A stretch of 64,000 nucleotides of DNA from Candidatus Omnitrophota bacterium (GTDB lineage: Bacteria; Omnitrophota; Gorgyraeia; Ghiorseimicrobiales; Ghiorseimicrobiaceae), in NCBI GenBank assembly GCA_030681595.1, contig JAUXSB010000061.1:69392-133391 (forward strand), in the 5' to 3' direction. The translations under genes were made by a program, and so were the position numbers. The first letter of the stretch is position 1. Each line of letters starts with the position of its first letter. Positions 1 through 64,000 of this stretch are shown here, piece by piece. The notes under the pieces are model-generated. The model did no database searches. It was given only the letters and a program-made list of their open reading frames with translations, and had not been told where the DNA came from.

Positions 1-1698
1 ATCTTTTTTATCGCCGTCCTTGCTTAAACTGGCCGCGTAAGAACAAACGCAAGCCATAACGAATAAATCTGTCCCGATATCTACGAAGCGGCCTAACAAG
101 TTTTGTTTAGGCTCTAACTTCTGTTGATAAATGCCCATATTAAAAAATAAATCGCGGGCCAGCTTTTTAGAAGCAGACTTCACAAATTTTATCTGCGGCC
201 TAAGCGGCTTAGGAAGATGAGCAATATTTTTTATTCCGAACGAAGGAAGCCATAATGACGGATACCACACAAAATAATGCAATCCGGCAGAAAATAAAGT
301 TTTTATCTTGATTAAAATCGGGCTCTTCGGGCTCAAAAGCGCCTGCATCCTTTTAAGGTGCTGGTCTAAGGCCTCGCGCGCGATAAAGAGGCGCATAATC
401 TGGCTGGTCCCTTCAATGATCAGGTTTACGCGGCTATCACGAAACATCCGCTCAACGGCAAAACCCTCCTCACCCCTTCCCTTAAGAGACGGGCCTGTCT
501 CAAACCCTCTTCCGCCGCGAATCTGGAATGTATCATCTATCACCTTCCAGCTTGTTTCGGTGCAGAAAAGCTTTGCCATTGCCGCTTCAAGGCGGATATC
601 CAATTTTTTGCTGTCCGCCATATGCGATGTCCACCATGTCACCGCGTCCATCGCTAAAGTATTGGCGGCAATCGCGCTCAACTTTGTGGCCACTGCCTGA
701 TGTTCACCGACAGGAGAGCCCCATTGTTTTCTCTTATTAGCCCACTTACGCGCTACGTTAAGGCACCACTTACTTATCCCTGTTACTGCCGCGGGCACGG
801 TAAGCCTTCCGGTATTTAAAGTAACAAACGCGAGTTTCAAGCCTTGACCTTGGCCCAAGAGAATATTTTCTTTAGGCACTTTTACGTTATTAAATTTTAA
901 AAGCCCCAGTTTTACCCCGTGTAAGCCCATAAAATCACAGCGGTAGGTAACTTCGAAGCCGGGCGTATTTGCCTCAACGATAAAAGCCGTAATCTGCTTT
1001 CTTTCTTTGCCTCTTTCTATTTTTGGCGGAGTTAGGCACATCACTACCAAGATATCGGCGATATTGCCGTTAGTGCACCAAAGTTTTTCGCCGTTAATCA
1101 GATAGTGATTCCCGTCTTCGGTGGGTATGGCGGTAGTTTTCATTGTGCGCGGGTCTGAGCCGGCATCAGGCTCGGTAAGAGCAAAACCGGAAATAGCACC
1201 CCTTCTAAAACGCGGCAGGTATTTTTTCTTCTGTTCCTCCGTGCCAAAAAGAACCAAGGGGTACGGCACGCCGATACTCTGATGCGCTGAAAGTAAAACC
1301 GCGGTTGAGCCGCAGTAGCTTGCCACCATATGTATTACGCGGTTATAATTAACTTGGCTTAACCCCAATCCTTCGTACGCGCTGGGGATTTTCATTGAGA
1401 ACGCGCCCAAATCCGCTAAGCCTTTAAGGACCTCTTGGGGGATTTCGCCGGTTTTATCCACTTCGTCCGGATTAAGGTGCGTTTTTAAAAAATCCTCTAT
1501 TTTTTTTGAAAATTCTGTGCCGATCTTTTTATCGGCTTCGGATTGCTCGGGGAAAGGAAAGGCCAAATCCCAATGCAGCTTGCCGTTAAAAATCTCGCGC
1601 ACAAAACTAGGGTAATCCCATTCATTCTGGCGCGAACTTTCCGCCAACTCCAGAGATTCCTTCTTCTCCTGAGATATGCCTTTCTGATACATTTCCAT
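1..1698 (-). CDS. long-chain acyl-CoA dehydrogenase (partial, C-terminus runs off the window)
   Basis: Minus-strand ORF that starts ATGGAAATG at 1698 with a GGGGGAG ribosome-binding site upstream. Its translation has ACAD hallmarks (FGTEEQKKKYLP, GSDP, LINGEKLWCTNG). At more than 565 aa it is a long ACAD/FadE type. The annotated plus-strand ORFs 308-740 are antisense artefacts. Confidence 0.8.
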   Translation of the reverse strand, partial: MEMYQKGISQEKKESLELAESSRQNEWDYPSFVREIFNGKLHWDLAFPFPEQSEADKKIGTEFSKKIEDFLKTHLNPDEVDKTGEIPQEVLKGLADLGAFSMKIPSAYEGLGLSQVNYNRVIHMVASYCGSTAVLLSAHQSIGVPYPLVLFGTEEQKKKYLPRFRRGAISGFALTEPDAGSDPRTMKTTAIPTEDGNHYLINGEKLWCTNGNIADILVVMCLTPPKIERGKERKQITAFIVEANTPGFEVTYRCDFMGLHGVKLGLLKFNNVKVPKENILLGQGQGLKLAFVTLNTGRLTVPAAVTGISKWCLNVARKWANKRKQWGSPVGEHQAVATKLSAIAANTLAMDAVTWWTSHMADSKKLDIRLEAAMAKLFCTETSWKVIDDTFQIRGGRGFETGPSLKGRGEEGFAVERMFRDSRVNLIIEGTSQIMRLFIAREALDQHLKRMQALLSPKSPILIKIKTLFSAGLHYFVWYPSLWLPSFGIKNIAHLPKPLRPQIKFVKSASKKLARDLFFNMGIYQQKLEPKQNLLGRFVDIGTDLFVMACVCSYAASLSKDGDKKD

Positions 1699-1730
1699 AA
1701 AGCTCCCCCTTTTTTTTAACCGCTTTAGGC

Positions 1731-2108
1731 CTAAGTTTTTGGCGGCGCGGCCTTATTAAGAACTTCATTGACGGCCTCGTTAAGCGCCTTAACAGTTACA
1801 GGCTTAGTCAAAAATTTATCCGCGCCTAAACTCAATGCTTCTTGCCTTACGTTGTCTTCCATACCGGTAAGCATAATCACTGCCGCAGAAGGAATTTTCT
1901 CTTTTATATATTTTAAAATTCCTATGCCGTTGAGCTTGCCTTTTAAATGCATATCCAGTAATACTAAATCCGGCTTCTCTGCGTAAATTACGGGAAGCGC
2001 CTCTTCGCCGCTGACCGCTGTAAGCACCTTATGCCCTTTTATTTCAAGGAATGGCTTTACCACATCCTGAAACGTCGTTTCATCATCCACAATAAAAATT
2101 TTAGCCAT
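1731..2108 (-). CDS. single-domain response regulator (REC only)
   Basis: 125 aa with a CheY-like receiver signature: IVDDE, the phosphoacceptor Asp in LVLLDMHL, and a conserved Lys in FLTKP. Confidence 0.85.
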   Translation of the reverse strand: MAKIFIVDDETTFQDVVKPFLEIKGHKVLTAVSGEEALPVIYAEKPDLVLLDMHLKGKLNGIGILKYIKEKIPSAAVIMLTGMEDNVRQEALSLGADKFLTKPVTVKALNEAVNEVLNKAAPPKT

Positions 2109-2176
2109 AAATCCCCCTTGGTCAATATTAAATACTAAATATTAAAAATAAAAAATGCAAACTAAAAATATAAAAA

Positions 2177-2554
2177 TCATTTTTGCTTCTTCATCGTTAA
2201 AATACTTGAGGCAAAGATATTTGCTAGCTCGCCAGTTTCTTGCATAAACCAGCGGCATTCGGAAGATAAATTAACCGGCACAAGCCCGCTATCAGATAGA
2301 ACGTTCAACCAAAACTTAGATTCATTAGCTGATTTCAACGAATAGCTAAAGTAATTCTGGTAATCTTTCTTAGAACTTGCTCCTTGGGCTTCAAAATAAT
2401 TAGCTCCAATACTCGTTCCACTACGGACAAGCTGTCCAGTTATCTCGCGCGTAACTACATCTTTAGGTAAAACAACCAGAAACTTTATTAAGCGAATTAT
2501 ATACCCGTAAATCCGTTTCTGAAATTCTTTCCTTGTCTCATCTTTGTTAAACAT
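2177..2554 (-). CDS. four-helix-bundle protein (23S rRNA intervening-sequence protein family)
   Basis: 125 aa. The motifs SIGANYFEAQG and KDYQNYFSYSLKSANESKFWL are typical of the TIGR02436/PF05635 four-helix-bundle family. Confidence 0.7.
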   Translation of the reverse strand: MFNKDETRKEFQKRIYGYIIRLIKFLVVLPKDVVTREITGQLVRSGTSIGANYFEAQGASSKKDYQNYFSYSLKSANESKFWLNVLSDSGLVPVNLSSECRWFMQETGELANIFASSILTMKKQK

Positions 2555-2561
2555 TTTACGT

Positions 2562-2610
2562 TTAGTTTTTTTATTTTTACCTTTTAATATTTAATTTTTG
2601 GTTTTTTTAC
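2562..2610. repeat. direct repeat copy 1 (about 49 bp, AT-rich)
   Basis: tttagttttttt atttttac cttttaatattt aatttttggtttttttac; about 47 of 50 positions identical to the copy at 2707-2755. Confidence 0.7.
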
Positions 2611-2706
2611 ATTTTGTCAATACAATTATCAATATGTAAAATAATTAACTACGCGATTATCGCTTCCTCGATTTAGCTATACTTTTTCTTTTATTTTTCA
2701 ATTATC

Positions 2707-2755
2707 TTAGTTTTTATTTTTACTTTTTAATATTTCATTTTTGGTTTTTTTCTAC
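2707..2755. repeat. direct repeat copy 2 (about 49 bp, AT-rich)
   Basis: Near-identical copy of the 2562-2610 repeat. It overlaps the stop codon and the last codons of the upstream histidine kinase. Confidence 0.7.
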
Positions 2756-4942
2756 CGCCACCGGCAGCTCCATCCTAAAACTTGTCCCTTCACCGTATTG
2801 GGAATGAATGGATATTTTACCCTTATGGAATTCAATGATGCGTTTGATCACGTGTAAGCCTAAACCTGTGCCTTTGCCGCTTGATGCCTTGGTGGTAAAA
2901 AAAGGCACAAAGAGCTTGGTAAGGTTTTCTTCTCGGACGCCCATGCCGTTGTCTGAGACTTCAAAGATTAAATGCTTTGCGTCCGGTTTAAGATGAGCGG
3001 CAATAGTTATGCGCGGTTTATATCCGGCGCCGTTTAAATCCATACGCTCCATTAAGGCGTCATAGCCGTTATCAATAAGGTTTAGGCAGACCTCACCTAA
3101 CTGCGCTACATCCCCCCAGATTTTAGGCAGAGTATCGGGGATATCCATCTTTAACTCAAACTCGTCAAACTTCAGCTTATATTGCAGGACTCCGAGAGCG
3201 ACATCCAAGGGCTCTCTTATGCTGATAGGTTTAAACTCTTCTGCAGAGAAACGGCTTAGCCTTCTTATTGAGGCAACGGTTTGTCCGCCGCGGGTTGCTT
3301 CTTCGGAGATCTTGCGCAGAGCGGCGATAGACTGAGTAAGCAGGTTTTTTAATTCATCTGCCGATGAATTCTCTTTTGCCTCCAACATCGCCTCGATAAG
3401 GTCTGCGGTTCCGGCTAAGTTATTTACCGCTTGAAATCTATTGTTTATCTGATGCCCCATCATTGAGGCCATAGTGCCTAGAGAGGCAAGATTTACCGAA
3501 TGAAACATTATCGCCTGACGCTCTTTTTCGCTTTCGCTAAATATCGCGTTCTCAATGGCGAGGGTTGCGTGATTGGAAAGAACAGTCAATACCTCGATAT
3601 CTTCCTGCGTATATCCCCGTTCAGAACGTTTTTCGCCCAAGACAAGAAAACCGATCAACTTATCCGCGCGGATTGCCGGAATAATCAACTGCGCCTTTAG
3701 CGATTCAAATGTTTTTTTAAGCTCAAATACTTCTAATAAATCATTGCGCTGGGAATGGAATTTCAGCTCGTCAAGATTTAAGGCAATGCCAGCCTGTTGG
3801 CTAAGCCTTTTAATCAGGGCAGAGTCAGAAGGGAATTCTTTTGTTAAATCCGGGTTTTTAAACGGCGGCTGCCAGAATGATTTTAAGATAAATGCTTTTT
3901 TTTCTTCGTCAAGAAGGTAAATCGCGGCTAATTTTATCTGCATGATGCGGATTAGGTTGTGGGTAATGGCACGCAAAAGCGCATACAGACGGTTAAAGCG
4001 CAGGATAGTCTGGGAGACACGGCGTAATGCTTCATGACGGGCGCGTTCTTCTCTTAAAAGTGCCGCCTCAGCGCGGCTCTTTAAGCCCATAAAGATAAAT
4101 GGGCCAATCCCGGAAAGAAGCATCCCGATAACTAAGATAACCAACCACCATCTCTCACCGAGCCCACCTACCAGATAAGACTTGGCTAGCTTTACAATCA
4201 AAAAAGGAATCCCTAAGACAAAAGCATAGACAAAGGTGAAGATGGCGGTGCGGGCCGCGGCAATTTTTATATCCATAAGGCGATGGCGAACAATAAGATA
4301 GGCAGTGATAAGACTAAAGAGAGAAACAAGAAGATTGTCTATCGGAGGAGATGCTACGCTAAGAACTAACGATAAATACATGCTCGCCGCTACAAATATT
4401 ACCAGCAAGGATATCATCATGTATTTCAATCGTTCTCTTTGATATGGAGATTTTTCTGTTATAAATGTTTTGGTTAAAATATAGAATGGATAAAGGCCAC
4501 AAAATGCAAAATACGATAGGTAGGGATACCAGAGAGGGCCCGGCACAGCAATATAGCGAAAAGGAAATTTATGTTGTACATCTAAAATAAAAAAATTTCG
4601 TAAACTTGGAAGGAGATTTAAAATTAAAAATATAATTGATAAAGCATAAAGCGTTGTAAGTATTTTTTTTCGTTTTTGTTCGGCGACGAGTAAGCTGACA
4701 TGTAAAAAAAGCGTCGGCGCAAATGCGGCACCAGTATAAAGAAACCTATCCCAAAACAAAGCAGACTCTCTGGTTGCAACCGAACTTTCTCTAAAGCAAC
4801 CAAATACCCAAAGGAATATACTAATGCTTAATAAACAAAAGACTCTATTTAAGGTTCTTTGCCTGTTTTGAAAATATACAAATATCCCTAATAATAAAGT
4901 TGAGGTAGAACCAAATAAAGATGTAACTGCGTATATGTTCAT
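2735..4942 (-). CDS. sensor histidine kinase: N-terminal 7TM membrane domain, GAF domain, HisKA, HATPase_c
   Basis: 735 aa. About 290 aa of multi-span hydrophobic N-terminus, then a GAF-like region, an H-box (MMGHQINNRF) and an ATPase domain with G-boxes (DNGMGV, GTGLGL). Confidence 0.85.
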   Translation of the reverse strand: MNIYAVTSLFGSTSTLLLGIFVYFQNRQRTLNRVFCLLSISIFLWVFGCFRESSVATRESALFWDRFLYTGAAFAPTLFLHVSLLVAEQKRKKILTTLYALSIIFLILNLLPSLRNFFILDVQHKFPFRYIAVPGPLWYPYLSYFAFCGLYPFYILTKTFITEKSPYQRERLKYMMISLLVIFVAASMYLSLVLSVASPPIDNLLVSLFSLITAYLIVRHRLMDIKIAAARTAIFTFVYAFVLGIPFLIVKLAKSYLVGGLGERWWLVILVIGMLLSGIGPFIFMGLKSRAEAALLREERARHEALRRVSQTILRFNRLYALLRAITHNLIRIMQIKLAAIYLLDEEKKAFILKSFWQPPFKNPDLTKEFPSDSALIKRLSQQAGIALNLDELKFHSQRNDLLEVFELKKTFESLKAQLIIPAIRADKLIGFLVLGEKRSERGYTQEDIEVLTVLSNHATLAIENAIFSESEKERQAIMFHSVNLASLGTMASMMGHQINNRFQAVNNLAGTADLIEAMLEAKENSSADELKNLLTQSIAALRKISEEATRGGQTVASIRRLSRFSAEEFKPISIREPLDVALGVLQYKLKFDEFELKMDIPDTLPKIWGDVAQLGEVCLNLIDNGYDALMERMDLNGAGYKPRITIAAHLKPDAKHLIFEVSDNGMGVREENLTKLFVPFFTTKASSGKGTGLGLHVIKRIIEFHKGKISIHSQYGEGTSFRMELPVAVEKNQK

Positions 4943-4946
4943 TTAA

Positions 4947-6035
4947 CTATAGCCCATTGGTTAAATAATTTTTTGCCTCATCAACTAATTCGTTTATCAG
5001 CTCTTTTACCGAAACTATTTTTTTGATCCGATACGCGTTTGCCCCGCACATCGCATAACCTTCCTCAAGGTTACCGCGGTAGGCATTTACCAAAGCCTTA
5101 GCAATACAGTAATTTACTATCAAAGGGTTACAAGACTTTAAACACCTATAGGGACAGGTAAACTTCATTTTCTCGCCTGCCTCTATCCTTTCCACAAATT
5201 TATTCCTGATTACCCTCGCCGGCATGCCAACCGGGCTCATAATTACAGCGATATCGTCTTGGGTACATTTTAAGTAAGCGTCTTTATACGCTTGCGAAAC
5301 GCTGCATTCATGGGTACATACAAACCTTGTCGCCATCTGGACCCCGCTTGCTCCAAGTTTTAAAATTCTGGCTATATCTTTTCCCGAGAATATTCCGCCG
5401 CCTGCTATTATAGGAATTTTCTTATTCGCGCTTGATTCGAATTCTTTAACAGCTAAAACTACATCAACCAATAAATTATCTATGGATGGAAATTCGGAAC
5501 TTAAAATCTCTCCAAACTTAAAACCGATATGCCCGCCTGCAAGAGGGCCCTCTAAAACTAAGGCATCGGGCAGGCGGTTGTATCTTCGCAGCCAAGTTTT
5601 ACAAATTAGCTCTGCCGCCCTGCCGGAAGAGACGATAGGAATAAGTTTTGTTTTAGGGCTACCGCTTAAGGACGGCAAATGTAACGGCAAGCCTGCGCCG
5701 GAAATTATTGCCGCTACCTCTTCCTCAGCGCAAGTCTTGGCTAATTCGTCATAATTACTCAAAACGCACATTATATTTACGCCAAAAGGCCTGCTTGTAA
5801 GCTGCTTGGTTTCTCGAATCATGTCCTTTAAAGCCAAACGCGACCTTTCCTCGTATTTTAAATCCTGCCACCCTTCTTCGCCTAAGCCGACACTAGCAAT
5901 AACACCAAAAGCCCCTTCGTTAGATACTGCGGCGGCAAGCGTTGCCGTCGAAACCCTGACTCCCATCCCGCCCTGAATTATAGGGGGATTTATGACGAGG
6001 TCTCCGATAATTAAATCCGGTAATTTTTTATCCAT
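4947..6035 (-). CDS. NMO/FabK-like FMN-dependent oxidoreductase (nitronate monooxygenase / enoyl-ACP reductase II family)
   Basis: IIQGGMGVRVSTATLAAAVSNEGAFGVIA is typical of the 2-nitropropane dioxygenase/FabK TIM-barrel family. The start is placed at MDKK (6035), which abuts the ALDH stop; the ORF could extend to 6089. Confidence 0.7.
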   Translation of the reverse strand: MDKKLPDLIIGDLVINPPIIQGGMGVRVSTATLAAAVSNEGAFGVIASVGLGEEGWQDLKYEERSRLALKDMIRETKQLTSRPFGVNIMCVLSNYDELAKTCAEEEVAAIISGAGLPLHLPSLSGSPKTKLIPIVSSGRAAELICKTWLRRYNRLPDALVLEGPLAGGHIGFKFGEILSSEFPSIDNLLVDVVLAVKEFESSANKKIPIIAGGGIFSGKDIARILKLGASGVQMATRFVCTHECSVSQAYKDAYLKCTQDDIAVIMSPVGMPARVIRNKFVERIEAGEKMKFTCPYRCLKSCNPLIVNYCIAKALVNAYRGNLEEGYAMCGANAYRIKKIVSVKELINELVDEAKNYLTNGL

Positions 6036-6037
6036 CT

Positions 6038-7627
6038 CTATCCTTGTAATGCTCTGCTTATGCCCTGTAAATGAGAAGTCTTTTGCCAAAAATAATTCAT
6101 TTCACCATACGGCCCACCGCTTCTTCTTGTGCCGCCATGCGTTGAAATATAATAGGAGAAACCGGCATGCCTTAAATTAATCCTTAATATGCCGCAATTG
6201 TCTAATTCTTTAGCAAATTTACGCATAAACTTTCCTGATTTAATCCATAGAGAAGTTCTTAGGCCGTAATTATGCACATTCACCGCTTCTACCATTTTGT
6301 CAAAAATTTCTTCATCACTGCCGGTAACCTGCACCAGAGGAAGCAGAGGGAAAAAAATTTCTTCATTTATGCAGAGCATCGATTTTGCTTTGTCAATATC
6401 GTCTATTTCTATCAATGTCGGTTCTATATATGAACCTTTTTCATCGGGCTTGCCGGAATAATCTATTCTTTTTCCCCCGCAAATTAAATTAGCTCCTTTA
6501 GATAAAGCATCTTTCAAAAACATAAAAAACTCTTCAATTTTTGAAACCGGGCTTAATAACGTATCAACATCGGAAGGCAAGCCCACTTTCAGGTTTTTTA
6601 CCTTTTTGGTAAATTTATTTTTAAACTCATCAAATACATCTTTATGAATTAAGGCGATCTTAGGCATCATACAGACTTGTGTCGAGCCTAAAAAACCATC
6701 AATTAATGATTCCGCTGCTTTTTCTAAATCGGCGTCTTTCCAGACTAATTGAAAATCGTTGCCAGAAAGTTCCAATATCGGTTTTTTATTTGCGATATAT
6801 ATACGAGCGCCCTCTTCTATCCCTTTTTTACTGTCTCCAAACAATATAATGTCATTGATATAACGGCTATCTAACCATTCGTCCATTAATCGTTTTGAGT
6901 TCCCGATGACGATATTTAATAAACCCGGGGGTGTTTGATATTTTTCCAAGACTTTATTTATTACTTCCTTCCAGAGAAAAATAGTCGAAATTGGTGTTTT
7001 TAACGGCGGCTTTACAATTAAAGCATTGCCTGTCAGGTAAACCAAAATTGCGTTAAACGAATTGCTTGCCGCAGCACTCCGCGGAGGGCTGATGCAAACA
7101 ACGCCGTCAGGCCTCCTTGCGTTATACAAAATTTCATTGGAATACTTGCCAATCTCCTTTTGCACCATCGAATAGTAATAATTTGTTGTTTCGGGGCTAG
7201 AGCCAACACGCATCCCTTCGAATTCCCATTCGCCGAGCTTTTTAGGATGCCCCTCTATCATTAAAAGCTTTAAAAACTCTTCTTTATACCCAAGAAGAGA
7301 TTTATGAATATCGAGCAAAATATTTTTACGAACGGAGAGCGGAAATTTACGGAATTCTTTAAAAGCGCGATAAGCAGACTCCATTGCTTTTAAATTTGTA
7401 TCATCTTTACCTATACAATATTTAGCATATATATACTCATCGGCTTCTTTTGCCTCTTCCGGAATTCTGCCCGTTTTAATCCCTGTTAAGATCCTGAATG
7501 TTGTTTTAAAATCGGTTATTTGTTTGTCGATATACGGAAAATATTCGTATATTTTCGTATCGAAATCTTCGCCGTTAATCAAAAGAGTAAACTTTTTCAT
7601 CGTCTTTATCCCGATTAAACTATCCAA
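6038..7627 (-). CDS. aldehyde dehydrogenase family protein
   Basis: 529 aa with the ALDH catalytic region (ELSGNDFQLV, GSTQVCMMPK with the catalytic Cys). Confidence 0.8.
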   Translation of the reverse strand: MDSLIGIKTMKKFTLLINGEDFDTKIYEYFPYIDKQITDFKTTFRILTGIKTGRIPEEAKEADEYIYAKYCIGKDDTNLKAMESAYRAFKEFRKFPLSVRKNILLDIHKSLLGYKEEFLKLLMIEGHPKKLGEWEFEGMRVGSSPETTNYYYSMVQKEIGKYSNEILYNARRPDGVVCISPPRSAAASNSFNAILVYLTGNALIVKPPLKTPISTIFLWKEVINKVLEKYQTPPGLLNIVIGNSKRLMDEWLDSRYINDIILFGDSKKGIEEGARIYIANKKPILELSGNDFQLVWKDADLEKAAESLIDGFLGSTQVCMMPKIALIHKDVFDEFKNKFTKKVKNLKVGLPSDVDTLLSPVSKIEEFFMFLKDALSKGANLICGGKRIDYSGKPDEKGSYIEPTLIEIDDIDKAKSMLCINEEIFFPLLPLVQVTGSDEEIFDKMVEAVNVHNYGLRTSLWIKSGKFMRKFAKELDNCGILRINLRHAGFSYYISTHGGTRRSGGPYGEMNYFWQKTSHLQGISRALQG

Positions 7628-7994
7628 TCACTTTCTTAATAACTTGCAGAAATTCTACATTGTCAAAAGGCTTAGATAAATAATCCGCCACTTCTAATTC
7701 CATCCCTTTTTCGTATTTATCTGTGTCGGCATATCCGGTAATTAACACTTCGGGAATACTTTTTTTATTCATCTTTTCAAGGCATGCGCGGATTTCTTTT
7801 ATAGTCTCGATACCGTCTAACTCCGGCATTCGAACATCCGAAATAATTAAATCAAAATCGAAATCTTTAATTTTCCCTATGGCTTCCTTGCCGCTGCGAG
7901 CCACCACCACATTATATCCTTCTTTGCTTAATAATTTTAGCAGGCTTTTGGTAACCAATTCTTCGTCATCAATTACTAAAATATTTTTTGCCAT
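7620..7994 (-). CDS. single-domain response regulator (REC only)
   Basis: 124 aa. ILVIDDE, DLIISDVRMPELDG and YLSKPF are receiver-domain motifs. Confidence 0.85.
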   Translation of the reverse strand: MAKNILVIDDEELVTKSLLKLLSKEGYNVVVARSGKEAIGKIKDFDFDLIISDVRMPELDGIETIKEIRACLEKMNKKSIPEVLITGYADTDKYEKGMELEVADYLSKPFDNVEFLQVIKKVIG

Positions 7995-8009
7995 CGCTTA
8001 AATCCTTTT

Positions 8010-8606
8010 TTATAGTGAGTTATTTATTGCTTTTTTAACTGCTTGCAGCAGCGCTTTTATATCAAACGGTTTTTCTAGATATTCGACAGCGTTTAATTTC
8101 AGCGCCTCTTGGTATATATCTTCATTGACATAGGCGGAAATAAAAATTTCAGGAATTGCCTTTTTATTATTTTTCGCCAAATATTCCCGGATTGCCGCGA
8201 CGGTCTCTACGCCGTTCATGCCCGGCATCTTAAGGTCGGAAATAATCAAATCGTAATTATTATCGCAAATTAAATTAAGCGCAGCCTGCCCGCCAAGTGC
8301 TATAGAAATTTTGTATCCTTCCTTACTAAGCAGCCGTTTTAAAGTCATTAATACCAGCTTGTCATCATCGACTATCAAGATGCGCCGTGTAACTATATTC
8401 GGTTCTTGTCCCTGGTTTTTTGACTGCTCCGGATATCGTTCATTTCTTAAATTGGGGCGTTCTCCATTGCTTGAATCCATGCGGCCAAAACTTTCCTCAT
8501 CGCCTGCCTCAGAGAAAAATGCGCTCGTCGATACCCAAAAAGAAAATGCCTCATTAAATATTTTTAGAGGGTCCATCTTGTGATATATAGTTGCGCTGTT
8601 TCCCAT
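8010..8606 (-). CDS. response regulator with a roughly 70-aa low-complexity N-terminal extension plus REC domain
   Basis: 198 aa. The C-terminal 125 aa form a receiver domain (ILIVDDD, DLIISDLKMPGMNG, YLEKPF). The N-terminus is acidic and low in complexity. Confidence 0.8.
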   Translation of the reverse strand: MGNSATIYHKMDPLKIFNEAFSFWVSTSAFFSEAGDEESFGRMDSSNGERPNLRNERYPEQSKNQGQEPNIVTRRILIVDDDKLVLMTLKRLLSKEGYKISIALGGQAALNLICDNNYDLIISDLKMPGMNGVETVAAIREYLAKNNKKAIPEIFISAYVNEDIYQEALKLNAVEYLEKPFDIKALLQAVKKAINNSL

Positions 8607-8615
8607 GCTAATTCC

Positions 8616-9038
8616 TTAAATGGCAAATTTAATAATATCCCCGACAAACTCACTAGCGAATTTAACCGAATCCTTTGCTTCGTATTCAGTTATATTCCTT
8701 AAGATTCCATATACTGCCTTATGGCGCTTTGAACGCATCTGGTTGAACCTATTAAGGCCGTCTGCGTACTCCTTGCCTAAGAATTTTCTTAGAAATAAAA
8801 TCACCGAAACATGTTTTGCTTCGCCTATTGGCCGAAACCCTTTTGCATGCATAAGCGCGATACCTGCCTGCAATATAGCATTATAGGCAATATTAAATGC
8901 CCAACAGACATCACTATTCAAAAGCGACTGCGCGGTTTTAATATCCGATTTAGCCGCCTCTATGGTAACCTTAATTTCTTCCGGCGTTGCTTTATATTCA
9001 TCTATCAGTTTTTGTCTTTTTAGTTCGTCAAATTTCAT
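8616..9038 (-). CDS. HEPN domain protein (toxin of a HEPN/MNT type-VII-like toxin-antitoxin pair)
   Basis: 140 aa, all-alpha, with an Rx4-6H-like motif (RSKRHKAVY). It overlaps the upstream nucleotidyltransferase gene by 11 nt, the typical HepT/MntA arrangement. Confidence 0.75.
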   Translation of the reverse strand: MKFDELKRQKLIDEYKATPEEIKVTIEAAKSDIKTAQSLLNSDVCWAFNIAYNAILQAGIALMHAKGFRPIGEAKHVSVILFLRKFLGKEYADGLNRFNQMRSKRHKAVYGILRNITEYEAKDSVKFASEFVGDIIKFAI

Positions 9039-9597
9039 CTAAGTTTCCTATCAGGGCTATTTTTTTATTTTTTAGGATATCCATCGCGAAGCCCTTTTTC
9101 CCTTGGACTGCCCGCTTCCATTCTTCAGGACTAAAAGTAACCGTGGATATCTCCCTCTTAAATTTTTGTTCCAAATGAGCGGCTACCCTGCTTAAATCAC
9201 CCAAGTCCACTTTACCGATAACACATATATCAATATCAGAACTGCTTTTTTCCGCATCTTTTGCCACTGAGCCGTAAATAAAGGCGCATTGTATGTTTTG
9301 TAGATTTTTAAAACCTTTGCTTAAGGCCTGGCCTATTGCTTCAGTCTTTAGGATTATGCTTTTTATCTCGCTATAAATCGGGCTTTGCTCATTTAAAGAA
9401 TAGAATTTTATATTTGCCTCTTTTTGAGAAACGAGTATGCCGGCCTTCTCTAATTTCCTAAGGGCGAGTTGAACTGGCCGAAGGGAACTTCCGGTAAGAG
9501 AACAGAGCTGACGCAGGTAAAATCTTCTCTTGGCGTTGGTAACAAATACCGAAAGGATATTCCTTATAGTTTTTGAAAAAAGTATGGATTCTCTCAT
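9028..9597 (-). CDS. minimal nucleotidyltransferase (MNT) with N-terminal winged-HTH (antitoxin partner of the HEPN protein)
   Basis: 189 aa. GSVAKDAEKSSSDIDICVIG is the GS-x9-DxD nucleotidyltransferase signature. The N-terminus looks like an ArsR/winged-helix DNA-binding domain. Confidence 0.8.
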   Translation of the reverse strand: MRESILFSKTIRNILSVFVTNAKRRFYLRQLCSLTGSSLRPVQLALRKLEKAGILVSQKEANIKFYSLNEQSPIYSEIKSIILKTEAIGQALSKGFKNLQNIQCAFIYGSVAKDAEKSSSDIDICVIGKVDLGDLSRVAAHLEQKFKREISTVTFSPEEWKRAVQGKKGFAMDILKNKKIALIGNLDEI

Positions 9598-9664
9598 CTT
9601 CGTATTATATTATGATACAAATGTATCACATAATAATACAACTGTCAATTAAATTTGCTCTTTT

Positions 9665-10048
9665 TTATCCCGCTGCCTTCTCATTCAAATTTCTCCTCAC
9701 CACTTCCATAAAATTATGCACGTCGAAAGGCTTATAGATATAGTCGGCTACTTTTAAATTCTGCGCTTCCTTAAAATTTTCTTCGCTGGCATATCCGGTG
9801 ATGAGGATTTCCGGAACCGGAGTTTTTACGATTTCTCTGATCCTCTTTATTGTTTCTATACCGTCCATTTCAGGCATTCTGATATCGGCAATAATAAGGT
9901 CAAAACCAGACTCTTTAATTTTGGCTATTTCTATGGCATCTTTGCCGCTATTGGCAATAGTTACATTGTAGCCATGTTTTTTTAATAAACGTTTTATGCT
10001 GTCGGTAACCAGGTTCTCATCGTCAATTACCAGAATATGCTTATGCAT
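9665..10048 (-). CDS. single-domain response regulator (REC only)
   Basis: 127 aa. ILVIDDE, DLIIADIRMPEMDG and YIYKPF. Confidence 0.85.
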   Translation of the reverse strand: MHKHILVIDDENLVTDSIKRLLKKHGYNVTIANSGKDAIEIAKIKESGFDLIIADIRMPEMDGIETIKRIREIVKTPVPEILITGYASEENFKEAQNLKVADYIYKPFDVHNFMEVVRRNLNEKAAG

Positions 10049-10054
10049 ATAAAA

Positions 10055-12229
10055 TTATACCTTACTTTCGGTTTTTGTTTCTGTTTTTGCCATGGGAAGC
10101 TTTATAGTAAACTTTGAACCTTTGTCTAATTCGGATTCGACGCTGATTGAACCGTTATGTTTTTCGACAATTGCATGCGATATGGAAAGGCCAAGGCCTA
10201 ACCCCTGGCCGACATCCTTTGTGGTAAAGAAAGGGTCGAATATTTTTGTGATTATTTCTTTTGGGATTCCCGCGCCGCCGTCTTTAACTTCAAGAATTAT
10301 TGAGCTGCCGGTTTTAGAAAGCAAGATATCGATATTGCCGCTTTTTTTTGTTTTCCTGATCGCGTCCTTGGCGTTTAAAATAATGTTTGTCAGGACTTGT
10401 TCTAATTCGCCGCGGTTTCCGTTTATCATGAAACTTCCGTCTTTTTTAGCGCTAAACAGTATTTTAACATTTTCCTGCTCTAATTGGTAGGCTAAAAAGG
10501 CGATAACGTTTTCAGCCGCCCTTAACACATCGATACTTGAGACATCGCTTGACTCCAGAGGCTTTCTGGCATAGACCATTAATTTCTGGACGATTGAACG
10601 GCATCTCTTGGTTGCCTCCTCAATTAACTCCAAAACCTCGCGGTCAATTTTAGCTTCAGGCTCATCCATCAGCATCATCTGGACGTTGGTAAGTATGGCG
10701 GTCAGCGGGTTATTTATCTCATGGGCTACGCCTCCGGCAAGCGTACCCACGGTAGCTAATTTCTCCGCCTGCACCAATTGTTTCTGCACCGCCACTAATT
10801 CTTCGGTCCTCTGCCTGACCTGTTCTTCAATATTTTCATAAACAAGGGAGTTGGATATAGCAATCGCGGATTGGTTTTTTAGTGTGGCCAGAAAGTGCAG
10901 GTCTGCCGCTGTGTAGCGCTTAAGGTTGGCTTTTTTGTCTAAATTTATAATCCCTAAAAGCTTTTCATTCAAAACCAAAGGGATAACAAGTGTAGCGGCT
11001 GTGCCCCTAAAATATTCTTCCGCCTCTGCCCGCACTGAACTATATTCCGGGTCTATAGGGACAAAATCGCGGTAGGCTATCTTATTATGCTCCGATAGCC
11101 AGCTTAAGAATTTGTTTCCTTCTAATTCTATGGAATTCTTCCAGTTGGCTAAGAGGTATCTTTTTTTAGCCTCGTTATAGATAAAAATATCGGTGCGCTT
11201 AGGATATAAGGTATCTTTGATGACGTCGTCTATGCGCGCTATCAGCTGGTTAAGCCCTTTTAAATGCACTAAGTCTTCGCTGAATTTACTGGAAATATCT
11301 TCTAAGTTGTATTTTCTCCTCTGGAAAAAGTGGTCTATTTTCGGCTGGGTATAGCGGATATAAACCGTCAAGAGATAAAAAATCCCGCCGCAGAGAAGCG
11401 CTACTTCTGATGCCGGAGCCTTACGGTACCAAGGTTTAAGCCAATAGGCAAAAATGATTATCGGAATAAAAGCACTAGATGATGCCAAAAACCATCCGGC
11501 GGTTTTATGAATTACCGTCTCAATATCAAATGCCTTATGCCGGATAACCGAATATGCCAACATACAGGTAAAAACAAATATGGGTATAAAGCCGAAAGGA
11601 TACAAACGGATCGGCCAAATCTTTGCCACAAAATCAAAAGAAGCGGCAAACCCGACAAGAAAACCGATAAATATTATTAAAACTTGCGTCTTTTTTATGG
11701 GGATCTCTTCGCTCTTATAGGTAAACCAGAGGTTAATCTGGATTGCGATATAAGTTATAGAATAGCATAGGAGAAATAAGAAATTTAAGGGTTTATAGAC
11801 AGGATAGTATCCCCAGAAATATAAACGGGGAGTGCCTATTGATTTATCCGTGGCGATAGCAAGAAAATAAAAAAGATATGCCAAGAAAAACGAAAGAGCC
11901 ACGAAGCCGCGCTGTTTACGCAGAGAGCCGCTTGAGGCTGCAGAAAATAAATAAGCGCTGGGCATAATGTTTATTACGCCGAGAAAGGTGAAATATTTAT
12001 ACCAAAACAGGGCGGTATCCGGATTTGCCGAAAGGTAAACTATACCTGTCCCTAACAGCCACAAACTTAAGCTTGTGCAGAGGAAGAAAAATGCAGCGTT
12101 TTTAATTAATTTTTTTGCCTGAAAAAATATGAAAATGCCGATAGAAAAAATAAGCAGGCTTACCCCTATTACCGGCACAGCGTGAGGGTTAAAATGATAA
12201 CTGGAGAAAGATAATAATTCTTTAAGCAC
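10055..12229 (-). CDS. sensor histidine kinase (paralog of 2735-4942): 7TM N-terminus, GAF, HisKA, HATPase_c
   Basis: 724 aa. H-box AHEINNPLTAI and ATPase G-boxes (DGGAGIP, GQGLGLGL). Its hydrophobic N-terminus shares an architecture with the other histidine kinase. Confidence 0.85.
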   Translation of the reverse strand: MLKELLSFSSYHFNPHAVPVIGVSLLIFSIGIFIFFQAKKLIKNAAFFFLCTSLSLWLLGTGIVYLSANPDTALFWYKYFTFLGVINIMPSAYLFSAASSGSLRKQRGFVALSFFLAYLFYFLAIATDKSIGTPRLYFWGYYPVYKPLNFLFLLCYSITYIAIQINLWFTYKSEEIPIKKTQVLIIFIGFLVGFAASFDFVAKIWPIRLYPFGFIPIFVFTCMLAYSVIRHKAFDIETVIHKTAGWFLASSSAFIPIIIFAYWLKPWYRKAPASEVALLCGGIFYLLTVYIRYTQPKIDHFFQRRKYNLEDISSKFSEDLVHLKGLNQLIARIDDVIKDTLYPKRTDIFIYNEAKKRYLLANWKNSIELEGNKFLSWLSEHNKIAYRDFVPIDPEYSSVRAEAEEYFRGTAATLVIPLVLNEKLLGIINLDKKANLKRYTAADLHFLATLKNQSAIAISNSLVYENIEEQVRQRTEELVAVQKQLVQAEKLATVGTLAGGVAHEINNPLTAILTNVQMMLMDEPEAKIDREVLELIEEATKRCRSIVQKLMVYARKPLESSDVSSIDVLRAAENVIAFLAYQLEQENVKILFSAKKDGSFMINGNRGELEQVLTNIILNAKDAIRKTKKSGNIDILLSKTGSSIILEVKDGGAGIPKEIITKIFDPFFTTKDVGQGLGLGLSISHAIVEKHNGSISVESELDKGSKFTIKLPMAKTETKTESKV

Positions 12230-13793
12230 TAGCCGCAGCTTTTTTTACCCCTTCGAAATCTTCCTGGGTGATTAAACGGTTAGCCCAATAAAAAGGCGCG
12301 AGTGTAAACCCGTGTTTTGCGCCTAACTTCCTGATTTCATCTATTTTTTCCGGCATAATATTACCCCGGCCGTAACTGTAATTCTCAAAACGCCTCTCAA
12401 GCGAAAGAACAATCGCCTCAGCGAAACACCCATAGGAAACATCCGGCGAAGGAAGCCCCATATCCACTCCAGTGTGTATCGGCGTAGGCAGGCGCGCCAG
12501 CCCTCCGGAAAAAACGATAATATCTTTCCTGTTTATAGGCGAATAAGAAATGTTTTTGGGATAGCCTAAATCGCAGATAACCGCCCCCGGCTTAAACCAG
12601 GCTGTATCCAGTATTGCCGCGGCCACACTGGCTGAGGCAATAACTATGTCTGCGTCTCTGACGGCTCTTTTGTTATCCGTCGTAGCCTCAATCCGGGCAT
12701 TGCGTTTTTTTCTTAATTCATCCCGCAGGCGCCGCAAGTGAGACTTAGTCCTTCCGGTTATAATTATTTCTTTTACTCTATCCGTCAATACACGGCTGCA
12801 GGCGCTTCCGATATCACCGGTACCGCCGATTACGGCTACTTTTAAATCTTTTATATCTTTACCTAAAAGCTCTACCGCCTTTTCAATGCCGTCTATTGCC
12901 AAAGCCGCCGTATAGGTATTGCCGGTGGTAATGGGTATATCCACATCTTCGCTTATCTGATGGCCGAGCCTTTCTCCGACTATAGAGGTAAACCCGCCTA
13001 AACTTACGACGCCGACACCGTGCCTCTGGGCAACTCTACAGGCGCGCACAACTTTGGAGTAAACCGCGTGGATGTCCTCATCCAGCATCTCGGGAATAAA
13101 TGTGCATAAGATAAAACATCCGCGGGTAGCTTCGCCTGTTTTAGACTTAAATTCCTGCATCTCGTGCATCGCAAAAGAAGGCGTCATTGTGAACAACTTA
13201 CTCAAAAACTCTCTCGACGGCACCCTAAAGTCCGGCCTGACCATCTTTAAACACTTAACCAGATGGTTATAATTATAAAAATGCCCCAGCACGCCAAAGC
13301 CCGCCAATTTAGCGACTTCTCCCTTGCGAAACTGTGAATATTTTAGAGATATAAGCCTGCTCTCTACGGCAGAAAGTATCGCCTCAAAATTCTTTGTCAG
13401 CAGCTTCTCTATATAGGGCTCGGCGAATTCCCGTATTGCCGGAATACCTACCCTTAGGTAAACATCCACAACCACTTCCGTACCGCTGTGGTTATTATTA
13501 AATTTCCAGTCTCCGTAAAATTCATCCAAATCCCCTTCTATAGCCTTAAAATGAATAGAGCCATCCCTTAAAGTAAGAGTATCTTCTTCTGTCCAGCTTA
13601 TCGGCATGCCATCCACTTGCACCAGCCATTTAGTTTTCATTGTATTATGCTTTCTCTCGATAACTTTGGCCTCTTTTACGGTGGGTATGTAAGCGGGAAA
13701 TTCTTCGACTTGGGTAATGAAACGTATTACATTATCTTTCGGCGCGGGGATAACCCTTGCAAGCCTTATATGCACTAAATCATTTTCCGGCAT
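12222..13793 (-). CDS. SRPBCC (START/polyketide-cyclase-like) domain fused to a long-chain acyl-[ACP] reductase (AAR)-like domain
   Basis: The C-terminal roughly 340 aa align motif-by-motif with cyanobacterial acyl-ACP reductase (LGGFTSI, TTGNTYTA, VIGGTGDIGSACSR, DLGYPKN, CFAEA, YSYGRGNI..EKIDEI, KHGF). The N-terminal roughly 170 aa form an SRPBCC ligand-binding fold. Confidence 0.75.
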   Translation of the reverse strand: MPENDLVHIRLARVIPAPKDNVIRFITQVEEFPAYIPTVKEAKVIERKHNTMKTKWLVQVDGMPISWTEEDTLTLRDGSIHFKAIEGDLDEFYGDWKFNNNHSGTEVVVDVYLRVGIPAIREFAEPYIEKLLTKNFEAILSAVESRLISLKYSQFRKGEVAKLAGFGVLGHFYNYNHLVKCLKMVRPDFRVPSREFLSKLFTMTPSFAMHEMQEFKSKTGEATRGCFILCTFIPEMLDEDIHAVYSKVVRACRVAQRHGVGVVSLGGFTSIVGERLGHQISEDVDIPITTGNTYTAALAIDGIEKAVELLGKDIKDLKVAVIGGTGDIGSACSRVLTDRVKEIIITGRTKSHLRRLRDELRKKRNARIEATTDNKRAVRDADIVIASASVAAAILDTAWFKPGAVICDLGYPKNISYSPINRKDIIVFSGGLARLPTPIHTGVDMGLPSPDVSYGCFAEAIVLSLERRFENYSYGRGNIMPEKIDEIRKLGAKHGFTLAPFYWANRLITQEDFEGVKKAAASA

Positions 13794-14376
13794 TCAACAT
13801 CTCCTTGATCGCGTTCCTGGCCCTAAAAATGCCATCCTGCAAATATATATCGTCAACGATATCCGTAAATTCTTTTAACAAATATATGGGCTTGCCTATC
13901 TTTATAGTTATAGCTCTGAATCTCGGGAATATTACCCCTTTAGGCAGCGCGGCATATGTACCGAAAATCGCGCAAGGCACAATCGGCCTGCCTGTCCTAA
14001 GCGCAAACAAAGCCGCCCCCCTCCTGAATTCGCGAAGGACGCCGTCGTGGCTGCGCGTGCCTTCGGGAAATAAGCCGATATTACGGTTCTCCATAAGCAG
14101 ATTAACCGCCTTTTGGGAAGAATTACCCGTCGGTAGAGTCCCCCCAAAAGCCATAAACCACGAGAGCCACGGCATGTGGTATATATTCCGTAAAGCGATC
14201 CAGTAAATTCTTTTGGGAACAGCCGCGCATACAACCAACGCATCCAGAAAACTGGCATGATTAGCTGCCACAATAAAATTAGTTTTCTCAGGCAGGCTGG
14301 CTAACCCTTCCACTTTAAGCCTAAAAAACAGCCTGAATATAATATTGAGTGTGCCCCGAAAAAGCCAATACCACAT
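13780..14376 (-). CDS. 1-acyl-sn-glycerol-3-phosphate acyltransferase (PlsC/LPLAT family)
   Basis: 198 aa with the HxxxxD motif (NHASFLD) and the FPEGTRS motif. It overlaps the AAR-like gene by 14 nt. Confidence 0.8.
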   Translation of the reverse strand: MWYWLFRGTLNIIFRLFFRLKVEGLASLPEKTNFIVAANHASFLDALVVCAAVPKRIYWIALRNIYHMPWLSWFMAFGGTLPTGNSSQKAVNLLMENRNIGLFPEGTRSHDGVLREFRRGAALFALRTGRPIVPCAIFGTYAALPKGVIFPRFRAITIKIGKPIYLLKEFTDIVDDIYLQDGIFRARNAIKEMLNAGK

Positions 14377-14380
14377 CTGC

Positions 14381-14620
14381 CTAAATCTTTCCTGACTTAT
14401 CTTTGCTGAATTTCCAACTATTTTTCTGATGGTTATGGTTTTCTTTTTTCTCTATCCAGGCGTCAATCGACGATTTTCTAAAGCGCCAGTGTTTGCCGAC
14501 TTTAATTGCCGGAATTTCTCCTGCGCGCGCCCAGACATAAAGCGTCTGCTTAGGTATCTTTAAATAATCGCCTACTTCTTCAATTGTAAGTATTTTTTCT
14601 TCATTCATAGATAACACCAA
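14381..14620 (-). CDS. excisionase-family (HTH_17/MerR-like) DNA-binding protein
   Basis: 79 aa. YLKIPKQTLYVWARAGEIPAIKVGKHWRFRKSSIDAWI is the helix-turn-helix_17 signature. It is a close paralog of the N-terminus of the 25162-25785 protein. Confidence 0.7.
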   Translation of the reverse strand: MVLSMNEEKILTIEEVGDYLKIPKQTLYVWARAGEIPAIKVGKHWRFRKSSIDAWIEKKENHNHQKNSWKFSKDKSGKI

Positions 14621-14711
14621 ACATTAACAACTAACAACTACTAATATTAACCCGCTACAACCATAAAGTCAATACCTTTTCGTAATGGCTTTGACCACGA
14701 GGATAGGGTGT

Positions 14712-16196
14712 TTAACTTCTCCTATCAATTGCTTCTATAAGCTTTCGAAAAATGAAACGATGAAAAGGCAAACAAACATACCAATAGCCTTTACCAGCTA
14801 CGCTTTTCGTATCATAGTAGGCAACTACTGACAGCTTTCTTTTATCTAACGTATCATCAATTTTAAATTCAAGCCAAGCCTTACCCGGAAGTTTCATCTC
14901 TGCGCGCAATAAAAGCCGCCTATCCTCTTTTATATCTTCAATCCGCCAGAAATCTATCACGTCATTAATCTTTAGGTGGGAATAGCTCTTTCTTCCGCGC
15001 ACTGTGCCCACGCCTAATAAAATCCTGTCTAACATGCCTCTTGACTTCCACATCCAGTTATTATAAAACCAGCCCTCCCTGCCGCCGACACGGCAGATTG
15101 ATTTAAACAAAGAGGCGGCGGTTTTTTCTGTAACGATGGAATATTCTTTGACAAAAGCCGTTTTGTTTCCAAGTTCGCTGAGCTTTATGGCTAAGCTATG
15201 CGCCGGGGGATAAGCATCGGACCAACGGGTATGCACCCTATCCTGCTCTTCCCTGGACATTGCCCGGACTATTGCCTCTTTGTATGAAATAGGCTCAAAG
15301 GGTATTAATTTTTTTATAGAGTCGTCTTGGCAGACGACCTCATTTTTTAAACCTTCCATCAGGCATTGAGTAATGGTATGGGGAACGGGTGTCACAAGGC
15401 TGGCAAAATACGCGTAGAAAGAAATATAGGAAAAAGGCGACGCTATAAAAATTGTCTTTTTATTAAGCAAGCCGACTAAAACCTTAAGCATCTCTTCATA
15501 AGTCAGGATATCCTTGCCTCCGATATCAAAAGACCTGCCTAATGTATCCGGCGTTTCTAAAACACCGACGAGATATTTGATTACATCACGGATGGCGATA
15601 GGCTGGCATTTATTTTTCGCCCAGTGAGGAATGAATAAAACCGGCAGTTCTTTTACCAAATGCTGGATAATTTCATAGGAAGCGCTTCCTGAGCCGATAA
15701 TTACCGCCGCCCGAAGGATAGTAACGCCAAGCCTTGCCCTCTTTAATTCTTCCGCTACCTCTATCCGGCTGCGCAAATGCGATGAAAGAGGGTTCCTGAC
15801 ATCGCCAAGCCCGCCCAAATAGATTATTCGCTTCACTTGTTTTTCTTCAGCAGCCTCTCTGACATTTTTTGCCGCTTTTATATCCGCCGCCTCAAATTCT
15901 TTAGGGCCAAGGGATAAAAAATGGATTAAATAATAAATTACCTCTACCCCTTCAAACGCGCGCCTTAAATCTTCTACTTTCAAAGCATTGGCTACAACGA
16001 CCTCGGCCTGGGGCCATAAATTTTTATAAACGTCGGGTTCCCCCCTAACCATCGCCCTGACCTTATAGCCCCTTGCCAATAATTCAGGCACAAGCCTTCC
16101 GCCGATATAGCCGGATGCCCCGGTAACCAAAATTTTACCTACGCCGGAAAGGGGCTGCGATTGCAGCCCGCCAGAAAAAAAATCGCCGCTGTTCAT
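14712..16196 (-). CDS. NAD-dependent epimerase/dehydratase (atypical SDR) fused to DUF2867
   Basis: N-terminal Rossmann motif ILVTGASGYIGGRL. The C-terminal roughly 170 aa match the DUF2867 architecture commonly fused to SDR a5-type enzymes. Confidence 0.7.
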   Translation of the reverse strand: MNSGDFFSGGLQSQPLSGVGKILVTGASGYIGGRLVPELLARGYKVRAMVRGEPDVYKNLWPQAEVVVANALKVEDLRRAFEGVEVIYYLIHFLSLGPKEFEAADIKAAKNVREAAEEKQVKRIIYLGGLGDVRNPLSSHLRSRIEVAEELKRARLGVTILRAAVIIGSGSASYEIIQHLVKELPVLFIPHWAKNKCQPIAIRDVIKYLVGVLETPDTLGRSFDIGGKDILTYEEMLKVLVGLLNKKTIFIASPFSYISFYAYFASLVTPVPHTITQCLMEGLKNEVVCQDDSIKKLIPFEPISYKEAIVRAMSREEQDRVHTRWSDAYPPAHSLAIKLSELGNKTAFVKEYSIVTEKTAASLFKSICRVGGREGWFYNNWMWKSRGMLDRILLGVGTVRGRKSYSHLKINDVIDFWRIEDIKEDRRLLLRAEMKLPGKAWLEFKIDDTLDKRKLSVVAYYDTKSVAGKGYWYVCLPFHRFIFRKLIEAIDRRS

Positions 16197-16218
16197 ATTC
16201 TTATCTGTTCGGGAAAAA

Positions 16219-18336
16219 TCAGGCCTGATAAAATTTACCTTTTTTCAAGGATATTTCCGCAAGGTAACCGCACGGGTTAAAGCGCTCTTTACTTACGTTA
16301 TTTTTTAGCCTTTCTAAATCCGCAATGATTTTTTCAGCGCCTATTGTATCCGCGTAACGCAGAAGCCCGCCGCGAAACGGCGGAAACCCGGTACCCATAA
16401 TCATCCCAATATCTATATCTGAAGGTTCGGAGCAGATTTTTTCCTCTAAACACATCGCCGCTTCGTTTATCATCCGACAGAGCAGGCGTTTTACGATTTC
16501 CTCGTTAGATATCGAGGTGCCACCCTTAGATTTAAGTAAACCATAAACCCCTTTATTGGGAATTTTACCTTTCTTATTGTGCAGGTAAAAACCTTTGCCG
16601 GACTTCTTGCCGAACCATTTCTGGTTGTAAACATCTTTTAGGCTTTGGGCTACTTTCATCCGCGGCCCAAAATGCTCTTCAAGGAGCAGTGCCACCTTAT
16701 AGCCCACGTCCAAGCCAATCTCATCTATCAAAGTAAACGGACCCATAGGCATGCCAAAATTTACGCAGGCATTGTCGATGCGCTCAAAGTCAACGCCGTC
16801 TTCCAAGATAAAACCCGCCTCATCAAGATAAGGAATAAGTATCCTGTTTATCAAAAACCCGCAGGAATCTTTTACTACAATCGGGGTTTTGCCGATTCGC
16901 TTGGAAAATTCAACAAGCGTAGCAACGGCTTCTTCGCTGGTTTCGCGGGTACGGATAATTTCAATTAACGGCATCCGGTGTACCGGGTTAAAAAAGTGCA
17001 TGCCCACTAGGCGCGATTTGTTTTTTACTCCTTCTCCCATTTGCGCGATAGACAGGCATGACGTATTAGAAGCAAATATGGCGTCTGCCCTTGCGACACC
17101 GTCTACTTCACGCCAGACCTTCTTTTTTATCTCCATGTCTTCAATCACCGCCTCAACGATTAAATCGGCATCTTTAAACCCGCTGTAATCGGTCGTCGGG
17201 GAAATAAGCGCCATCGCGAAATCCGCCTGCGCCGGTTTAAGTTTTCTTTTCTTTATCGCGTAATTATAGATTTCTTTTGCCTGCCTTAAGCCGCGGCCCA
17301 GTGCCGCGTAACTTAAATCCTTCATCCTTACCGTTAAACCGTAATAACTAAACAACTGGGCAATGCCGCCGCCCATAACGCCCGCCCCTAAAACAGCGCA
17401 TTTCTTAACTTTTCCGGGAGCGGCCTCTGCCCACTTTGCCTTTTTATATTTTTCCGCCAGATAAAAAACACTGATTAAATTCTTTGAAACCGGGCCTACA
17501 ACTAATTCGCCGAAAACTTTTGCCTCACGGCTAAGCGCCGCCTTAAGTGAAGTACTGTAATTTTTACAAACTACATCCACCGCTGCCAAGGCCGCCGGAT
17601 ACTGCCCGCGCGTGGCACCTAAAACAAATTTCTTGGTTTGATTTTTTAAAACCAGTCGGCCTAAAAAGGACTTATCCAGGAAAATGTTTAACAGCCCTTT
17701 GAGTTTCGGCTGATAAATTTTACGTTTATGGCTATTTCTATTGAGGAATTCTATTGCCTCGGCGGTTAATCTCGCCTGCGGCGCTAAAAAATCTACCAAG
17801 CCGATTTTAAAGGCACCTTGCGCCAAGATGAGTTCGCCTGAAACTATCATTTCTAAGCCCTTACGTAAACCGACGAGGCGCGCAAGGCGTTTGGTTCCGC
17901 CAAAACCAGGGATAATCCCGAGTTTCACCTCGGGTAAGCCTAACCTTACTTTGTCACCAACAGAGGCAATGCGCCAGTCGCACGCCAAAGCCAATTCCAG
18001 CCCCCCGCCTACGCAGGCGCCGTTAATCAAGGCAGCCGTGGGGACACTAATATCTTCCAACAGATTTAATATTTCCTGCCCTGCCATCGCCTTGGCCTGC
18101 CCGTCTAAAGAAGAAGTCATATTCTCAATTTCTTTAATGTCTGCTCCGGCAATAAAAATATCGGGCTTGGCACTCAAGATAAAAATGCCTTTTAAATCTT
18201 TTCTCTCTTTAAGCTGTAAAAGTACCTCTTTAAACTCAAGCATTACCGCGTTCGATAAAACATTAATCTTGGAATCCGGCTGGTCAAATTCAATAAAGGC
18301 AAATTGGTTTTCTATCCTTAATTTAAGGTGCTTCAT
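16219..18336 (-). CDS. fatty-acid oxidation complex alpha subunit (enoyl-CoA hydratase/3-hydroxyacyl-CoA dehydrogenase, FadB/FadJ-like)
   Basis: 705 aa. N-terminal crotonase fold (IAGADIKE, GACVGGGLELALACD), central NAD-binding 3-hydroxyacyl-CoA dehydrogenase region (AVLGAGVMGGGIAQ) and the C-terminal domain. Confidence 0.85.
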   Translation of the reverse strand: MKHLKLRIENQFAFIEFDQPDSKINVLSNAVMLEFKEVLLQLKERKDLKGIFILSAKPDIFIAGADIKEIENMTSSLDGQAKAMAGQEILNLLEDISVPTAALINGACVGGGLELALACDWRIASVGDKVRLGLPEVKLGIIPGFGGTKRLARLVGLRKGLEMIVSGELILAQGAFKIGLVDFLAPQARLTAEAIEFLNRNSHKRKIYQPKLKGLLNIFLDKSFLGRLVLKNQTKKFVLGATRGQYPAALAAVDVVCKNYSTSLKAALSREAKVFGELVVGPVSKNLISVFYLAEKYKKAKWAEAAPGKVKKCAVLGAGVMGGGIAQLFSYYGLTVRMKDLSYAALGRGLRQAKEIYNYAIKKRKLKPAQADFAMALISPTTDYSGFKDADLIVEAVIEDMEIKKKVWREVDGVARADAIFASNTSCLSIAQMGEGVKNKSRLVGMHFFNPVHRMPLIEIIRTRETSEEAVATLVEFSKRIGKTPIVVKDSCGFLINRILIPYLDEAGFILEDGVDFERIDNACVNFGMPMGPFTLIDEIGLDVGYKVALLLEEHFGPRMKVAQSLKDVYNQKWFGKKSGKGFYLHNKKGKIPNKGVYGLLKSKGGTSISNEEIVKRLLCRMINEAAMCLEEKICSEPSDIDIGMIMGTGFPPFRGGLLRYADTIGAEKIIADLERLKNNVSKERFNPCGYLAEISLKKGKFYQA

Positions 18337-18337
18337 T

Positions 18338-19585
18338 TTACCTTTCTAAGATGATGGCGCCGCCCTGGCCGCCGCCCACGCATAAAGATGCCAAACCTAA
18401 ATGCAGGCTTCTACGCTTCATTTCTTTAAGCAAGGTTAAAATCAGGCGCGCGCCGGTTGTGCCGACGGGATGGCCAAGAGCGATTGCGCCTCCGTTGACA
18501 TTTAAAATATTCCTCTCGATTTTTCCTATGCCGCTGCGGGACATTTCCCTCTCGCAGGCAATTACCTGCGCGGCAAACGCTTCGTTAATCTCTAAAAGGC
18601 CTATATCGTTTAATTTTAAATTTGCCTTTTTTAAAACTTCAGGTATGGCAAATGCCGGGCCGATACCCATCTTACCCGGCTCAACCCCCACATAGTCATA
18701 GGCGCGGATAAAACCTAATGGCGTAAACCCCAATTCTTTTGCTTTTTCTTCCTTCATTACCAAGAGCGCGCAGGCGCCGTCGCTAACCTGGCAGGCATTT
18801 CCGACGGTGACCGTGCCGCTGTAGCGGTCAAAATACGGCCTAAGCTTGGCCAGGTCTTCCAAAGTAATGTTTTCTCTTACGCCATTGTCGCGTTCAATAA
18901 CTTTTTCGTATTTCGGAGGCACCCAGACCGGGACAATTTCTTCGCGCAGCTTTTCTTGCGCGCCCTGGACGCGCTTATGGCTTTCTAAAGCAAACTCGTC
19001 CTGTTCACGCCGGCTGATAGCGTATTCTTTTGCCAAAACCTCGGCGGTCTGGCCCATATTCAAACCGCAAACCGGATCGGTTAAGCCGAGAGCTAAGCCG
19101 ATTTCCGGCTTTAAAAAATGCCGCGGCCTGAAACTTAAAAATAAGGCCAATTTTTCTAGCATACTTTTTGCCTTGGATATTTTCAGGAAAATCTTAGCGG
19201 TATCTTTACGGTAAAGAAGCGGTATATTCGACATTGACTCGGTACCGCCGGCAATAACTATCTCGTCTATACCGGCATTTATCTTTTCGGCAGCACTGGT
19301 TACCGATTCAAACCCTGATGCGCAATTACGCGAAATCGTATAAGCGCGTTTTTCTTTTGGGATCGCGGAAAGCAGGGAAATTACCCGCGCGACATTGCTT
19401 GCCTCAGGCGGCTGCGACACCGCGCCAAAGATAACCTCGTCTATTTTATCCGGGCTAATGCCGGTACGCTCCAATAATTCCCTTACCGCGATCCTGCCTA
19501 ATTCATGCGCCGGTATAGCGTCAAAATCCGTCCATGCTTTCACAAACGGCGTTCTTATCCCGTCCACTATCGCTATCCTTGACAT
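18338..19585 (-). CDS. acetyl-CoA C-acyltransferase (thiolase)
   Basis: 415 aa. Active-site regions NCASGFESV, GNACQVSDGA and CVGGGQGGA (thiolase signature). Confidence 0.85.
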   Translation of the reverse strand: MSRIAIVDGIRTPFVKAWTDFDAIPAHELGRIAVRELLERTGISPDKIDEVIFGAVSQPPEASNVARVISLLSAIPKEKRAYTISRNCASGFESVTSAAEKINAGIDEIVIAGGTESMSNIPLLYRKDTAKIFLKISKAKSMLEKLALFLSFRPRHFLKPEIGLALGLTDPVCGLNMGQTAEVLAKEYAISRREQDEFALESHKRVQGAQEKLREEIVPVWVPPKYEKVIERDNGVRENITLEDLAKLRPYFDRYSGTVTVGNACQVSDGACALLVMKEEKAKELGFTPLGFIRAYDYVGVEPGKMGIGPAFAIPEVLKKANLKLNDIGLLEINEAFAAQVIACEREMSRSGIGKIERNILNVNGGAIALGHPVGTTGARLILTLLKEMKRRSLHLGLASLCVGGGQGGAIILER

Positions 19586-19598
19586 AATCCCTTCCTTT

Positions 19599-21083
19599 TT
19601 AATTCGTGGGCCTTTTATCCACTATCCTTTTTACCTTATGCGAAACTTCCATCTCTACTTTTTCCAGCATCTCTTTATGTGTGAGTATAATTATCTCGTT
19701 AGGGGTAACTTCCGTAGCACTTTGAATTTTATATTTGAGTTTTTCTTTTAACCCTTCGGGTTCTATGCCGCTTGCTATGCTTAAATAGATCACCAGTTCA
19801 TCAACTTCAAAAGGGTCATTGTCTTTTTTTCTTATCTCAATCTGCCATTCCTCTATAGCGCGCTCTGCCTCAAGAAGCTGGGTAAAAGTATTCAGGTTCA
19901 CCAAAGTGCCTTTTACCTTGGAAAGCTGAAGGCTCTTGATATTGTGGGCGCGGTAAATCTGGCTTGAAATACGAGGAACAGTACACTTGCAATAGGGGCA
20001 TTGCGCATAAGTAATTCCCCCTTTAACTAAATCTCCGGTGCGGTAACGCACTACCACGCTTCCCCGCGCGTCAATACTGGTATAAACCAGTTCTCCGTCT
20101 TCTCCTTCGCCTTTTACCTCTCCCGTATGCGGGTCAATCACCTCAAAGATTTCTTTATCCGGATAGGTGTGGTAGCCGCTTGAGGCATCTATTGCGGTTG
20201 GGCATTCTCCCCAAGCGCATTTTGCCTCGGTAAACCCGTAGGTTCCGATAATTGAAAGTTCCCCCGCGCCCATTCCCCTTAATAATCCTGCCAATTTTTC
20301 CTTAAAACCTAGAGGCACAGCTGAAGCGCCTAAAACTATCTTGCGGATAAAACTAAAATCTGCGGCCATATCCTTCGCCGTGCGCGTCAGATGATAAAGA
20401 TAACCCGGAACGCCGATTATTAAATTCGGCTTAACCTTTAATATTAAATCTATACTTGCCTGTGTGCTGATTGTTTTTCCGCCGCCGGTGCTTAAAACAA
20501 ATTCGTTATGCGCTAAGCCGGCAAAGACCGTCTGCCAGAAGGCAAGGTGCGGCGCGTAAGGGAAAAGATTTACCGCGCGGACATCTTCTTTAGTCCCGAA
20601 AACTTCTAATAACCTATAGCCGGAAATATAAAGGTTTTCTATATCGTAAGCGGAGTATAAAAACGAAATCGGCTGATTGGTTGTTCCGGTGGTCGCGGTA
20701 AGAAAAATCGGGCGGTATTCTTTTTCCAGGGTTTTCTTTAAGCCTTCTTTGCCTTTTATCGCCTTGATAAAAGCAAGCTTAAGCAACTTGGATTTTCCCC
20801 AATATTTTTTAATCAGGCGCTCGTCGGGCTGGAGGATAAAATCCCGGAATTTCTGAGGGCTTTCCTCGGTGGAAACAAAATCATCTTTTCTGGTAAAAGG
20901 GATTATCCTTAAATCTTCAATGGATTTTATATAGCGGGGCTTAATTTTATGTTCATCGAACAGCCTGCGGTAATAAGGGCTAAAAGGATAGAGATGGCGG
21001 GAAATAAAATTACGCAGTTTGGCGTTTTGGAGCTGTGTTAATTCTTCTCTCGAGAGATGGCTTAATTTATCCCAGCTAAGCAT
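19599..21083 (-). CDS. adenylate-forming enzyme of the PaaK / coenzyme F390 synthetase / LuxE-like family
   Basis: 494 aa. N-terminus typical of phenylacetate-CoA ligase-like proteins (YYRRLFDEHKI, IEDLRIIPFTRKDD) and an ATTGTTNQP adenylation motif. Confidence 0.7.
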   Translation of the reverse strand: MLSWDKLSHLSREELTQLQNAKLRNFISRHLYPFSPYYRRLFDEHKIKPRYIKSIEDLRIIPFTRKDDFVSTEESPQKFRDFILQPDERLIKKYWGKSKLLKLAFIKAIKGKEGLKKTLEKEYRPIFLTATTGTTNQPISFLYSAYDIENLYISGYRLLEVFGTKEDVRAVNLFPYAPHLAFWQTVFAGLAHNEFVLSTGGGKTISTQASIDLILKVKPNLIIGVPGYLYHLTRTAKDMAADFSFIRKIVLGASAVPLGFKEKLAGLLRGMGAGELSIIGTYGFTEAKCAWGECPTAIDASSGYHTYPDKEIFEVIDPHTGEVKGEGEDGELVYTSIDARGSVVVRYRTGDLVKGGITYAQCPYCKCTVPRISSQIYRAHNIKSLQLSKVKGTLVNLNTFTQLLEAERAIEEWQIEIRKKDNDPFEVDELVIYLSIASGIEPEGLKEKLKYKIQSATEVTPNEIIILTHKEMLEKVEMEVSHKVKRIVDKRPTN

Positions 21084-21133
21084 TTACTCCTGTTTTTGTG
21101 AATTGCCGCCGGATAAAGCCGGCGGGATAGATT

Positions 21134-21607
21134 TTACCGGGCAAAAGAAAAATGCGCAAGCCGCCTTTCTCTTCTTAGCTTTAGCTCTTTATTCTTTTTT
21201 ATTTCTTCTTTTGTCTTAAGAATTAAACCCGGGACTTTAGATGGCCTTCCCTTTTTATCTAAGGCGACCATGGTCAGGTACGCTGAGCCGATATCAACTA
21301 CTCTCCCCTGTTTAATTTTTTCGGCGGATATTTTAACTTCTACATCCATAGAAGTTCTTCCGACGTGGTATATCGAAGAAGAAAGCACAAGCAAATCACC
21401 GATGCCTACGGGATGCTTAAACTCCATATGATCCATTGAGGCGACAACGACATTTTTTCTGGCATGCTTTGTGGCAGCAACAAATGCCGCCTCATCCGCT
21501 AATTTTAAGATGGCCCCGCCGTGTATGCTGCCGTAATGGTTAGCATCTAACGGCATCATTACTTCGGATAAAGTAGTGGCAGATTCCGCAACCGTCTTTT
21601 TTCTCAT
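21134..21607 (-). CDS. acyl-CoA thioesterase (hotdog fold, YciA-like)
   Basis: 157 aa. DANHYGSIHGGAILKLADEAAF is the hotdog thioesterase motif. Confidence 0.75.
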   Translation of the reverse strand: MRKKTVAESATTLSEVMMPLDANHYGSIHGGAILKLADEAAFVAATKHARKNVVVASMDHMEFKHPVGIGDLLVLSSSIYHVGRTSMDVEVKISAEKIKQGRVVDIGSAYLTMVALDKKGRPSKVPGLILKTKEEIKKNKELKLRRERRLAHFSFAR

Positions 21608-21702
21608 CGGTTAAATTATATCACTTTCCTTATCTATTTGACAATAAAATATTTAAGCAGTTGGCCTTACCCCGTTGTACACCTCGGAGGTGTGCAACGC
21701 TT

Positions 21703-22323
21703 TTAGCTCCCAGCATTTTTAATACCTGCGACGTCCCAAAAGGCGCGTAAGGCTTGACCTTGATTATAACCCTTACCCCAGATAACCTTGCCGTAGGTTT
21801 TTAAAAAATGCTCGACATGGCTCTTAAAGGTAAAAGACGCGCTTGAGCGCGGGCTTTTTGAGAGCGCTTTTCCCCATAACCCTACCAGTTTTAAGCAAGA
21901 TACAGGGTTATTCTTTAGAATCTTTATTAAATCATCAACATCTGGATTTAAATACCTGGTTATTTTACCGATTGACCAGTAATCAGGCGATAATATTGAC
22001 ACATCTACGCGACCGAAGGATTTATAGGGAATAGTATGTTTTTTATAATCCAAAAATGTTATCTGCGACCAGCGGTCAATATCTTCAGAAAAATTAACCG
22101 CTATTCCGGTGATATCGGAGGCTTGTTTTATGGCATTCTCAACATCTTTAAAGCGGTTTTTACTGCAAGTGACAGCGAAATCTATATCAATGCTCGGCCT
22201 ATTGCCGCCTATTAGAATTCCCGCGGCAGCACCCGTAAGAATAATCTTCACCTTTTCTTTAGCGGGCCCTTTGACGCTCTGGCTGAGGGTATGAAAAAAA
22301 TTATCAATCTGCTTTTGATTCAT
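21703..22323 (-). CDS. nucleotidyltransferase-fold protein (AbiEii / toxin-like candidate)
   Basis: 206 aa. LTGAAAGILIGGNRPSIDIDFAV is the G[GS]-x9-13-DxD nucleotidyltransferase signature. It overlaps the upstream XRE-HTH gene by 4 nt. Confidence 0.55.
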   Translation of the reverse strand: MNQKQIDNFFHTLSQSVKGPAKEKVKIILTGAAAGILIGGNRPSIDIDFAVTCSKNRFKDVENAIKQASDITGIAVNFSEDIDRWSQITFLDYKKHTIPYKSFGRVDVSILSPDYWSIGKITRYLNPDVDDLIKILKNNPVSCLKLVGLWGKALSKSPRSSASFTFKSHVEHFLKTYGKVIWGKGYNQGQALRAFWDVAGIKNAGS

Positions 22324-22805
22324 CGGCTAATATATTTATCTAAGCGGCTTAATAGGTTGTTTAATGTTTCTCTTCCTACGGCCGACTTGAGTATCAACCA
22401 GTTAGTAATATAAGATTGCCGGTCTTTAAGAGTATTGGTATATTTTTTTTCTTCGGCATTAACCTTATTTGTAATTATTGTTGAAAGCATCGCGCTGATA
22501 CTTTTTTCTCGGGCTGTGGAAAATTTAGCGGATTTCCCCAGGCTTATTTGCGCTATATTCTCCAGAGATTTTCTTGAGAACATAGCTTTATTGAAATAGA
22601 GAGGGGCTGTGCCGTTTACAAGGCTACCCGGCGAGACGTCAAGCGCCGCAGCGAGCGAACGCAGGGTTGTTAATGTTATTTCCCTTTTCCCTCTTTCAAT
22701 AGCGCTTAAGTTAGGCCGGGGGATACCCGCCTTTTTAGCCAACTCCTCTTGGGTTAAGCCCCTAAAGGCGCGCCAGAGGTAGATATTCTCTCCAAAAGTA
22801 ATCAT
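22320..22805 (-). CDS. XRE-family HTH transcriptional regulator with a C-terminal uncharacterised domain (antitoxin-like partner)
   Basis: 161 aa. The N-terminus (LTQEELAKKAGIPRPNLSAIERGKREITLTTLRSLAAAL) is a canonical HTH_XRE. Confidence 0.7.
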   Translation of the reverse strand: MITFGENIYLWRAFRGLTQEELAKKAGIPRPNLSAIERGKREITLTTLRSLAAALDVSPGSLVNGTAPLYFNKAMFSRKSLENIAQISLGKSAKFSTAREKSISAMLSTIITNKVNAEEKKYTNTLKDRQSYITNWLILKSAVGRETLNNLLSRLDKYISR

Positions 22806-22875
22806 AAGATAAATGTAGCATATTTACTACATTATGTCAAGCAAAAAATCTGCCGGGTAGTATACTTAATTGTGT

Positions 22876-23008
22876 GCGGCTTTGGCAAATTGCGCGCCAA
22901 ACCACTGCCCTCTGGCTTGCGGCTTTGGCTATGTGGAAAGCCAAACCACTGCCCTCTGGCTTGCGGCTTTGGCTATGTGGAAAGCCAAACCACTGCCCTC
23001 TGGCTTGT
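22876..23008. repeat. tandem array (about three units of 44 bp) of a palindromic element, repeat family A
   Basis: GCGGCTTTGGCTATGTGGAAAGCCAAACCACTGCCCTCTGGCTT repeated head-to-tail; the first copy is degenerate. Core hairpin GGCTTT-N10-AAAGCC. Dispersed single copies are at 39154, 41202 and 46050. Confidence 0.85.
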
Positions 23009-23183
23009 AAATTAACTAACTCGTTTTTCCGCCGAAGGCGGATCCGCCTACGGCGGAAGACACCCCCGAGGTGGCCGGAAGGACTCCTCGGGGGTGGCCC
23101 GCCCGAACGACCACTGGTCGGGCGCGGCGAAGCTTGGTTATTCGGGAAAATCGCTGAACCGGTGTCAAAAATCGGTGACACCG

Positions 23184-23324
23184 ATTTGCTTTCCAAAAAA
23201 TACCGAGTTTTCAAAGATATCGGAAAATAGGCTTAAAGAAGTGCAAGATGAATTAAATGATCGTCCGCGTAAAACATTAGGTTTTTATACGCCTCATGAG
23301 AAATTTGCGGAACTGTTGCGTTAG
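23184..23324 (+). pseudogene. IS30-family transposase C-terminal fragment (remnant)
   Basis: FPKNTEFSKISENRLKEVQDELNDRPRKTLGFYTPHEKFAELL matches the conserved IS30 transposase C-terminus (FPKGTDLS..ELD.V.DELNNRPRKCLGFKTPAEVF). Only about 45 aa are present and no intact upstream ORF exists. Confidence 0.65.
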
Positions 23325-23610
23325 AAATTTGAATCTGCCCGACACTATTTACGCTATTGTAACAAGCGCAAGAGAAAAATCAATAATTAAGTATTGTGTC
23401 CCCTGATTTGCTGATTGTAACTCTCTATAAATCAATAAGTTAAGAATAAATATTTTTTACTAAAAGTAACTTATTTATCTACGCCTAGAATTCTCTAACG
23501 CAAAGTGACTTAAATTTTAATAATGCCTCTATTCTTCTTCAAAGTCAATTCCAAAAAATAAGGCCGGACAATTTAGTCCAGCCTTAAACCCATCTATGAA
23601 TTGAAGTTTT

Positions 23611-24303
23611 CTATACGGCTTTCTTTTTCTTAAAAAACAACCCTAACAGTCCTAATCCAAAAAGCGAAAAAGTTGCCGGTTCAGGAATAACTCCCTCTAC
23701 GCCCATAGAGAAATTTTTGGGGGCATATAACCCTCCTGGTAGCGGAGTAAAATATAAATCACCATAGCTCCACAAAGCATAATTGTTATTTACTGGCGCA
23801 CCAATTGCATTTAATCCATTCGTGCCGCTAACATAAGAATAACCGTATCCAAAACCAATAGGAGCAACAGTAAGCCAATATGTGTCTGGTTCCAAATAAA
23901 TACTTAAACCGGTAACTTCAATCGTATATTCGGGGGTCCAACTACCTACGCCTCGCCCAGTAGCTATCTGCGTTGCAGGACTAATTCCTCCCGCAATAAG
24001 CGTGCCGCCATTTCCTTCGGAGACACCACGACGGATTTCCCACATCGCCTGCTCAACTCCTGTAAAACTCATAAGGTCATTGGACCAAATTGTATTAACA
24101 AGCCATCCATCGTCATTAATAACTTGGAAATCTTCATATACATTAGATTGCGCTATTGATGTGTTAATTTCGTTTGCTAGCCCACCACCTAAATAACCCC
24201 TATAATCCCCATTATACCAAAGAACTGCAGAATAAGCGGAACCAATAAGAACAAAATTGAGTAAGAGAGAAATTAAAATCCCAAAAAGTGAATATTTTTT
24301 CAT
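23611..24303 (-). CDS. PEP-CTERM-anchored secreted protein (exosortase substrate)
   Basis: N-terminal signal peptide (MKKYSLFGILISLLLNFVLIGSAYS) and a C-terminal VIPEPATFSLFGLGLLGLFFKKKK PEP-CTERM sorting signal. The longer ORF reaching 24393 would add 30 aa before the signal peptide. Confidence 0.7.
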   Translation of the reverse strand: MKKYSLFGILISLLLNFVLIGSAYSAVLWYNGDYRGYLGGGLANEINTSIAQSNVYEDFQVINDDGWLVNTIWSNDLMSFTGVEQAMWEIRRGVSEGNGGTLIAGGISPATQIATGRGVGSWTPEYTIEVTGLSIYLEPDTYWLTVAPIGFGYGYSYVSGTNGLNAIGAPVNNNYALWSYGDLYFTPLPGGLYAPKNFSMGVEGVIPEPATFSLFGLGLLGLFFKKKKAV

Positions 24304-25161
24304 TATTTTTCCTTTCTTATAATTATTGCACATAAGCAATTTTCGTAAATAATGCAGATTCATAGTATCTTTTTCCTGCCTTCTCCCGGTCAATTTTAGT
24401 GTTTTTAAAAGTCTTGGTATTCCGGAGACAAAAAAAGTAACCCATTAATTGCGGTTATCCTTAAAGTTAGTTTATTTCGCCTGTCAGGATATTAATTCCG
24501 ATTGAGGCCATATTTAAACCCTAAACGGATATTTCTGTCAATATGACAGAACAAGACAAAGTAGGACATAGGGCGAATCCCATACCAAATGATATCAATA
24601 GCTATCTTTGACACCTGAAGATAATTGTGTTATGTTTAAATAGGTGATAAAAATGAAAACCATATCCCATATATTAGAAATAATTGAAAAGAGGGTGCGT
24701 AACCTTGCCAAAATGAAAAGCGCCTCTTGCGATATAGACCAAAGGCGCAAAAAAGCCCCTGCCGGCTGGAATAATGTAGAGGCATTACGCCGATTGCGTT
24801 CATAACGAATCTTTTTAAAAGATTATAGGCAACAACGTACGATACCCTCATATTAAAAGACTTAATCTTCGTAACATATCAAAGGTGGCTGAAAAATCTT
24901 CCCAAAAACCTCTTTCTTTAAAAACGATTACCAAAGAAATTCACCTCTTTCGCAAAGAAAAGAAGACGCAAATCAATAAAAAATAGGGCACTCAAAAACC
25001 ATAGTTTTTGACGCCCTAAATTGAATTTTCGCTGACCAACTGCGCTTTTAAATTGGGGCATAAAACTCCTTCGTGTTTCTGCCCCCGTGGCACGGCAATA
25101 ATAAGTATAGCATAAAATTCCCTTTTTCAAGGGGGGTAAAAAAATGCTAACGCGGATCCAA

Positions 25162-25785
25162 CTAATTTAAGTATGAACGAAAATTTGTTTTTCCCTTTAC
25201 CGCACTAATGAACTCGCTTACGGAAAATGGCTTATAAAGGTAATCCTCGATGCCCAACCGATTTGCCCTTTCTTCTGCCTGAGTATCCATATATCCGGTG
25301 ATAACAATCTCTTGTGGCGGGGTTTTTTGGGACTTATTATAAAACTCTCGGATTTTCTCTATGGCTTCAATGCCGTCCATCCCTGCCATCCTCACATCCG
25401 CTACAATCAGGTCAAAACTTTTGCTTTTTGCTTTTTCCAATGCCTCTTCTCCGCTTGCCGCCGAATCTACATTGTATCCGCAGGTATTGAGCAACTTAGC
25501 AATTGACCTCCGTACAAGTGTATCGTCATCAACCAGCAAAACATTATTGGTTTTCGATACGGCTTCCTTATCGGCCTGCGAAGCCAAGGGCTCATTTGGA
25601 ACAGAAACAACGGATTCAGCCTCTCCTTCGCTAATCCATTTATCCAAGCTTGATTTTCTGAAACGTAATTGTTTACCGATTTTTACCGAGGGGATTTCTT
25701 TTCGCTGAGAGAGCTTGTAAAGAGTGCTTTTGGGAATTTTTAAATACGCGGAAACTTCATTTAGAGTGAAAAACTTATCTTCCAT
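25162..25785 (-). CDS. excisionase-type HTH (HTH_17) fused to a C-terminal receiver (REC) domain
   Basis: 207 aa. N-terminus YLKIPKSTLYKLSQRKEIPSVKIGKQLRFRKSSLDKWI, paralogous to the 14381-14620 protein. C-terminal receiver motifs LLVDDD, DLIVADVRMAGMDG and YLYKPF. Confidence 0.75.
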   Translation of the reverse strand: MEDKFFTLNEVSAYLKIPKSTLYKLSQRKEIPSVKIGKQLRFRKSSLDKWISEGEAESVVSVPNEPLASQADKEAVSKTNNVLLVDDDTLVRRSIAKLLNTCGYNVDSAASGEEALEKAKSKSFDLIVADVRMAGMDGIEAIEKIREFYNKSQKTPPQEIVITGYMDTQAEERANRLGIEDYLYKPFSVSEFISAVKGKTNFRSYLN

Positions 25786-25814
25786 AATGGCTGTTTTTGT
25801 CTGTTTTTTACTGT

Positions 25815-25850
25815 TATTAATAATAACACGAATGCAAAGCTTGTCAAGTA
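25815..25850 (-). promoter_or_regulatory. candidate sigma70-type promoter for the HTH-REC gene
   Basis: On the minus strand: TTGACA, a 16-17 nt spacer, then TATTAT/ATTATT, in the 180-bp intergenic region upstream of 25785. Motif-only evidence. Confidence 0.25.
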
Positions 25851-25965
25851 AAATTTTTAGTAGCTTGCCAGAAACACAAACTTGACAAAGAACCTATAAA
25901 ATATCAAGGAATTGCGTCAAAATTCTGCCACAAATTCGGGAAAGCTTCAAAATATTTACCGCGAA

Positions 25966-26667
25966 TTAATCTTCTGCCTCTTCAACAAGCGCGAGGTCTG
26001 CGACCGGGGGTTCTCCTTTAATTATTTTGCCTGTTTTAAACCGGTATTTTAAAAATTTAATTGCGATAGGGAGGATTGAAACAAAAATGATTATAAGCGC
26101 GGCTAAAGAGAAATTATTTTTTACAAAAGGGATATTACCTAAAGAGAAACCTCCAAAGACAAAAATCGCCACCCACGCTATGCCGCCGCTAATATTATAA
26201 ACGATGAATTTAGCGTAATCCATCTTCCCTACGCCGGCTAAAAATGGGGCAAACGTACGCACAATAGGCACAAATCGCGCCAAGATAATTGTTTTAGCGC
26301 CATGTTTTTCATAAAATTTTTGCGTAAGATCCAGGTGCTCCTTTTTAAAAAAACGCGCGTTATTGCACTTAAAGATCTTATAGCCTATGATTTTACCCAT
26401 CGCGTAATTTAGGCTGTCGCCGAGTATGGCCGCTAAGCTTAAGGTAATAAATACCGCAAAAATATTCAGAGAACCGAGTGCCGAAATCGCCCCCACCATA
26501 AAAAGAAGCGAATCCCCGGGTAAAAAAGGCGTAACCACAAAGCCTGTCTCGGCAAAAATAATCAAGAAAAGAAATAGATACACCCACAAACCATAACTGT
26601 GTGTTATCGCCGTAAGGTACTGATCAAAATGCAGCAAAAAATCAAACGCGCTTTGTAAAAATTCCAT
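25966..26667 (-). CDS. DedA/SNARE-associated family membrane protein
   Basis: 233 aa. The VTPFLPGDSLLF motif and polytopic membrane profile are typical of DedA. Confidence 0.75.
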   Translation of the reverse strand: MEFLQSAFDFLLHFDQYLTAITHSYGLWVYLFLFLIIFAETGFVVTPFLPGDSLLFMVGAISALGSLNIFAVFITLSLAAILGDSLNYAMGKIIGYKIFKCNNARFFKKEHLDLTQKFYEKHGAKTIILARFVPIVRTFAPFLAGVGKMDYAKFIVYNISGGIAWVAIFVFGGFSLGNIPFVKNNFSLAALIIIFVSILPIAIKFLKYRFKTGKIIKGEPPVADLALVEEAED

Positions 26668-26668
26668 T

Positions 26669-28339
26669 TTATTTTTTCCGCGATAGCAATGCCCTTATCG
26701 CTTGGTAAATAAGAATAAAACTTAGAACCAAAAGGATTATACCACAAATTCCGGAGATTAAAGCATCGGGCGAAATTTTATTGCCTCCACCTGCGCATAC
26801 AAACCGCATAAAAGGCATGGTCAGGTTAAAGAGCGACCAGATAGTTACGCTCAACATAAACAACATCGGCAGTATGGTAAAAAACGGCCTTTTGCCACAC
26901 TTAATCAGCCAGAGAGAAAGCGCTAAAAGAATGAGGCTGGCAAGCAGTTGATTGCTGGTGCCAAAAATCGGCCAAGCAACCAAATAGGCTTTATCCTGTG
27001 TAACCGCCAGAAATATAAAAGGAATGGCAAGGCTGATTAAAGAAGCAAAAAAACCGCCTATTTTTGAGCGCCATCCGGTCAACTCCTGCAGGATATAACG
27101 CGCAAGGCGAGTGCAGACATCCAGCGTATCGTAAACAAATGTGGAAAAAGCAAGCAGGGCAAACGGAAAAGCAACACTATAGCCTATCTTAACTAGGCCC
27201 AAATACTTCGCGATACCATGGGCATAAATAAGATTTGGGTCATTTTTTAAAATCGCCGACTCTTTTGGCAGCATAATCACACAGGCTATCGCCAATATCG
27301 CCACAACCCCCTCCAAAAGCATTGACCCGTAACCTATCACTAAGCTGTCAGTTTCTCTCCTCACCTGCTTTGCGGTTGTACCGGATGAGACAATCCCATG
27401 AAAACCCGAACATGCCCCGCAGGCAATAGTGATAAACAAAATCGGAAAAATTGCTTTTTGATTTATACTGCTGCGAAAACCCTCAAGATTTAACGCCGGG
27501 TATTCTATTTTAAAGCCGCCGAATAAGGCGCCTGCCAAACCAACGCCAATTACTAAATACAAAAACCATCCTCCTAAGTACCCCCGCGGCTGAAGCAAGA
27601 GCCACAAGGGAATTAAGGAAGCGACAAAACAATAGAGCAATAAAATAATATGCCAGTCTTTAACTGAAATTCCGCCTATAGCATTAAGAATTTCATTGGG
27701 CAGATGCGGCCCAATCCAGACAATAAATAAAGTTAGCGGCAGAAATATCAAAGTGGCTAATCTTAAACTTAGCTTAAACTTATACAATAAAATACCCATA
27801 AACAGGGCTTCTATTAAATAGAAAAAGGATGACGCCGCGACCGCATTACCAAAAGAGACGCCTTCTACAACTGTCTTAAAAGTCTGCGCGGTGATATCGG
27901 TAAAGGCAATAATTACGTAAAGCAGTGTCAACCAGACAAAAATAAGGAATAGCGTTCGCGAAGGCGCCGGCATATATTCCTTGACAATCTCGCCTATTGA
28001 GCAGGCCTTATGCCGTATGGACGCAGCTAAGCTAAAAAAATCATGCGCTCCTCCGATAAAAATCGCCCCCAAAACAATCCAGAGGACAGCCGGCAGCCAT
28101 CCAAACCACAAACAAGCAAGTATCGGCCCTACTATCGGCCCGGCCGCGGCAATCGCGGAAAAATGCTGCCCCAAAAGAAGCGCAGGTCTAGCCGGAACAT
28201 AGTCTATACCGTCATTTATACTGCAGGCGGGAGTAGGACAGGTGTCGTCTAATTTTAACCTGTCGGCAAGAAACCTTCCATAAAGAAGATACGCCGATAG
28301 AAATATAACTATAACCGCGATAATTAATAGAGATAACAT
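26669..28339 (-). CDS. cstA: carbon starvation protein A (CstA family transporter)
   Basis: 556 aa polytopic membrane protein. The N-terminus (YVPARPALLLGQHFSAIAAAGPIVGPILA) is a canonical CstA motif. Confidence 0.8.
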   Translation of the reverse strand: MLSLLIIAVIVIFLSAYLLYGRFLADRLKLDDTCPTPACSINDGIDYVPARPALLLGQHFSAIAAAGPIVGPILACLWFGWLPAVLWIVLGAIFIGGAHDFFSLAASIRHKACSIGEIVKEYMPAPSRTLFLIFVWLTLLYVIIAFTDITAQTFKTVVEGVSFGNAVAASSFFYLIEALFMGILLYKFKLSLRLATLIFLPLTLFIVWIGPHLPNEILNAIGGISVKDWHIILLLYCFVASLIPLWLLLQPRGYLGGWFLYLVIGVGLAGALFGGFKIEYPALNLEGFRSSINQKAIFPILFITIACGACSGFHGIVSSGTTAKQVRRETDSLVIGYGSMLLEGVVAILAIACVIMLPKESAILKNDPNLIYAHGIAKYLGLVKIGYSVAFPFALLAFSTFVYDTLDVCTRLARYILQELTGWRSKIGGFFASLISLAIPFIFLAVTQDKAYLVAWPIFGTSNQLLASLILLALSLWLIKCGKRPFFTILPMLFMLSVTIWSLFNLTMPFMRFVCAGGGNKISPDALISGICGIILLVLSFILIYQAIRALLSRKK

Positions 28340-28383
28340 ACTATTAACCCGTCCTTAATAGATATTATAGAAAAAATAATTAC

Positions 28384-31300
28384 CTATGTATATTTTTTCT
28401 TAAACATCTTCTTTCTCAATTCCTCTACAAAGAATATCACGACCATAAATATAAATAATATCCCCCACTCCTGCCATCCGATGGCTATTGTTTGAAATAT
28501 CTTCTGGAAAAATGGCGTATATACCAATATACAAGTAAAGATAAGCTCAAAGGCAATACCCCAGAAAATAAGCTTGTTATTAAAAAATCCGATTTTAAAC
28601 ACGGAATGTTTTTCACTGCGGCAGGCAAAAATATTCGCTATTTGCATCACCACAATTCCAACAAAAACAACGGTTGTAGCTTTTAGATGCAAGGGATTTA
28701 CGAAAGTCGTATCATTAGGCTCTAATTGCACGCCCGGCCTCCAGCCGCCTCGATAAAGGACAAAATAATACGCGCTTATCACTGCTGCAGCATTTAAAAG
28801 GCCGAGTACTATATAGCCGCGCAACAAAACTATTTTATCTACCACACCTTTATTTTTCGGCCGCGGCGCAAGTTCCATAATCCCCGGCTCAGGTTTTTCT
28901 ACTCCCAAGGCAAGCGCGGGAAGAGTTTCCGTGCCCAAATCAATAGCTAGTATTTGCATAACTGTGATCGGCACAGGGATTTTAAAAAGGCAATAAAATA
29001 TATAAGGAATTGCTTCGGGGACAAGGTGCGCGAAAATATAGGTGATAAATTTCTTAATATTTTCAAATACCGCCCGGCCTTCTTCAATAGCTGAAACGAT
29101 GCTGGCAAAATTATCATCAATTAAGATCATCTCTGCCGCTTCTTTGGCCACGTCTGTGCCGCGCAGCCCCATGGCGATACCGATATCCGCCCGCTTAAGT
29201 GCCGGCGCATCATTTATCCCGTCGCCGGTTACGGCAACGATATTGCCCATTTCCTTAAAAATATTTACCACTCTTAATTTATCTTCTGGATTAACCCGGG
29301 CAAAAACAACTTCCTTTTTTAAAAGCTTATCTTTTAATTGTTCATCGCTAAAATTAGCAAAATCTAGCCCTGTAATAACTTCCGTGTCGCTAGATGTAAC
29401 AATCCCCACCTGCCTGGCAATAGATAAGGCGGTTATCTGATAGTCGCCGGTAATCATCACCACCCGGATGCCCGCCTTTTTACAAAGAGAAACCGCGTCT
29501 TTTACTTCCGGCCGCGGCGGATCATACATCGCGGTCGCGCCGATAAAAATAAGTCCATTCTCTATAGTTTTAGCGTCACAACCAGCCAAATCCTCTCTCT
29601 TTACATCGCGATAAGCAAAGCCTAACACGCGTAAGCCATCGCACGCAAAAGTATCAATCTGTGATAAGATTTGATCCTTTTTCTCAAAAGTTAAAGCAAC
29701 CACGCTTTCTCCTAAAACAATTTTACCGCAAAGCTCTAAAACCTCTTTTGGCGCGCCCTTAACAAAAGCATAAATACTATTATCCGGTATCCGGTGCAGA
29801 GAACTCATTCTTTTTCGTACTGATTCAAACGGAAAACGTTTTTGCAAGGGGCAACTTCTAAGCTCATCTTCATTGTTAAAACCTGCCTTTTGCGCTAATG
29901 TCAAAAGTGCGCCTTCCGTAGGGTCTCCGACAATACTCCAGTAATTCTTGTCCTGCGTAGGAAGAATAAGTTTAGCGGTATTACAGAGAACCGCGGCCCT
30001 CATCAAAAGATTAAGATTATCATTTTTTAATACCTCGCCTGAAAAAACCCTCCCCTCAAAACTAAATAATCCTTTCGGTTCATAACCGCTACCTGTAACT
30101 TCTATTATTTTGTCATTAATCCATATTTTCCTGACACTCATCTCATTAGTGGTAAGCGTGCCGGTTTTATCGGTGCAGATTACATTTGTACAGCCGAGCG
30201 TTTCCACCGAAGAAAGTTTCTTGATTAGGGCATGGCGCTTGACCATCCTTTGGACTGCCATAGCCAAAGCAAGCGTTAACGTCGGCATAAGCCCTTGAGG
30301 AACGTTTGCTATAATAATGCCCAAGGCAAACATTGCTGAAGCAACAAGCGTCATTTTAGTGAAAGTAAGGCCGATAAAAAAGAAAATACAGCCCATTAAA
30401 ACGGATATCAGGGCAATCATTTTACTTAAGCGATTTACCTCTTTTTGTAACGGGCTTAGTTCTTCTCTGATTGTCTGCGTTAAACGGGCAATCTTGCCGA
30501 TTTCAGTGCTCATTCCTGTGCCGATAACCACAGCTTTTCCTATACCGCTGGCAATACTTGTACCGGCAAAGATTAAGTTAGGCATCTCAAGCCATAAGAA
30601 ATCCTTGGTGTCTTTAAAACCTTCTGCCATCTTATGCGAAAGTTTAGACTCTCCGGAGAAAGCGCTGTTATTGACGCGTAATTCATTGGCCTCAACCAGC
30701 CTTGCGTCAGCAGGAGTATTGTCTCCTTCCTCAACGACAACAATATCTCCCGGCACAATATCATCGGTGGAAACCTTTGTTTCTTTTCCGTCTCTAACCA
30801 CACGCGCGTAAGAGGGAATTAATTTTTTTAGCGCGCTGATTGCTTTTTCCGCCTTAAATTCCTGCCAAAAGCTAAAGATAGCGTTAATAAAAATAACCAC
30901 GATACATGCCCACCCTGCTTCCGGCATCTTTGCCCAAAAAGAAAGCCCGCTTCCTGCCCACATAAGAATAGCCAAAAGATTGGTAAAGTGAGCTGCAAAG
31001 CGCACAATAAGCGGAGTTTTTCTTAATGCCCTCAATCTATTTGGCCCGTAATCTTTGAGGCGCCCTTGCACTTCTTTATCAGCGAGGCCGTTTTCGCTTG
31101 TATTGAGTTCTAGATAAATCGCTTCCTTGCTTAGGGCGGCAAAACCCTCTATTTCAAAATCGCCTTGTTTTAGAAGATAAAACAATTCATCGTTCGATGA
31201 AGCACTCCTGAGCTCACCGGCTACCAAAGGATCGCTAAAAAAAGCTGCTATTTTGGAAAGAAGTTTAAGGTGTATCTCGGGCTCTGAAAGCGGAGTTAAA

Positions 31301-31653
31301 AATAAAACTATAATGTATACGGGCTTCCCATCAAGCGAAGAAAAGTTAATCCCCCGTTTAGCAATGCCAACAAAAAAAACAGGTTCTTTTAAGTGTTCAA
31401 TACGGGCATGGGGAATAGCCACGCCATTGCCGATGCCGGTTGAATCCTTATTTTCCCTTTCTAAAAGGCTATTGAGAACAAAATGCTTATCTTTGATTTT
31501 TCTGTTTTTATAGAGGCAATCGACAATCTCAGAGATGGCTGTCTCTTTAGCCTGCGCCTTTAAGCTTACACTTAAAAGATTTTTATTTGTAAGTTCGGAT
31601 ATCTTCATAATAACTTTGTTCCTCTTAACAGGTAATACCAAACCATAAGTCAA
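28384..31653 (-). CDS. P-type cation-transporting ATPase with an N-terminal PTS EIIA type-2 (PtsN/EIIA-Ntr-like) domain
   Basis: 1089 aa. The N-terminal roughly 150 aa carry the EIIA-2 active-site motif GNGVAIPHARIEH. The rest is a P-type ATPase (CTDKTGTLTTNEM phosphorylation site, TGDGINDAPALKRADIGIAMG). Confidence 0.8.
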   Translation of the reverse strand: MTYGLVLPVKRNKVIMKISELTNKNLLSVSLKAQAKETAISEIVDCLYKNRKIKDKHFVLNSLLERENKDSTGIGNGVAIPHARIEHLKEPVFFVGIAKRGINFSSLDGKPVYIIVLFLTPLSEPEIHLKLLSKIAAFFSDPLVAGELRSASSNDELFYLLKQGDFEIEGFAALSKEAIYLELNTSENGLADKEVQGRLKDYGPNRLRALRKTPLIVRFAAHFTNLLAILMWAGSGLSFWAKMPEAGWACIVVIFINAIFSFWQEFKAEKAISALKKLIPSYARVVRDGKETKVSTDDIVPGDIVVVEEGDNTPADARLVEANELRVNNSAFSGESKLSHKMAEGFKDTKDFLWLEMPNLIFAGTSIASGIGKAVVIGTGMSTEIGKIARLTQTIREELSPLQKEVNRLSKMIALISVLMGCIFFFIGLTFTKMTLVASAMFALGIIIANVPQGLMPTLTLALAMAVQRMVKRHALIKKLSSVETLGCTNVICTDKTGTLTTNEMSVRKIWINDKIIEVTGSGYEPKGLFSFEGRVFSGEVLKNDNLNLLMRAAVLCNTAKLILPTQDKNYWSIVGDPTEGALLTLAQKAGFNNEDELRSCPLQKRFPFESVRKRMSSLHRIPDNSIYAFVKGAPKEVLELCGKIVLGESVVALTFEKKDQILSQIDTFACDGLRVLGFAYRDVKREDLAGCDAKTIENGLIFIGATAMYDPPRPEVKDAVSLCKKAGIRVVMITGDYQITALSIARQVGIVTSSDTEVITGLDFANFSDEQLKDKLLKKEVVFARVNPEDKLRVVNIFKEMGNIVAVTGDGINDAPALKRADIGIAMGLRGTDVAKEAAEMILIDDNFASIVSAIEEGRAVFENIKKFITYIFAHLVPEAIPYIFYCLFKIPVPITVMQILAIDLGTETLPALALGVEKPEPGIMELAPRPKNKGVVDKIVLLRGYIVLGLLNAAAVISAYYFVLYRGGWRPGVQLEPNDTTFVNPLHLKATTVVFVGIVVMQIANIFACRSEKHSVFKIGFFNNKLIFWGIAFELIFTCILVYTPFFQKIFQTIAIGWQEWGILFIFMVVIFFVEELRKKMFKKKYT

Positions 31654-31673
31654 AACACACCATAAGGCAGTTT

Positions 31674-31716
31674 TACCCCGCCTTCATTAGTTCTCTGGCG
31701 GGGTAAACTGTTTTTG
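31674..31716. terminator. candidate intrinsic terminator hairpin between hppA and the P-type ATPase gene
   Basis: 9-bp GC-rich stem TACCCCGCC...GGCGGGGTA followed by AAACTGTTTTTGG. The T-run is on the plus strand, so the orientation is ambiguous or bidirectional. Confidence 0.3.
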
Positions 31717-31737
31717 GTTAAATTAGAAATAAATTAG

Positions 31738-34005
31738 CTACGTTTTCTTCTTAAAACTTAAACTGCCATGCTTTGAATAAAGGATAGCACCGAAAATAAG
31801 CAATATTGAAACAACTATCGCTATAATTATTCCAAGGTCAGTCCGGTGGTAATGAATGATGATTGGAGCGGAAAGCAAAGAAACTAAATTGATAACTTTA
31901 ATCATCGGATTAAGCGCGGGGCCTGCCGTGTCTTTAAGCGGATCCCCCACTGTATCGCCAACAACAGAAGCTTTATGAGCCTCGGAACCCTTGCCGCCGT
32001 ATAACCCGTCTTCTATAATCTTTTTGGCATTATCCCAGGCGCCTCCGGCAGTTGCCATAAATACCGCCAAGAGCTGGCCAGAAATAATGACACCCGCCAA
32101 AAATCCACCCAAAGCCTCAACGCTTAAAACCATACCGATTAAAATCGGGCTAAGCACCGCGATAAGCGATAATCCAATAAGTTCTTTTTGCGCGGCAACC
32201 GTACATATATCAACCGCTTTTTTATAATCGGGCTTTACTTTACCCTCCATAAGCCCGGGAATACGAAACTGGCGGCGCACTTCCTCTACAATCAATGAAG
32301 CCGCGCGGACAACAGCGTTAACAATGAGCGCGGAAAATAAACATGGGACTGCCCCGCCGATAAGCATCCCGACAAAAACTATCGGCTCAGAAACCCTGAT
32401 ACCCGTGACAAGAAGCCGCAAGCTTTCAGCAATGCCCATTTGTGCCTGAACTTTTGTCACATCAGTAAGGAATGAGCCAAAAAGAGAAACTGCGGCAATA
32501 ACCGCCGAACCAATTGCCACGCCTTTGGTAATAGCTTTAGTAGTATTACCCACCGCGTCAAGATCTGCCATAATTTGACGCGCCTTAGGTTCAAGATGCG
32601 CCATCTCGCCAATGCCATTGGCATTATCAACAATAGGCCCAAAAGAATCCATGGCAACGTTATTTCCGGTTAAGGTCAACATTCCTATACCCGTCATAGC
32701 CACGCCATATAATATGTAAATAACCGACTGCCCCCAATAAATCATAATTGCCGCGAGTATTGTTACCGCGATAACAATAAACTGCCAAGCTGATGATTCA
32801 AAACCTATAGAAATACCGCGCAAAATAAGAGTAGCAGAACCTGTACGCGATGAATCCGCTATCTCTTTCACCGGCGGATGATGCGTATGGGTAAAATATT
32901 TAGTGATTTCATCTATTACTATTGCTAACGCTATACCAACGCCTACAGATAAAAATGCCCGCCACTCATGCATATAAAACATTGCCAAAAAGAAAAAAGC
33001 CACAAGAGAAATAGCCGCTGAAGCAAAAAACCCTTTATTAATACTGGCAAGGGCATCCTGTTTTTCACCTTCTTTATTGCCCCGGACAAGATAAGTCCCA
33101 ATAATAGAAGATACCACTCCTATTCCGCGCACCAATAACGGAAATATAATCCATTTTAGTTCGCCGGTTAAAGAAACTAGCGCCAAGCCAAGAATTAAAC
33201 CGGAAACAATAGTAACCTCATACGATTCAAATATATCGGCAGCCATTCCCGCGCAATCACCGACATTGTCACCGACTAAATCAGCGATAACAGCGGCATT
33301 ACGCGGATCATCTTCAGGGATATTCTTCTCAACTTTACCGACTAAATCCGCGCCCACATCAGCGGCCTTAGTGTAAATACCCCCTCCCACACGCATAAAG
33401 AGCGCAAGCAGGGTTCCGCCAAAGCCAAATCCTAGAAGTACATCGGGCGAGGCAATGCCAAAAATTATAAAAATTACCGTACCCCCCAAAAGGCCAAGGC
33501 CATCAGTGAGCATGCCGGTAATAGTCCCGGTGCGGTAGGCTATCTTTAAAGCTTCGGAAAAACTCCTGCGTGAAGCACTCGCCACGCGGACATTGCCTTC
33601 GACTGCCATACGCATACCAAATTGTCCTACGATAAGCGAAAAAAATGCGCCCATCACAAATGCCGCGGCACGCCCTAACCCCACAACAAGGCGTACTGTA
33701 TCCGGGCCTAAAGTACTAAAGCGTTTTATCGCCTCTTCGCTGGGAGGAATAGCATAGACAGAAAAAAACAATACGCCGGTTAAAACAAAAATAATCGGCA
33801 GAATACTCTTTAATTGCCGCCCTAAATACGCGTCCGCCCCTAAGCGTATCGCACCCCAAATCTCCTGCATTTGGGGCGTGCCTTTATCGTACTTCATAAT
33901 CTGCGTACGCAATAAAAAGGCATATCCAAGCCCTAGAAAAGCTATAATTAAAACTCCCCAAATAGAGATAACTTCAAATGGTGTCGCGTTCATCAAGCCT
34001 AACAT
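31738..34005 (-). CDS. hppA: membrane-bound H+/Na+-translocating pyrophosphatase
   Basis: 755 aa, 15-16 TM helices. GDNVGDCAGMAAD, DPRNAAVIADLVGDNVGD and DTVGDPLKDT are V-PPase signature motifs. Confidence 0.85.
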   Translation of the reverse strand: MLGLMNATPFEVISIWGVLIIAFLGLGYAFLLRTQIMKYDKGTPQMQEIWGAIRLGADAYLGRQLKSILPIIFVLTGVLFFSVYAIPPSEEAIKRFSTLGPDTVRLVVGLGRAAAFVMGAFFSLIVGQFGMRMAVEGNVRVASASRRSFSEALKIAYRTGTITGMLTDGLGLLGGTVIFIIFGIASPDVLLGFGFGGTLLALFMRVGGGIYTKAADVGADLVGKVEKNIPEDDPRNAAVIADLVGDNVGDCAGMAADIFESYEVTIVSGLILGLALVSLTGELKWIIFPLLVRGIGVVSSIIGTYLVRGNKEGEKQDALASINKGFFASAAISLVAFFFLAMFYMHEWRAFLSVGVGIALAIVIDEITKYFTHTHHPPVKEIADSSRTGSATLILRGISIGFESSAWQFIVIAVTILAAIMIYWGQSVIYILYGVAMTGIGMLTLTGNNVAMDSFGPIVDNANGIGEMAHLEPKARQIMADLDAVGNTTKAITKGVAIGSAVIAAVSLFGSFLTDVTKVQAQMGIAESLRLLVTGIRVSEPIVFVGMLIGGAVPCLFSALIVNAVVRAASLIVEEVRRQFRIPGLMEGKVKPDYKKAVDICTVAAQKELIGLSLIAVLSPILIGMVLSVEALGGFLAGVIISGQLLAVFMATAGGAWDNAKKIIEDGLYGGKGSEAHKASVVGDTVGDPLKDTAGPALNPMIKVINLVSLLSAPIIIHYHRTDLGIIIAIVVSILLIFGAILYSKHGSLSFKKKT

Positions 34006-34108
34006 TTTACAATCTCCTCCCTCTGTCTTAACTATTCTTTATTATTAAGGGCGTCGCAAAACTGCCGCCCTTAATTACATAGGCTGGAACGAATTTCGTG
34101 ACAGCCTT

Positions 34109-34522
34109 CTATTCTTTATTACTCGCCGCGATATTAAGTTTGGTTATGCCCAATTCAGTCAATGGGTCCAAAACACCAACGATTTCTTGAAACCTTACGA
34201 ATTTATCAGAACGCACAGTAACAGCTAAATCCGGGTTACTGTTACGCATTACCTTGATTTGCTCTTTTAACTCTTTAGACGTAACAAGCTTACCATCTAA
34301 ATAAACTACACCCTCGCGCGTTATAGTGATATCTGCCTGCGCCTTTCGGCCTTTTCCCTGGGCCCCTTGGCTTTTTGCTTGCGGCAGATCGACCTTAATG
34401 CTTGATTGAGAAATTAAAGGGGTGGTTATCATAAATATAACCAATAATACAAGGATGACATCGGTAAAAGGAGTTATATTTATATCTGCTACTAATTTTT
34501 GCTTTCTAATGTTCCTGTTCAT
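34109..34522 (-). CDS. ExbD/TolR biopolymer transport protein
   Basis: 137 aa. Single N-terminal TM (INITPFTDVILVLLVIFMITTP) plus a periplasmic domain. Confidence 0.8.
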   Translation of the reverse strand: MNRNIRKQKLVADINITPFTDVILVLLVIFMITTPLISQSSIKVDLPQAKSQGAQGKGRKAQADITITREGVVYLDGKLVTSKELKEQIKVMRNSNPDLAVTVRSDKFVRFQEIVGVLDPLTELGITKLNIAASNKE

Positions 34523-35136
34523 TTTTGTTTAACACTCAATAAATCCATTACCTCAGAAGCGCACAATTCCATATCCGTAATGAAACCGTCTACCCTTTTA
34601 ACAAAATAATTATAGGCAATAACTGCGGGTACCGCCACGCAAAGCCCTGATGCGGTACAGACCAATGCCTCGGATATTCCATCAATAACCACACTTATCC
34701 CTCCGGAGTTACTTTTTGAAATATCCTGGAAAGCCCTTATGATGCCTAAAACCGTTCCGAATAGGCCTATATAAACAGCGGTACTCCCTATAGTACCGAC
34801 TATACTTGTAAAACGCTCTAATTTAACTGTTTCCACCGTCACTTCCCTTTCCATGGTATTGGATATTACCACTTCATTATGCCCATATAAATTAAGCCCT
34901 GAACGCACCACACGGGAAAATGGCGTATTTGTATTCTCGCATATCCCCAAAGAGCTTTTTACATTTCCTTTCTTTAATTCCCTTGCTACATCGGCCATGA
35001 ACCGTTCTCTCTTTATCCTAGACCTTTTATGATAATAAAAACAACGCTCCATGATTATCGCCAGAGAAAAAACAGAAAAGCCTAAAAGAACGTACATCGT
35101 GAAACCGCCAACTTTAAATAGCTGCCATAATGCCAT
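34519..35136 (-). CDS. MotA/TolQ/ExbB proton-channel protein
   Basis: 205 aa, three TM helices, with the conserved C-terminal region typical of the ExbB/TolQ family. It overlaps the ExbD gene by 4 nt. Confidence 0.8.
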   Translation of the reverse strand: MALWQLFKVGGFTMYVLLGFSVFSLAIIMERCFYYHKRSRIKRERFMADVARELKKGNVKSSLGICENTNTPFSRVVRSGLNLYGHNEVVISNTMEREVTVETVKLERFTSIVGTIGSTAVYIGLFGTVLGIIRAFQDISKSNSGGISVVIDGISEALVCTASGLCVAVPAVIAYNYFVKRVDGFITDMELCASEVMDLLSVKQK

Positions 35137-35458
35137 CAGATTATTCTCCTATTCTTAACCGTCTTTAATCCCAAATTTCTTGGCGTGGCGTAAAAAATTT
35201 GGGTTAAAAACTCGTTTGATTCCAAGAAAATCGCCAGCCATAGGCGATTTTCAGCCCCAGCCGTTTTGCTTTGCTACGCAAAGCAGGCGGAGATTAGGAA
35301 AGTATTTTTATACTTTCCTAATGCAGTAAAAAAGACAACCAGAGAACGGCTTCTCTGGCTTCCCGATGTTACTGAACTACGGCTGAAAAACCCTGTTTGC
35401 TAGAGGCCGCGATCTTTATTACGCCTCCTTTCCAGCAACAAATAGCCAAAATATTTCT

Positions 35459-35737
35459 TTAACCAAACTTAAACAAAATCCCGAAGCCTCCGCGGGGATA
35501 AGCCCAGTTGATGTTTTTATATTCCTGGCAGATAATCCGGCAGGTGCCGCACTCAAGGCAGCCTTCATAAGCCACCCTGACAGAGCCGTCTTCTTCTTGT
35601 GTATAGACCTTTGCCGGACAGGCATAAGTACATTGTTTACCGGAACATTTGTGGCATATTTTTGGGTCGATGATTTTAAGGTGAGATTTCGTGTCTGCCC
35701 TAAAACGGTCTGCAAATAATCTATCTTCTATCCTCAT
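35459..35737 (-). CDS. fixX: ferredoxin-like protein FixX
   Basis: 92 aa. The Cys pattern CHKCSGKQCTYACP...CLECGTCRIIC is the FixX-type 4Fe-4S ferredoxin. The overlapping ORF 35419-35715 is rejected. Confidence 0.75.
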   Translation of the reverse strand: MRIEDRLFADRFRADTKSHLKIIDPKICHKCSGKQCTYACPAKVYTQEEDGSVRVAYEGCLECGTCRIICQEYKNINWAYPRGGFGILFKFG

Positions 35738-37029
35738 CCTATAGCCCTCAATAAGTTAAAACCGTCTTTAACTAAACCCCACAATGACCTTCCCTTAATA
35801 AAATTCTTAATAATTTTCCACTGCTTTGTTTTTTTCGGTACGCCATCGACTTTTATCATTTCATAAGCAGAATCCGATAACAAGCTGGGATAAGTGGTAA
35901 AAAAATGTTTATTCTTTTCCATAATAGCCGGAAAATTACGGTATTTTTTCAAATCTTTCATGACAAAACTTTGATCAAGTAATTTCTTATATAAGGATAA
36001 TGCCCGGCAAGTAAAATCATTTTTTTTCTTTGCCTCTATTACGGTTTGGGCTGCTAGGCGCCCCGAAGTAATCGCCAAATTAGAGCCCTCCCTGTGGACC
36101 GAGTTAACCAGCCCTGCCGCGTCTCCGGCTACCAAAAATCCGTCGGCGCATAAAGGCGGTATGGCGCGATAGCCGCCTTCGGGTATTAAATGCGCGGAAT
36201 ATTCTTTTGTTTGGGCACCCTCAATCAAAGGCTGTATCATCGGATGTTCTTTAAACCTATCTAATAAATCATACGGCTGCATTCCGGATTTACGCAAATC
36301 GGAAATCAGGCATCCAATACCCAAAGAAAGAGATTCCTTATTAGTATAGATAAAACCGATGCCCATCATACCGGCGCTGATATCGCCGACTAACTCGATA
36401 GCCGTGCCTTGCTCAGCCTTAAGGTTAAAGCGCGCCTCTATTACTTCGCGCGGGAGGGCTAGAATTTCCTTAACCGCTAAGGCGACGTTATGCTCTGGGA
36501 TTTCCGGATGCAGCCCTAGGTCGCGGGCGAGAATTGAATTAACTCCCTCCGCGTCAATTACTAGATCAGCATACAGTTCACCGTCGGCTCGGCCGGTGCG
36601 CACGCCTATTACCTTATCGTTCTCAACAATTAAACTTTCTACTAAGGTCTCATTGATAATTATCGCCCCCGCGCTTTCAGCCTTAGAAGCAAACCACCTG
36701 TCAAACGTAGCACGCATAATGCTATAGCTGTTATAAGGTGGTTCATCCAGCTGCTTTGACTTATAACTAAAGCTTGTTGAGGCGTCTTTTGAAACCAACA
36801 TTACCCTTTGCTCTATAATATGGCGCTCCAGAGGCGCCTCTTTCCAAAATTCAGGGATAAGTTCTTCTAACGGGCGCGTATATAAAATTCCGCCCATGAC
36901 GTTTTTTGTACCGGGGTATTCCCCCCGCTCAATTACAACCGTCTTTAGGCCTGCTCTTACCAAAGTAAGCGCAGCGCTTATCCCTGCCGGGCCCGCACCT
37001 ACTACTATACAATCAAATTTATCCTTCAT
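35734..37029 (-). CDS. fixC: electron-transfer-flavoprotein:quinone oxidoreductase FixC (FAD-dependent)
   Basis: 431 aa. N-terminal FAD motif DCIVVGAGPAGISAAL and the FixC/ETF-QO family fold. Confidence 0.8.
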   Translation of the reverse strand: MKDKFDCIVVGAGPAGISAALTLVRAGLKTVVIERGEYPGTKNVMGGILYTRPLEELIPEFWKEAPLERHIIEQRVMLVSKDASTSFSYKSKQLDEPPYNSYSIMRATFDRWFASKAESAGAIIINETLVESLIVENDKVIGVRTGRADGELYADLVIDAEGVNSILARDLGLHPEIPEHNVALAVKEILALPREVIEARFNLKAEQGTAIELVGDISAGMMGIGFIYTNKESLSLGIGCLISDLRKSGMQPYDLLDRFKEHPMIQPLIEGAQTKEYSAHLIPEGGYRAIPPLCADGFLVAGDAAGLVNSVHREGSNLAITSGRLAAQTVIEAKKKNDFTCRALSLYKKLLDQSFVMKDLKKYRNFPAIMEKNKHFFTTYPSLLSDSAYEMIKVDGVPKKTKQWKIIKNFIKGRSLWGLVKDGFNLLRAIG

Positions 37030-38321
37030 TATTTTTCAACCCCGGCAAAGACATTTTTACCCGCTAATTTTTCCCTGAAAATTTTAGTTAATACCGGAAC
37101 AAATTTTATCGCGTCAGCAACAATACCATAGGTAGCAATATCAAAAATCGGCGCGTTTTTATCGGTGTTAATAGCCACGATGCAATCAGAACACTGCATA
37201 CCCATCCTGTGCTGTATTGAACCTGAAATCCCGCAGGCGATATAAAGGCGTGGGCGCACGGTTACTCCGGTTTGCCCGATTTGGTAAGAATGATCCACCC
37301 ATCCGGCATCTACTGCCGCCCGGGACGCCCCCACCGCGCCGCACAATACAAAAGCTAATTCCCGCAATACGGAAAAGTTTTCCGCCTTACCCATGCCTCT
37401 TCCGCCGGAAACAATAACATCCGCATAATGCAGGCCCGAATCACTGCAAACGGCATCAACGATAAACTCAATAACCTTAGTATCAATTTCTGCTTCCGGC
37501 AGTTTCAAATCATCAAAAATAATTTTCCCAACTCTTGCCGCGTCCTTTTTAGGCATAGGCATAACGTGCGGCCTGACAGTCGCCATCTGCGGCCTGACAT
37601 TTTCGCAGAAAATCGTCGCCATTACATTTCCGCCGAATGTGGGACGAGTCATTTCTAAAAATAAATTTTCCGTATTTATCTCTAAACCGGTACAGTCCGC
37701 GGTTAGCCCTGCCTTTAAACGCGTAGCCACCGCACCCGCTAAATCCCTGCCTAAGGTAGTAGCCCCGATGAGCAGAATTTCAGGTTTATATTTATTTACT
37801 ATCTGGACTAAACCTTCTGCATATGGCTTGGTGCGGTATTCTAATAAACTTTCGCTACTTGCCATATAAACAGAATCCGCGCCAAATTGCATTGCCTCGC
37901 GGGCAAAAACTTCTAACTCTTCTTTTTTTCCGCCTAAGATAACTGCTGATACCGCAGCACTTAGCTTAAGCGCAAGCCTCCTTGCCTCGCCTATCAATTC
38001 CCAAGAAACAGGATGCGGGGCATTATGTTCCTGTTCAATAAAAACCCATATACCTTTATACGCGGCTATACTACTTTTCTGCGCAGAAACTAACGGTTCA
38101 ATTTGTGGTTCTTTCTTTATCGCTTTTTCAATGATAATCGCGTTTGTCGGGCAAACCTTTACGCATTTGCCGCAACCAATGCATTTTTCTATGTCTAGCT
38201 CGGCTATGCCATCTTTCATAAATAACGCATCCGGCGGGCATACCGGAATACAATTACTGCAGCCAATGCATTTGTTTTTAATAATCTCTACTATAATCTT
38301 ACCTTTTGAATTCTTAGCCAT
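37029..38321 (-). CDS. fixB: electron transfer flavoprotein alpha subunit (EtfA/FixB) with an N-terminal 2x[4Fe-4S] ferredoxin domain
   Basis: 430 aa. N-terminal CIGCSNCIPVCP...CIGCGKCVKVCP, then the ETF-alpha FAD-binding domain (PRLYIACGISGSIQHRMGM). Confidence 0.8.
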   Translation of the reverse strand: MAKNSKGKIIVEIIKNKCIGCSNCIPVCPPDALFMKDGIAELDIEKCIGCGKCVKVCPTNAIIIEKAIKKEPQIEPLVSAQKSSIAAYKGIWVFIEQEHNAPHPVSWELIGEARRLALKLSAAVSAVILGGKKEELEVFAREAMQFGADSVYMASSESLLEYRTKPYAEGLVQIVNKYKPEILLIGATTLGRDLAGAVATRLKAGLTADCTGLEINTENLFLEMTRPTFGGNVMATIFCENVRPQMATVRPHVMPMPKKDAARVGKIIFDDLKLPEAEIDTKVIEFIVDAVCSDSGLHYADVIVSGGRGMGKAENFSVLRELAFVLCGAVGASRAAVDAGWVDHSYQIGQTGVTVRPRLYIACGISGSIQHRMGMQCSDCIVAINTDKNAPIFDIATYGIVADAIKFVPVLTKIFREKLAGKNVFAGVEK

Positions 38322-39123
38322 TCTTATTTATCAGTAATTTTTCTGTTAATGCCCGGGCTGTTTCTTCGGGATTACGTTCGTTAAAGGAAACCATTTCTCC
38401 TCTTTGACGCGGGGTAGGCGCAAATACACGCTTTACCGCGGTAGGAGAACCTTTCATCCCGCATAAATTTTCGTCAATCTCAATTAATTTTTTATCCCAA
38501 GCCTTTACCTGATAACGCGCCGCGCGAAATAGCTCGGGTAAAGGGGCGTATCTTAATTCATTAATGCCGTCTAAAACCGTTATTACCGCGGGAAGCCTGC
38601 TTTTCAGATACTGTTTTCCTTTTTCCGCGTGGCGATAGACAAAAATTTCTTTTCGCTCAAAGTCTATTTTTTCAATTTTTTCTATATAGGTAAGCTGCGA
38701 GAACCCCAGCCTTACCGCAATACCGGGGCCAACCTGCGCGGTATCGCCGTCAACGGTTTGCTTGCCGCAGATAACCAAATCAACCGGATTTTCTTTATTT
38801 AACGCTTTTATCCCGCACGCCAAACAATAGCTGGTGGCTAAAGTATCTGCCCCGGCAAAGGCCCTATCGCTTAAAAGTACTGCTTCGTCAATACCTAAAG
38901 AAACAGCCTTTTTCAAAGCGTCTTTTGCCTGAGGCGGCCCCATAGAAATAGCTGTTATTTTAGCGCCGAATTTATCCTTAATCCGCAAGGCTTCCTCAAT
39001 AGCAAAGATATCGTAAGGATTAATTATGGACGGCACCCCCTGACGCATAAGGGTATTAGTTACCGGGTCAATTTTGACCTGTGTGCTATCCGGGACTTGT
39101 TTTATACAGACAACGATATGCAT
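38314..39123 (-). CDS. fixA: electron transfer flavoprotein beta subunit (EtfB/FixA)
   Basis: 269 aa. MHIVVCIKQVPD is the ETF-beta signature N-terminus. Confidence 0.85.
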   Translation of the reverse strand: MHIVVCIKQVPDSTQVKIDPVTNTLMRQGVPSIINPYDIFAIEEALRIKDKFGAKITAISMGPPQAKDALKKAVSLGIDEAVLLSDRAFAGADTLATSYCLACGIKALNKENPVDLVICGKQTVDGDTAQVGPGIAVRLGFSQLTYIEKIEKIDFERKEIFVYRHAEKGKQYLKSRLPAVITVLDGINELRYAPLPELFRAARYQVKAWDKKLIEIDENLCGMKGSPTAVKRVFAPTPRQRGEMVSFNERNPEETARALTEKLLINKNG

Positions 39124-39153
39124 TTTTTAATAGTGCTGTCCTGCTATTCTTAT

Positions 39154-39197
39154 GGCTTTGGCTAAGCGGAAAGCCAAACCACTGCCTTACCGGCTTA
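39154..39197. repeat. repeat family A, single intergenic copy
   Basis: GGCTTTGGCTAAGCGGAAAGCCAAACCACTGCCTTACCGGCTT between etfB and atpC. It matches the 44-bp unit of the 22876-23008 array. Confidence 0.8.
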
Positions 39198-39262
39198 TAC
39201 CTTTGTTATTATTTTCACACACTTTGGTAAATTTTTAGGTATATCATATTATATTATGCTTG

Positions 39263-40934
<1,672 letters not shown>

Positions 40935-41831
40935 TTAACCTTTCAAAAGTTCCGCAGCACTTGATACTTCAATTATTTCCTTGGTAATTGAAGCCTGCCG
41001 CGCCTTATTCCTTAATAATGTAAGGCTATCAATCATGGTTTCTGCGTTATCCGTAGCCGCCTTCATCGCGATCATCCTTGCTGAGTGCTCCGAAGTAAAG
41101 GCGTTTAAAAGTATCGCGCGCATTTTGGCAGAGATGTATCTTGGGATTAAGTCTTCCAAAATCCTCTCTCTTGAAGGCTCCAAGATATATTCTATCTCTT
41201 CGGCTTTGGCTATATTGAAAGCCAAACCACTGCCCCTCTGGCTTGCGGCTTTGGCGCGTTCAATATTTAAAAATTTCTCTAACGTCGGCTTATATTTTAA
41301 GGCGGAGATAAAATGCGTATAAATAATATAAACTTCATCGGCCTCTTTTGACAAAAACAGCCGTGTAAGAGTATTTGCGATTTCATCAGAAATGTTTTTA
41401 GAAAATACCCCCTGTAAACCGACATACGAATGTAAAATATGAAAATCGCGTTTCTTAAAATAACTAAAGGCTTTCTTACCGACAGTAATAAGTTTTATTT
41501 TTTCTTTTCCTTGGCCGCGGATAAATTGCTCGCAAAGACGGATAATATTATCGTTATAGGTACTAGATAGCCCGGTATCGGAGGTAATCACACAAAGCGC
41601 AGTATTGTTTTTGGGCCTTTCCTCTAAAAACGGGTGTACCGCGACATCTATCCCGCAAAGAAGGTTTTTAAACATCGCTTCTAATTTTAGAAAATATGCG
41701 TTGCCCGCGCGTAAAACCGCCTCACTTTTTTTAAGTTTGGCACCCGAGACCATCTCCATTGCCCGCGTAATCTTCTTGGTGTTTTCTACGCTTCTAATCC
41801 TTCTTTTTATAGTCCTTAGTGATTGGAGCAT
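40935..41831 (-). CDS. atpG: F1 ATP synthase gamma subunit (carries an in-frame repeat-family-A insertion)
   Basis: 298 aa. N-terminus IKRRIRSVENTKKITRAMEMVSGAKL and C-terminus ITKEIIEVSSAAELLKG are canonical gamma. Confidence 0.85.
   Translation of the reverse strand: MLQSLRTIKRRIRSVENTKKITRAMEMVSGAKLKKSEAVLRAGNAYFLKLEAMFKNLLCGIDVAVHPFLEERPKNNTALCVITSDTGLSSTYNDNIIRLCEQFIRGQGKEKIKLITVGKKAFSYFKKRDFHILHSYVGLQGVFSKNISDEIANTLTRLFLSKEADEVYIIYTHFISALKYKPTLEKFLNIERAKAASQRGSGLAFNIAKAEEIEYILEPSRERILEDLIPRYISAKMRAILLNAFTSEHSARMIAMKAATDNAETMIDSLTLLRNKARQASITKEIIEVSSAAELLKG
41202..41257. repeat. repeat family A copy inserted in-frame inside atpG
   Basis: GGCTTTGGCTATATTGAAAGCCAAACCACTGCCCCTCTGGCTTGCGGCTTTGGCGCG. 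On the atpG strand it translates to ERAKAASQRGSGLAFNIAKAEE. Confidence 0.85.
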
Positions 41832-41834
41832 ATT

Positions 41835-43343
41835 TTAAATTTGAAATGTTTTCTTAAACGCGGATAGCGCCTGATTTAGCTTTTCTTTCATCACGTCTTT
41901 TAATTCCTTATGTGTTTCTATTTCATGCTCTATGTCGGCGTAATGCTCTTCGATAAATTTATAAAATTCAGCCTCAAATTTTTTTACCACTGCTAAAGGC
42001 AAATCATCTAAGTAGCCGTTTGTACCGGCATAGATGATTATTACCTGTTTTGCTAAAGAATACGGCTCATACTGGCCCTGTTTTAAAACTTCAACCATGC
42101 GCTCTCCGCGCACAAGCTGCGCTTGAGTAGCCTTGTCTAATTCTGAACCAAACTGAGTAAAGGCGGCTAATTCGCGGTACTGGGCTAAATCAAGCCTAAG
42201 CCTGAGTGCTACCTGCTTCATGGCTTTTTCCTGAGCTTTTCCTCCGACGCGCGAAACCGATAAACCAACATTAATTGCCGGCCGTACTCCCGCGTAAAAA
42301 AGATCATTCTCAAGATAAATCTGTCCGTCAGTAATCGAGATAACGTTTGTGGGGATATAGCTAGTCATATCTCCTGCCTGCGTTTCGATAATCGGCAATG
42401 CTGTCAAAGAACCTGAGCCTAATTTATCATTTAATTTTGCCGCGCGCTCAAGTAGCCTTGAATGTAAATAAAAAATATCTCCCGGATACGCTTCTCTTCC
42501 CGGCGGCCTACGAAGCAATAGAGATAATTGCCTATAGGCCTGCGCGTGTTTGGACAAATCGTCATAGATCACCAGGGCATGTTTGCCGGAATACATAAAC
42601 TCCTCTGCCAAAGCGCACCCGGCATAGGCCGCCAAATACTGTAATGCCGCAGGCTCATCAGGGGGGGCGGCGACAACGGTAGTGTATTCCATCGCCCCGT
42701 ATTTTTCTAAAGTTTTAACCACCGCCACAATATTGGATAGTTTTTGGCCGATAGCGACATAGACGCAGTAAACATCGCTATTTTTCTGATTAATTATCGT
42801 ATCAACGACAATCGCGGTTTTTCCGGTCTGCCGGTCTCCGATAATTAGCTCGCGCTGGCCGCGGCCGATAGGAATCATGGAATCAATTGCTTTAATCCCG
42901 GTTTGCATCGGCTCTTTCACGGGTTGGCGCTCAACCACGTTGGGGGCGCGCGCCTCAAGAAACCTGAATTTTTCCGTAACTACCGGGCCCTTACCGTCAA
43001 TAGGCCTGCCTAAAGCATCCACTACCCGGCCAACAAGAGCATTTCCCACCGGAACCTGCGCGATTTTTCCTGTCCTTTTTACGATATCGCCATCTTTAAT
43101 TTCTTTGTCTGAACCAAAAATGACAATACCGACATTGTCCTCTTCCAGATTAAAAACCATGCCTAAAATATTCCCGGGAAACTCAACCAGTTCCCCTGCC
43201 ATTACGTCATCAAGCCCGTGCACGCGCGCTATGCCGTCGCCCACATAGAGGACAGTCCCTACGGATTCAACTTTTAATTTTGCCTTATAGTTTAGGAGTT
43301 CTTTTTTTATAATTGAAGCGACTTCTTCCGGCCTTATACTCAT
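41835..43343 (-). CDS. atpA: F1 ATP synthase alpha subunit
   Basis: 502 aa. Walker A GDRQTGKT. Confidence 0.9.
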
Positions 43344-43345
43344 TT

Positions 43346-43894
43346 TTACCCCACCTTAATTTTTAATAGGTTTTCCTTTAAGTCTAAAATCTTTTTTTTC
43401 ACTGACGCATCAATAACGACATTGCCGACGATCGCCTGTATTCCGCCGATTAAATCCGGAGCGATACTAGCTTCTAATTCCATTTTTTTTTGCAGCCTTT
43501 GTTCTAATTTTTCTTTTACTTGGTCTAATTTCTTTTCATCTGGAAGAAAGGCTGTCTTTAGCAACACCTTTTCAATACCTATTTCACGCTGATAAATAAC
43601 CTTAGCATAATCAGCGATTTGCGCAATCTGGTTTATGCGGCCTTTTTTTATGATAAACTCCAGAAAATTTAGGCTATTTGACGAAAAACCTTTCTTGAAA
43701 ACACGCTCAATAAAAGCTTCTTTATCGGAAAATTCAATTTCAGGATTCTTAAAGAATTCTTCTAATTCGGGGCTTTCTCCAATAATCAGTTTTAATCTTT
43801 CCAATTCCTCAAAGGCCTCTTTTGCGCCGATATTCGCGCGGCAAGAATCCAAAAACCCTTGCGCATATCTTCTGGATGCCGCCTTGTCTTTCAC
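43346..43894 (-). CDS. atpH: F1 ATP synthase delta subunit
   Basis: 182 aa, all-alpha. Position between atpF and atpA; C-terminal [19 protein letters not shown] is the delta/OSCP signature. Confidence 0.75.
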
Positions 43895-43942
43895 CCCGCT
43901 CTTCCTCCCTTAATTACCCAGCCCTTTTAGGAAGGGCGGGGT

Positions 43943-44440
43943 TCATTTTACCTCATCCAACTCATCTAAAAATTCGGAGATTAACTTTTTGTCTTTTTCG
44001 CTGGTAAGCTTTTCTTTAATAATATACTCTGTTGCGCCTATAGTCAGATCAATAACTTTATCCTTCAATACTTCTTTAGCTTTAGAAAGCTCTAGTTCAA
44101 TATTCTCTTCGGCCTTTTTCAGGATTATCCGCGAGTCAGCTGCAGCCTTTTCCCTTATCTCCTGCGCAATGTGCCGGGCCTGGCTAACCGCCTCCTGAAT
44201 TTTTACCTGCGCGAGCTCGTCTATTCTTTCTAACTTTTCATTATAATCAGACTTCAGTTTAGAAATTTCTTCTTTTGCTTCTTCAATTTTTTGAAATTCC
44301 GAAGCTATTTTTTCGCGGCGTGCGTCAAGCAATAAAAGTATCTTCTTCCAGGCAAAAGCCCTTAAGATAAAAAAGAGAATTAGGAAGCTGATAACCTGCG
44401 CTACTATTTCGTTTGTGCTTAAAAGCCTTAAAAGTTCCAT
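43943..44440 (-). CDS. atpF: Fo ATP synthase subunit b
   Basis: 165 aa. N-terminal TM helix, long charged coiled coil, and operon position. Confidence 0.75.
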   Translation of the reverse strand: MELLRLLSTNEIVAQVISFLILFFILRAFAWKKILLLLDARREKIASEFQKIEEAKEEISKLKSDYNEKLERIDELAQVKIQEAVSQARHIAQEIREKAAADSRIILKKAEENIELELSKAKEVLKDKVIDLTIGATEYIIKEKLTSEKDKKLISEFLDELDEVK

Positions 44441-44464
44441 TTTGGATTTGTCGTAAAATCTAGG

Positions 44465-44698
44465 TTATTGTATTTTTCCCATAAGCTGAAACGATACCAC
44501 CAAAGAATAAATGGTTAATGCCTCGATTAAAGCGCATCCGGCAATCATGTTTACTAATATTTTGGTTGATGCCTCAGGCTGACGGGCTGTGGCATCCATC
44601 GCCGCTGAAACCGCCTTACCTAACGCAAGGGCTGAACCCACCGCCGCAATTGCCAAACCCATAGGCACAAAAATCGATAATGCTACTCTGTAATCCAT
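44465..44698 (-). CDS. atpE: Fo ATP synthase subunit c
   Basis: 77 aa. Two TM helices around a polar loop (ARQPEAS) with the conserved carboxylate (IEAL) in helix 2. Confidence 0.85.
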   Translation of the reverse strand: MDYRVALSIFVPMGLAIAAVGSALALGKAVSAAMDATARQPEASTKILVNMIAGCALIEALTIYSLVVSFQLMGKIQ

Positions 44699-44902
44699 CT
44701 TTTTCTCCTCTCAATGACGACACAAGTTATGTCGCTTTTAGCTCCATAACTTGTATGTCGGAATTGATACCGAAAGCTGCAAGAAAAATTTGTCCCAAAT
44801 TTTTCCCCTAGAAATCGCGTTGCGATTTCAGGGACTTTAGTCCTGGAAATTCTTTAGAATTTCTCAGGGCAAGCGCTTAGCTTTCGGTACATCCACCTCA
44901 AA

Positions 44903-45694
44903 TTAACCCTTTTCCCCTTGATGCTCCTTATACGGCAACACTAGCGCGAAATATATCGTGCTTAAAAGAGCGAATACTGTTGCCTGAATAAAAGAAGATA
45001 ACACCGTCAGAAGCATGCTAAAAATAAATAACGGGACACCCGCTATGCCGAAACTGGCGGCTACCGATAATAGGGCATCCTCCGCCCAGACATTGCTCCT
45101 TAAACGTAGAGCCAAACTCAAAGGCCTGACTAATTCTGAAACCAAGTGAATCGCGAATATTAAAACCGGAATAAACACCGTAAAAGCAATTATACCCCGG
45201 GGTTTACCCATCATATGGTCAATGTATCCGCGTACGCCATTTTCTTTTATGGCTGTATACTGCACATAAATAAAAACACAGATTGCCAAAGCGACAGTAG
45301 TTGACAGGCTTGAAGTTGAAGACTTCATTAGCGGGATAAGCCCGAAAAGATTCATTGTCAGGATATATAAAAAAAGTGTCCCGATAAAAGGCGTAAATTT
45401 TCTTCCGTGATGGCCCAAAATGCCGCAGACAAAATCGTCTATTGCCGAAACCAAGATTTCAAGAAAGCCCTGCAACCTCCCCGGGACAAGGCCAGCCTTC
45501 TTCGTTGCCCGATACGCCACAAAAGATAAAAGTGCTGCGATAATTACCGAAAAAATCACATTCTCCCAGATATGCAGGTACTCAGCAAAACGGCTGCCAT
45601 GAAATTTCTCTGCCAAGATACTGATTAAATTCGGCAGCTCCGCATGCTGTTGAGTAGAATGCGAAATAACTACTGAATGCGCTTCTTGTGACAT
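44903..45694 (-). CDS. atpB: Fo ATP synthase subunit a
   Basis: 263 aa, polytopic. The conserved Arg region (LSLALRLRSNVWAEDALL) is typical of subunit a. Confidence 0.8.
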   Translation of the reverse strand: MSQEAHSVVISHSTQQHAELPNLISILAEKFHGSRFAEYLHIWENVIFSVIIAALLSFVAYRATKKAGLVPGRLQGFLEILVSAIDDFVCGILGHHGRKFTPFIGTLFLYILTMNLFGLIPLMKSSTSSLSTTVALAICVFIYVQYTAIKENGVRGYIDHMMGKPRGIIAFTVFIPVLIFAIHLVSELVRPLSLALRLRSNVWAEDALLSVAASFGIAGVPLFIFSMLLTVLSSFIQATVFALLSTIYFALVLPYKEHQGEKG

Positions 45695-45695
45695 A

Positions 45696-45941
45696 TTAAC
45701 TCTTATCTATTTTGATAGCAAGCCTAATTAGGCGGATTGTTTCTACGGCGCTTGAAACAAATCCCATTGTGATACAAATTACGGATACGGCTTGGCCTAA
45801 ATTAAATTTATTTCTTAAATACTCACCGAGAAAATTTCCTGCCAAAGGGCCGGCCACAAGGACAAAAGGCAGAAATAATAAAACCCCGGCAATCTTAGTT
45901 TGTTTATAAAATTCTTTTTTCTTATCTACTGACATACGCAT
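45696..45941 (-). CDS. small membrane protein at the head of the atp operon (AtpZ/AtpI-like)
   Basis: 81 aa, two TM helices, immediately upstream of atpB. Confidence 0.5.
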   Translation of the reverse strand: MRMSVDKKKEFYKQTKIAGVLLFLPFVLVAGPLAGNFLGEYLRNKFNLGQAVSVICITMGFVSSAVETIRLIRLAIKIDKS

Positions 45942-46049
45942 AAATAATAGAAGTTTTGGAAGCCAGTATTTTGGCCGTATGCAAGGCGTAACGACGAAGA
46001 TGTAGTCTTTTGTACTACTTCAAGGAGGAGCAACGCGGCAGACGGGCAT

Positions 46050-46091
46050 GGCTTTGGCTATATTGAAAGCCAAACCACTGCCTTCTCGCTT
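46050..46091. repeat. repeat family A, single intergenic copy
   Basis: GGCTTTGGCTATATTGAAAGCCAAACCACTGCCTTCTCGCTTG between nuoN and the atp operon. Confidence 0.8.
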
Positions 46092-46251
46092 GAAAGACGG
46101 CTTCCCCTTCGGGGCCGGATGCTTTTGGGCTGCGATTGCGTCGTTCGTCCTTGGCGTAGTGCATTGACTACGCCGGCGTCCTCACTCCTTATCTCGCTCC
46201 AAAATCCTTACGGCCAAAGCTTCCATTATTTATACGTAGGTCAGTTCTCAA

Positions 46252-47670
46252 TTAGAACTGCAATCCGTTAATCCAGTTTAAAACCGGACAAGGCCACAAC
46301 CCGATAACTAAAATGCTGACAAACGCGATAACTAAAGCGAAATTCAGCGCAAACGGCCTTGGTAGTATGGGCGTTTCTTTCGGTTCGCTTAAGTACATAA
46401 ACCGGATAATCTTTACGTAATAGTAAAGTGCTACGACGCTGTTAATTACACCGATAACCGCCAACATTATAAACCTAGCCTCGATTGCCGCGGCAAAGAC
46501 TAAAAACTTAGCCATGAACCCTCCCAAAGGAGGGATACCAGCCAAAGAAAGCAAAAAGACCGTAAAGACAAAAGCTGTGAAAGGCTGCCTTTTATAAAAA
46601 CCCGCGTAGTCTTCAATATCATGGCTTTTTATCGATTCGGAAATCAAAGCTACACAGGCAAATGCCCCCAGGTTCATGAACAGATAAGTAAAAAGATAAA
46701 ACAAGACTGCCTTTATCCCTAAAGGCGTGGCGACTACGAAACCGATTAAAATATACCCTGCCTGGGCAATGGAAGAATAACCAAGGAGGCGCTTCACATT
46801 TGTCTGGGTTATGGCAATAATATTGCCGAGAGTCATGGTAAAAATAGAAACGGCTGTCACAAAACACACCCACATATCCGTAGAAATAAATATATCGCAC
46901 AAGAAAATACGTAAAAGCACGGCAAACCCTACTGCTTTGGGGCCGACGGAAATCAAAGCGGTTACCGGCGTAGGCGCTCCCTGATAGGCATCCGGCACCC
47001 ACATATGAAACGGCACAAGCGCGCATTTAAAGCTGAGGCCGGAAAAAATAAAAAGTAACGGCACGAATACCGCGAAATTATTCTGCGCCTGGTTTAGGCT
47101 CGCTGAAATAGTCGACAAATCTAAAGTACCGAATAAGCCATAGACAAAAGAAATCCCGTAAAGCATAACCGCGCTCGTTAGACTGCCAAAAAGAAAATAT
47201 TTCAAAGCGCCCTCGCTGGAAAAAAGATCATTTTTTCGAAAGGCGGTTAAAATATAAGCTAAAAGCGACACGGCCTCGATGGCAATATAAATCATCAGCA
47301 GGTTATGCGAAGAAACTGCCAGCATCATCGCGATAGTCAAGATAAGCAAAAGAAAATAATATTCCCCCCTATCCTCTTTTAAAATCCGTTTATAGCCTAT
47401 AGAGATTAAAATTACGATTGCCGCTGTCAATAAAAAAAGATATTTAAAAAACTCGGAGAAAGAATCGCTTACCAAGATGTTAAAAAATATACTGGTCCCG
47501 GAAATATAGCTTTGTGGAAGTAAAAGGCCGGCTAAGATTAAGCCGGCTAAACTTAATACACCCAAAATGCTCTTCTTTTTAACAAACAATCCGAGAAACA
47601 AAACCGCCAACGCACAAATCAGAAGAATTATTTCTGGTAAAATAAACTTTAAATCCGCTAAAATACTCAC
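46252..47670 (-). CDS. nuoN: NADH-quinone oxidoreductase subunit N
   Basis: 472 aa polytopic antiporter-like subunit, last gene of the nuo cluster. Confidence 0.85.
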   Translation of the reverse strand: MSILADLKFILPEIILLICALAVLFLGLFVKKKSILGVLSLAGLILAGLLLPQSYISGTSIFFNILVSDSFSEFFKYLFLLTAAIVILISIGYKRILKEDRGEYYFLLLILTIAMMLAVSSHNLLMIYIAIEAVSLLAYILTAFRKNDLFSSEGALKYFLFGSLTSAVMLYGISFVYGLFGTLDLSTISASLNQAQNNFAVFVPLLFIFSGLSFKCALVPFHMWVPDAYQGAPTPVTALISVGPKAVGFAVLLRIFLCDIFISTDMWVCFVTAVSIFTMTLGNIIAITQTNVKRLLGYSSIAQAGYILIGFVVATPLGIKAVLFYLFTYLFMNLGAFACVALISESIKSHDIEDYAGFYKRQPFTAFVFTVFLLSLAGIPPLGGFMAKFLVFAAAIEARFIMLAVIGVINSVVALYYYVKIIRFMYLSEPKETPILPRPFALNFALVIAFVSILVIGLWPCPVLNWINGLQF

Positions 47671-49148
47671 TGAATAACCCCTGAAATTTTAGTGATTAAG
47701 TCAATTACTGCCGCAGACTGATACTTAAGTATGCTTAAAGGATATACCCCGATTACCACCGTAATTATCATTAAGGGAACTAAAGTAAAAATTTCTACTT
47801 TACTTATATCAGAAAGCCCGGCCCATTTTTCATTTAAACTCCCCAGCAGCATGCGCTGCAGCATATAGAGGAAATATCCGGCGGTAATCACCAGGCCCAA
47901 GGCGGAAATGATAGTCACGGTTTTAAAAGTATAATAACCGCCCAAAAGCGATAAAAACTCGCCCACAAACCCGCTTAATCCGGGAAGCCCCAAAGAAGCA
48001 AAGGTAAATAACGATAAGAAGCCCGCGTATACCGGCATTTTAACGCCTAAGCCGCCGAATTTATCCAAATCTCTTGTGTGTGCGCGGCTATAAATTACGC
48101 CTACGAGTAAAAACATCGCACCCGTAATTATGCCGTGGTTAAACATCTGCAGTATCGCTCCGTTAAAACCGGTAACCGTAAAACTTGCCATGCCCAAAAG
48201 CACAAAGCCCATATGGCTTACCGAAGAATAAGCAACCATCTTTTTAAAATCTGTCTGCGCCATCGCCACAAACGCGCCGTAAAGTATATTCACCGCGCCT
48301 AACACCGCAAGCGGAAACGCAAAATAATGCGCTGCGTCTTTTAAAAGCGGAAAACTTATCCTTAAAAAACCATAAGCGCCCATCTTAAGCAATACCCCGG
48401 CAAGAATAACGCTTATCGGGGTAGGGGCTTCTACGTGCGCGTCAGGAAGCCAGGTATGAAACGGAAAAATCGGCACCTTGACCGCGAACCCAAAATAAAA
48501 AGCGAGAAATATCAGAATCTGTAAGCCTAAGGTAAATGCCGGCGCGTATTTAGCCAGCTCCAGAATATCAAAGGTGCGCACAGGTGAATTAAAATAAAGC
48601 GCTAAAATCCCTAAAAGCATAAAAACGGAACCGGCTAAAGTATAGAGGAAGAACTTCATCGCCGCGTATTCTTTTCTTGCCCCACCCCAGATACCGATTA
48701 AGAAATACATCGGCACCAAAACCAATTCCCAAAAAACATAAAATAAAAATAAGTCCAAAGCCACAAATGTCCCCAACATTCCGGTAATCAGCATAAGATA
48801 AAGGAAAAAATATTCTTTATGCCGGATATGTATATCGCGGCATGACGAGATACAGGCCAAAAAGCTTAGTAAGCCGGTTAAAAAGATAAGCCCGATGCTT
48901 AAGCCGTCAAGGCCTAAATGATAACTCACATTTATCTGCGGTATCCAGGTAAGCCTCTCTTCAAATTGCATATTTGTGTTTGTATAATTAAATTTAATAA
49001 GCAAGAAAATTGAAATAATAAATACCGCCGCGGTAATAACGGTGGCCAACGCTTTAATCGCGCCTGTCTTCTTCTTGGGGATGAGTAGTATAACTAAACT
49101 GCCTAACAGCGGCAAAAATACAAGTAAGCTCAAAATTGGAAAGGACAT
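47667..49148 (-). CDS. nuoM: NADH-quinone oxidoreductase subunit M
   Basis: 493 aa, Mrp-antiporter-like subunit with conserved TWLPDAHVEAPTP. Confidence 0.85.
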   Translation of the reverse strand: MSFPILSLLVFLPLLGSLVILLIPKKKTGAIKALATVITAAVFIISIFLLIKFNYTNTNMQFEERLTWIPQINVSYHLGLDGLSIGLIFLTGLLSFLACISSCRDIHIRHKEYFFLYLMLITGMLGTFVALDLFLFYVFWELVLVPMYFLIGIWGGARKEYAAMKFFLYTLAGSVFMLLGILALYFNSPVRTFDILELAKYAPAFTLGLQILIFLAFYFGFAVKVPIFPFHTWLPDAHVEAPTPISVILAGVLLKMGAYGFLRISFPLLKDAAHYFAFPLAVLGAVNILYGAFVAMAQTDFKKMVAYSSVSHMGFVLLGMASFTVTGFNGAILQMFNHGIITGAMFLLVGVIYSRAHTRDLDKFGGLGVKMPVYAGFLSLFTFASLGLPGLSGFVGEFLSLLGGYYTFKTVTIISALGLVITAGYFLYMLQRMLLGSLNEKWAGLSDISKVEIFTLVPLMIITVVIGVYPLSILKYQSAAVIDLITKISGVIQ

Positions 49149-49150
49149 CT

Positions 49151-51073
49151 CTAGTTCCCTCCTATCAATTTAAAAATAATCACGAGAATTATGCCGAAAA
49201 ACGCAACAAGCAAATAATTTTGTATTAGCCCTGTTTGCATCCGGCGTAAAGCCCCCGAAGAAACCTGAAAGACTATACCGACAAGATTTACCAGGCCGTC
49301 AACTATATATCTATCAAACCACGCCTGTATCTTACTTAAAACGATGGTTTGTGAGGCGGCTAAATTTACCGCGCGGTCAACTACGCCGCTGTCAAACCCC
49401 GAAGATATACGCGCAAGGCGTAACGCCGGTTTAACAAATAAAAAATCATAAATTTCATCAAAATAATATTTGTTGGATATAAGGTTATACAGCGGCTTAA
49501 ACTTAGCCCGCACGCTTTCGGCTAAAATTTTATTATTACGGATATAAAATAAATATGATAGCGCAATACCTAAAAATGCCACAAGTATTGAAAGCCCCAT
49601 CGCCAGATAATTGACCGCTATCTCTTCTTGATGATGTAACCCAGGCATAGCGATAAAATTCTGAAAGGCGTGATGCGTAAAAGGCGAGCCTAAAAGGCCG
49701 ATGAATATGGAGAAAAACGCCAAGATGCCCAAGGGAATAGTCATCACTTTGGGCGACTCATGGGCGTGTAGTTCTGAACGCGGCCTGCCGAATAACGCCA
49801 AAAAAATCAGCCGAAACATATAAAATGAGGTCAAAAGGCTGGTTAAGAGTGCCGCAGAAAATAAAACCGGATGCCCATTATTTAGCGCCTCGGCTAAGAT
49901 TTCATCCTTTGACCAAAACCCGGAAAAGGGCGGCACTCCGGCTATGGCAAGAGCGGCGATAACAAAAGTAATGGAAGTGGCTTTCATCTTTTTAAAAAGG
50001 CCGCCCATCTTTAAAAGGTCCTGCGTCTGTACGCCGTGGATTACGGATCCTGCGCAAAGAAACAAGAGCGCTTTAAAAAAAGCGTGAGTCATCAAATGAA
50101 ATGTCCCCGCTGAATATCCACCAACACCCAAACCCAGCATCATTAAACCCAATTGGCTTATTGTCGAGTATGCCAAAACCCTCTTTATATCATTAGTTAC
50201 CGTAGCAATGGAAGCCGCCATTAAAGCAGTAATTGCACCGATTACCCCGACAACCGCCAGAGACGCCTCGTTTAACATAAACAAACTATAGGTTCTTGCG
50301 ACTAAATATACGCCGGCCGCCACCATGGTCGCGGCATGGATAAGCGCAGACACTGGAGTAGGCCCTTCCATAGCATCCGGAAGCCAGGTATGCAAAGGAA
50401 ACTGCGCAGACTTACCTATTGCGCCGCAGAAAATTAATAACGCGGCGATATAAAATAAATTATTCTGCGTATCTAACGCGCTAAGATCCTTAAAATAAAC
50501 ACTGCCGGTAATAAAATAAAGGAGCAATATCCCTATAAAAAACCCTGTATCTCCTATACGGGTGGTAATAAACGCCTTCATACCGGCGCGCGCGGCAGAC
50601 ATTTTTTCAAACCAGAAAGAAATTAATAAATATGAACAAAGCCCTACCCCCTCCCAACCCATGTAAAACATCAGCAGGTTATCCGCTATTATCAGGCTTA
50701 ACATTGAAGTCATAAAAAGCGACAAATACGCGAAGAACCGGGAAAAACGCGGGTCTTTCTCCATATAACCGATAGAATAAACCTGGATAAGCGTGCCTAC
50801 GCAAGTTACTACCAGAAGCATCATACAGGAAAGAGCGTCAACGGTTACGCCAAAATCAAGTGCTGTATTATTAAAGGAAAGGAAACGATATACGACATAA
50901 GAGCCCTCACCGTTTAAAAACCCAATAAAAGTAAAAATGGAAACCAGGAATGATACGGTAGAAAAAAGGATAGAAACTAAAGCGCTTACCTTCTTAATCT
51001 TCCTGCCAAAAAAGATATTAATCAGGAAAGCTATAAAAGGAAAAACAGGAATTAAATGCGTAAATTTTACCAT
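49151..51073 (-). CDS. nuoL: NADH-quinone oxidoreductase subunit L
   Basis: 640 aa with HTWLPDAMEGPTPVSALIHAATMV and the long C-terminal extension typical of NuoL. Confidence 0.85.
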   Translation of the reverse strand: MVKFTHLIPVFPFIAFLINIFFGRKIKKVSALVSILFSTVSFLVSIFTFIGFLNGEGSYVVYRFLSFNNTALDFGVTVDALSCMMLLVVTCVGTLIQVYSIGYMEKDPRFSRFFAYLSLFMTSMLSLIIADNLLMFYMGWEGVGLCSYLLISFWFEKMSAARAGMKAFITTRIGDTGFFIGILLLYFITGSVYFKDLSALDTQNNLFYIAALLIFCGAIGKSAQFPLHTWLPDAMEGPTPVSALIHAATMVAAGVYLVARTYSLFMLNEASLAVVGVIGAITALMAASIATVTNDIKRVLAYSTISQLGLMMLGLGVGGYSAGTFHLMTHAFFKALLFLCAGSVIHGVQTQDLLKMGGLFKKMKATSITFVIAALAIAGVPPFSGFWSKDEILAEALNNGHPVLFSAALLTSLLTSFYMFRLIFLALFGRPRSELHAHESPKVMTIPLGILAFFSIFIGLLGSPFTHHAFQNFIAMPGLHHQEEIAVNYLAMGLSILVAFLGIALSYLFYIRNNKILAESVRAKFKPLYNLISNKYYFDEIYDFLFVKPALRLARISSGFDSGVVDRAVNLAASQTIVLSKIQAWFDRYIVDGLVNLVGIVFQVSSGALRRMQTGLIQNYLLVAFFGIILVIIFKLIGGN

Positions 51074-51375
51074 TTCATTAAATTGATTTTATCAATAAAT
51101 ATGGTTTTGGCATTCCTATAAATGGAAATCACCAAGGTCAACCCTACCACGCAGGCTGCCGCGGCCAGGGCAATCTCAAATAAGGCAAAAACCTGCCCTA
51201 ATCCGTCCGGGCTGCCTAAAAATTTATTAAAGGTAACCAAATTAATATTTGCGGCATTAATCATTAATTCAATAGACATAAGAATCCCAATGGCATTCCT
51301 GCGGGTCAAAGCCCCGAATAAGCCGATACAAAAAATTATGGCGCTTAAAATTAAAAAGTGGCTCTGGGGAATCAT
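51067..51375 (-). CDS. nuoK: NADH-quinone oxidoreductase subunit K
   Basis: 102 aa, three TM helices. LSAIIFCIGLFGALTRRNAIGILMSIELMINAANINLV is the NuoK signature. Confidence 0.85.
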   Translation of the reverse strand: MIPQSHFLILSAIIFCIGLFGALTRRNAIGILMSIELMINAANINLVTFNKFLGSPDGLGQVFALFEIALAAAACVVGLTLVISIYRNAKTIFIDKINLMKW

Positions 51376-51481
51376 AGTTCGATTCGTTTCACTCCCTCAC
51401 TATGACCCTGAGCAAACAAACACATTCGACTTCGCTCAATGTTCATCATGAGTTTACTGAAAGACGAAGTGCGTCGAAGGG

Positions 51482-52027
51482 TCATTCTTTTCTTGCCTTT
51501 CCTATTGCTATTGCCCCGACCATTACTGCTAATAAAACCAAAGAAATCACTTCAAACGGAAGTACGTATTTTGAAAAAAGCGAACGACCTAATTCTTTTA
51601 AGCTTAACGGCTCTATTTCTGCGCCAGAAGAAAGCCATGGGCTTTTGATGATCAAAATATAAAAAATAGCTAAAAATATCAAGGCCAGCGTAAGCGAAAA
51701 GAGAACCTGTTGATTCACCTGCCGTATCGCCTTATCGGAGATACGAGAGGTAAGCATAATACAGAAAACAAATAAAATCATAATCGCGCCCACATAGATG
51801 ATAATCTGGACGACTGCCAAAAACTGCGCGTCCAAAAGAAGATAAATTCCGGAAACACTTAAAAGCGTAAGCGCTAAAAACACGGCGCTATGAAAAACAT
51901 TGCGCGAGGCCACCACCAAAAAAGCAAACAGGCAAGTCAATCCCGCGATGAAATAAAAACTTAGCTGAGCGAAGGAATTTAAAGGTAAACCTGAATTATT
52001 TAACTGCTGGATTAACGAATTTAACAT
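51482..52027 (-). CDS. nuoJ: NADH-quinone oxidoreductase subunit J
   Basis: 181 aa membrane subunit between nuoI and nuoK. Confidence 0.75.
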   Translation of the reverse strand: MLNSLIQQLNNSGLPLNSFAQLSFYFIAGLTCLFAFLVVASRNVFHSAVFLALTLLSVSGIYLLLDAQFLAVVQIIIYVGAIMILFVFCIMLTSRISDKAIRQVNQQVLFSLTLALIFLAIFYILIIKSPWLSSGAEIEPLSLKELGRSLFSKYVLPFEVISLVLLAVMVGAIAIGKARKE

Positions 52028-52436
52028 ATTTTTCCGGATTTAATAAATCAATATATAAATCTTGGCGATTGAAACTCGCCACTTCGTATATTTTGTTTAA
52101 ATATACTGCTGATACCGGGCAGACCTGTTCGCAAAGCCCACAAAAACAGCATAATTCCATATTGTATTTAAAAGATTCTAACGCCTTTTTCTTCTCTTCC
52201 GTTAATTTGGCTGATAAACTTAGGCATGCGGTCGGGCAAATCCTGACGCACTGGGAACAGACAATACATTTATTAACACGCAAATCCACCAAGCCCCTGA
52301 ACCTCTCTGCCATGGATTGCCTTTCACTAGGATACTGCAAGGTAATCTTAGGGCAAAAGATGTTCTTAAAAGTCACAACCAGGCCTTTAATTAAACTTAG
52401 CGCGCCGATGGCTATATTTTGAAAATATTTTTTCAT
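51996..52436 (-). CDS. nuoI: NADH-quinone oxidoreductase subunit I (2x[4Fe-4S])
   Basis: 146 aa with two CxxCxxCxxxCP motifs (CIVCSQCVRICP, CCFCGLCEQVCP). Confidence 0.85.
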   Translation of the reverse strand: MKKYFQNIAIGALSLIKGLVVTFKNIFCPKITLQYPSERQSMAERFRGLVDLRVNKCIVCSQCVRICPTACLSLSAKLTEEKKKALESFKYNMELCCFCGLCEQVCPVSAVYLNKIYEVASFNRQDLYIDLLNPEKYVKFVNPAVK

Positions 52437-52439
52437 AGT

Positions 52440-53408
52440 TTAACGTGTTTTGATTAAAAACAACCCCGCGATCAGCAGGTTTACAAAAGCAATCGGCGTC
52501 AGCACCTTCCAGGCAAACGCCATCAACTGATCAACGCGCACACGCGGAAAAGTCCACCTGACCCACATTAAAAGAAATACTATCGCGTAAGTTTTTAGCA
52601 AAAACCAAACTACCGGGGGCAAAAACGGCCCCTGCCATCCGCCTAAAAAAAGTGTGGCGGCAATCGCGGAAATAATAAAAAAATTGGTGTATTCGCCGAT
52701 AAAAAACATGGCAAATTTCATCCCGGAATATTCGGTATGAAAACCGGCAACCAGCTCTGACTCTGCCTCTGAGATATCAAAGGGCGCCCTGTTTACTTCG
52801 GCGGTAGCGGAGATAATATAAATTATAAAAGCAATTGTTAAATTGGGATAAACAATAAACCAATATTTTGACTGCGCCCTGACTATATCCTGCATAGAGA
52901 GCGAATTTGCAAACATAAGCACGGTAAGCACAGAAAGCGTAAGGGGAATTTCGTAACTGATAATCTGGGCGACGGCGCGCATGGCACTAAGTAGTGAATA
53001 TTTATTATTTGAGCCCCAGCCGGCCATAAATATCCCAAACACGCAGATTGAAGTAATGGCAATCATAAAAAGTACGCCGGTATTTAAGTCTCTGGCGATT
53101 AAATTCTTATCAAAGGGCATACAAATAAAAGCCATAACAGCCGGCACCACCGCAAAAAAAGGCGCCAGCCACCAGACTAATTTGTCAGCGCTCGCGGGTG
53201 AGATATTTTCCTTTAATAAAAGCTTTACCGCATCGGCTATAGGCTGCAGTAATCCATGCCAGCCCACACGCATCGGGCCGAACCTGTTCTGGATCCAGGC
53301 AGAGACCTTTCTCTCCCACCAGATTAAAAACATAGCCGAGGCACTAATAAAGCCAAGGAGCGCTACACCTATTCCTGTATTAAAAATAATATCTAAGAAT
53401 TTAACCAT
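52440..53408 (-). CDS. nuoH: NADH-quinone oxidoreductase subunit H
   Basis: 322 aa. WWERKVSAWIQNRFGPMRVGWHGLLQPIADAVKLL is the NuoH/ND1 signature. Confidence 0.9.
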   Translation of the reverse strand: MVKFLDIIFNTGIGVALLGFISASAMFLIWWERKVSAWIQNRFGPMRVGWHGLLQPIADAVKLLLKENISPASADKLVWWLAPFFAVVPAVMAFICMPFDKNLIARDLNTGVLFMIAITSICVFGIFMAGWGSNNKYSLLSAMRAVAQIISYEIPLTLSVLTVLMFANSLSMQDIVRAQSKYWFIVYPNLTIAFIIYIISATAEVNRAPFDISEAESELVAGFHTEYSGMKFAMFFIGEYTNFFIISAIAATLFLGGWQGPFLPPVVWFLLKTYAIVFLLMWVRWTFPRVRVDQLMAFAWKVLTPIAFVNLLIAGLFLIKTR

Positions 53409-54535
53409 CAGCGGTCAATTTCCCCCATAACAATATCTAAACTTCCTAAAATACAAACCACATCCGCGATCTTGCAACCTTTAACTAATTCCGCTATAAC
53501 CGAAAGATTAGAAAATGAAGGCGGCCTTATTTTTAAACGATACGGATTGAATGATCCATCGCCGGCAATATAAAAACCTAATTCTCCGCGCGGATTTTCG
53601 CTGCGCATATAGGCTTCGCCTACCGGCAATTTATGCTGTCGTCCGGCTTTTACTGTCGGATCCCCCTCAGGGAGAGCGCCTATCGCCTGTTCAATAATTT
53701 TTAGGCTTTCTTTTATTTCTTCTAACTTTACCTTATATCTATCCCAGGAGTCGCCGTTTATGCCTGTCGGAATATCAAACTGGAAATTTTCATAGCCTGA
53801 ATACGGCTCGTCTTTCCTTAAATCCCACTTTACCCCTGAGGCGCGTAAATTCGGCCCTGTGACGCCATAATTTATAGCTACTTCTTTAAGCAATACCCCT
53901 ACATTCTTGGTACGCGCTAAAAATATGACGTTGCCGGAAAGAAGCCACTCATAATCATTAACCTTATTCGACATATATTTTATAAATTCTTTAATCTTGA
54001 TTTCTATTTCTTTAGTAAAATCAAACTGCACGCCTCCTATACGCATGTAATTATAGGTAAGGCGATTGCCGCAAAGCTCATTAAATATATCCACGATTTT
54101 TTCCCTATCACGGAAGCAATAAAATAGCGGCGTGGCAAACGCGCCTAAATCCTGGGCAAAACATCCTATGCCTAAAAGGTGGCTGGCAATACGGTTTAAT
54201 TCGGCAATGACAACACGGATATATTTTGCCCGGGCATTAACCTCAAGGCCTAAAAGTTTTTCTGCCGCCAATACAAAGGCTAAATTATTATTCATTGACG
54301 CGATATAATCAAGGCGGTCGGTAAAAGGGATAAACTGGGTAAGGGTACGGCTTTCAGCGATTTTTTCCATGCCGCGGTGCAGATAGCCTAAATGCACAGT
54401 GCAGCCTAGAGCTACTTCGCCGTCTAATTTTAATTCCAAATATAAAACCCCGTGGGTCGAAGGATGCTGCGGCCCCATATTTATGAGGAATTCTTCAGTA
54501 GTAATGCATTTGCTTTCTTTTAATGCCGTTTCCAT
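53408..54535 (-). CDS. nuoD: NADH-quinone oxidoreductase subunit D (49 kDa)
   Basis: 375 aa. MGPQHPSTHGVL and the C-terminal region are NuoD signatures. Confidence 0.85.
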   Translation of the reverse strand: METALKESKCITTEEFLINMGPQHPSTHGVLYLELKLDGEVALGCTVHLGYLHRGMEKIAESRTLTQFIPFTDRLDYIASMNNNLAFVLAAEKLLGLEVNARAKYIRVVIAELNRIASHLLGIGCFAQDLGAFATPLFYCFRDREKIVDIFNELCGNRLTYNYMRIGGVQFDFTKEIEIKIKEFIKYMSNKVNDYEWLLSGNVIFLARTKNVGVLLKEVAINYGVTGPNLRASGVKWDLRKDEPYSGYENFQFDIPTGINGDSWDRYKVKLEEIKESLKIIEQAIGALPEGDPTVKAGRQHKLPVGEAYMRSENPRGELGFYIAGDGSFNPYRLKIRPPSFSNLSVIAELVKGCKIADVVCILGSLDIVMGEIDR

Positions 54536-54608
54536 ATTCCTTAAGACTTGTGTAGCCTGCTTATCAACCCGGCTAAATCCGAAGTACGAAATTCGAATTT
54601 CATAACTA

Positions 54609-55055
54609 TTACGGTTTTTTCACGATATTCGGATGGGTAAAATCTTTTCTTAAAGGATAGCCCTGCCAATCATCTGGGTTTAAAATCCTTTTTAAATTCG
54701 GGTGATTTAAAAAAGTTACACCGAATAAATCATATACCTCGCGCTCAAACCAGTCTGCTGCCTTCCAAATTCCGGCTAGGCTCTCAACCTTTAAATCATT
54801 AATATTCAGATAAACCTTAAGTGTTAGGCTCGCTTTAGCTTTAAGGGAGCAAAAAATATAAACTACCTCTATTCTCTCTTTACGGTCAATCGCAGTAAGG
54901 CAATGCAGGCTGTCAAACTCCGGCTCATGCGTCTTTAAAAAACGGGCAAGTGTTAAAAGCTTTTCTTTTGGAATAATTATGGCTTGGGTAGATTCTTCCT
55001 GAAGCGCCTCGGGGAACTTTGCCCTGATAACCTCAAAAAAATTAACGCTTTGCAT
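54609..55055 (-). CDS. nuoC: NADH-quinone oxidoreductase subunit C (30 kDa)
   Basis: 148 aa. ERE(V)YDLFGV(T)F motif. Confidence 0.8.
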
Positions 55056-55557
55056 CTTTTTCTTTTTTTATCTTTTCCTGCAGTTTCATTATTCCGAAAA
55101 GGAGATTTTCCGGTCGGGGTGGGCAACCCGGAATATGCACGTCTACTTTAATGCCTAAGCTTTCAGTCCCCTTTACTACCGAATAGGTATCATGGTAAAA
55201 AATTCCGCCGGAAACCGCGCAATTCCCCATGGCAATTACGTATTTTGGCTGGGGCATCTGTTCATAAAGCCGCTTAACACACTCACTCATCTTAACACAG
55301 ATAGTGCCGGCGACTATCATCACATCGCACTGCCGGGGAGAAGCACGGAATACGCCCGCGCCAAACCTATCGATATCAAAACGCGCAGCACCCGTTGCCA
55401 TCATCTCAATAGCGCAACAGGCAAGGCCAAAGGTCATCGGCCAAAGAGAAGAAGCCTTTGCCCATTTAAACACATCTTGACTTTTTGCCACTATGATATT
55501 TCCGCCGGGAAATTTCTCGATTAAACCCTGCGCGGGAATTTTTTCAATTACTGCCAT
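55042..55557 (-). CDS. nuoB: NADH-quinone oxidoreductase subunit B (20 kDa, N2 cluster)
   Basis: 171 aa. [18 protein letters not shown] and DVHIPGCPP motifs. Confidence 0.9.
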
Positions 55558-55904
55558 TCTAAAGCTCCCTTTTTCCAGGCATAAATAAGGCCAAAGATTA
55601 AAAGAAGGACAAAAACCACCATCTCAATGTAAGCAGTTACGCCTAATTCACGGAAAATAACCGCCCAGGGAGCTAAAAAAATAATTTCTACATCAAAAAT
55701 TACGAAAATAAGCGCGATAAGGTAATAGCGAACATTAAACTGAACCCGGGAGCTGCCTTTTACTACCTCGCCGCATTCATAGGTGGATTCCTTGATAGGG
55801 TTCGGTTCGCGGGGACGTAAAACCCAAGAAACAACAAAAGCGCTTGCTACAAAAGCAATGCCTAAGAATAAAAATAAAAGGATAATACCGTAATCCGGGA
55901 GCAT
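55548..55904 (-). CDS. nuoA: NADH-quinone oxidoreductase subunit A
   Basis: 118 aa, three TM helices. YECGE...[15 protein letters not shown] is the NuoA signature. Confidence 0.85.
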
Positions 55905-55973
55905 ATGTTTGAGATGCTATTACTTCTAGAATTGCAGAAAAATCAAGCCGCTTTCTACGGCTCGTTAAAAAGA

Positions 55974-56211
55974 TGGCGGGGACGACGGGATTTTTTCTCC
56001 CCTGAACCGACATTCGTCGGCTCTCCTCCGCAACCGGCCGCCCTCGCTTGAACCAGTGGCGCTCGGGTCGGCTTCAAATCCCTGAGAAAAATCTGGCGGG
56101 GACGACGGGATTTTTGCTCCCCTGAACCGACATTCGTCGGCTCTCCTCCGCAACCGGCCGCCCTCGCTTGAACCAGTGGCGCTCGGGTCGGCTTCAAATC
56201 CCTTAAAAATA
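55974..56211. repeat. two tandem units of about 119 bp, each carrying a copy of the tRNA-Asp 3' end
   Basis: Both units begin, in plus orientation, TGGCGGGGACGACGGGATTTTT, the reverse complement of the 3' roughly 21 nt of the adjacent tRNA-Asp. The remaining roughly 97 nt are about 98% identical between units and contain a CCGACGAATGTCGG hairpin. Confidence 0.8.
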
Positions 56212-56290
56212 TGGCGGGGACGACGGGATTTGAACCCGCGGTCTTCAGATCGACAATCTGACGCGTTAAACCAGACTACGCTACGTCCCC
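56212..56290 (-). tRNA. tRNA-Asp (anticodon GTC), CCA encoded
   Basis: Minus-strand sequence GGGGACGTAGCGTAGTCTGGTTTAACGCGTCAGATTGTCGATCTGAAGACCGCGGGTTCAAATCCCGTCGTCCCCGCCA folds as a cloverleaf. The anticodon stem TCAGA/TCTGA has loop TTGTCGA, giving GTC. The T-loop is TTCAAAT. Confidence 0.85.
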
Positions 56291-56348
56291 AAAATACAGA
56301 GTGTAAATTCTATCCTAAAACTAATATTTTTTCAATAACAATTCAAGT

Positions 56349-56422
56349 GGGCGATAGAGGACTTGAACCCCTGACCCTCTGCGTGTAAAGCAGATGCTCT
56401 AACCAACTGAGCTAATCGCCCA
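56349..56422 (-). tRNA. tRNA-Val (anticodon TAC)
   Basis: Minus-strand sequence GGGCGATTAGCTCAGTTGGTTAGAGCATCTGCTTTACACGCAGAGGGTCAGGGGTTCAAGTCCTCTATCGCCCA. The anticodon stem TCTGC/GCAGA has loop TTTACAC, giving TAC. CCA is not encoded. Confidence 0.85.
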
Positions 56423-56425
56423 AAA

Positions 56426-57151
56426 CTAATTTAAGCTCTTTAAAATTCTCTGAGTGGCTAAAGACGGGTCTTTTGCTTCTAATATTGGCCTACCGACGAC
56501 AATATAGTCAGAACCGGCTTTTGCTGCATCTTGAGGTGTGGCAATACGCTTTTGATCGCCTGAATCTACGCCTTTGGGCCTTATACCGGGGCTAACCACC
56601 ACTAAATCGCTGCCAAATTTTTCGCGGATAATCCCTGCCTCTTGAACTGAAGCCACTACGCCATCTAAGCCTGCTTCTCTTGCATTGCTTGTGAAAGAAA
56701 GCACAAGAGGCAATATTGTACTATTATTGATTTGGCTTGTCAAGACTGTAACTGCAATAATTAAAGGAGGTTTTATGCCTGCTTTAGATGCCTCTAAACA
56801 AGCTGCTTCCTTTGCCCTCTGCATCATTTCTATGCCGCCTTGAGCATGCACATTAAACATAAAAATTCCTAAACTTGTGGCGGAGGAAGCGGCGCCTGCC
56901 ACGGTGTTTGGGATGTCATGGAATTTCAGATCTAAAAACACCTTCGCCCCTTTTTTATGTACCATTTCTACGGCGCCTGGTCCGTAGAGGGTAAAAAGCT
57001 GTAACCCGATTTTAAAAATCTTTACTTGGGGGTAGAGTAAATCTATGAATTTTTCCGCTTTTTTAAGGCTGTCAACATCGAGGGCAACGATTAATTCGGG
57101 TTTCGCCAGCCCGATTTCAGTCTGGCGGGGATTTCGGGATTCGGGGTTCAT
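56426..57151 (-). CDS. pyrF: orotidine 5'-phosphate decarboxylase
   Basis: 241 aa with conserved motifs: LIVALD, KIGLQLF and FLDLKFHDIPNTV. Confidence 0.85.
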   Translation of the reverse strand: MNPESRNPRQTEIGLAKPELIVALDVDSLKKAEKFIDLLYPQVKIFKIGLQLFTLYGPGAVEMVHKKGAKVFLDLKFHDIPNTVAGAASSATSLGIFMFNVHAQGGIEMMQRAKEAACLEASKAGIKPPLIIAVTVLTSQINNSTILPLVLSFTSNAREAGLDGVVASVQEAGIIREKFGSDLVVVSPGIRPKGVDSGDQKRIATPQDAAKAGSDYIVVGRPILEAKDPSLATQRILKSLN

Positions 57152-58104
57152 TGAATTTCAATACTCCCAATTAAATTTTTTATATTGGATATTTTATGCT
57201 TGCGTATATACCCTTTAATACCTTCTATAATCTCGATACTTACGCGCGGATTTATAAAATTTGCTGTGCCGACCTCAACAGCAGTTGCTCCGGCAATAAT
57301 AAACTCTAAAGCGTCCTCGGCAGTCATTATCCCGCCGATACCGATCACCGGAATTTTTACCTTTTGCGCGGCTTCCCAGACCATACGCAGGGCAATCGGT
57401 TTTATCGCAGGCCCGCTTAAACCGCCGGTAATGTTGCCTAGCTTTGGCCTTCTACTATTAACATCAATACTCATTGCCAAAAATGTGTTTACTAACGATA
57501 CGCTGTCAGCCCCGGCATCTTCTGCCGCCTTAGCAATTTCAGCTATATCCGTAACATTAGGGGTGAGCTTGGCAATGATTACCCCTTTAGTCATCTTCCG
57601 CGCGGCCTTTACAACTCCATAAGTGGCTTTTTTGTCTTGAGATATTAATTGATTATTTTTCTGGTGACTGGCCTGTGCCCGCCAGGGTATGACTGGTGAC
57701 TGGTGACTTTTTAAATTCGGGCAGGACAAATTTAATTCCACAGCCAAGACACCTGCCGCATCTAATCGTTTCGCTAGCTCCGCGTATTCCGCGGCCCGCG
57801 CGCCGGCGATGCTTGCGATTACCTGCGTTTTTAATTTTCTTAAAAAGGGGAGTTTCTCGACAATAAAATGTTTCACGCCGTCATTCTCTAAACCGATAGA
57901 ATTAAGCATTCCGGACGGCGTCTCTACTACACGGGGGGGCGCATTTCCTTGACGGGGTTCTAAAGTGATAGTTTTGCTAATAACTGCGCCTATTTTATTT
58001 AAATCAACAAAGCCTTTAAACTCTTCGGTATAACCAAAAGTTCCGGAGGCAACTAAAACCGGATTTTTAAGTTTTAGCCCCCCCAAACAAACTGCTATAC
58101 TCAT
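57148..58104 (-). CDS. pyrD: dihydroorotate dehydrogenase catalytic subunit (class 1B), with an in-frame repeat-family-B insertion
   Basis: 318 aa. Conserved regions: NPVLVASGTFGY, ELNLSCPN, NITGGLSGPAIKP and GTANF. It is co-located with pyrK. Confidence 0.85.
   Translation of the reverse strand: MSIAVCLGGLKLKNPVLVASGTFGYTEEFKGFVDLNKIGAVISKTITLEPRQGNAPPRVVETPSGMLNSIGLENDGVKHFIVEKLPFLRKLKTQVIASIAGARAAEYAELAKRLDAAGVLAVELNLSCPNLKSHQSPVIPWRAQASHQKNNQLISQDKKATYGVVKAARKMTKGVIIAKLTPNVTDIAEIAKAAEDAGADSVSLVNTFLAMSIDVNSRRPKLGNITGGLSGPAIKPIALRMVWEAAQKVKIPVIGIGGIMTAEDALEFIIAGATAVEVGTANFINPRVSIEIIEGIKGYIRKHKISNIKNLIGSIEIQ
57661..57707. repeat. repeat family B copy (47 bp) inserted in-frame inside pyrD
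   Basis: CTGGTGACTGGCCTGTGCCCGCCAGGGTATGACTGGTGACTGGTGAC encodes [16 protein letters not shown] on the pyrD strand. It is 46/47 identical to 63381-63427 inside carB. Confidence 0.9.
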
Positions 58105-58374
58105 TTAACGTACAATTATCTGCAGCATTATCACCAAAGCTAAAATAACCACGATTATGCCGATCATTTTGCTTTTCCTAGCAAGCCAATCATCGCTTTG
58201 CACTTCTTTATCTAATGCCTGCTGGATCTTCTCTAGTACAAAGAATTTCTTATTTAATGCTTCGCTTAATTTCTGTAGCGCTGCCGGCTTAAAAATAAAA
58301 ATCATGCCTAATATAAACCCCATGGCCGCGGTAATAATTGATACGGGCAGAACCAACGCTTCTAAAACATCCAT
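58105..58374 (-). CDS. small two-TM membrane protein, hypothetical
   Basis: 89 aa ORF between pyrK and pyrD with two hydrophobic helices. No recognisable family. Confidence 0.4.
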   Translation of the reverse strand: MDVLEALVLPVSIITAAMGFILGMIFIFKPAALQKLSEALNKKFFVLEKIQQALDKEVQSDDWLARKSKMIGIIVVILALVIMLQIIVR

Positions 58375-58482
58375 AAATCCCTCCTTTTCTAATGACCTAT
58401 TTTGAACCTATTTTGTATAATATTATACCATACAGATTATTGAAATGCTTATAAATATCTTTAACCGGCTGCGGCTTTTTTC

Positions 58483-59364
58483 TTATGGCAATAACTCTTC
58501 CGTGTTGAATACCGGCCCTTCTTTACAGACGTATTTATAGCCGTTTTTTGTTTGAACCACACATCCAAGGCAAGCGCCAAAACCACAGGCCATATATTCT
58601 TCCAATGAAACCCACGCAGGAATATGATAACATTCCGCGAGCCTGGTGATTTCTTTTAACATCGGCTTTGGGCCGCAAGCGTAAACTACCGCCGCAGGCT
58701 GCAAGCTGCAGGCTGCAAGCTGCTTTTTATTTTTGCCTGTAGCCTGCTTGTGCCCGTAAGGGTATAGCCTGCCTGTGCCCGTAAGGGTATAGCCTGTAGC
58801 TAATATTTCTTCTAAAAGTTCAGTAATCCTTCCCTTAAAACCATGCGAGCCATCGTCTGTAGCTATTTTAACATCGCAACCGAGGTTTTTAAACTCTTTT
58901 TCGCATGAGACCTGTTCTTTTGTCCTTGCGCCGAGCAACACTGCGATCTCGAAGTTCGATATTCGAGGTTCGATGCTTCTTAGTTTCTCCGCCAGAAAAG
59001 TTAATGGAGCGACACCCATTCCCCCTGCTACTATTATCGCCCTTCGCCCTTCGCCCTTCGCCCTTCGTAAGTCAAATCCATTCCCCAGCGGGCCAATCAC
59101 ATCTAAATATTCCCCTGCTTTTTTCTTTGATAAAATCTCTGTGCCTTTACCCTTTATTTCATAAAAAATCTCTATCTCTTTGCCGATTACGCGATGGATG
59201 CTAAATGGACGCCGCAATAACGGTTCATAATCATCGCTTATTCTCGCCATTACAAACTGCCCCGGTAAAGCTTCCCCAGCAATCTTCGGCGCCTCTAACC
59301 TTATCTTAAAATACTTTTGGCCGATTTTCTTATTAGATATAATTTTAACTTTTACGCAGAACAT
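58483..59364 (-). CDS. pyrK: dihydroorotate dehydrogenase electron-transfer subunit (FAD/2Fe-2S), with in-frame repeat insertions
   Basis: 293 aa. PyrK-type N-terminus (FKIRLEAP...PGQFVMAR), RRPFSI, and the C-terminal Cys cluster ACGFGACLGCVV. Confidence 0.8.
   Translation of the reverse strand: MFCVKVKIISNKKIGQKYFKIRLEAPKIAGEALPGQFVMARISDDYEPLLRRPFSIHRVIGKEIEIFYEIKGKGTEILSKKKAGEYLDVIGPLGNGFDLRRAKGEGRRAIIVAGGMGVAPLTFLAEKLRSIEPRISNFEIAVLLGARTKEQVSCEKEFKNLGCDVKIATDDGSHGFKGRITELLEEILATGYTLTGTGRLYPYGHKQATGKNKKQLAACSLQPAAVVYACGPKPMLKEITRLAECYHIPAWVSLEEYMACGFGACLGCVVQTKNGYKYVCKEGPVFNTEELLP
58694..58800. repeat. composite repeat (family C) inserted in-frame in pyrK
   Basis: 2x GCAGGCTGCAAGCT, then a T-rich linker, then 2x AGCCTGC(C/T)TGTGCCCGTAAGGGTAT. 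It encodes ATGYTLTGTGRLYPYGHKQATGKNKKQLAACSLQPA. Its core CCTGTGCCCG..AGGGTAT is shared with family B. Confidence 0.8.
59034..59066. repeat. tandem heptanucleotide repeat (GCCCTTC x4) inside pyrK coding sequence
   Basis: CGCCCTTCGCCCTTCGCCCTTCGCCCTTCG encodes RRAKGEGRRA just before the FAD/NAD-binding AIIVAGGMG motif. Confidence 0.8.
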
Positions 59365-60034
59365 TTTCTTTCCTGCAGAATAAAATGCACAAGGTTATAA
59401 AAAATACGGCTGCCAATAAGAATTCCAGCGCTTCTTTCAAAAATTCGTTGCGCCCAAAAATCCTGATATCCTGCCAAGTTTCCAGCGCGATTATAATTAT
59501 AGACACCGCGATTAACGAAGACAGCTCTTTTTTAACCCAAGCCCACTTAAAAAACAAATAATCCCTGGGGTTTACTCTAAAGAAATTTTTATTAGGAAAA
59601 TATTTTGGCGTTTTTCTACAATAAGCCTTGTATTCTTCGCCGAAAAGCTGTAAAAGGCTATTTTCTTCTTTACGCACCTGCGGAGTATATATTACTAAAA
59701 AAATAAGTAGAAAGACTAAAAACGCCCACCACTGAAAAAGGATACTGACAGTCCCTAAACCAATCAACAAAGTCCCGAAATACATCGGGTGCCTAACTAA
59801 GCCATAAAGGCCGTCCAACATTAGGCTCCTTCCATTCCAAGATTTTTCTGACTTATACCCTCTTGCAACGACGCGAATCAAAAAACCAAATAAAAGCACA
59901 AATATTCCCAATATATCTAAAAATTCGTCTGCCGCTTCTCCCTTCCATCGTGGAAATAAAAACTTAGATAGGAACACCGCTGTCAAAACAGCCAAAAAAA
60001 TAGATATGCCTTGAGTTCTTATTCGTGGCTTCAC
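59345..60034 (-). CDS. isoprenylcysteine carboxyl methyltransferase (ICMT)/phospholipid methyltransferase family membrane protein
   Basis: 229 aa polytopic protein. LVRHPMYFGTLLIGLG is the ICMT/PEMT family motif. Confidence 0.65.
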   Translation of the reverse strand: MKPRIRTQGISIFLAVLTAVFLSKFLFPRWKGEAADEFLDILGIFVLLFGFLIRVVARGYKSEKSWNGRSLMLDGLYGLVRHPMYFGTLLIGLGTVSILFQWWAFLVFLLIFLVIYTPQVRKEENSLLQLFGEEYKAYCRKTPKYFPNKNFFRVNPRDYLFFKWAWVKKELSSLIAVSIIIIALETWQDIRIFGRNEFLKEALEFLLAAVFFITLCILFCRKENVLRKS

Positions 60035-60065
60035 ACCGTCATTCCTTTATTGTATTCACCTGCTA

Positions 60066-60866
60066 TTATTTTTGACATTTCGGACAAAAATATGTACCGC
60101 GCCCACCTAAGGCTATCCTTTTAACCAAAGCTTTGCAAACCAAACACGGTTTGCCCTCACGGCCATAAACCTTATGAAATTTTACATAGCCGCCGGGTTG
60201 TCCGGATACCTGCACATATTGATCAACCGAAGAACCTTTATGTTTTATCGCTTCTTTCAGCGTATCTTTTATTTCTTTAAAAAGCAGTGCTTTCTCTTTA
60301 TCGGATAAACTATTTGCTGCGCGTTCCGGATGAATTTTTGCCCGGAATAACGCCTCAGCCGCATAGATGTTACCGATTCCGGAAATAAATGTCTGATCCA
60401 TGATCAACGGCTTGATTTTAGTTTTTTTCGCTGAAAGCATTTCTTTAAATTGGCGCGCGGTTATATCAAACGGCTCAGGCCCAAGCCCCTGAACAAATTT
60501 TAACGCGCGCCAATCATCTATTAGCCGCAGTTCCGCAAAGAGCCGCTGGTCATTAAAATCAAGATTTTTACCGTCTGATAAATGAAAACTAACCCTTGTG
60601 GATTGTCCGCTCCCCGGATAAACTAACTGCCCGGTCATTTTTAAATGAATTGCCAATGATTTCCCGTTAGATAATTCTAGAATCAAAAGCTTTGCGCGAC
60701 GTAAGATATTTTTTATCGTTAAACCGGACAGCTCTTTTTTAAATTTATCCGGCGATGGCTCACGAATTACCTTAGGATTATGCACAGTTACACCTGTGAT
60801 TTTTTTACCTAGCGCTACCTTCTCTAGCTCGCGCTTTATTATCTCTACTTCTGGTAGTTCCGGCAA
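60066..60866 (-). CDS. mutM: formamidopyrimidine-DNA glycosylase (Fpg/MutM)
   Basis: 266 aa. N-terminal MPELPEVE (catalytic Pro2/Glu3) and a C-terminal zinc finger (CLVCKALVKRIALGGRGTYFCPKCQ). Confidence 0.9.
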   Translation of the reverse strand: MPELPEVEIIKRELEKVALGKKITGVTVHNPKVIREPSPDKFKKELSGLTIKNILRRAKLLILELSNGKSLAIHLKMTGQLVYPGSGQSTRVSFHLSDGKNLDFNDQRLFAELRLIDDWRALKFVQGLGPEPFDITARQFKEMLSAKKTKIKPLIMDQTFISGIGNIYAAEALFRAKIHPERAANSLSDKEKALLFKEIKDTLKEAIKHKGSSVDQYVQVSGQPGGYVKFHKVYGREGKPCLVCKALVKRIALGGRGTYFCPKCQK

Positions 60867-60904
60867 TTTCTTATCTCCTTTTACTATCCGCTATACGCTA
60901 AACG

Positions 60905-61300
60905 CTATCCGCTGATAATTTTCACCCAAACTTCTCTTGACCTTGGGCCGTCGCCTTCACAAAAATATATCCCCTGCCAAGCTCCTAAAGCAAGACGGCC
61001 ATCTTCAATAAAAACATTTAGCGACTGACCGAATAAAGACGACTTTATATGGGCATCCGAATTTCCTTCGCCGTGAGAATAACCCGCGTTTTCTGGAATA
61101 AGTTTATTTAAGCTATTGATAATATCCTTTTGCACTGAAGGGTCGGCATTTTCATTAATCGCGAGGCCTGCGGTCGTATGCGGGCAAAAGATAAAACAGA
61201 CACCGTCTTTAATGCTACTTTTAGAAACTGCTGCTTCTATTTTATCCGTAATATCCACCAACTCAACCCGGCTGTTTGTCTTTATTTTAATTTTTTCCAT
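60905..61300 (-). CDS. yjbQ: YjbQ/UPF0047 family protein (secondary thiamine-phosphate synthase-like)
   Basis: 131 aa. The motifs [18 protein letters not shown] and [10 protein letters not shown] are diagnostic of YjbQ. Confidence 0.8.
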
Positions 61301-64000
61301 ATTTGTTACTTTTATTTTTGCATTTCTTAGCTCTTAGCTCTTCATTCTTAGTTCTGCTTTTATGGTATTCTTGCAATGACTTAACTTCTAATTTTTCTTT
61401 TAGTAAAGTTTCAATCCCTGTAACTGATGCCTGTGCTCCCGGTATAGTGGTGATACAAGGCACCTGATGCATTATCGCGTAAGAGCGGATTTTTACCTCG
61501 TCAGCGCGAGGGATTCTACCCGAAGGTGTATTAATAATCAATTTTATCTTATTTTCTTTTAATAAATCCAAGGTGTTCGGCGAGCCTTCGCCAAGTTTTT
61601 TAATTAAGCCTACGGGGATTTTATTCTCGGATAAAAATTTATGCGTGCCGAAGCTCGCAACAATTTTAAATCCGAATCCGCGTAATTTTCTGACAACCCC
61701 GATAAGCACCTCTGTCTTATCGCTATCCTTGACACTAATAAAAACCAGCCCTTTAACGGGCAAATTCTGCCCGGCAGCCAGCTGGCTTTTTAAAAATGCC
61801 CTGCCAAAATCTTTATCAATACCCATTACCTCACCGGTAGATTTCATCTCCGGCCCCAACATAATATCCACTCCCGGAAAACGGCTAAAAGGAAATACGG
61901 ATTCTTTAACACAGGAATATTTCGGAATAATTTCTTTGGTAAATCCTAACTTTTTAAGCTTTGCCCCAGCCATTACTTTGGCAGCGAGTTTTGCCAAGGG
62001 CACGCCTATTGCCTTTGAAACAAATGGTACTGTGCGCGAGGCACGCGGGTTAACCTCCAAGATATATAATCTATCGCCTTTTACCGCGTATTGCGCGTTC
62101 ATTAAGCCGATAACATTTAACTCTCTGGCCATGGCAACACTTGCCTGCCTAATTTCATTAATCATTTTTTCTGACAAGCTGTGCGGCGGAAGCACCATTG
62201 CCGCATCTCCTGAATGTACTCCAGCCTCCTCAATATGCTCTAAGATTCCGCCTACGACAAAAGTTTGGCCGTCGGCAATCATATCCACATCCACCTCTAT
62301 GGCGTCTTCTAAAAACTTATCTATTAAAACCGGATGCTCGCCGGATACGGAAATCGCTTCCTTAATATATTTCTCCAAAATATTTTCCGCATAAACAATC
62401 TCCATTGCCCGGCCGCCTAAAACATATGATGGCCTGACTAAAACCGGATACCCTATGCGCTGTGCCACTTTTTTTGCTTCTTCCAACGTAAATGCCGTGC
62501 CGTTTTCCGGTTGCGCAAGCTTTAGCTTATTTAAAAACTGCTTAAATTTTTCCCGGTCTTCAGCGATATCTATGGATTTGGGACTAGTGCCGATAATCTT
62601 AACCCCTGCCTTTTCTAAAGCAAGTGCTAAATTTAACGGGGTCTGTCCCCCAAACTGCACAATTACCCCATCAGGTTTTTCCTTATCACAAATATTTAAA
62701 ACATCTTCCAAGGTAAGCGGCTCAAAATATAATTTATCTGAAGTATCATAATCAGTAGATACTGTTTCAGGATTAGAATTTACCATGATAGTTTCAAAAC
62801 CGTCTTCTTTTAGCGCAAAAGAAGCGTGCACACAACAATAATCAAACTCAATACCCTGCCCAATACGATTTGGCCCGCCGCCTAAGATCATTATTTTCTT
62901 CTTTGTGGATATGCGCGCCTCATCTTCTCTTTCATAAGTTGAATAAAAATAAGGCGTATAGGCCTCAAATTCCGCGGCACAAGTATCTACCAACTTATAA
63001 CTTGCCGTGATATTAAGCGTTTTCCTTAAAGTGCGGATTGCTTGTTCGTCGCTTGCCAAAAATTCCGCCAATTGCTTATCGGAAAAACCAAACTGTTTGG
63101 CTTTGAGTAACAACTCCGGCTTCAGATTACAAGCTTCAGGCTGCAGGCTTTTAACTTCTTTATTTTCAGCTTGTGGCTTGCAGCTTGCCTGCCCCGAAGA
63201 AAGCGGGGCAGCTTGCAGCTTAATTTCTTTCTCCAAATCAACAATCTCTTTTATATTCTGTAAAAACCATCTGTCTATCTTACTTAAACTGTATATTTCC
63301 TCAATTTCCATTCCTGCGCGTAAAGCATCTCCAATATAGAAAACTCTTTCCGCTGTAGGCACCCTCAATCTTTCTTTTAACTGGTGACTGGCCTGTACCC
63401 GCCAGGGTATGACTGGTGACTGGTGACTAATAGTTTCTAAACCGCTCTTTTTTATTTCCAAACCTCGTAAACCTTTTTGCAAAGCCTCTTTAAATGTGCG
63501 GCCAATGCTCATTGTCTCACCCACAGACTTCATTGAGGTACCTAATACCGGGCTTGAGCCGGGGAATTTCTCAAAGGTAAAACGCGGAATTTTAACCACG
63601 CAATAATCTATTGTTGGCTCAAAACAAGCCGGCGTCTCTTTCGTAATATCATTAGGAATTTCATCCAAAGTATAACCGACCGCAAGTTTTGCCGCGATTT
63701 TGGCAATAGGAAAACCTGTGGCTTTAGAAGCAAGGGCGGATGAGCGCGAAACACGCGGATTTAGCTCAATTACTACCATCCGTCCAGTATCCGGATGCAC
63801 CGCAAACTGGATATTGGAGCCGCCGGTTTCCACGCCGATTTCGCGCATTGCCTTAATTGAGGCATCACGCATAAGCTGATATTCACGGTCGGTTAAGGTC
63901 TGGGCCGGAGCTACTGTGATAGAATCACCGGTATGCACCCCCATAGGGTCAAAATTTTCAATAGAACAGACAATCACTACATTATCTTTTCTATCGCGCA
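61287..64000 (-). CDS. carB: carbamoyl-phosphate synthase large subunit (partial; N-terminus lies beyond the window), with two in-frame repeat insertions
   Basis: Two ATP-grasp CPSase halves, an oligomerisation linker ([17 protein letters not shown]) and a C-terminal MGS-like domain. The ORF stays open to the window edge. Confidence 0.85.
63143..63232. repeat. family-C-like palindromic repeat inserted in-frame in the carB linker region
   Basis: GCTTCAGGCTGCAGGCTT, then a T-rich linker, then CAGCTTGCCTGCCCCGAAGAAAGCGGGGCAGCTTGCAGCTT (an 8-bp-stem hairpin). It encodes [29 protein letters not shown]. Its GCAGGCTGCAAGCT-like motifs are shared with the pyrK insertion. Confidence 0.75.
63381..63427. 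repeat. repeat family B copy (47 bp) inserted in-frame inside carB
   Basis: CTGGTGACTGGCCTGTACCCGCCAGGGTATGACTGGTGACTGGTGAC encodes [16 protein letters not shown]. It is 46/47 identical to the pyrD copy. Confidence 0.9.

Follow-up and report, generated by a model that had tools for sequence, protein, structure and literature searches.

The 523-aa protein encoded at 12222..13793 is best read as a reductase that makes fatty aldehydes, holds its product in a domain of its own, and is coupled to a two-component circuit, a reading to which we assign a probability of roughly 0.45. The protein joins an N-terminal SRPBCC/START domain to a domain of the acyl-ACP reductase (AAR) fold and lies in a 64,000-nucleotide stretch of Candidatus Omnitrophota DNA (the window). 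Its most constant partner is a downstream 7TM-GAF histidine kinase, ahead of the PlsC acyltransferase with which the initial annotation had paired it.

The SRPBCC-AAR fusion protein

12222..13793, minus strand: SRPBCC-AAR fusion protein, 523 aa (ORF list, domain profiles, AlphaFold model)
13347..13772, minus strand: SRPBCC/START lipid-binding domain, aa 8-149 (PF03364, E=1.5e-16)
12303..13298, minus strand: AAR-fold thioester reductase domain, aa 166-497 (TIGR04058, 6jzq, Foldseek)
12807..12827, minus strand: dinucleotide loop GGTGDIG, aa 323-329, equivalent of AAR 162-GATGDIG-168
12426..12428, minus strand: codon of Cys456, aligned with the catalytic Cys294 of AAR (codon position verified)
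13780..14376, minus strand: PlsC/AGPAT-type acyltransferase, 198 aa (PF01553, E=1.8e-23; motifs NHASFLD (NHxxxxD) and FPEGTR)

The two minus-strand genes of the initial annotation were recovered as open reading frames at 13780-14376 (198 aa) and 12222-13793 (523 aa), which share the 14 nt it had counted (13780-13793, ATGCCGGAAAATGA), and every motif it had quoted (LGGFTSI, TTGNTYTA, GGTGDIGSA, GYPKN, CFAEA, YGRGNI, and HGF) was found in the 523-aa translation. Its assignment of the C-terminal 330 aa to the AAR family of thioester reductases was borne out by profile, sequence, and fold searches. Positions 2-335 of the 339 in the TIGR04058 AAR profile were matched by aa 166-497 (E=1.2e-52), S. 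elongatus AAR (6jzq) matched the same domain with E=6e-39, and the top Foldseek matches of the AlphaFold model, which comprises two confidently predicted domains (pLDDT 89.3, pTM 0.84), were AAR structures (E=5e-27, target-normalised TM 0.85-0.87, 31% identity). The PigE N-terminal domain profile scored 175 bits against the reductase domain. Among 71 aligned sequences, G323, G326, and G329 of the dinucleotide loop, the role of which is taken from work on AAR (PMC7089970), and the TTGN motif were invariant, and a cysteine occupied the Cys456 position in 70. Two of the three 2'-phosphate arginines of AAR are kept, R348 (AAR R189) and R476 (AAR R314) being conserved among the homologues, whereas the equivalent of AAR R193 varies (N/H/T). 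From these matches, we infer that the protein has the AAR fold and reduces acyl thioesters with NADPH.

In Pfam, the Rossmann core matched Shikimate_DH only (aa 312-418), because Pfam holds no AAR model. That match, together with the IMG labels of some homologues ("predicted amino acid dehydrogenase / RatA"), would favour another Rossmann enzyme, a shikimate/quinate or amino-acid dehydrogenase fused to a RatA-like toxin domain and not an acyl reductase. We regard this as very improbable; the match is confined to the Rossmann core, whereas the AAR profile and fold span all three AAR subdomains, and the catalytic cysteine and TTGN are kept. The shikimate or quinate dehydrogenase alternative raised in the initial annotation thus gave way to the AAR family. 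It is likewise highly unlikely that the protein is a canonical cyanobacterial-type AAR feeding alkane synthesis. AAR is its best match by profile, sequence, and fold, but its TIGR04058 score of 179 bits is far below the equivalog cutoff of 449.7 bits, its architecture and phylum are different, and a gene for aldehyde-deformylating oxygenase (ADO) is absent from the window and the recurrent neighbours. A domain profile search of window ORFs of at least 100 aa detected neither ADO nor wax-ester synthase nor alkyl-DHAP synthase domains, in agreement with the earlier statement that ADO is missing here. Because the score is far below the cutoff and the R193 position is variable, substrate and cofactor preference may differ from those of AAR.

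The proposed N-terminal SRPBCC domain was also confirmed. Besides the PF03364 match, aa 8-149 matched TTHA0849 (2d4r) in sequence comparison (E=3e-16) and structure search (TM 0.92 normalised to the target). Residues W56, W67, G87, D88, F92, G94, and W96 were invariant in the 71 sequences, and in the secondary structure of the model a long helix (aa 118-156) forms the junction to the reductase. A homology search found more than 1,140 homologues of the fusion; the best 120 of them were 497-534 aa long with 58-92% identity, and all named genomes among these 120 were Omnitrophota. Fusions of the two domains also occurred in other clusters at 28-53% identity, and at least 10 metagenome loci carried SRPBCC and AAR as separate neighbouring genes. 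SRPBCC and AAR are therefore true partners, being fused in Omnitrophota, fused in distant clusters, and adjacent when split.

The sensor kinase and receiver genes

10055..12229, minus strand: HisKA_7TM-GAF-HisKA-HATPase sensor histidine kinase, 724 aa (domain profiles)
9665..10048, minus strand: stand-alone receiver (REC) protein after the kinase (PF00072, E=6.6e-27)
8010..8606, minus strand: second receiver protein, 198 aa, REC at aa 76-191 (PF00072, E=1.3e-27)
7620..7994, minus strand: receiver protein, its gene sharing 8 nt with that of the aldehyde dehydrogenase (PF00072, E=1.5e-26)
6038..7627, minus strand: aldehyde dehydrogenase, 529 aa (PF00171, E=1e-58)
2735..4942, minus strand: second HisKA_7TM-GAF histidine kinase, paralogue of the first (domain profiles)

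The kinase gene starts with GTG and overlaps the reductase stop by 8 nt; the identical 8-nt overlap was found in 10 loci and a 4-nt overlap in 5. In 42 of 44 Omnitrophota loci a kinase ortholog (E 0 to 1e-120) lay no more than 4.5 kb downstream of the fusion gene, adjacent to it in 24. Beyond these, a kinase was present at 9 of 13 distant loci with fused or split SRPBCC and AAR (4 were without it), compared with about 1 of 40 AAR-like loci without SRPBCC. In most loci the kinase gene is followed by one for a REC protein, and many loci have a second kinase with REC downstream. This adjacency could reflect regulation of the operon instead of product sensing. PilZ-SRPBCC-AAR fusions exist, and GAF/REC-HD-GYP genes are present in related clusters, which together link the system to c-di-GMP.

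The receiver encoded at 7620..7994 was 43% identical to the REC domain of a 654-aa REC-Aldedh fusion at locus L083, and the aldehyde dehydrogenase was 46% identical over 516 aa to the dehydrogenase part of the same protein; by sequence, the two genes correspond to a split form of that REC-ALDH fusion. Orthologs of the dehydrogenase lay inside the cluster in L006 and L024. The kinase, the receiver proteins, and the receiver-coupled aldehyde dehydrogenase did not figure in the initial annotation. A literature search found no publication on an SRPBCC-AAR fusion with a kinase cluster.

Acyl-chain genes and competing routes

14381..14620, minus strand: small HTH_17 (excisionase/MerR-like) DNA-binding protein (PF12728, E=3e-20)
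14644..14672, minus strand: promoter-like site TTGACT-17 nt-TAATAT (consensus match only)
4947..6089, minus strand: FabK-like NMO-family flavoprotein (PF03060, E=2.7e-63)

The best NCBIfam match of PlsC was the acyltransferase part of acyl-ACP--phospholipid O-acyltransferase. It aligned to residues 60-215 of TmPlsC (5kym, E=1e-19), which has an N-terminal two-helix membrane motif that the 198-aa protein lacks. The pairing put forward in the initial annotation is conserved, PlsC being the gene immediately before the fusion in 49 of 69 related loci. One divergent clade of Omnitrophota and every distant homologue, fused or split, are without PlsC, and in loci that have no PlsC a gene for a FadL/TodX outer-membrane transporter directly precedes the fusion. 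The HTH_17 stop codon lies 4 nt ahead of the PlsC start. In many loci, HTH_17 homologues (cluster c4, 27 members) precede PlsC or the fusion, and in P0133 the domain is fused onto PilZ-SRPBCC-AAR. The promoter-like site falls in the 104 nt that precede the HTH_17 gene and may mark the start of the operon, but sites of this kind were no more numerous in the region than in shuffled controls.

An ether or vinyl-ether glycerolipid route, in which the reductase would supply fatty aldehyde or alcohol for the alkyl/alkenyl chain, PlsC would acylate the other hydroxyl, and the kinase would only regulate membrane composition, is a possibility that we rank below the best-supported reading and consider rather unlikely. 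The translational coupling and frequent upstream position of PlsC would suit it, as would the ACP, FabG, and KAS genes beside the PlsC/fusion pair in several loci and the strong phylum-wide conservation, which fits a core membrane function. The likeness to ElbD proposed earlier stands in part; at L015 an AMP-binding-ACP-acyltransferase gene directly follows the fusion, an arrangement that is ElbD-like apart from the reductase, but the reductase folds differ. Against this route, neither the window nor the recurrent neighbours showed an alkyl-DHAP synthase, a PlsA/Ger-type enzyme, or any other enzyme that forms ether bonds, and the kinase persists where PlsC is absent.

The FabK-like protein scored 184 bits against TIGR03151, below the cutoff of 453, and is possibly an enoyl-ACP reductase II; its orthologs lay inside the cluster in L006, L008, and L009. 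Variable inserts between reductase and kinase encode a GMC oxidoreductase, HpnA-like and FAR-like SDRs, an alpha-oxoamine synthase with a formyltransferase, a LuxD-like acyltransferase fused to a methyltransferase, and a B12 radical-SAM enzyme. As all the variable cluster genes appear to act on aldehydes or acyl chains, we infer the aldehyde to be the hub metabolite. The SDR-DUF2867, PaaK/LuxE-like adenylating enzyme, thioesterase, and beta-oxidation genes to which the initial annotation had pointed were not conserved as neighbours in related loci and are no evidence for a pathway.

Oxidation of aldehydes to thioesters is thermodynamically favourable, as in CoA-acylating aldehyde dehydrogenases. 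The system might thus run in reverse as a salvage route: SRPBCC would catch exogenous or toxic long-chain aldehydes, AAR would oxidise them to an acyl-Cys thioester for transfer to ACP or CoA, PlsC would pass the chain to phospholipid, and the kinase would sense aldehyde stress. The FadL/TodX transporter at loci without PlsC, the aldehyde dehydrogenase within the cluster, and the beta-oxidation genes elsewhere in the window agree with this, but all characterised AAR-fold enzymes are reductive, and the dedicated ACP, KAS, and FabG neighbours point to biosynthesis; we consider salvage improbable. A PigE-like class-III aminotransferase adjoins in L084, L093, L104, and L112, and since the homologous domain of PigE converts a thioester to an aldehyde, which is then transaminated (PMC8341465), this argues for the forward, aldehyde-forming direction. 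In L093, L104, and L112 the aminotransferase accompanies split SRPBCC and AAR without the kinase. Such loci, and the tailoring-type inserts (aminotransferases, methyltransferases, radical-SAM enzyme, GMC oxidoreductase), would fit a specialised lipid or fatty-amine natural-product pathway without signalling, in which the kinase is a local regulator of a tailoring cluster. This too has a small chance of being right; the core pair is strongly conserved phylum-wide, unlike typical secondary metabolism, and the kinase is an orthologous, often translationally coupled partner.

Proposed mechanism and related systems

For the aldehyde-forming reductase wired to a two-component circuit, homology predicts that the acyl chain of acyl-ACP (or acyl-CoA) would be transferred to Cys456 and that NADPH, held by GGTGDIG 323-329, R348, and R476, would donate the hydride that frees the long-chain aldehyde. 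The acyl tunnel of cyanobacterial AAR has its exit at the N-terminal segment, the docking place of ADO. Because the SRPBCC domain is fused straight onto this end, it most likely takes ADO's place as acceptor or holder of the insoluble aldehyde, which it may hand to the membrane or the next enzyme. The conserved gene order suggests an operon HTH_17 - PlsC - SRPBCC-AAR - 7TM-GAF histidine kinase - receiver proteins, in which the kinase would have the aldehyde, or a lipid derived from it, as its ligand or controlled variable and the receiver-coupled aldehyde dehydrogenase would remove the aldehyde. Co-translated PlsC would tap an acyl-thioester pool; its probable task in this clade, the esterification of a glycerolipid acceptor connected with the same product, is the least certain step. 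A pure signalling model offers no explanation for PlsC. An identity as high as 58-70% across the phylum would be unusual in a signal synthase; it better fits a housekeeping lipid enzyme.

From the gene context, uncultured Omnitrophota may have a lipid-aldehyde pathway, as yet undescribed, with a tie to signalling. In logic, the fusion with its kinase would resemble RpfF/RpfC/RpfG, PhcB/PhcS, and CqsA/CqsS, each of which combines a lipid-signal synthase with a multi-TM kinase.

The SRPBCC-AAR protein and its predicted catalytic residues

The initial annotation had described a homolog of acyl-ACP reductase (AAR), fused to an SRPBCC domain and overlapping a PlsC gene by 14 nt. Both ORFs were recovered on the minus strand, their overlap was located at 13780-13793, and all of the AAR motifs that had been quoted were found in the 523-aa translation. 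The features considered below are as follows.

14381-14620, HTH_17 gene
13780-14376, minus strand, predicted PlsC-type acyltransferase, 198 aa
12222-13793, minus strand, SRPBCC-AAR fusion, 523 aa
12426-12428, codon of Cys456 of the fusion
10055-12229, minus strand, HisKA_7TM-GAF-HisKA-HATPase histidine kinase, 724 aa
6038-7627, minus strand, aldehyde dehydrogenase

Profile searches assigned residues 8-149 of the fusion to SRPBCC/START (PF03364, E=1.5e-16; also PF10604), and a fold search found TTHA0849 (2d4r) to resemble this segment with a TM of 0.92 normalized to target; the N-terminal domain is predicted to be a helix-grip SRPBCC/START fold with a ligand cavity. Residues 166-497 spanned positions 2-335 of the AAR profile TIGR04058 (334/339; E=1.2e-52, 179.3 bits), and a PDB sequence search matched the protein to S. 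elongatus AAR (6jzq) at E=6e-39. An AlphaFold2 model built from 71 homologs (pLDDT 89.3, pTM 0.84) had AAR structures as its top PDB fold matches (E=5e-27, TM 0.85-0.87 normalized to target, 31% identity), followed by AAR-like TAD domains and then by START proteins, which matched the N-terminal domain. In this model a long helix (residues 118-156) connects the SRPBCC domain to the extreme N terminus of the AAR domain. Both domains were strongly constrained: column identity averaged 71%, and each domain contained many invariant residues.

Since the profile, sequence, and fold matches all span the entire C-terminal domain, a non-AAR Rossmann enzyme is effectively excluded, and the comparison with S. 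elongatus AAR thus placed the domain in the family that had been proposed for it. Shikimate dehydrogenase, the only assignment that Pfam offers because it has no AAR family, was rejected, as that match was limited to the Rossmann core at residues 312-418. The TIGR04058 score, however, fell far under the curated equivalog cutoff of 449.7 bits, and the profile of the PigE N-terminal reductase scored equally (175.5 bits), indicating that the protein is a member of the AAR-fold family and not an ortholog of cyanobacterial AAR. Furthermore, no ADO, wax-ester synthase, or alkyl-DHAP synthase domain was detected among window ORFs of at least 100 aa, and ADO was not seen among the recurrent neighbor clusters of the first 80 related loci scanned, which extends to relatives the ADO absence reported initially. 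The sub-cutoff score and the lack of ADO in these sets effectively exclude a canonical alkane-pathway AAR.

In AAR, the catalytic residue is C294, the dinucleotide loop is 162-GATGDIG-168, the 2'-phosphate pocket comprises R189, R193, and R314, and the acyl tunnel opens at the N-terminal segment (M21, Y23, Y26) where ADO docks (PMC7089970). Cys456 of the fusion pairs with C294 in the alignment, and this position was Cys in 70 of the 71 homologs. The GGTGDIG loop (residues 323-329) and the TTGN motif were invariant among the homologs, and R348 and R476, equivalent to R189 and R314, were conserved, while the position of R193 was occupied by N, H, or T. The fusion is likely to reduce a thioester to an aldehyde. 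By homology, Cys456 would be acylated by acyl-ACP or acyl-CoA, and NADPH would reduce the resulting acyl-Cys thioester to a long-chain aldehyde. Operation in the reverse direction, that is, aldehyde salvage, appears very improbable.

Distribution of the fusion and conservation of its gene partners

A search of 5.8 billion proteins returned more than 1,140 homologs of the fusion, the best 120 of which were 497-534 aa long, had the identical two-domain architecture at 58-92% identity, and, wherever named, all belonged to Candidatus Omnitrophota. GTDB species genomes yielded 183 relatives, and 80 of them were used for neighbor analysis, in which ORFs were called and then clustered. These 80 loci are variously labeled Omnitrophota, PVC-group, "uncultured Planctomycetia/Planctomycetales," or uncultured bacterium, and we read them as one clade; the closest relative among them was from Omnitrophica bacterium GWA2_41_15 (91% identity). 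In a protein library clustered at 50% identity, 410 matches below 1e-30 included more fusion clusters (28-53% identity), numerous AAR-like proteins that stand alone and are about 350-380 aa long, and forms with additional N-terminal domains, namely HTH_17 + PilZ + SRPBCC + AAR in protein P0133 and PilZ + SRPBCC + AAR in P0135 and P0137. In at least 10 metagenome loci the protein was split, an SRPBCC gene of ~145 aa being directly followed by an AAR gene of ~360 aa. Being fused in some lineages and adjacent in others, SRPBCC and AAR are thus established partners. In the literature library searched, we found no publication on the SRPBCC-AAR fusion.

Other AAR-like proteins were encountered as well. 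Additional stand-alone paralogs, 320-370 aa long and 20-35% identical, lay beside PlsC or the fusion in loci L022, L023, L026, L033, L035, L041, L043, L046, L049, L052, L057, L058, and L059. Their catalytic-Cys position was occupied by Ser (7), Ala (2), Thr (1), or Cys (5), and most also lacked the second loop Gly and the arginines. These copies probably bind acyl groups without reducing them or are pseudo-enzymes. A large SRPBCC-less family of ~363 aa (loci L097-L167), which shares ~40% identity with the reductase domain in distant fusions, occurred commonly in metagenomes from bioreactors and sediments; its genes had no PlsC and hardly any 7TM kinase nearby. Proteins of ~700 aa with an AAR-like C-terminal half (L086 10001-12112, P0188, P0204, P0235, P0240, P0260, and P0269) had an N-terminal half of ~350 aa without a Pfam match, and the L086 gene lies in a ribosomal-protein/cdaA/glmM context.

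The 198-aa protein matched PF01553 (E=1.8e-23), and the acyltransferase motifs NHASFLD (HX4D) and FPEGTR were read in its translation. Its alignment with T. maritima PlsC (5kym; E=1e-19) begins only at 5kym residue 60, indicating that the N-terminal two-helix membrane motif is missing, and it scored 78.6 bits against TIGR00530, under the 102.95-bit cutoff. Judged from sequence, it is a PlsC/AGPAT-type acyltransferase, with lysophosphatidate only a putative acceptor. PlsC was immediately upstream of the fusion in 49 of the 69 evaluable loci among the 80, so the pairing is conserved in relatives. It was not found in the divergent Omnitrophota clade, whose fusions are 44-48% identical and where the upstream gene encodes either a FadL/TodX outer-membrane protein or an uncharacterized protein of ~220 aa, nor at any distant locus with fused or split SRPBCC and AAR. 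The HTH_17 gene recurred near the fusion in relatives (27 cluster members), and in P0133 this domain is joined to the enzyme in one polypeptide. A promoter and terminator scan gave sites no commoner than in shuffled controls, and, given these counts, a single promoter-like site is cited as a hint.

The strongest partner of the fusion was the next gene, that of the 7TM-GAF kinase, which begins 8 nt before the reductase stop and is followed by a stand-alone receiver gene. A kinase ortholog was present on the same strand at most 4.5 kb downstream of the fusion in 42 of 44 evaluable loci, and in 24 loci it was immediately adjacent, often with the same overlap; orthologs were recognized at E values of 0 to 1e-120, versus 1e-30 to 1e-57 for other kinases at the same loci. 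The kinase was kept even where reductase identity was 28-38% (L081, L082, L083, L084, L087, L089, L090, L092, and L095). By a hand count it occurred at 9 of 13 evaluable distant SRPBCC-linked loci, versus about 1 of 40 SRPBCC-less AAR-like loci of the ~363-aa family, which were screened against a custom library of 30 proteins. These frequencies indicate that the kinase link is specific to the SRPBCC-bearing subfamily, and adjacency of the enzyme to a multi-TM sensor kinase thus holds across divergent lineages. We know of no ligand for the HisKA_7TM input domain, and we found no publication on its function.

These patterns bear on the ether-glycerolipid route that had been suggested initially, in which the reductase would serve synthesis of an ether or vinyl-ether lipid. 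The coupling to PlsC, an ElbD-like neighbor in locus L015, and the high conservation of the fusion speak for such a route; however, no ether-forming enzyme was found in the window or among recurrent neighbors, and PlsC is lost where the kinase remains. We consider it unlikely.

Variable cluster genes and the remainder of the window

The genes between reductase and kinase differed by lineage.

Genes found between reductase and kinase in related loci
GMC oxidoreductase with Fe-S insert: 9 loci and L081
HpnA-like SDR (7 loci) or FAR-like NAD_binding_4 protein
B12 radical-SAM enzyme: 4 loci
BioF/Kbl/SPT-family alpha-oxoamine synthase and formyltransferase-like protein
LuxD-like acyltransferase-methyltransferase fusion
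ICMT/PEMT-type methyltransferase
AMP-binding-ACP-acyltransferase protein: L015 only

In several loci the core was flanked by ACP, FabG, and tandem KAS genes; an acyl-ACP desaturase gene lay directly upstream in L083, and a PigE-like class-III aminotransferase was encoded by a neighboring gene in the distant relatives L084, L093, L104, and L112, and no aminotransferase was found in the window cluster. Farther along the same strand the window encodes two more receivers, a FabK-like flavoprotein, and a second 7TM kinase. The aldehyde dehydrogenase gene and the receiver gene ahead of it share 8 nt and together span 6038-7994, and orthologs of the dehydrogenase occurred in the corresponding cluster of L006 and L024. 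In L083 (15464-17428), receiver and aldehyde dehydrogenase form one 654-aa polypeptide, 43% and 46% identical, respectively, to the window proteins; such a protein would have aldehyde dehydrogenase as the output domain of a response regulator, an unusual arrangement in itself. GAF- or REC-HD-GYP proteins occurred in some clusters and, together with the PilZ fusions, link the module to c-di-GMP. Almost all cluster enzymes act on an aldehyde or an acyl chain, a pattern to be expected with an aldehyde as hub metabolite. A tailoring or natural-product pathway, regulated by the kinase only locally, would be another use for such enzymes, and we regard it as a very poor candidate.

The rest of the window codes for ETF/ETF-QO, ATP synthase, complex I, pyrimidine genes, and transporters. 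For the SDR-DUF2867, FadB-like, thiolase, AMP-binding, and 4HBT genes, which the initial annotation had offered as context, almost nothing equivalent was found next to the fusion in the 80 loci, and these genes were therefore dropped as partners. They lie in one block (14712-22805, minus strand), together with HTH_3 and a 206-aa protein of unknown family, and with ETF/ETF-QO (35734-39123) the block looks like a beta-oxidation set; it was not syntenic with the fusion in relatives, including the 91%-identical L001. Neighbor clusters c6, c9, c10, and c11, upstream of PlsC and taken by size for FAS genes, were rejected as unrelated neighbors: they are lipoyl-protein, malate dehydrogenase, dihydrolipoyl dehydrogenase, and LplA genes.

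Several further features were observed on the minus strand. An MNT-like nucleotidyltransferase (9028-9597) and a HEPN gene (8616-9038) form a toxin-antitoxin pair between receiver genes, missing from the corresponding position in related loci, and a gene of the "23S rRNA-intervening sequence protein" family (four-helix bundle; 2177-2554) sits between the second 7TM kinase and its receiver. A response regulator (25162-25785) combines a C-terminal receiver with an N-terminal HTH_17 of the type found at the head of the PlsC-reductase operon. Far from the operon, 59345-60034 encodes an ICMT/PEMT/DUF1295-type membrane methyltransferase or reductase-like protein, relatives of which (neighbor cluster c28) adjoin the reductase in several loci. 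A 1089-aa P-type cation ATPase (28384-31653) carries an N-terminal PTS EIIA-2 domain, an unusual regulatory fusion, and a PEP-CTERM-anchored protein (23611-24393) implies an exosortase system in the genome.

Proposed mechanism and comparison with known systems

We propose that the aldehyde made by the reductase would be received by the SRPBCC domain, which by the architecture would sit at the AAR tunnel exit, the ADO-docking end. Going by gene order, the aldehyde or a derivative may bind the 7TM kinase as its ligand or be the variable that this kinase controls, and the receiver-coupled aldehyde dehydrogenase may remove it; PlsC would acylate a glycerolipid acceptor linked to the product, which is the weakest part of the proposal. 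We give this mechanism as a whole a probability of roughly 45%, and hold the signaling link between aldehyde module and kinase, taken separately, as a tentative suggestion. A bolder version, a new lipid-aldehyde signaling circuit ancestral to Omnitrophota and formed by SRPBCC-AAR and the HisKA_7TM-GAF kinase, whose output switches on the aldehyde dehydrogenase, we find doubtful. In it, the product would be an aldehyde that partitions into the membrane or a derivative particular to the clade, for instance an alcohol, amine, ester, or glycerolipid; the seven-helix kinase would sense this product inside the membrane, phosphotransfer would turn on the receiver-coupled aldehyde dehydrogenase and so clear the product, and PilZ fusions and HD-GYP proteins would couple the circuit to cell-envelope behavior.

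Reductases of the AAR fold have been described in cyanobacterial alkane synthesis and in a few natural-product pathways; here one comes with a predicted built-in lipid-holding domain, in an architecture that is kept throughout an uncultured phylum and linked to a sensor kinase. Should the circuit exist, it would represent a new class of lipid signal/receptor pair, an example of phosphorylation-controlled aldehyde dehydrogenase, and a first function for the HisKA_7TM sensor domain. If the product is instead an unusual or ether-type membrane lipid, the operon would provide a further way for bacteria to make non-ester lipids and might be a source of lipid biomarkers in the environment. Moreover, product release is the bottleneck limiting AAR in fatty aldehyde, alcohol, and alkane engineering, and a reductase with its own product acceptor may ease it.

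Known AAR-fold relatives are AAR, PigE (PMC8341465), and the NRPS TAD domain (bioRxiv 10.1101/2024.10.28.620694). With cyanobacterial AAR (EC 1.2.1.80; 6JZQ/6JZU) the window protein shares the three-subdomain fold over ~330 aa, the catalytic Cys, TTGN, the GxTGDIG loop, and two of the three 2'-phosphate arginines. Unlike AAR, it is non-cyanobacterial and has an N-terminal SRPBCC domain where AAR docks ADO, and its operon, which has no ADO gene, also encodes PlsC and a sensor kinase. The thioester-reductase domain of PigE (prodigiosin; NF053554; 4PPM; PMC8341465) was matched over PigE positions 2-355 (175 bits), and the four loci with a neighboring class-III aminotransferase gene resemble a split PigE; the window fusion, in contrast, has SRPBCC and not a transaminase as partner, and its operon has neither an aminotransferase nor a pigment-cluster context. 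The putative terminal amidation domain TAD is NAD-specific, has an invariant Cys beside the nicotinamide, and is part of NRPS/PKS megasynthases (bioRxiv 10.1101/2024.10.28.620694). TAD of carmabin CarI (9E4S) has an AAR-like fold and formed the second-best group of fold matches (E ~4e-18), but was only 18-19% identical to the window protein and differs in its N-terminal subdomain.

Myxobacterial ElbD is a single polypeptide with adenylation, ACP, SDR-type (NAD_binding_4) reductase, and AGPAT parts. The resemblance to ElbD that had been noted initially stands for the pairing of a fatty-acyl reductase with an AGPAT-type acyltransferase and for the L015 neighbor; it fails in that reductase and acyltransferase are encoded by separate genes, the reductase is of the AAR fold, and neither an adenylation nor an ACP part belongs to the conserved operon. 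LuxCDE yields fatty aldehyde via an acyl-Cys intermediate, LuxC being of the ALDH superfamily and requiring LuxE. LuxD-like acyltransferase genes lie beside the fusion in a few loci, although the conserved operon has neither LuxC nor LuxE.

By analogy, and with no claim of membership, the arrangement recalls the RpfF/RpfC/RpfG DSF, PhcB/PhcS, and CqsA/CqsS systems, in which the gene of an enzyme acting on acyl-ACP or acyl-CoA likewise adjoins that of a kinase with a purely transmembrane sensor. REC-HD-GYP and PilZ (c-di-GMP) components in the clusters would be in keeping with such lipid-signal synthase/kinase systems, as may be the alpha-oxoamine synthase, of CqsA's family, at some loci. The enzyme families, however, are unrelated, and the synthase here is far more conserved than typical autoinducer synthases. 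Set against all of these systems, the proposed chemistry is familiar and the architecture new, and the operon, which occurs across the phylum, includes an uncharacterized sensor kinase.

Follow-up and report, generated by a model that had tools for sequence, protein, structure and literature searches.

The window, a 64-kb stretch of DNA from a Candidatus Omnitrophota MAG, holds six units of a short hairpin-forming repeat, repeat family A, at four loci, all on the + strand (Table 1). The original prediction had counted five occurrences; copies were found at all of the places claimed, including the three-unit tandem array. The pattern GGCTTTGGC-N6-GAAAGCCAAACCACTGCC gives five exact + strand matches versus none in 100 dinucleotide shuffles, and the common core GCCAAACCACTGCC additionally catches the loop-divergent first unit of the array. 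A covariance model of 86 copies recovers exactly six units in the 64 kb (E<=4e-8), the next match (E=0.008) being only the opposite strand of a unit, at 46048-46093. The array is reported by TRF as a 44-nt period with 100% matches (22896-23007), and two overlapping spurious ORFs span it at 22.8-23.2 kb. GC skew is uniformly negative on the strand that holds all four loci. The copy predicted as a single unit in the atp-nuo spacer is located there, but it is contained within a separate, larger insertion of ~318 bp with a 32-nt inverted repeat at either end (45928-45959 and 46214-46245). The 33-nt core of this unit is identical to that of the copy inside atpG.

Table 1. Family A units and associated features in the 64-kb window
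Feature	Position	Strand	Description
Genes flanking the array	HTH_3 gene 22320-22805; PEP-CTERM gene 23611-24393	- (both)	
Head-to-tail 3-unit family A array	22877..23008	+	Intergenic
Array unit 1	22878-22920	+	43 nt, divergent loop AAATTGCGC
Array units 2 and 3	22921-22964, 22965-23008	+	44 nt each, identical
Single unit, atpC-etfB spacer	39154..39198	+	CTTAT on either side
atpG (ATP synthase F1 gamma)	40935..41831	-	298 aa, intact; Pfam ATP-synt 284.7 bits
Family A unit inside atpG	41202..41246	+	45 nt, antisense to gene
9-nt direct repeat of the first 9 nt of the atpG unit, GGCTTTGGC	41247..41255	+	
Larger insertion, nuoN-atpZ spacer	45928..46245		~318 bp of the spacer, absent from L136
Single unit, nuoN-atpZ spacer	46050..46093	+	44 nt

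Family A is a 42-45-base hairpin-forming DNA repeat, with observed unit lengths of 41-45 nt and no coding information of its own. The hairpin comprises 11 bp, GTGG-C-TTTGGCT / AGCCAAA-CCAC, with one bulged C and a variable loop of 6-10 nt, and a conserved 16-nt tail, TGCCCTCTGGCTTGT, lies 3' of it. The commonest unit, GGCTTTGGCTATCGGAAGCCAAACCACTGCCCTCTGGCTTGT, is 42 nt long, which is divisible by three, and five of its six frames are open; the lineage of the window carries a 44-nt loop variant. Copies can form direct, head-to-tail arrays with a period of 42 or 44, and partial units as well as 12-nt sub-repeats (SQSHSQSH) occur often. Compensatory changes maintain the hairpin. In an alignment fitted to the model, double changes are found in 6 of 11 pairs (45 cells), and 0 of 500 shuffles reach this level of covariation in that fitted alignment; the variant stems TGCGGCT/AGCCGCA and TTGGGCT/AGCCCAA are directly readable in the copies. 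The palindrome is internal: the unit has no terminal inverted repeats, and its ends, GGCTTTG... and ...GGCTTGT, are direct. No Rfam covariance model matches the unit, and no U-tract lies 3' of the hairpin.

The copy in atpG belongs to the 44-nt type but carries an additional C (CCCC for CCC), and it is this added base that preserves the reading frame of the gene. As originally described, the unit is translated in frame without breaking the ORF, although the inserted segment is 15 residues (45 nt) rather than 18. It reads ASQRGSGLAFNIAKA at gamma residues 196-210, with 193-207 as an equally valid placement, and the product around it reads ...ERAKAASQRGSGLAFNIAKAEE.... The insertion is known from one assembly. 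Orthologues are 283-285 aa long versus 298 aa in the window, and the proposed orthologue comparison bore out the segment's absence from relatives: the two closest orthologues (L138 and L136; 83-84% identical) are without exactly these 15 residues. The closest orthologue, whose site is empty, already has the 9-mer GCCAAAGCC (gene strand) there, and the insert equals one array period, including the array-type junction GCAAG. In a structure model, gamma residues 193-218 are coil with pLDDT <50, between the last beta strand and the C-terminal helix. Mapping onto gamma, which the original prediction had also proposed, shows that the copy adds 15 residues to a predicted low-confidence coil loop. This loop differs in length between orthologues as well, and the insert aligns to a gap in the solved gamma subunits of Bacillus PS3 and C. 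thermarum. Judging in part from the break in the alignment, the loop appears to be the region of the cyanobacterial/chloroplast regulatory insertion.

Mobility was read from presence and absence between species. The 45-nt site in atpG is empty in L138 and L136, the ~45-nt atpC-etfB spacer copy is shared by the window and L138 and missing from the syntenic L136, and the nuoN-atp spacer insertion is missing from L136. This syntenic sister contig contains no family A copies in 20.8 kb. Elsewhere, leuS of L094 and L144 differs by 84 nt, equal to two units, and one loop of FixB/ETF-alpha in L018, L054 and L116 contains at least two full units together with partial ones; FixB/ETF-alpha of the window and of L136 has no family A units. 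Where close relatives have an empty site, a new copy adds exactly one period or two. The copies are spread into spacers and, with the frame kept, into dozens of core genes across the phylum Omnitrophota. Family A was found in at least 120 metagenome contig stretches and 6 Omnitrophota MAGs, and it is present in independent assemblies from NCBI, ENA, JGI and Logan. In other Omnitrophota contigs it lies in frame within more than 25 unrelated protein families, including UvrD, AcrB, LeuRS, Cdc48-type AAA, CheA, LepA, BamA, sulfite reductase, MurJ, HisRS, glycogen synthase, PFOR, GltB, PilM, ProB, pyruvate kinase, KARI and others. A single UvrD-like ORF contains 7 in-frame copies, which between them use both orientations and three frames, and the same nucleotides are found in spacers and in five different reading frames. 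The presence/absence polymorphism and the more than 25 unrelated host families support the original proposal of an active or recently active miniature mobile element. No prior description of family A was found in the literature.

Coding and non-coding copies differ in length. Units of 42 or 45 nt are coding in 85 cases and non-coding in 15, versus 5 and 29, respectively, for units of 41, 43 or 44 nt (Fisher p=1.4e-13); 81 of the 92 42-nt units lie within ORFs of >=150 aa. These counts show that almost only units with a length that is a multiple of three survive within genes, and that units of 41, 43 or 44 nt are restricted to spacers or gene ends. The intragenic 42-nt form is mostly antisense and in one frame, read as KPEGSGLASDSQSH, a hydrophilic, Gly/Ser/Pro-rich peptide. 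Frame A2 is used by 43 of 54 non-redundant hosts, and its peptide is the most hydrophilic among the five open frames (GRAVY -1.26). Orientation relative to genes is also biased in spacers (27:13), and the antisense/A2 bias could in part be an insertion bias instead of selection.

The flanks of the copies are also patterned. The base at -1 is T in 94% of copies, positions -4 to -1 read TT(G/A)T, and the -5 to -1 consensus, CTT(G/A)T, is identical to the unit's own 3' end; downstream, GG.TT is about twice as frequent as in the background. At atpC-etfB the repeated junction measures 5 nt, at atpG 9 nt and at leuS an ambiguous, imperfect ~5 nt, with no fixed length of target-site duplication apparent. 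With its 5' flank CTTC and 9-nt homology, the atpG junction departs from the TTRT rule. The original suggestion of an IS200/IS605 TnpA or REP-type mobiliser gained no support from the contigs covered: tblastn probes returned no IS200/IS605 TnpA in ~0.9 Mb of element-bearing or related contigs. Relatives do carry a RAYT-like Y1 gene (Y1_Tnp / REP_Tyr_transpos-like). At 8 loci it is bracketed by inverted TAGGGACAGACAC, a motif other than family A, and no family A copy adjoins it.

Taken together, these data indicate that repeat family A is probably a mobile DNA element of Candidatus Omnitrophota that is selfish and non-autonomous. We read it as a hairpin-dependent mobile repeat that is filtered by selection for frame and for a harmless peptide. 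The hairpin would be recognised, or would act, on single-stranded DNA, and the unit would be pasted beside (C)TTRT, the short sequence that also forms its 3' end; this would account for the head-to-tail arrays as well. Alternatively, pasting may proceed via 5-9 nt of homology to the unit's own junction. The agent could be a trans-acting HUH/Y1-type enzyme or replication template switching, with selection afterwards removing frameshifting or harmful insertions. A bolder and considerably more tentative proposal is that family A represents a class of mobile DNA that has so far gone unrecognised, ultra-small (42 nt) and adapted to coding sequence phylum-wide, which may move by hairpin-plus-junction-homology, either without a cognate transposase or with an unknown one.

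Spread without an enzyme dedicated to it is possible, although we consider it doubtful. The hairpin would stall replication, and the nascent strand would switch template to another copy or array by 5-9 nt of microhomology with the junction (CTTGT|GGCTTTGGC), copy one period and return, with slippage acting in arrays. Several observations are as this route would have them: the exact 9-mer already at the empty atpG site and an insert of one array period, a decaying "wrap-around" likeness in the flanks of single copies (CTTRT upstream, GG.TT downstream), the frequent partial units and sub-repeats, the differing unit number at one site in FixB/ETF-alpha and the negative transposase search in ~0.9 Mb. 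However, the T at -1 and the near-constant start phase are more like a defined cleavage or joining point, and insertion into more than 50 unrelated genes, often with 4-5 nt of homology, is much to ask of spontaneous template switching. The partial flanking units could equally be decayed arrays.

It is improbable that the repeat is instead useful to the cell, whether as an mRNA or DNA hairpin signal (stability, pausing, protein binding, uptake/recognition) or as a ready-made flexible linker. The conserved, compensated hairpin, the orientation bias that extends to spacers, and the position of the window's intergenic copies at the 3' ends of the atp and nuo operons on one strand would suit such a role, and E. 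coli REP elements have secondary roles of this kind. Yet the sites are not conserved among close relatives, the hosts have no function in common, a single gene can hold copies in both orientations and several frames, and the hairpin has neither a U-tract nor an Rfam family. Most orthologues are without the insertions, which are therefore not needed for protein function. We regard as very unlikely indeed that there is no DNA element at all and that a conserved protein motif (e.g., a GSGLA loop) or an assembly or binning artefact underlies the pattern. Chance coding look-alikes do occur in a histidine-kinase G2-box and other native genes (L022, L078, L085, L111, L132), but these pattern-matching false positives are without the conserved tail. 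Against this reading, the same nucleotides occur in spacers and in five reading frames, are absent from atpG orthologues that are 83-84% identical, and are recovered from independent assemblies.

For selfish DNA lodged in frame within core genes there is, to our knowledge, essentially a single textbook example, the Rickettsia palindromic elements (RPEs), and it has been linked to an obligate intracellular way of life under weak selection. The same outcome is now seen in free-living or episymbiotic groundwater/sediment Omnitrophota, with an element three times smaller than an RPE. If the proposal of an ultra-small mobile class is correct, family A would act generally as a source of new surface loops for essential proteins. 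The search pattern is simple and family A occurs in many independent assemblies; therefore, public metagenome time series can be used to ask about the way such elements move, the frequency with which essential proteins tolerate random 14-residue loops and whether lineage-specific loops (ATP synthase gamma, LeuRS, ferredoxin domains) started as mobile-element insertions. In practice, family A inflates protein lengths, creates spurious spacer ORFs and can break assemblies, and it could double as a strain marker.

Family A resembles several known systems in part. MIRU-VNTR loci reportedly consist of 40-100-bp units at dispersed loci, in head-to-tail arrays of variable number. Like family A, they favor one orientation relative to transcription and have open reading through the units; MIRUs, however, lie between operon genes, are not hairpin-defined and are restricted to mycobacteria, whereas family A lies inside conserved domains. 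Cyanobacterial small dispersed repeats are said to be similarly tiny. Intragenic MITEs include ERIC, BOX, Coxiella QMITE and Anabaena MITEs (review PMC10969869). Both groups share with family A a small size and non-autonomy and make occasional in-frame fusions or insertions in ORFs, with no sequence relationship to it. Terminal inverted repeats and target duplications characterise MITEs, whose intragenic copies are exceptional, whereas family A is intragenic as a rule (85 of 100 units of 42/45 nt).

REP elements and REPINs depend for their movement on RAYT (Y1) transposases (Bertels & Rainey 2011, PMC3116915; Nunvar et al. 2010). They are likewise very short, non-coding, highly repeated single imperfect hairpins with a conserved stem, in hundreds of dispersed copies with clusters and tandem arrangements; terminal inverted repeats are absent, as classical target duplications appear to be, and a single-stranded-DNA logic is plausible for both. 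REPs are by definition extragenic, usually form inverted doublets (REPIN/BIME) with a 5' GTAG and adjoin their own RAYT gene. In contrast, family A is mostly intragenic, its arrays are direct, its stem foot is GTGG, and the sole RAYT-like gene seen here is flanked by TAGGGACAGACAC. The IS200/IS605 "peel-and-paste" elements and their transposase-less derivatives (PATEs) share with family A a sub-terminal hairpin and the lack of terminal inverted repeats; the motif (C)TTRT immediately 5' of family A may resemble a target/cleavage tetranucleotide, and its orientation appears strand-biased. Those elements have two different hairpin ends and span >=100 bp, whereas family A has a single hairpin in 42 nt, no tnpA was found in the ~0.9 Mb searched, and the atpG junction breaks the motif rule.

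By analogy, family A is functionally closest to the RPEs, dispersed palindromic repeats in Rickettsia (Ogata et al. 2000, via review PMC10969869) of ~100-150 bp that comprise ten Rickettsia-restricted families (PMC10969869). Calling an in-frame dispersed element unusual outside Rickettsiales, as the original prediction did, is a fair description in light of that review (PMC10969869). Both are dispersed hairpin repeats found in spacers and in frame in many unrelated housekeeping ORFs, which are not destroyed and from which extra peptide segments are translated; presence or absence varies between related species. Family A differs in its 41-45-nt length and Omnitrophota host, and it is probably unrelated to RPEs in sequence. 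Unlike RPEs, it forms head-to-tail arrays, also inside genes, and shows a very strong preference for a single frame.

Family A, a dispersed hairpin repeat of 41-45 nt, is genuine, and direct reading of all four window loci shows the copies to be where the original prediction had placed them. The pattern GGCTTTGGC-N6-GAAAGCCAAACCACTGCC has five exact matches in the 64 kb, every one on the + strand, and none of 100 dinucleotide-preserving shuffles contains any match. A search with a 14-nt core picks up a sixth unit, the first of the array, which diverges in its loop. A covariance model run over the same 64 kb returns six units at E ≤ 4e-8 and no other credible match; its runner-up (E = 0.008) is merely the opposite strand of the 46048-46093 unit.

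Positions of family-A units and other features of the window
Feature	Position	Context or properties
Family-A array	22877-23008	between HTH_3 gene and PEP-CTERM gene
TRF repeat within the array	22896-23007	period 44 nt, matches 100%
Overlapping ORFs across the array	22837-23214 (-); 22874-23230 (+)	118-125 aa, no family match
GC-rich palindrome	23027-23058	TCCGCCGAAGGCGGA x2, directly adjoining the family-A array
Single family-A unit	39154	downstream of atpC, where the atp operon ends
ATP synthase gamma ORF	40935-41831 (minus)	complete; Pfam PF00231, 284.7 bits
Family-A unit in atpG	41202-41246	
Single family-A unit	46050	downstream of nuoN
Inverted repeats	45928-45959; 46214-46245	32 nt, 87.5% identical
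nuoN-atpZ spacer	45928-46245	~318 bp, enclosed by the inverted repeats
Tandem repeat	55967-56231	120 nt, 2.2 copies, 95% identity
tRNA-Asp	56212-56290	overlapped by the final partial copy of the tandem repeat
Second small-repeat family	57656-57708; 63376-63428; 58694-58796	

Several other explanations of the repeat were considered and rejected. The 44-nt period cannot be divided into whole codons, which speaks against a coding tandem repeat at 22.9 kb, as does the lack of a Pfam match for both ORFs across the array; these ORFs exist because the repeat is stop-free and are likely spurious gene calls. A CRISPR array would contain spacers, which are absent, the period being equal to the unit. An intrinsic terminator would require a U-tract after the hairpin on the transcribed strand, and none follows. 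An Rfam search of the window finds two tRNAs only, and the array gives chance-level matches and no Rfam family. A sequence related to the palindrome that adjoins the array is found at 5414-5457 of another contig (L144).

The hairpin can be drawn from either strand as GTGG-C-TTTGGCT / AGCCAAA-CCAC with a single bulged base. Folding z-scores of single sequences are modest (-1.4 to -4.2). Across 121 distinct copies, in an alignment that was itself fitted to the covariance model, 94.8% of cells are paired and 6 of the 11 pairs are changed on both sides (45 cells). These values are attained by 0 of 500 shuffles, and slid controls all fall far lower. Independent support for the hairpin comes from degenerate neighbouring copies read directly, which carry the stems TGCGGCT/AGCCGCA, TTGGGCT/AGCCCAA and TTTGGCC/GGCCAAA. 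Stem changes in coding copies alter the peptide, for example to GAASDSRS, and the constraint therefore acts on the nucleic-acid hairpin rather than on the protein. Terminal inverted repeats are absent; the two ends of the unit, GGCTTTG... and ...GGCTTGT, repeat each other in direct orientation.

Genes in the part of the window around atpG lie on the minus strand, and the GC skew of the + strand is negative throughout the 64 kb. Synteny with the sister contig L136, whose gamma is 83% identical to that of the window, gives the order nuoJKLMN, a small AtpZ-like gene, atpBEFHAGDC and etfB/fixA, followed by fixB, fixC, fixX, exbBD and H+-PPase. The peptide of the element in genes contains KPEGSGLASDSQSH; the window gamma has a peptide that spans ASQRGSGLAFNIAK, and its ORF reads ...NIERAKAASQRGSGLAFNIAKAEEIEY.... 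In an alignment of 16 gammas, AKAASQRGSGLAFNI is precisely the segment missing from the two nearest orthologues (283 aa, 83-84% identical); its length is 15 residues rather than the 18 first claimed. The DNA reads GAACGC-GCCAAAGCC-[GCAAGCCAGAGGGGCAGTGGTTTGGCTTTCAATATA-GCCAAAGCC]-GAAGAG in the window, GAACGC-GCCAAAGCC-GAAGAG at the empty site of L138 and GAACGC-GCGCAAGCC-GAAGAG at that of L136. The inserted segment thus measures 45 nt, a single period of the repeat, and the 9-mer that forms the end of the unit is already there at the empty site. It belongs to the 44-nt type seen in the window but has CCCC where other copies have CCC or shorter, by which the reading frame is restored. The window gamma is matched at 100% identity by an NCBI entry of a 'Candidatus Omnitrophota bacterium' MAG. 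The insertion is known from one assembly, and an exact-protein look-up of the window gamma returned no independent contig.

An AlphaFold2 model of gamma, built from the 16-sequence alignment (mean pLDDT 74, pTM 0.67), predicts the usual long N- and C-terminal helices and a Rossmann-like domain. Only at residues 193-218 does pLDDT stay below 50 for three or more residues in a row; this stretch is modeled as coil and links the last beta strand (179-188) to the C-terminal helix (221-297). Mapped onto this model, as had been proposed, the insert (193-207 or 196-210) is predicted to lie wholly within that coil. In alignments to solved structures, it faces a gap in the gammas of Bacillus PS3 and Caldalkalibacillus, and similarity to chloroplast gamma is interrupted near query residue 188-190, probably where the chloroplast / cyanobacterial regulatory insertion starts. 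In this loop (columns ~207-222 of gamma alignment A1), another Omnitrophota gamma clade (proteins P0020, P0022 and P0027; 301 aa) carries ~16 aa of unrelated inserted sequence, and the site is therefore permissive.

Family-A copies show presence/absence polymorphism in close relatives. The unit in the atpC-etfB spacer is present in the window and L138, bracketed by ATAAG (gene strand), and is missing in L136. The ~310-bp nuoN-atpZ spacer is likewise missing in L136, where nuoN and atpZ abut. Overall, the covariance model detects a single copy in L138 and none across L136 (20.8 kb). LeuRS contains two units (28 aa, 84 nt) in contig L094 that are missing in the 78%-identical orthologue of L144. 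In contigs L018, L054 and L116, a single loop of the FixB ferredoxin domain holds at least two full units as well as partial ones; FixB of the window and L136 has no family-A unit. Given such polymorphic insertions and many other host genes, reading family A as a mobile element was essentially right. At one orthologous site, the contigs L019/L036/L063/L076, L070 and L057/L123 differ in carrying loop subfamilies of 42, 43 or 44 nt, which suggests that subfamilies replaced one another or underwent gene conversion, or that a hot spot was reused.

Other small repeats occur in the window. The nuoN-atpZ spacer looks like a separate MITE-like, inverted-repeat-bounded insertion containing a family-A unit. 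L126 has a relative of the left arm of this insertion (5714-5828, 75% over 116 nt). The 120-nt tandem repeat may have arisen by duplication of the 3' part of a tRNA, or it may be a scar left by integration. A second small-repeat family consists of a direct repeat of 53 nt bearing TGACTGG heptamers, its copies separated by 5.7 kb, together with tandem units of 25 nt that have a hairpin-like core, CCTGTGCCCG..AGGGTA.

The family was real as first described, and its extent was understated: it is far larger than the window. A metagenome scan yields at least 120 stretches with family-A matches, and the commonest unit among the matches listed is 42 nt long, GGCTTTGGCTATCGGAAGCCAAACCACTGCCCTCTGGCTTGT. 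Most of the variation between subfamilies is in the loop and gives units of 41-45 nt. A scan of reference genomes, which used a loop gap of 9-10 nt and so missed the dominant 42-nt form, finds true copies, some as tandem arrays, in six Omnitrophota MAGs and also in a single contig of 2.2 kb from a Firestonebacteria bin. Viral contigs gave 0 matches. A peptide search with three tandem units gave only 6 matches, an outcome that carries no information, probably owing to the short length and compositional bias. Nothing relevant to the sequence, the peptide or such Omnitrophota repeats was found in the searchable literature.

Unit length sorts with genomic context. In a non-redundant covariance-model set of 136 hits, 42-nt units are coding in 81 cases and non-coding in 11, 45-nt units are split evenly (4 and 4), and 41-, 43- and 44-nt units, pooled, are coding in 5 and non-coding in 29 (multiple-of-three versus other lengths, Fisher p = 1.4e-13). 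The few non-multiple units within ORFs lie at ORF ends, as at the N-terminal edge in L058 or in L073, where the unit is the source of a C-terminal tail. Among 152 pattern matches, 70 are 42-nt units in ORFs of at least 150 aa, antisense and in the single frame A2, translated as (H)KPEGSGLAS[D/Y/N/F]SQSH. Frame A2 is used in 43 of 54 non-redundant hosts, the rest being spread across A0, A1, S0, S1 and S2. With a GRAVY of -1.26, its peptide is more hydrophilic than those of the other four stop-free frames (-0.5 to +1.3). Being stop-free in five of six frames is by itself statistically unremarkable and is not taken as evidence of adaptation, the chance for a random 42-mer being about 0.1 by rough arithmetic. 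Pfam matches were obtained for 27 of 30 hosts, including UvrD-type helicase, AcrB, LeuRS, Cdc48-type AAA ATPase, CheA, LepA, BamA, sulfite reductase, MurJ, ETF-alpha/FixB, amine oxidase, glycogen synthase, HisRS, hybrid-cluster protein, GH130, PFOR, glutamate synthase, PilM, glutamate 5-kinase, pyruvate kinase and KARI. In a UvrD-like ORF of L027, seven units are in frame, and between them they use both orientations and three frames.

Two modes of movement were weighed against the junctions of 111 non-tandem, non-redundant copies. The unit might insert into single-stranded DNA just 3' of TTRT, a motif identical to the element's own right end, following an IS200/IS605-like logic; head-to-tail arrays would then be automatic. 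In the arrays, units are contiguous without a spacer. The base at -1 is T in 94% of copies, a better fit to TTRT insertion than to the alternative, homology-guided copy-paste via the junction sequence CTTGT|GGCTTTGGC. Positions -5 to -1 follow the consensus C-T-T-(G/A)-T, which is the unit's own final five bases, and downstream, G at +1 and +2 in about half of copies and T at +4 and +5 echo the unit start. Three nucleotide-level filled/empty pairs have junction repeats of 9, 5 and about 5 (imperfect) nt, and thus no target duplication of fixed length is seen in them. The atpG junction fits homology-guided copy-paste better than TTRT insertion.

A candidate mobiliser was sought by tblastn over ~0.9 Mb with IS608-like, IS200-like and YafM-like sequences, used as probes only. 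The IS608-like and IS200-like probes gave no match there, and the two matches obtained were both with the RAYT-like probe. An ORF of L094 (3896-4582) encodes a Y1_Tnp protein (Pfam 59.3 bits, cut-off 23) whose best NCBIfam match, REP-associated tyrosine transposase, scores 76.4 bits, slightly below the cut-off of 80. Relatives of this protein are common, both among Omnitrophota and in other phyla. Of three contexts examined, two (L139-L141; L144) have the gene immediately downstream of leuS and the third (L142/L143) has it beside a deaminase gene and rpsP, a distribution and context typical of RAYTs. Three independent assemblies end directly after it. Inverted copies of TAGGGACAGACAC, a motif found neither in the window nor at the other loci, bracket the gene in 8 of 8 loci. 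No family-A unit lies beside it, and L142-L145 have zero units. Because REPs flank their RAYT in REP-RAYT pairs (PMC3116915), a partnership of this gene with family A is unsupported. With its own inverted motif and no adjacent family-A copies at the loci examined, it was set aside as a candidate mobiliser.

On the evidence of 64 kb of host genome and a metagenome sample of at least 120 stretches, family A is classified among in-frame selfish hairpin repeats. It is not a classical MITE because terminal inverted repeats are absent. It shares with REPs a single short hairpin without terminal inverted repeats but departs from them in extragenic location, doublet organization and RAYT adjacency. 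The closest parallel in function is the RPE phenomenon, in which palindromic repeats are placed in frame in many unrelated genes (PMC10969869). Family A is functionally the same phenomenon but differs in length and host and probably in sequence. Its distinctive features are the 42-nt unit, the sorting of frame length between genes and spacers, in-frame arrays and phylum-wide spread.

Follow-up and report, generated by a model that had tools for sequence, protein, structure and literature searches.

A nested heptamer repeat shared in frame by pyrD and carB in an Omnitrophota gene cluster

The pyrD and carB genes of this Candidatus Omnitrophota genome share a 16-codon DNA element, which is identical at 47 of 48 positions and is read in the same frame in both genes. 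The best explanation, to which we assign a probability of roughly two in three, is that the element is a translated nested repeat acting at the DNA level, which is selected for frame and was copied within the gene cluster, and that it is not a palindromic transposon. All coordinates refer to the window, i.e., the whole 64,000-nt stretch of DNA that was analysed.

Results

The initial annotation reported a near-identical sequence in the two genes, and a search of the + strand recovered the 47-mer exactly at 57661-57707 and 63381-63427, with a single G/A difference. As shown in Table 1, the repeat extends to 48 nt. No match was obtained in 100 dinucleotide-preserving shuffles, and the chance expectation is 0. 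Each copy falls on the coding (−) strand of an ORF that is intact (pyrD-type, 57148-58104; carB-type, 61287 to the window end) and is read in the same frame, as had been claimed, and the 16-aa translation of each ends in (A/V)QASHQ. The coding strand of the 48-mer contains no stop codon in any frame, whereas every frame of the + strand contains TGA. The ORFs that bear the element are intact in pyrD, carB and pyrK of the window and in recG of contig L006. What the two copies share is DNA sequence and not protein sequence passed down by descent: the peptide is missing from orthologues, and different copies of the module described below are read in all three frames. The earlier argument that ancestry of the host genes cannot account for the identity is thereby upheld.

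Compared with L. lactis PyrDB (1ep1), PyrD carries an insert of exactly 16 aa after NLSCPNLK, where about 16 aa had been estimated. No secondary structure is predicted for PyrD residues 130-150, whose pLDDT is below 50. In CarB, the insert is located where the carboxyphosphate domain meets the oligomerisation domain (approximately E. coli residues 411-423). The proposed placement of the element in a surface loop therefore agrees with the loop and linker positions of the two copies; however, the pyrD loop is not a naive target: most Omnitrophota orthologues have a heptamer array of some kind in it. The proposal of an insertion describes pyrD well but not carB, where about 24-30 nt of ancestral sequence was replaced. 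Because relatives have an ordinary segment of 8-12 aa at this site (three carB relatives have no array there), the net gain in CarB is only 6-9 aa.

The same pyrD with the element was found on an independent metagenome contig (L007), and a more distant one (L011) has a form with a 2-nt loop variant. These contigs exclude an assembly chimera for the pyrD copy, a danger that the initial annotation had named for both copies.

The 48-mer consists of two layers, i.e., a 30-nt coding-strand array of (AGTCACC)x4.3 and an 18-nt GC-rich module, TACCCTGGCGGG(C/T)ACAGG, which sits inside one heptamer as AGTCA^CC. The window contains four copies of the module, compared with 0.07 expected, all of which are on the coding strand, within 6 kb and inside heptamer arrays. 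Two of them lie in the (GCTACAG) array of pyrK, where they are read in the other two frames as YTLTGTG and LYPYGHK. The same module is present in an (AGTCACA) array in recG of another Omnitrophota genome, UBA9636. With respect to transcription, every copy of the module points the same way. A neutral model would not demand this, because in isolation the module has no stop codon in either orientation.

Table 1. Positions of the composite element, modules and heptamer arrays in the window.
Feature	Position	Strand	Description
Composite copy 1, pyrD active-site loop	57661..57708	-	AGTCACC AGTCACC AGTCA(18-nt module)CC AGTCACC AG; 16 aa
18-nt module TACCCTGGCGGGCACAGG in copy 1 array	57672..57689	-	recovered by the module search
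Composite copy 2, carB linker between carboxyphosphate and oligomerisation domains	63381..63428	-	47/48 identical to copy 1; 16 aa
18-nt module TACCCTGGCGGGTACAGG of copy 2	63392..63409	-	single difference C to T (coding strand), in short stem
pyrK site 3	58735..58800	-	30-nt (GCTACAG)x4.3 and two 18-nt modules TACCCTTACGGGCACA(G/A)G; total 66 nt
pyrK site 3 modules	58772-58789, 58747-58764	-	each inserted at GCTA^CAG
A-rich spacer AAAAATAAAAAG, then (CAGCTTG CAGCCTG)x2 array	58693..58734	-	directly downstream of pyrK site 3 composite
pyrK site 1	59037..59067	-	perfect (GAAGGGC)x4.4; L001 has (GTATCCC)x4.4 at same position and length
pyrK site 2	58930..58980 (approximate)	-	degenerate array, NTCGAAY units; L001 has degenerate NCAATAC at same place
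pyrF N-terminus	57095..57148	-	(AAACCCG)-type array, common to L001; one array at pyrF start
24-nt hairpin module CGCCAGACTGAAATCGGGCTGGCG	57104-57127	-	interrupts pyrF array in the window only, not in L001; fold z -2.2
carB oligomerisation-domain loop	63115..63221	-	(AAGCTGC)x2, module, (AAGCTGC-type)x3, A-rich spacer, (AGCCTGN)x5; +25 aa versus relatives
21-nt hairpin module CCCGCTTTCTTCGGGGCAGGC in carB oligomerisation-domain loop	63187-63207	-	
carB C-terminal extension array (CTAAGAG-type)	61324..61355	-	extension absent from relatives
yjbQ stop codon and yjbQ-fpg spacer	60884..60913		30-nt heptamer array CTATACG x4.3

Among the periods compared, period 7 alone is enriched in these genomes. 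In 167 kb of Omnitrophota DNA, 19 perfect period-7 arrays were found, compared with 0 in the shuffles, while periods 5, 6 and 8-12 gave 0-1 arrays and period 4 gave 3, which is the shuffle level. The array length is typically 28-33 nt, and most arrays whose GC content is 0.35 or higher are located within ORFs. The length of about 30 nt (about 4.3 units) recurs in two intergenic arrays; therefore, selection for frame alone fails to explain the preference for about four units. In many Omnitrophota genomes, the same permissive loops of PyrK (three sites), PyrD, PyrF, CarA and CarB hold period-7 arrays, each with its own heptamer, and more than 10 independent contigs (from ENA, JGI, NCBI and Logan) show this repeat grammar. 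As many as 21 of 26 arrays lie in pyr genes, which make up 21% of the sequence (p = 1e-10), an enrichment that may be biased because the loci were sampled around pyrD. The strong concentration in pyr genes hints at targeting or function, which a purely neutral model does not predict.

The lengths of the loops change in steps. The PyrD loop has length modes of 5, 12 and 25-26 aa, PyrK site 1 has lengths of 12, 19 and 26 aa, and PyrK site 2 has lengths of 16, 23, 30 and 37 aa; the amino-acid identity at period 7 is 0.18-0.34, compared with 0.02-0.10 at most other periods. The step is 7 aa, or 21 nt, the shortest length divisible by both 7 and 3, because selection keeps only the states that preserve the frame and are free of stop codons. 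The conservation of frame suggests that the element is translated, and ordinary translation is favoured by the absence of a coding-strand stop, by lengths that are multiples of 3 and by the 21-nt steps.

The arrays turn over fast, and the modules of 18-24 nt, which are usually small hairpins, are gained and lost precisely without target duplication. A syntenic relative with 80% nucleotide identity (L001) has a different heptamer at the same site (pyrK site 1), and the pyrD loop holds four different arrays in four relatives, in addition to an "empty" form. Presence or absence of a module, among those of 18, 21 and 24 nt, distinguishes L013 from L014 and the window from L001 at pyrF. L013 and L014 are near-identical population contigs, separated by no more than 2 substitutions in 1628 nt and one 21-nt indel inside a (GTGTCAA) array; no target-site duplication was found in this filled/empty pair, where the indel is clean with an ambiguity of only 1 nt, which indicates that the gain or loss of the module was precise. 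Between the window and L011, the element block is identical at 102/105 positions (97%) and the flanks at 58/78 and 49/66 (74%). The pyrD of L012, which is closer to the window than L011, has a different array and module.

The description of the element as palindromic in the initial annotation was not borne out. No inverted repeat of at least 8 nt was found in or around either 48-nt copy, and neither strand of the element folds better than the shuffles as ssDNA (z −0.2 to −0.6). The RNA of the sense strand gives z of about 0, and a value as low as z −2.2 was obtained for the antisense (+) strand alone, where it depends on G-U pairs. The element matched no Rfam family, PyrR included. Instead of terminal inverted repeats, the element has direct repeats at its ends (AGTCACCAG ... 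AGTCACCAG). The sequences that flank copy 1 and copy 2 have nothing in common, and no transposase-like gene was found among the ten largest ORFs of the window.

Discussion

According to the preferred explanation, the whole composite would have been copied recently between pyrD and carB within the 6-kb gene cluster, because the two copies are nearly identical and three carB relatives have no array at the site. The likeliest route may be a template switch during replication or repair, or ectopic gene conversion, rather than cut-and-paste by a transposase. Spread between genomes would have occurred as a short homologous-recombination patch, because the element block shared with L011 is far more conserved than its flanks, and the closer L012 differs. 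The encoded peptide would have no function in itself and would form a disordered loop that is tolerated.

A classical non-autonomous transposable element of the MITE or RPE (Rickettsia palindromic element) type, inserted at random by a trans-acting transposase with selection of in-frame, stop-free copies, is distinctly unlikely. It would be consistent with near-identical dispersed copies in unrelated genes, with the module polymorphism between L013 and L014, with the same module in a third gene (recG) of another genome, and with the in-frame tolerance known for RPEs (PMC10969869). However, the lack of terminal inverted repeats, of any inverted repeat of at least 8 nt and of a target-site duplication (the L013/L014 indel leaves an ambiguity of 1 nt) argues against such an element, as do a fold no better than that of the shuffles and a length of 18-48 nt, well under MITE or RPE size. 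The confinement of the four window copies of the module to 6 kb and to heptamer arrays, and the lack of a transposase among the ten largest window ORFs, point in the same direction.

More doubtful still is the explanation that the repeats are functional cis-elements of the pyrimidine operon, i.e., protein-binding heptamers or an RNA or ssDNA hairpin under selection at the nucleic-acid level, with the peptide as a by-product. The concentration of arrays in pyr genes across relatives would fit this, although it may reflect the sampling of loci around pyrD. The fold of the antisense RNA (z −2.2), which the sense strand does not share, is also in its favour. On the + strand, each of the three variants of the module loop (GCCA, GATA and GTAA) fits GNNA, the single pyrD/carB difference converts a G-U pair to an A-U pair, all modules have one orientation, and the element block is 97% identical where the flanks are 74% identical. 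Regulatory roles have also been proposed for the heptamer repeats of Beggiatoaceae and Nostoc (PMC4679880; bioRxiv 10.1101/2022.06.06.494920). Nevertheless, close relatives differ in the heptamer that they carry at a given site, the site is empty in some orthologues, and neither compensatory changes in the stem nor an Rfam match, PyrR included, was seen. The quantisation of length points instead to a constraint at the level of the protein frame.

Independent polymerase slippage at each site, with convergence and no copying, would suit arrays that are apparently made or homogenised locally and differ in heptamer between relatives at the same site, and has been proposed for heptamer over-representation (as cited in PMC4679880 and PMC4692102), but it is effectively refuted by a shared 48 nt (47/48, chance 0) that includes the non-repetitive 18-nt module at the same array position, and by the three carB relatives without an array. 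An assembly artefact, in which a repeat was collapsed or chimerically joined into two genes, is conceivable in that the source is a metagenome-assembled genome and the carB copy comes from one assembly, but its probability is negligible given the pyrD copy in two independent assemblies (L007 and L011), two in-frame ORFs that align with orthologues on both sides, and the recurrence of the repeat grammar in more than 10 independent contigs (ENA, JGI, NCBI and Logan).

The nested repeat resembles several known systems. The heptanucleotide long simple-sequence repeats (LSSRs) comprise the STRR of Calothrix and Nostoc, TAACTGA of Beggiatoaceae, cyanobacteria and Bacteroidetes, and GGGAATC/GGGGAYT of Xanthomonas and Nostoc. 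About four units are preferred in the Xanthomonas and Nostoc repeats (PMC4692102), and the TAACTGA repeats are described as having stops in all three frames in one direction and being open in reverse (PMC4679880). The Omnitrophota arrays are likewise short and tandem with a 7-nt unit, over-represented at period 7 and variable in length and sequence between close relatives; like TAACTGA, they have one orientation closed by stops and the other open, and the window + strand unit TGACTGG has a similar core motif. However, the known families lie for the most part between genes, in many cases shortly before a start codon, and have one or a few dominant heptamers per genome, whereas the Omnitrophota arrays are mostly in frame in housekeeping enzymes, use many heptamers, are quantised in 21 nt and contain nested modules.

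The modules recall the small dispersed repeats (SDRs) of Nostocaceae, which are reportedly 21-27 nt long, dispersed, often hairpin-forming and mainly outside genes, and are said to be inserted precisely without classical transposon ends and nested in other repeats. No enzyme is known to mobilise SDRs. The Omnitrophota modules (18, 21 and 24 nt) are similarly precise and are present or absent at orthologous sites; their host is not a cyanobacterium, and the likeness is one of description. REPs, which are mobilised by RAYT transposases and associated with a RAYT gene, are GC-rich imperfect hairpins of about 20-40 nt with many dispersed extragenic copies, commonly in inverted doublets. The modules CCTGCCTG-N5-CAGGCAGG of the relatives L015 and L016 have a REP-like appearance; unlike REPs or REPINs, the Omnitrophota modules lie within genes, where heptamer arrays enclose them, and the sequence at hand showed no RAYT gene.

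Programmed translational bypass, as in T4 gene 60 and the mitochondrial byps, involves a stop-containing untranslatable gap with matching take-off and landing codons. A bypass element is argued against here by the absence of a coding-strand stop in any frame and by lengths that are multiples of 3.

RPEs, to which the initial annotation likened the element, are selfish DNA-level repeats of about 100-150 bp that lie in frame in unrelated metabolic genes, where the added peptide is compatible with fold and function (PMC10969869). The likeness in behaviour stands, since the 48-nt element is tolerated in frame in unrelated genes with intact ORFs. The assignment to a palindromic element of the RPE or MITE type does not: RPEs are palindromic, occur only in Rickettsia and are divided into ten families, within each of which the peptide is conserved, whereas the present element is 48 nt long, not significantly palindromic, composite and read in frames that differ among copies, and its host is Candidatus Omnitrophota.

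Conclusions

The element is a variant of the known kinds of heptamer repeat and small dispersed repeat, and it resembles an RPE in behaviour without being one. An active, so far undescribed process of DNA writing or repeat homogenisation may exist in Omnitrophota, unlikely as we consider it, which would build arrays about 30 nt long out of any heptamer and place hairpin modules of about 21 nt inside them, with a preference for pyrimidine-biosynthesis loci; the arrays would perhaps have a function as nucleic acid, for example by binding a protein or by forming a hairpin on the antisense or lagging strand. Such a process would fit the finding that close relatives have arrays of equal length but with another heptamer at the same site, the intergenic arrays of about 4.3 units and the single orientation of the modules. 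The 48-mer belongs to a repeat system that fills surface loops of the enzymes of pyrimidine synthesis across the uncultured phylum Omnitrophota.

Composition and Location of the Shared Repeat

As listed in the table below, the near-identical 47-mer reported by the initial annotation lies exactly where it was placed, with one G/A difference between the copies, and no such repeat match arose in 100 dinucleotide-preserving shuffles. The stretch truly shared by pyrD and carB is 48 nt, or 16 codons, and both copies are read, as had been claimed, in the same frame as ten residues followed by (A/V)QASHQ. The coding strand of the element has no stop in any of the three frames, and the opposite strand has TGA in all three.

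The element has the coding-strand sequence AGTCACC AGTCACC AGTCA[TACCCTGGCGGGCACAGG]CC AGTCACC AG; it is a nested repeat, in which a 30-nt heptanucleotide array (4.3 units) is split by a GC-rich module of 18 nt. In the window, this module occurs four times, against 0.07 expected, in all four cases on the coding strand and within 57.6–63.4 kb. The other two copies are inside a different 30-nt array in pyrK, where they use the two frames other than that of pyrD and carB. Because the module is read in differing frames, the identity is at the DNA level and not at the protein level; an origin as a conserved peptide motif was rejected, the module being read as VIPWRAQ, YTLTGTG, and LYPYGHK. The AT-rich intergenic repeats listed in the table may be the counterpart of the coding arrays.

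Positions and composition of the repeats and associated features (window coordinates unless a contig is named)
Feature	Position	Description
Shared element, copy 1	57661-57707 (47-mer)	pyrD-type ORF, 57148-58104, coding strand (-)
Shared element, copy 2	63381-63427 (47-mer)	carB-type ORF, 61287 to window end, coding strand (-)
pyrK composite		GCTACAG GCTA[module]CAG GCTA[module]CAG GCTACAG GC, 66 nt total
pyrK site 1		perfect (GAAGGGC)x4.4 array
pyrF N-terminus		(AAACCCG) array + 24-nt hairpin module
carB oligomerisation-domain loop		2 arrays + 21-nt hairpin module + A-rich spacer, +25 aa
carB C-terminal extension		further array site, same grammar
yjbQ-fpg spacer		further array site, same grammar
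pyrD loop, window and L011		(AGTCACC) array with 18-nt module
pyrD loop, L012		(GTATCAA) array with 21-nt module
pyrD loop, L013		(GTGTCAA) array with 21-nt module
pyrD loop, L014		(GTGTCAA) array without module
pyrD loop, L009		"empty"
AT-rich period-7 tandem repeats	2124-2176; 2680-2729	AATATTA, AAAAATA, TACTTTT; intergenic, near histidine-kinase gene
~45-nt hairpin family	22877-23010; 39154-39199; 41202-41265; 46050-46095	first: three tandem 44-nt units; third: in frame in ATP synthase gamma-subunit gene (ORF 40935-41831)
tRNA-Asp	56212-56290	
120-nt tandem units	55967-56206 (-)	directly 3' of tRNA-Asp
Terminator-like hairpin	55944-55964	after the 120-nt tandem units
120-nt unit, L001	11937-12056	one copy
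Fused ORF, L007	933-1517	upstream of pyrD
Octamer array, L015	372-430	pyrK site 1, (CAAGGACA)x3

The insert in PyrD, estimated earlier at about 16 residues, is exactly 16 aa relative to L. lactis PyrDB (PDB 1ep1) and begins, within the flexible loop at the active site, five residues past the NLSCPN catalytic Cys. In the AlphaFold2 model, PyrD residues 130–150 have pLDDT <50 and are without secondary structure. The CarB copy aligns with approximately residues 411–423 of the E. coli enzyme, which we take, from the published structure, to be the linker from the carboxyphosphate to the oligomerisation domain. The elements are located in loops or linkers, in agreement with the loop placement that had been suggested.

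The worry that the repeat is an assembly artefact can be dismissed for the pyrD copy, because the identical pyrD, element included, recurs in L007, an independent metagenome contig from the same species, and a more distant contig (L011) carries the element with two changes in the loop. In the fused ORF of L007, an ABC-permease-like N-terminal part is followed by the C-terminus of PyrK; the contig may be chimeric upstream of pyrD, or the fusion may be a real rearrangement.

Absence of a Palindromic Structure

The description of the element as palindromic does not hold. No inverted repeat of at least 8 nt was found in or around either copy, and the folding of both strands as single-stranded DNA (z of −0.2 to −0.6) was not better than that of shuffles. 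The RNA of the sense strand has a z value of approximately 0, and the antisense (+) strand alone reaches −2.2, via G-U pairs. The modules of other lineages (contigs L015 and L016) are perfect small hairpins, CCTGCCTG-N5-CAGGCAGG, of which the window 18-mer retains a single arm, GGCACAGG, so that it is a vestigial palindrome at most. The canonical CCTGCC...GGCAGG module of the relatives is absent from the window. A long hairpin, which a double array would form if its two members were reverse complements, was dropped as a general rule, being roughly true at the carB linker and false for the pyrD of L003 and for the window pyrK. No Rfam family was obtained for any element at the gathering and E-value thresholds (a GIR1 match scored 22 bits where the gathering score is 100, and is noise), and scanning for terminators and promoters around the elements gave nothing over the shuffle level.

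Heptamer Arrays Across the Lineage

In 167 kb of Omnitrophota DNA, comprising the window and six loci, 19 perfect period-7 arrays were found, against none in shuffles; periods of 5, 6, and 8–12 gave 0–1, and period 4 gave three, which is the shuffle level. Complete arrays are 28–33 nt long. The syntenic relative L001 has 80% nucleotide identity to the window, and the segments of low identity coincide exactly with the array sites, where differing heptamers occupy identical positions. At pyrK site 1, (GTATCCC)4.4 in L001 corresponds to (GAAGGGC)4.4 in the window with equal start and length, and the pyrD loop of L001 reads GGGGCAA GGGTTAA x2. The arrays turn over fast, and the pyrD loop was found in five states among relatives. 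The octamer array of the JGI Omnitrophota contig L015, located where other genomes have heptamer arrays, is the sole octamer case and agrees with the secondary peak that the protein loops show at period 8 (0.119 in PyrD).

The distribution of loop lengths was compiled from 107 PyrD orthologues and from 105–112 of 120 PyrK orthologues, the number varying with the site. The lengths change in steps of 7 aa (21 nt, the smallest length divisible by both 7 and 3), with modes of 5, 12, and 25–26 aa in PyrD and lengths of 12, 19, and 26 aa at PyrK site 1 and 16, 23, 30, and 37 aa at site 2. The amino-acid identity in the loops is 0.18–0.34 at period 7, against 0.02–0.10 at most other periods. Only frame-preserving, stop-free states persist. 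The 7-aa quantisation is the signature of frame selection, and it argues that the array and module segments are translated. Translational bypass and RNA excision were rejected, since the coding strand is stop-free and the lengths are strictly multiples of three and quantised by 21 nt.

Gain, Loss, and Transfer

Two samples of one species (L013 and L014) differ by two substitutions in 1628 nt and a single 21-nt indel within a heptamer, without target duplication; the pyrF array is common to the window and L001, and its 24-nt module is in the window only. Modules are therefore gained or lost precisely inside pre-existing arrays. The carB site in three relatives (L001, L008, and L010) is an ordinary 8–12-aa segment with no array, which indicates that the whole 48-nt composite was introduced there and that ~24–30 nt of ancestral sequence was lost. 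The claim of an in-frame insertion in carB thus stands as to the introduction of the element, but not as a pure insertion.

The element-bearing block is identical at 102/105 positions between the window and L011, against 58/78 and 49/66 in the flanks, and L012, a closer relative overall than L011, nevertheless has a different array and module. This comparison of sequences indicates that the element-bearing segment may well move between genomes by patch-wise exchange or conversion.

The scan of GTDB genomes with a 21-nt core gave three matches. One (L006) is a true module copy, in frame in recG of Omnitrophota UBA9636 within an (AGTCACA) array; the others, L004 from a Thainema cyanobacterium and L005, were discarded as apparently ordinary coding sequence (…HTLAGTG…) without a heptamer array. 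The scan of JGI metagenomes matched one contig, of the same species, so that in its exact form the module is rare among public data.

Other Repeats in the Window

A second small repeat family of ~45 nt, with six copies in 64 kb, consists of the hairpin GGCTTTGGC-N9-GCCAAA(G)CC followed by ACTGCC(C)CTCTGGCTTGC. It is a true hairpin, more REP/RPE-like than the pyrD/carB element. The copy in the ATP synthase gamma-subunit gene adds the peptide AKAASQRGSGLAFNIAKA at a place where the L009 orthologue is ~9 aa shorter. The 120-nt GC-rich unit beside tRNA-Asp is a tandem duplicate with 96% identity, and the end of each unit is the tRNA-Asp 3' end (AAATCCCGTCGTCCCCGCCA). The copy in L001 is 92% conserved, against a genome average of 80%. 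The unit has a predicted fold of about −47 kcal/mol and is called by neither Rfam nor ARAGORN; it could be a small RNA linked to the tRNA, or what is left of an integration site.

Discussion

The composite would have been copied from site to site within the 6-kb cluster by a template switch during replication or repair, or by ectopic conversion, and homologous recombination within the conserved flanks would carry it from strain to strain. The encoded peptide is presumably a tolerated loop that has no role of its own. Less probably, the arrays and modules may have a function at the nucleic-acid level: pyr genes account for 21% of the DNA sampled and hold 21 of 26 arrays (p = 1e-10), although the loci were sampled around pyrD; the modules are uniform in orientation; on the antisense strand, every loop variant is GNNA; and ~4.3 units are found in two intergenic arrays as well. 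Over window positions 1–64000, all real-looking ORFs of at least 200 aa are on the - strand, and the cumulative GC skew goes monotonically down over 55–64 kb. The genes are therefore apparently co-oriented with replication, so that the orientations of the repeats relative to transcription and to replication are inseparable. A classical MITE mechanism is unlikely, because the elements have neither terminal inverted repeats nor target-site duplications, are too small, and are embedded in arrays in every case. Independent convergence of the two copies is excluded by the identity of the non-repetitive module in both.

Elhai et al. in 2008 reportedly described very small nested mobile repeats (SDR) in Nostocaceae. 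The Omnitrophota element combines heptamer-array, RPE-like, and SDR-like behaviours, and lacks the defining properties of RPEs and MITEs. Known but unexplained heptanucleotide arrays include the STRR of Calothrix and Nostoc, the TAACTGA repeats of Beggiatoaceae, cyanobacteria, and Bacteroidetes (PMC4679880), and the GGGAATC and GGGGAYT repeats of Xanthomonas and Nostoc, in which four units are preferred (PMC4692102). Whereas these arrays are mainly intergenic, those of Omnitrophota also occupy protein loops. RPEs are in-frame selfish repeats that are palindromic and ~150 bp long (PMC10969869); the proposed likeness to them survives for the in-frame selfish-repeat behaviour, but not for the 48-nt length or the palindrome. 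No literature on Omnitrophota repeats or heptamers was found.

If this reading is true, the element would be the second case, after the RPEs of Rickettsia, of selfish short repeats inside essential enzymes, mechanistically different and hosted by an uncultured phylum that is free-living or epibiotic. Heptanucleotide microsatellite-like arrays, noted long ago in several bacterial phyla, would then not be limited to intergenic DNA; subject to a strict frame rule of 21 nt, they could fill loops in proteins, among them the flexible loop at the active site of dihydroorotate dehydrogenase. The array segments inflate apparent divergence and produce false indel "signatures", and they may lead gene callers and phylogenies astray in Omnitrophota. 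As filled and empty alleles are present in public metagenomes, how arrays and modules are gained, lost, and turned over can be measured directly at the read level, and such data could reveal the origin of heptamer arrays.
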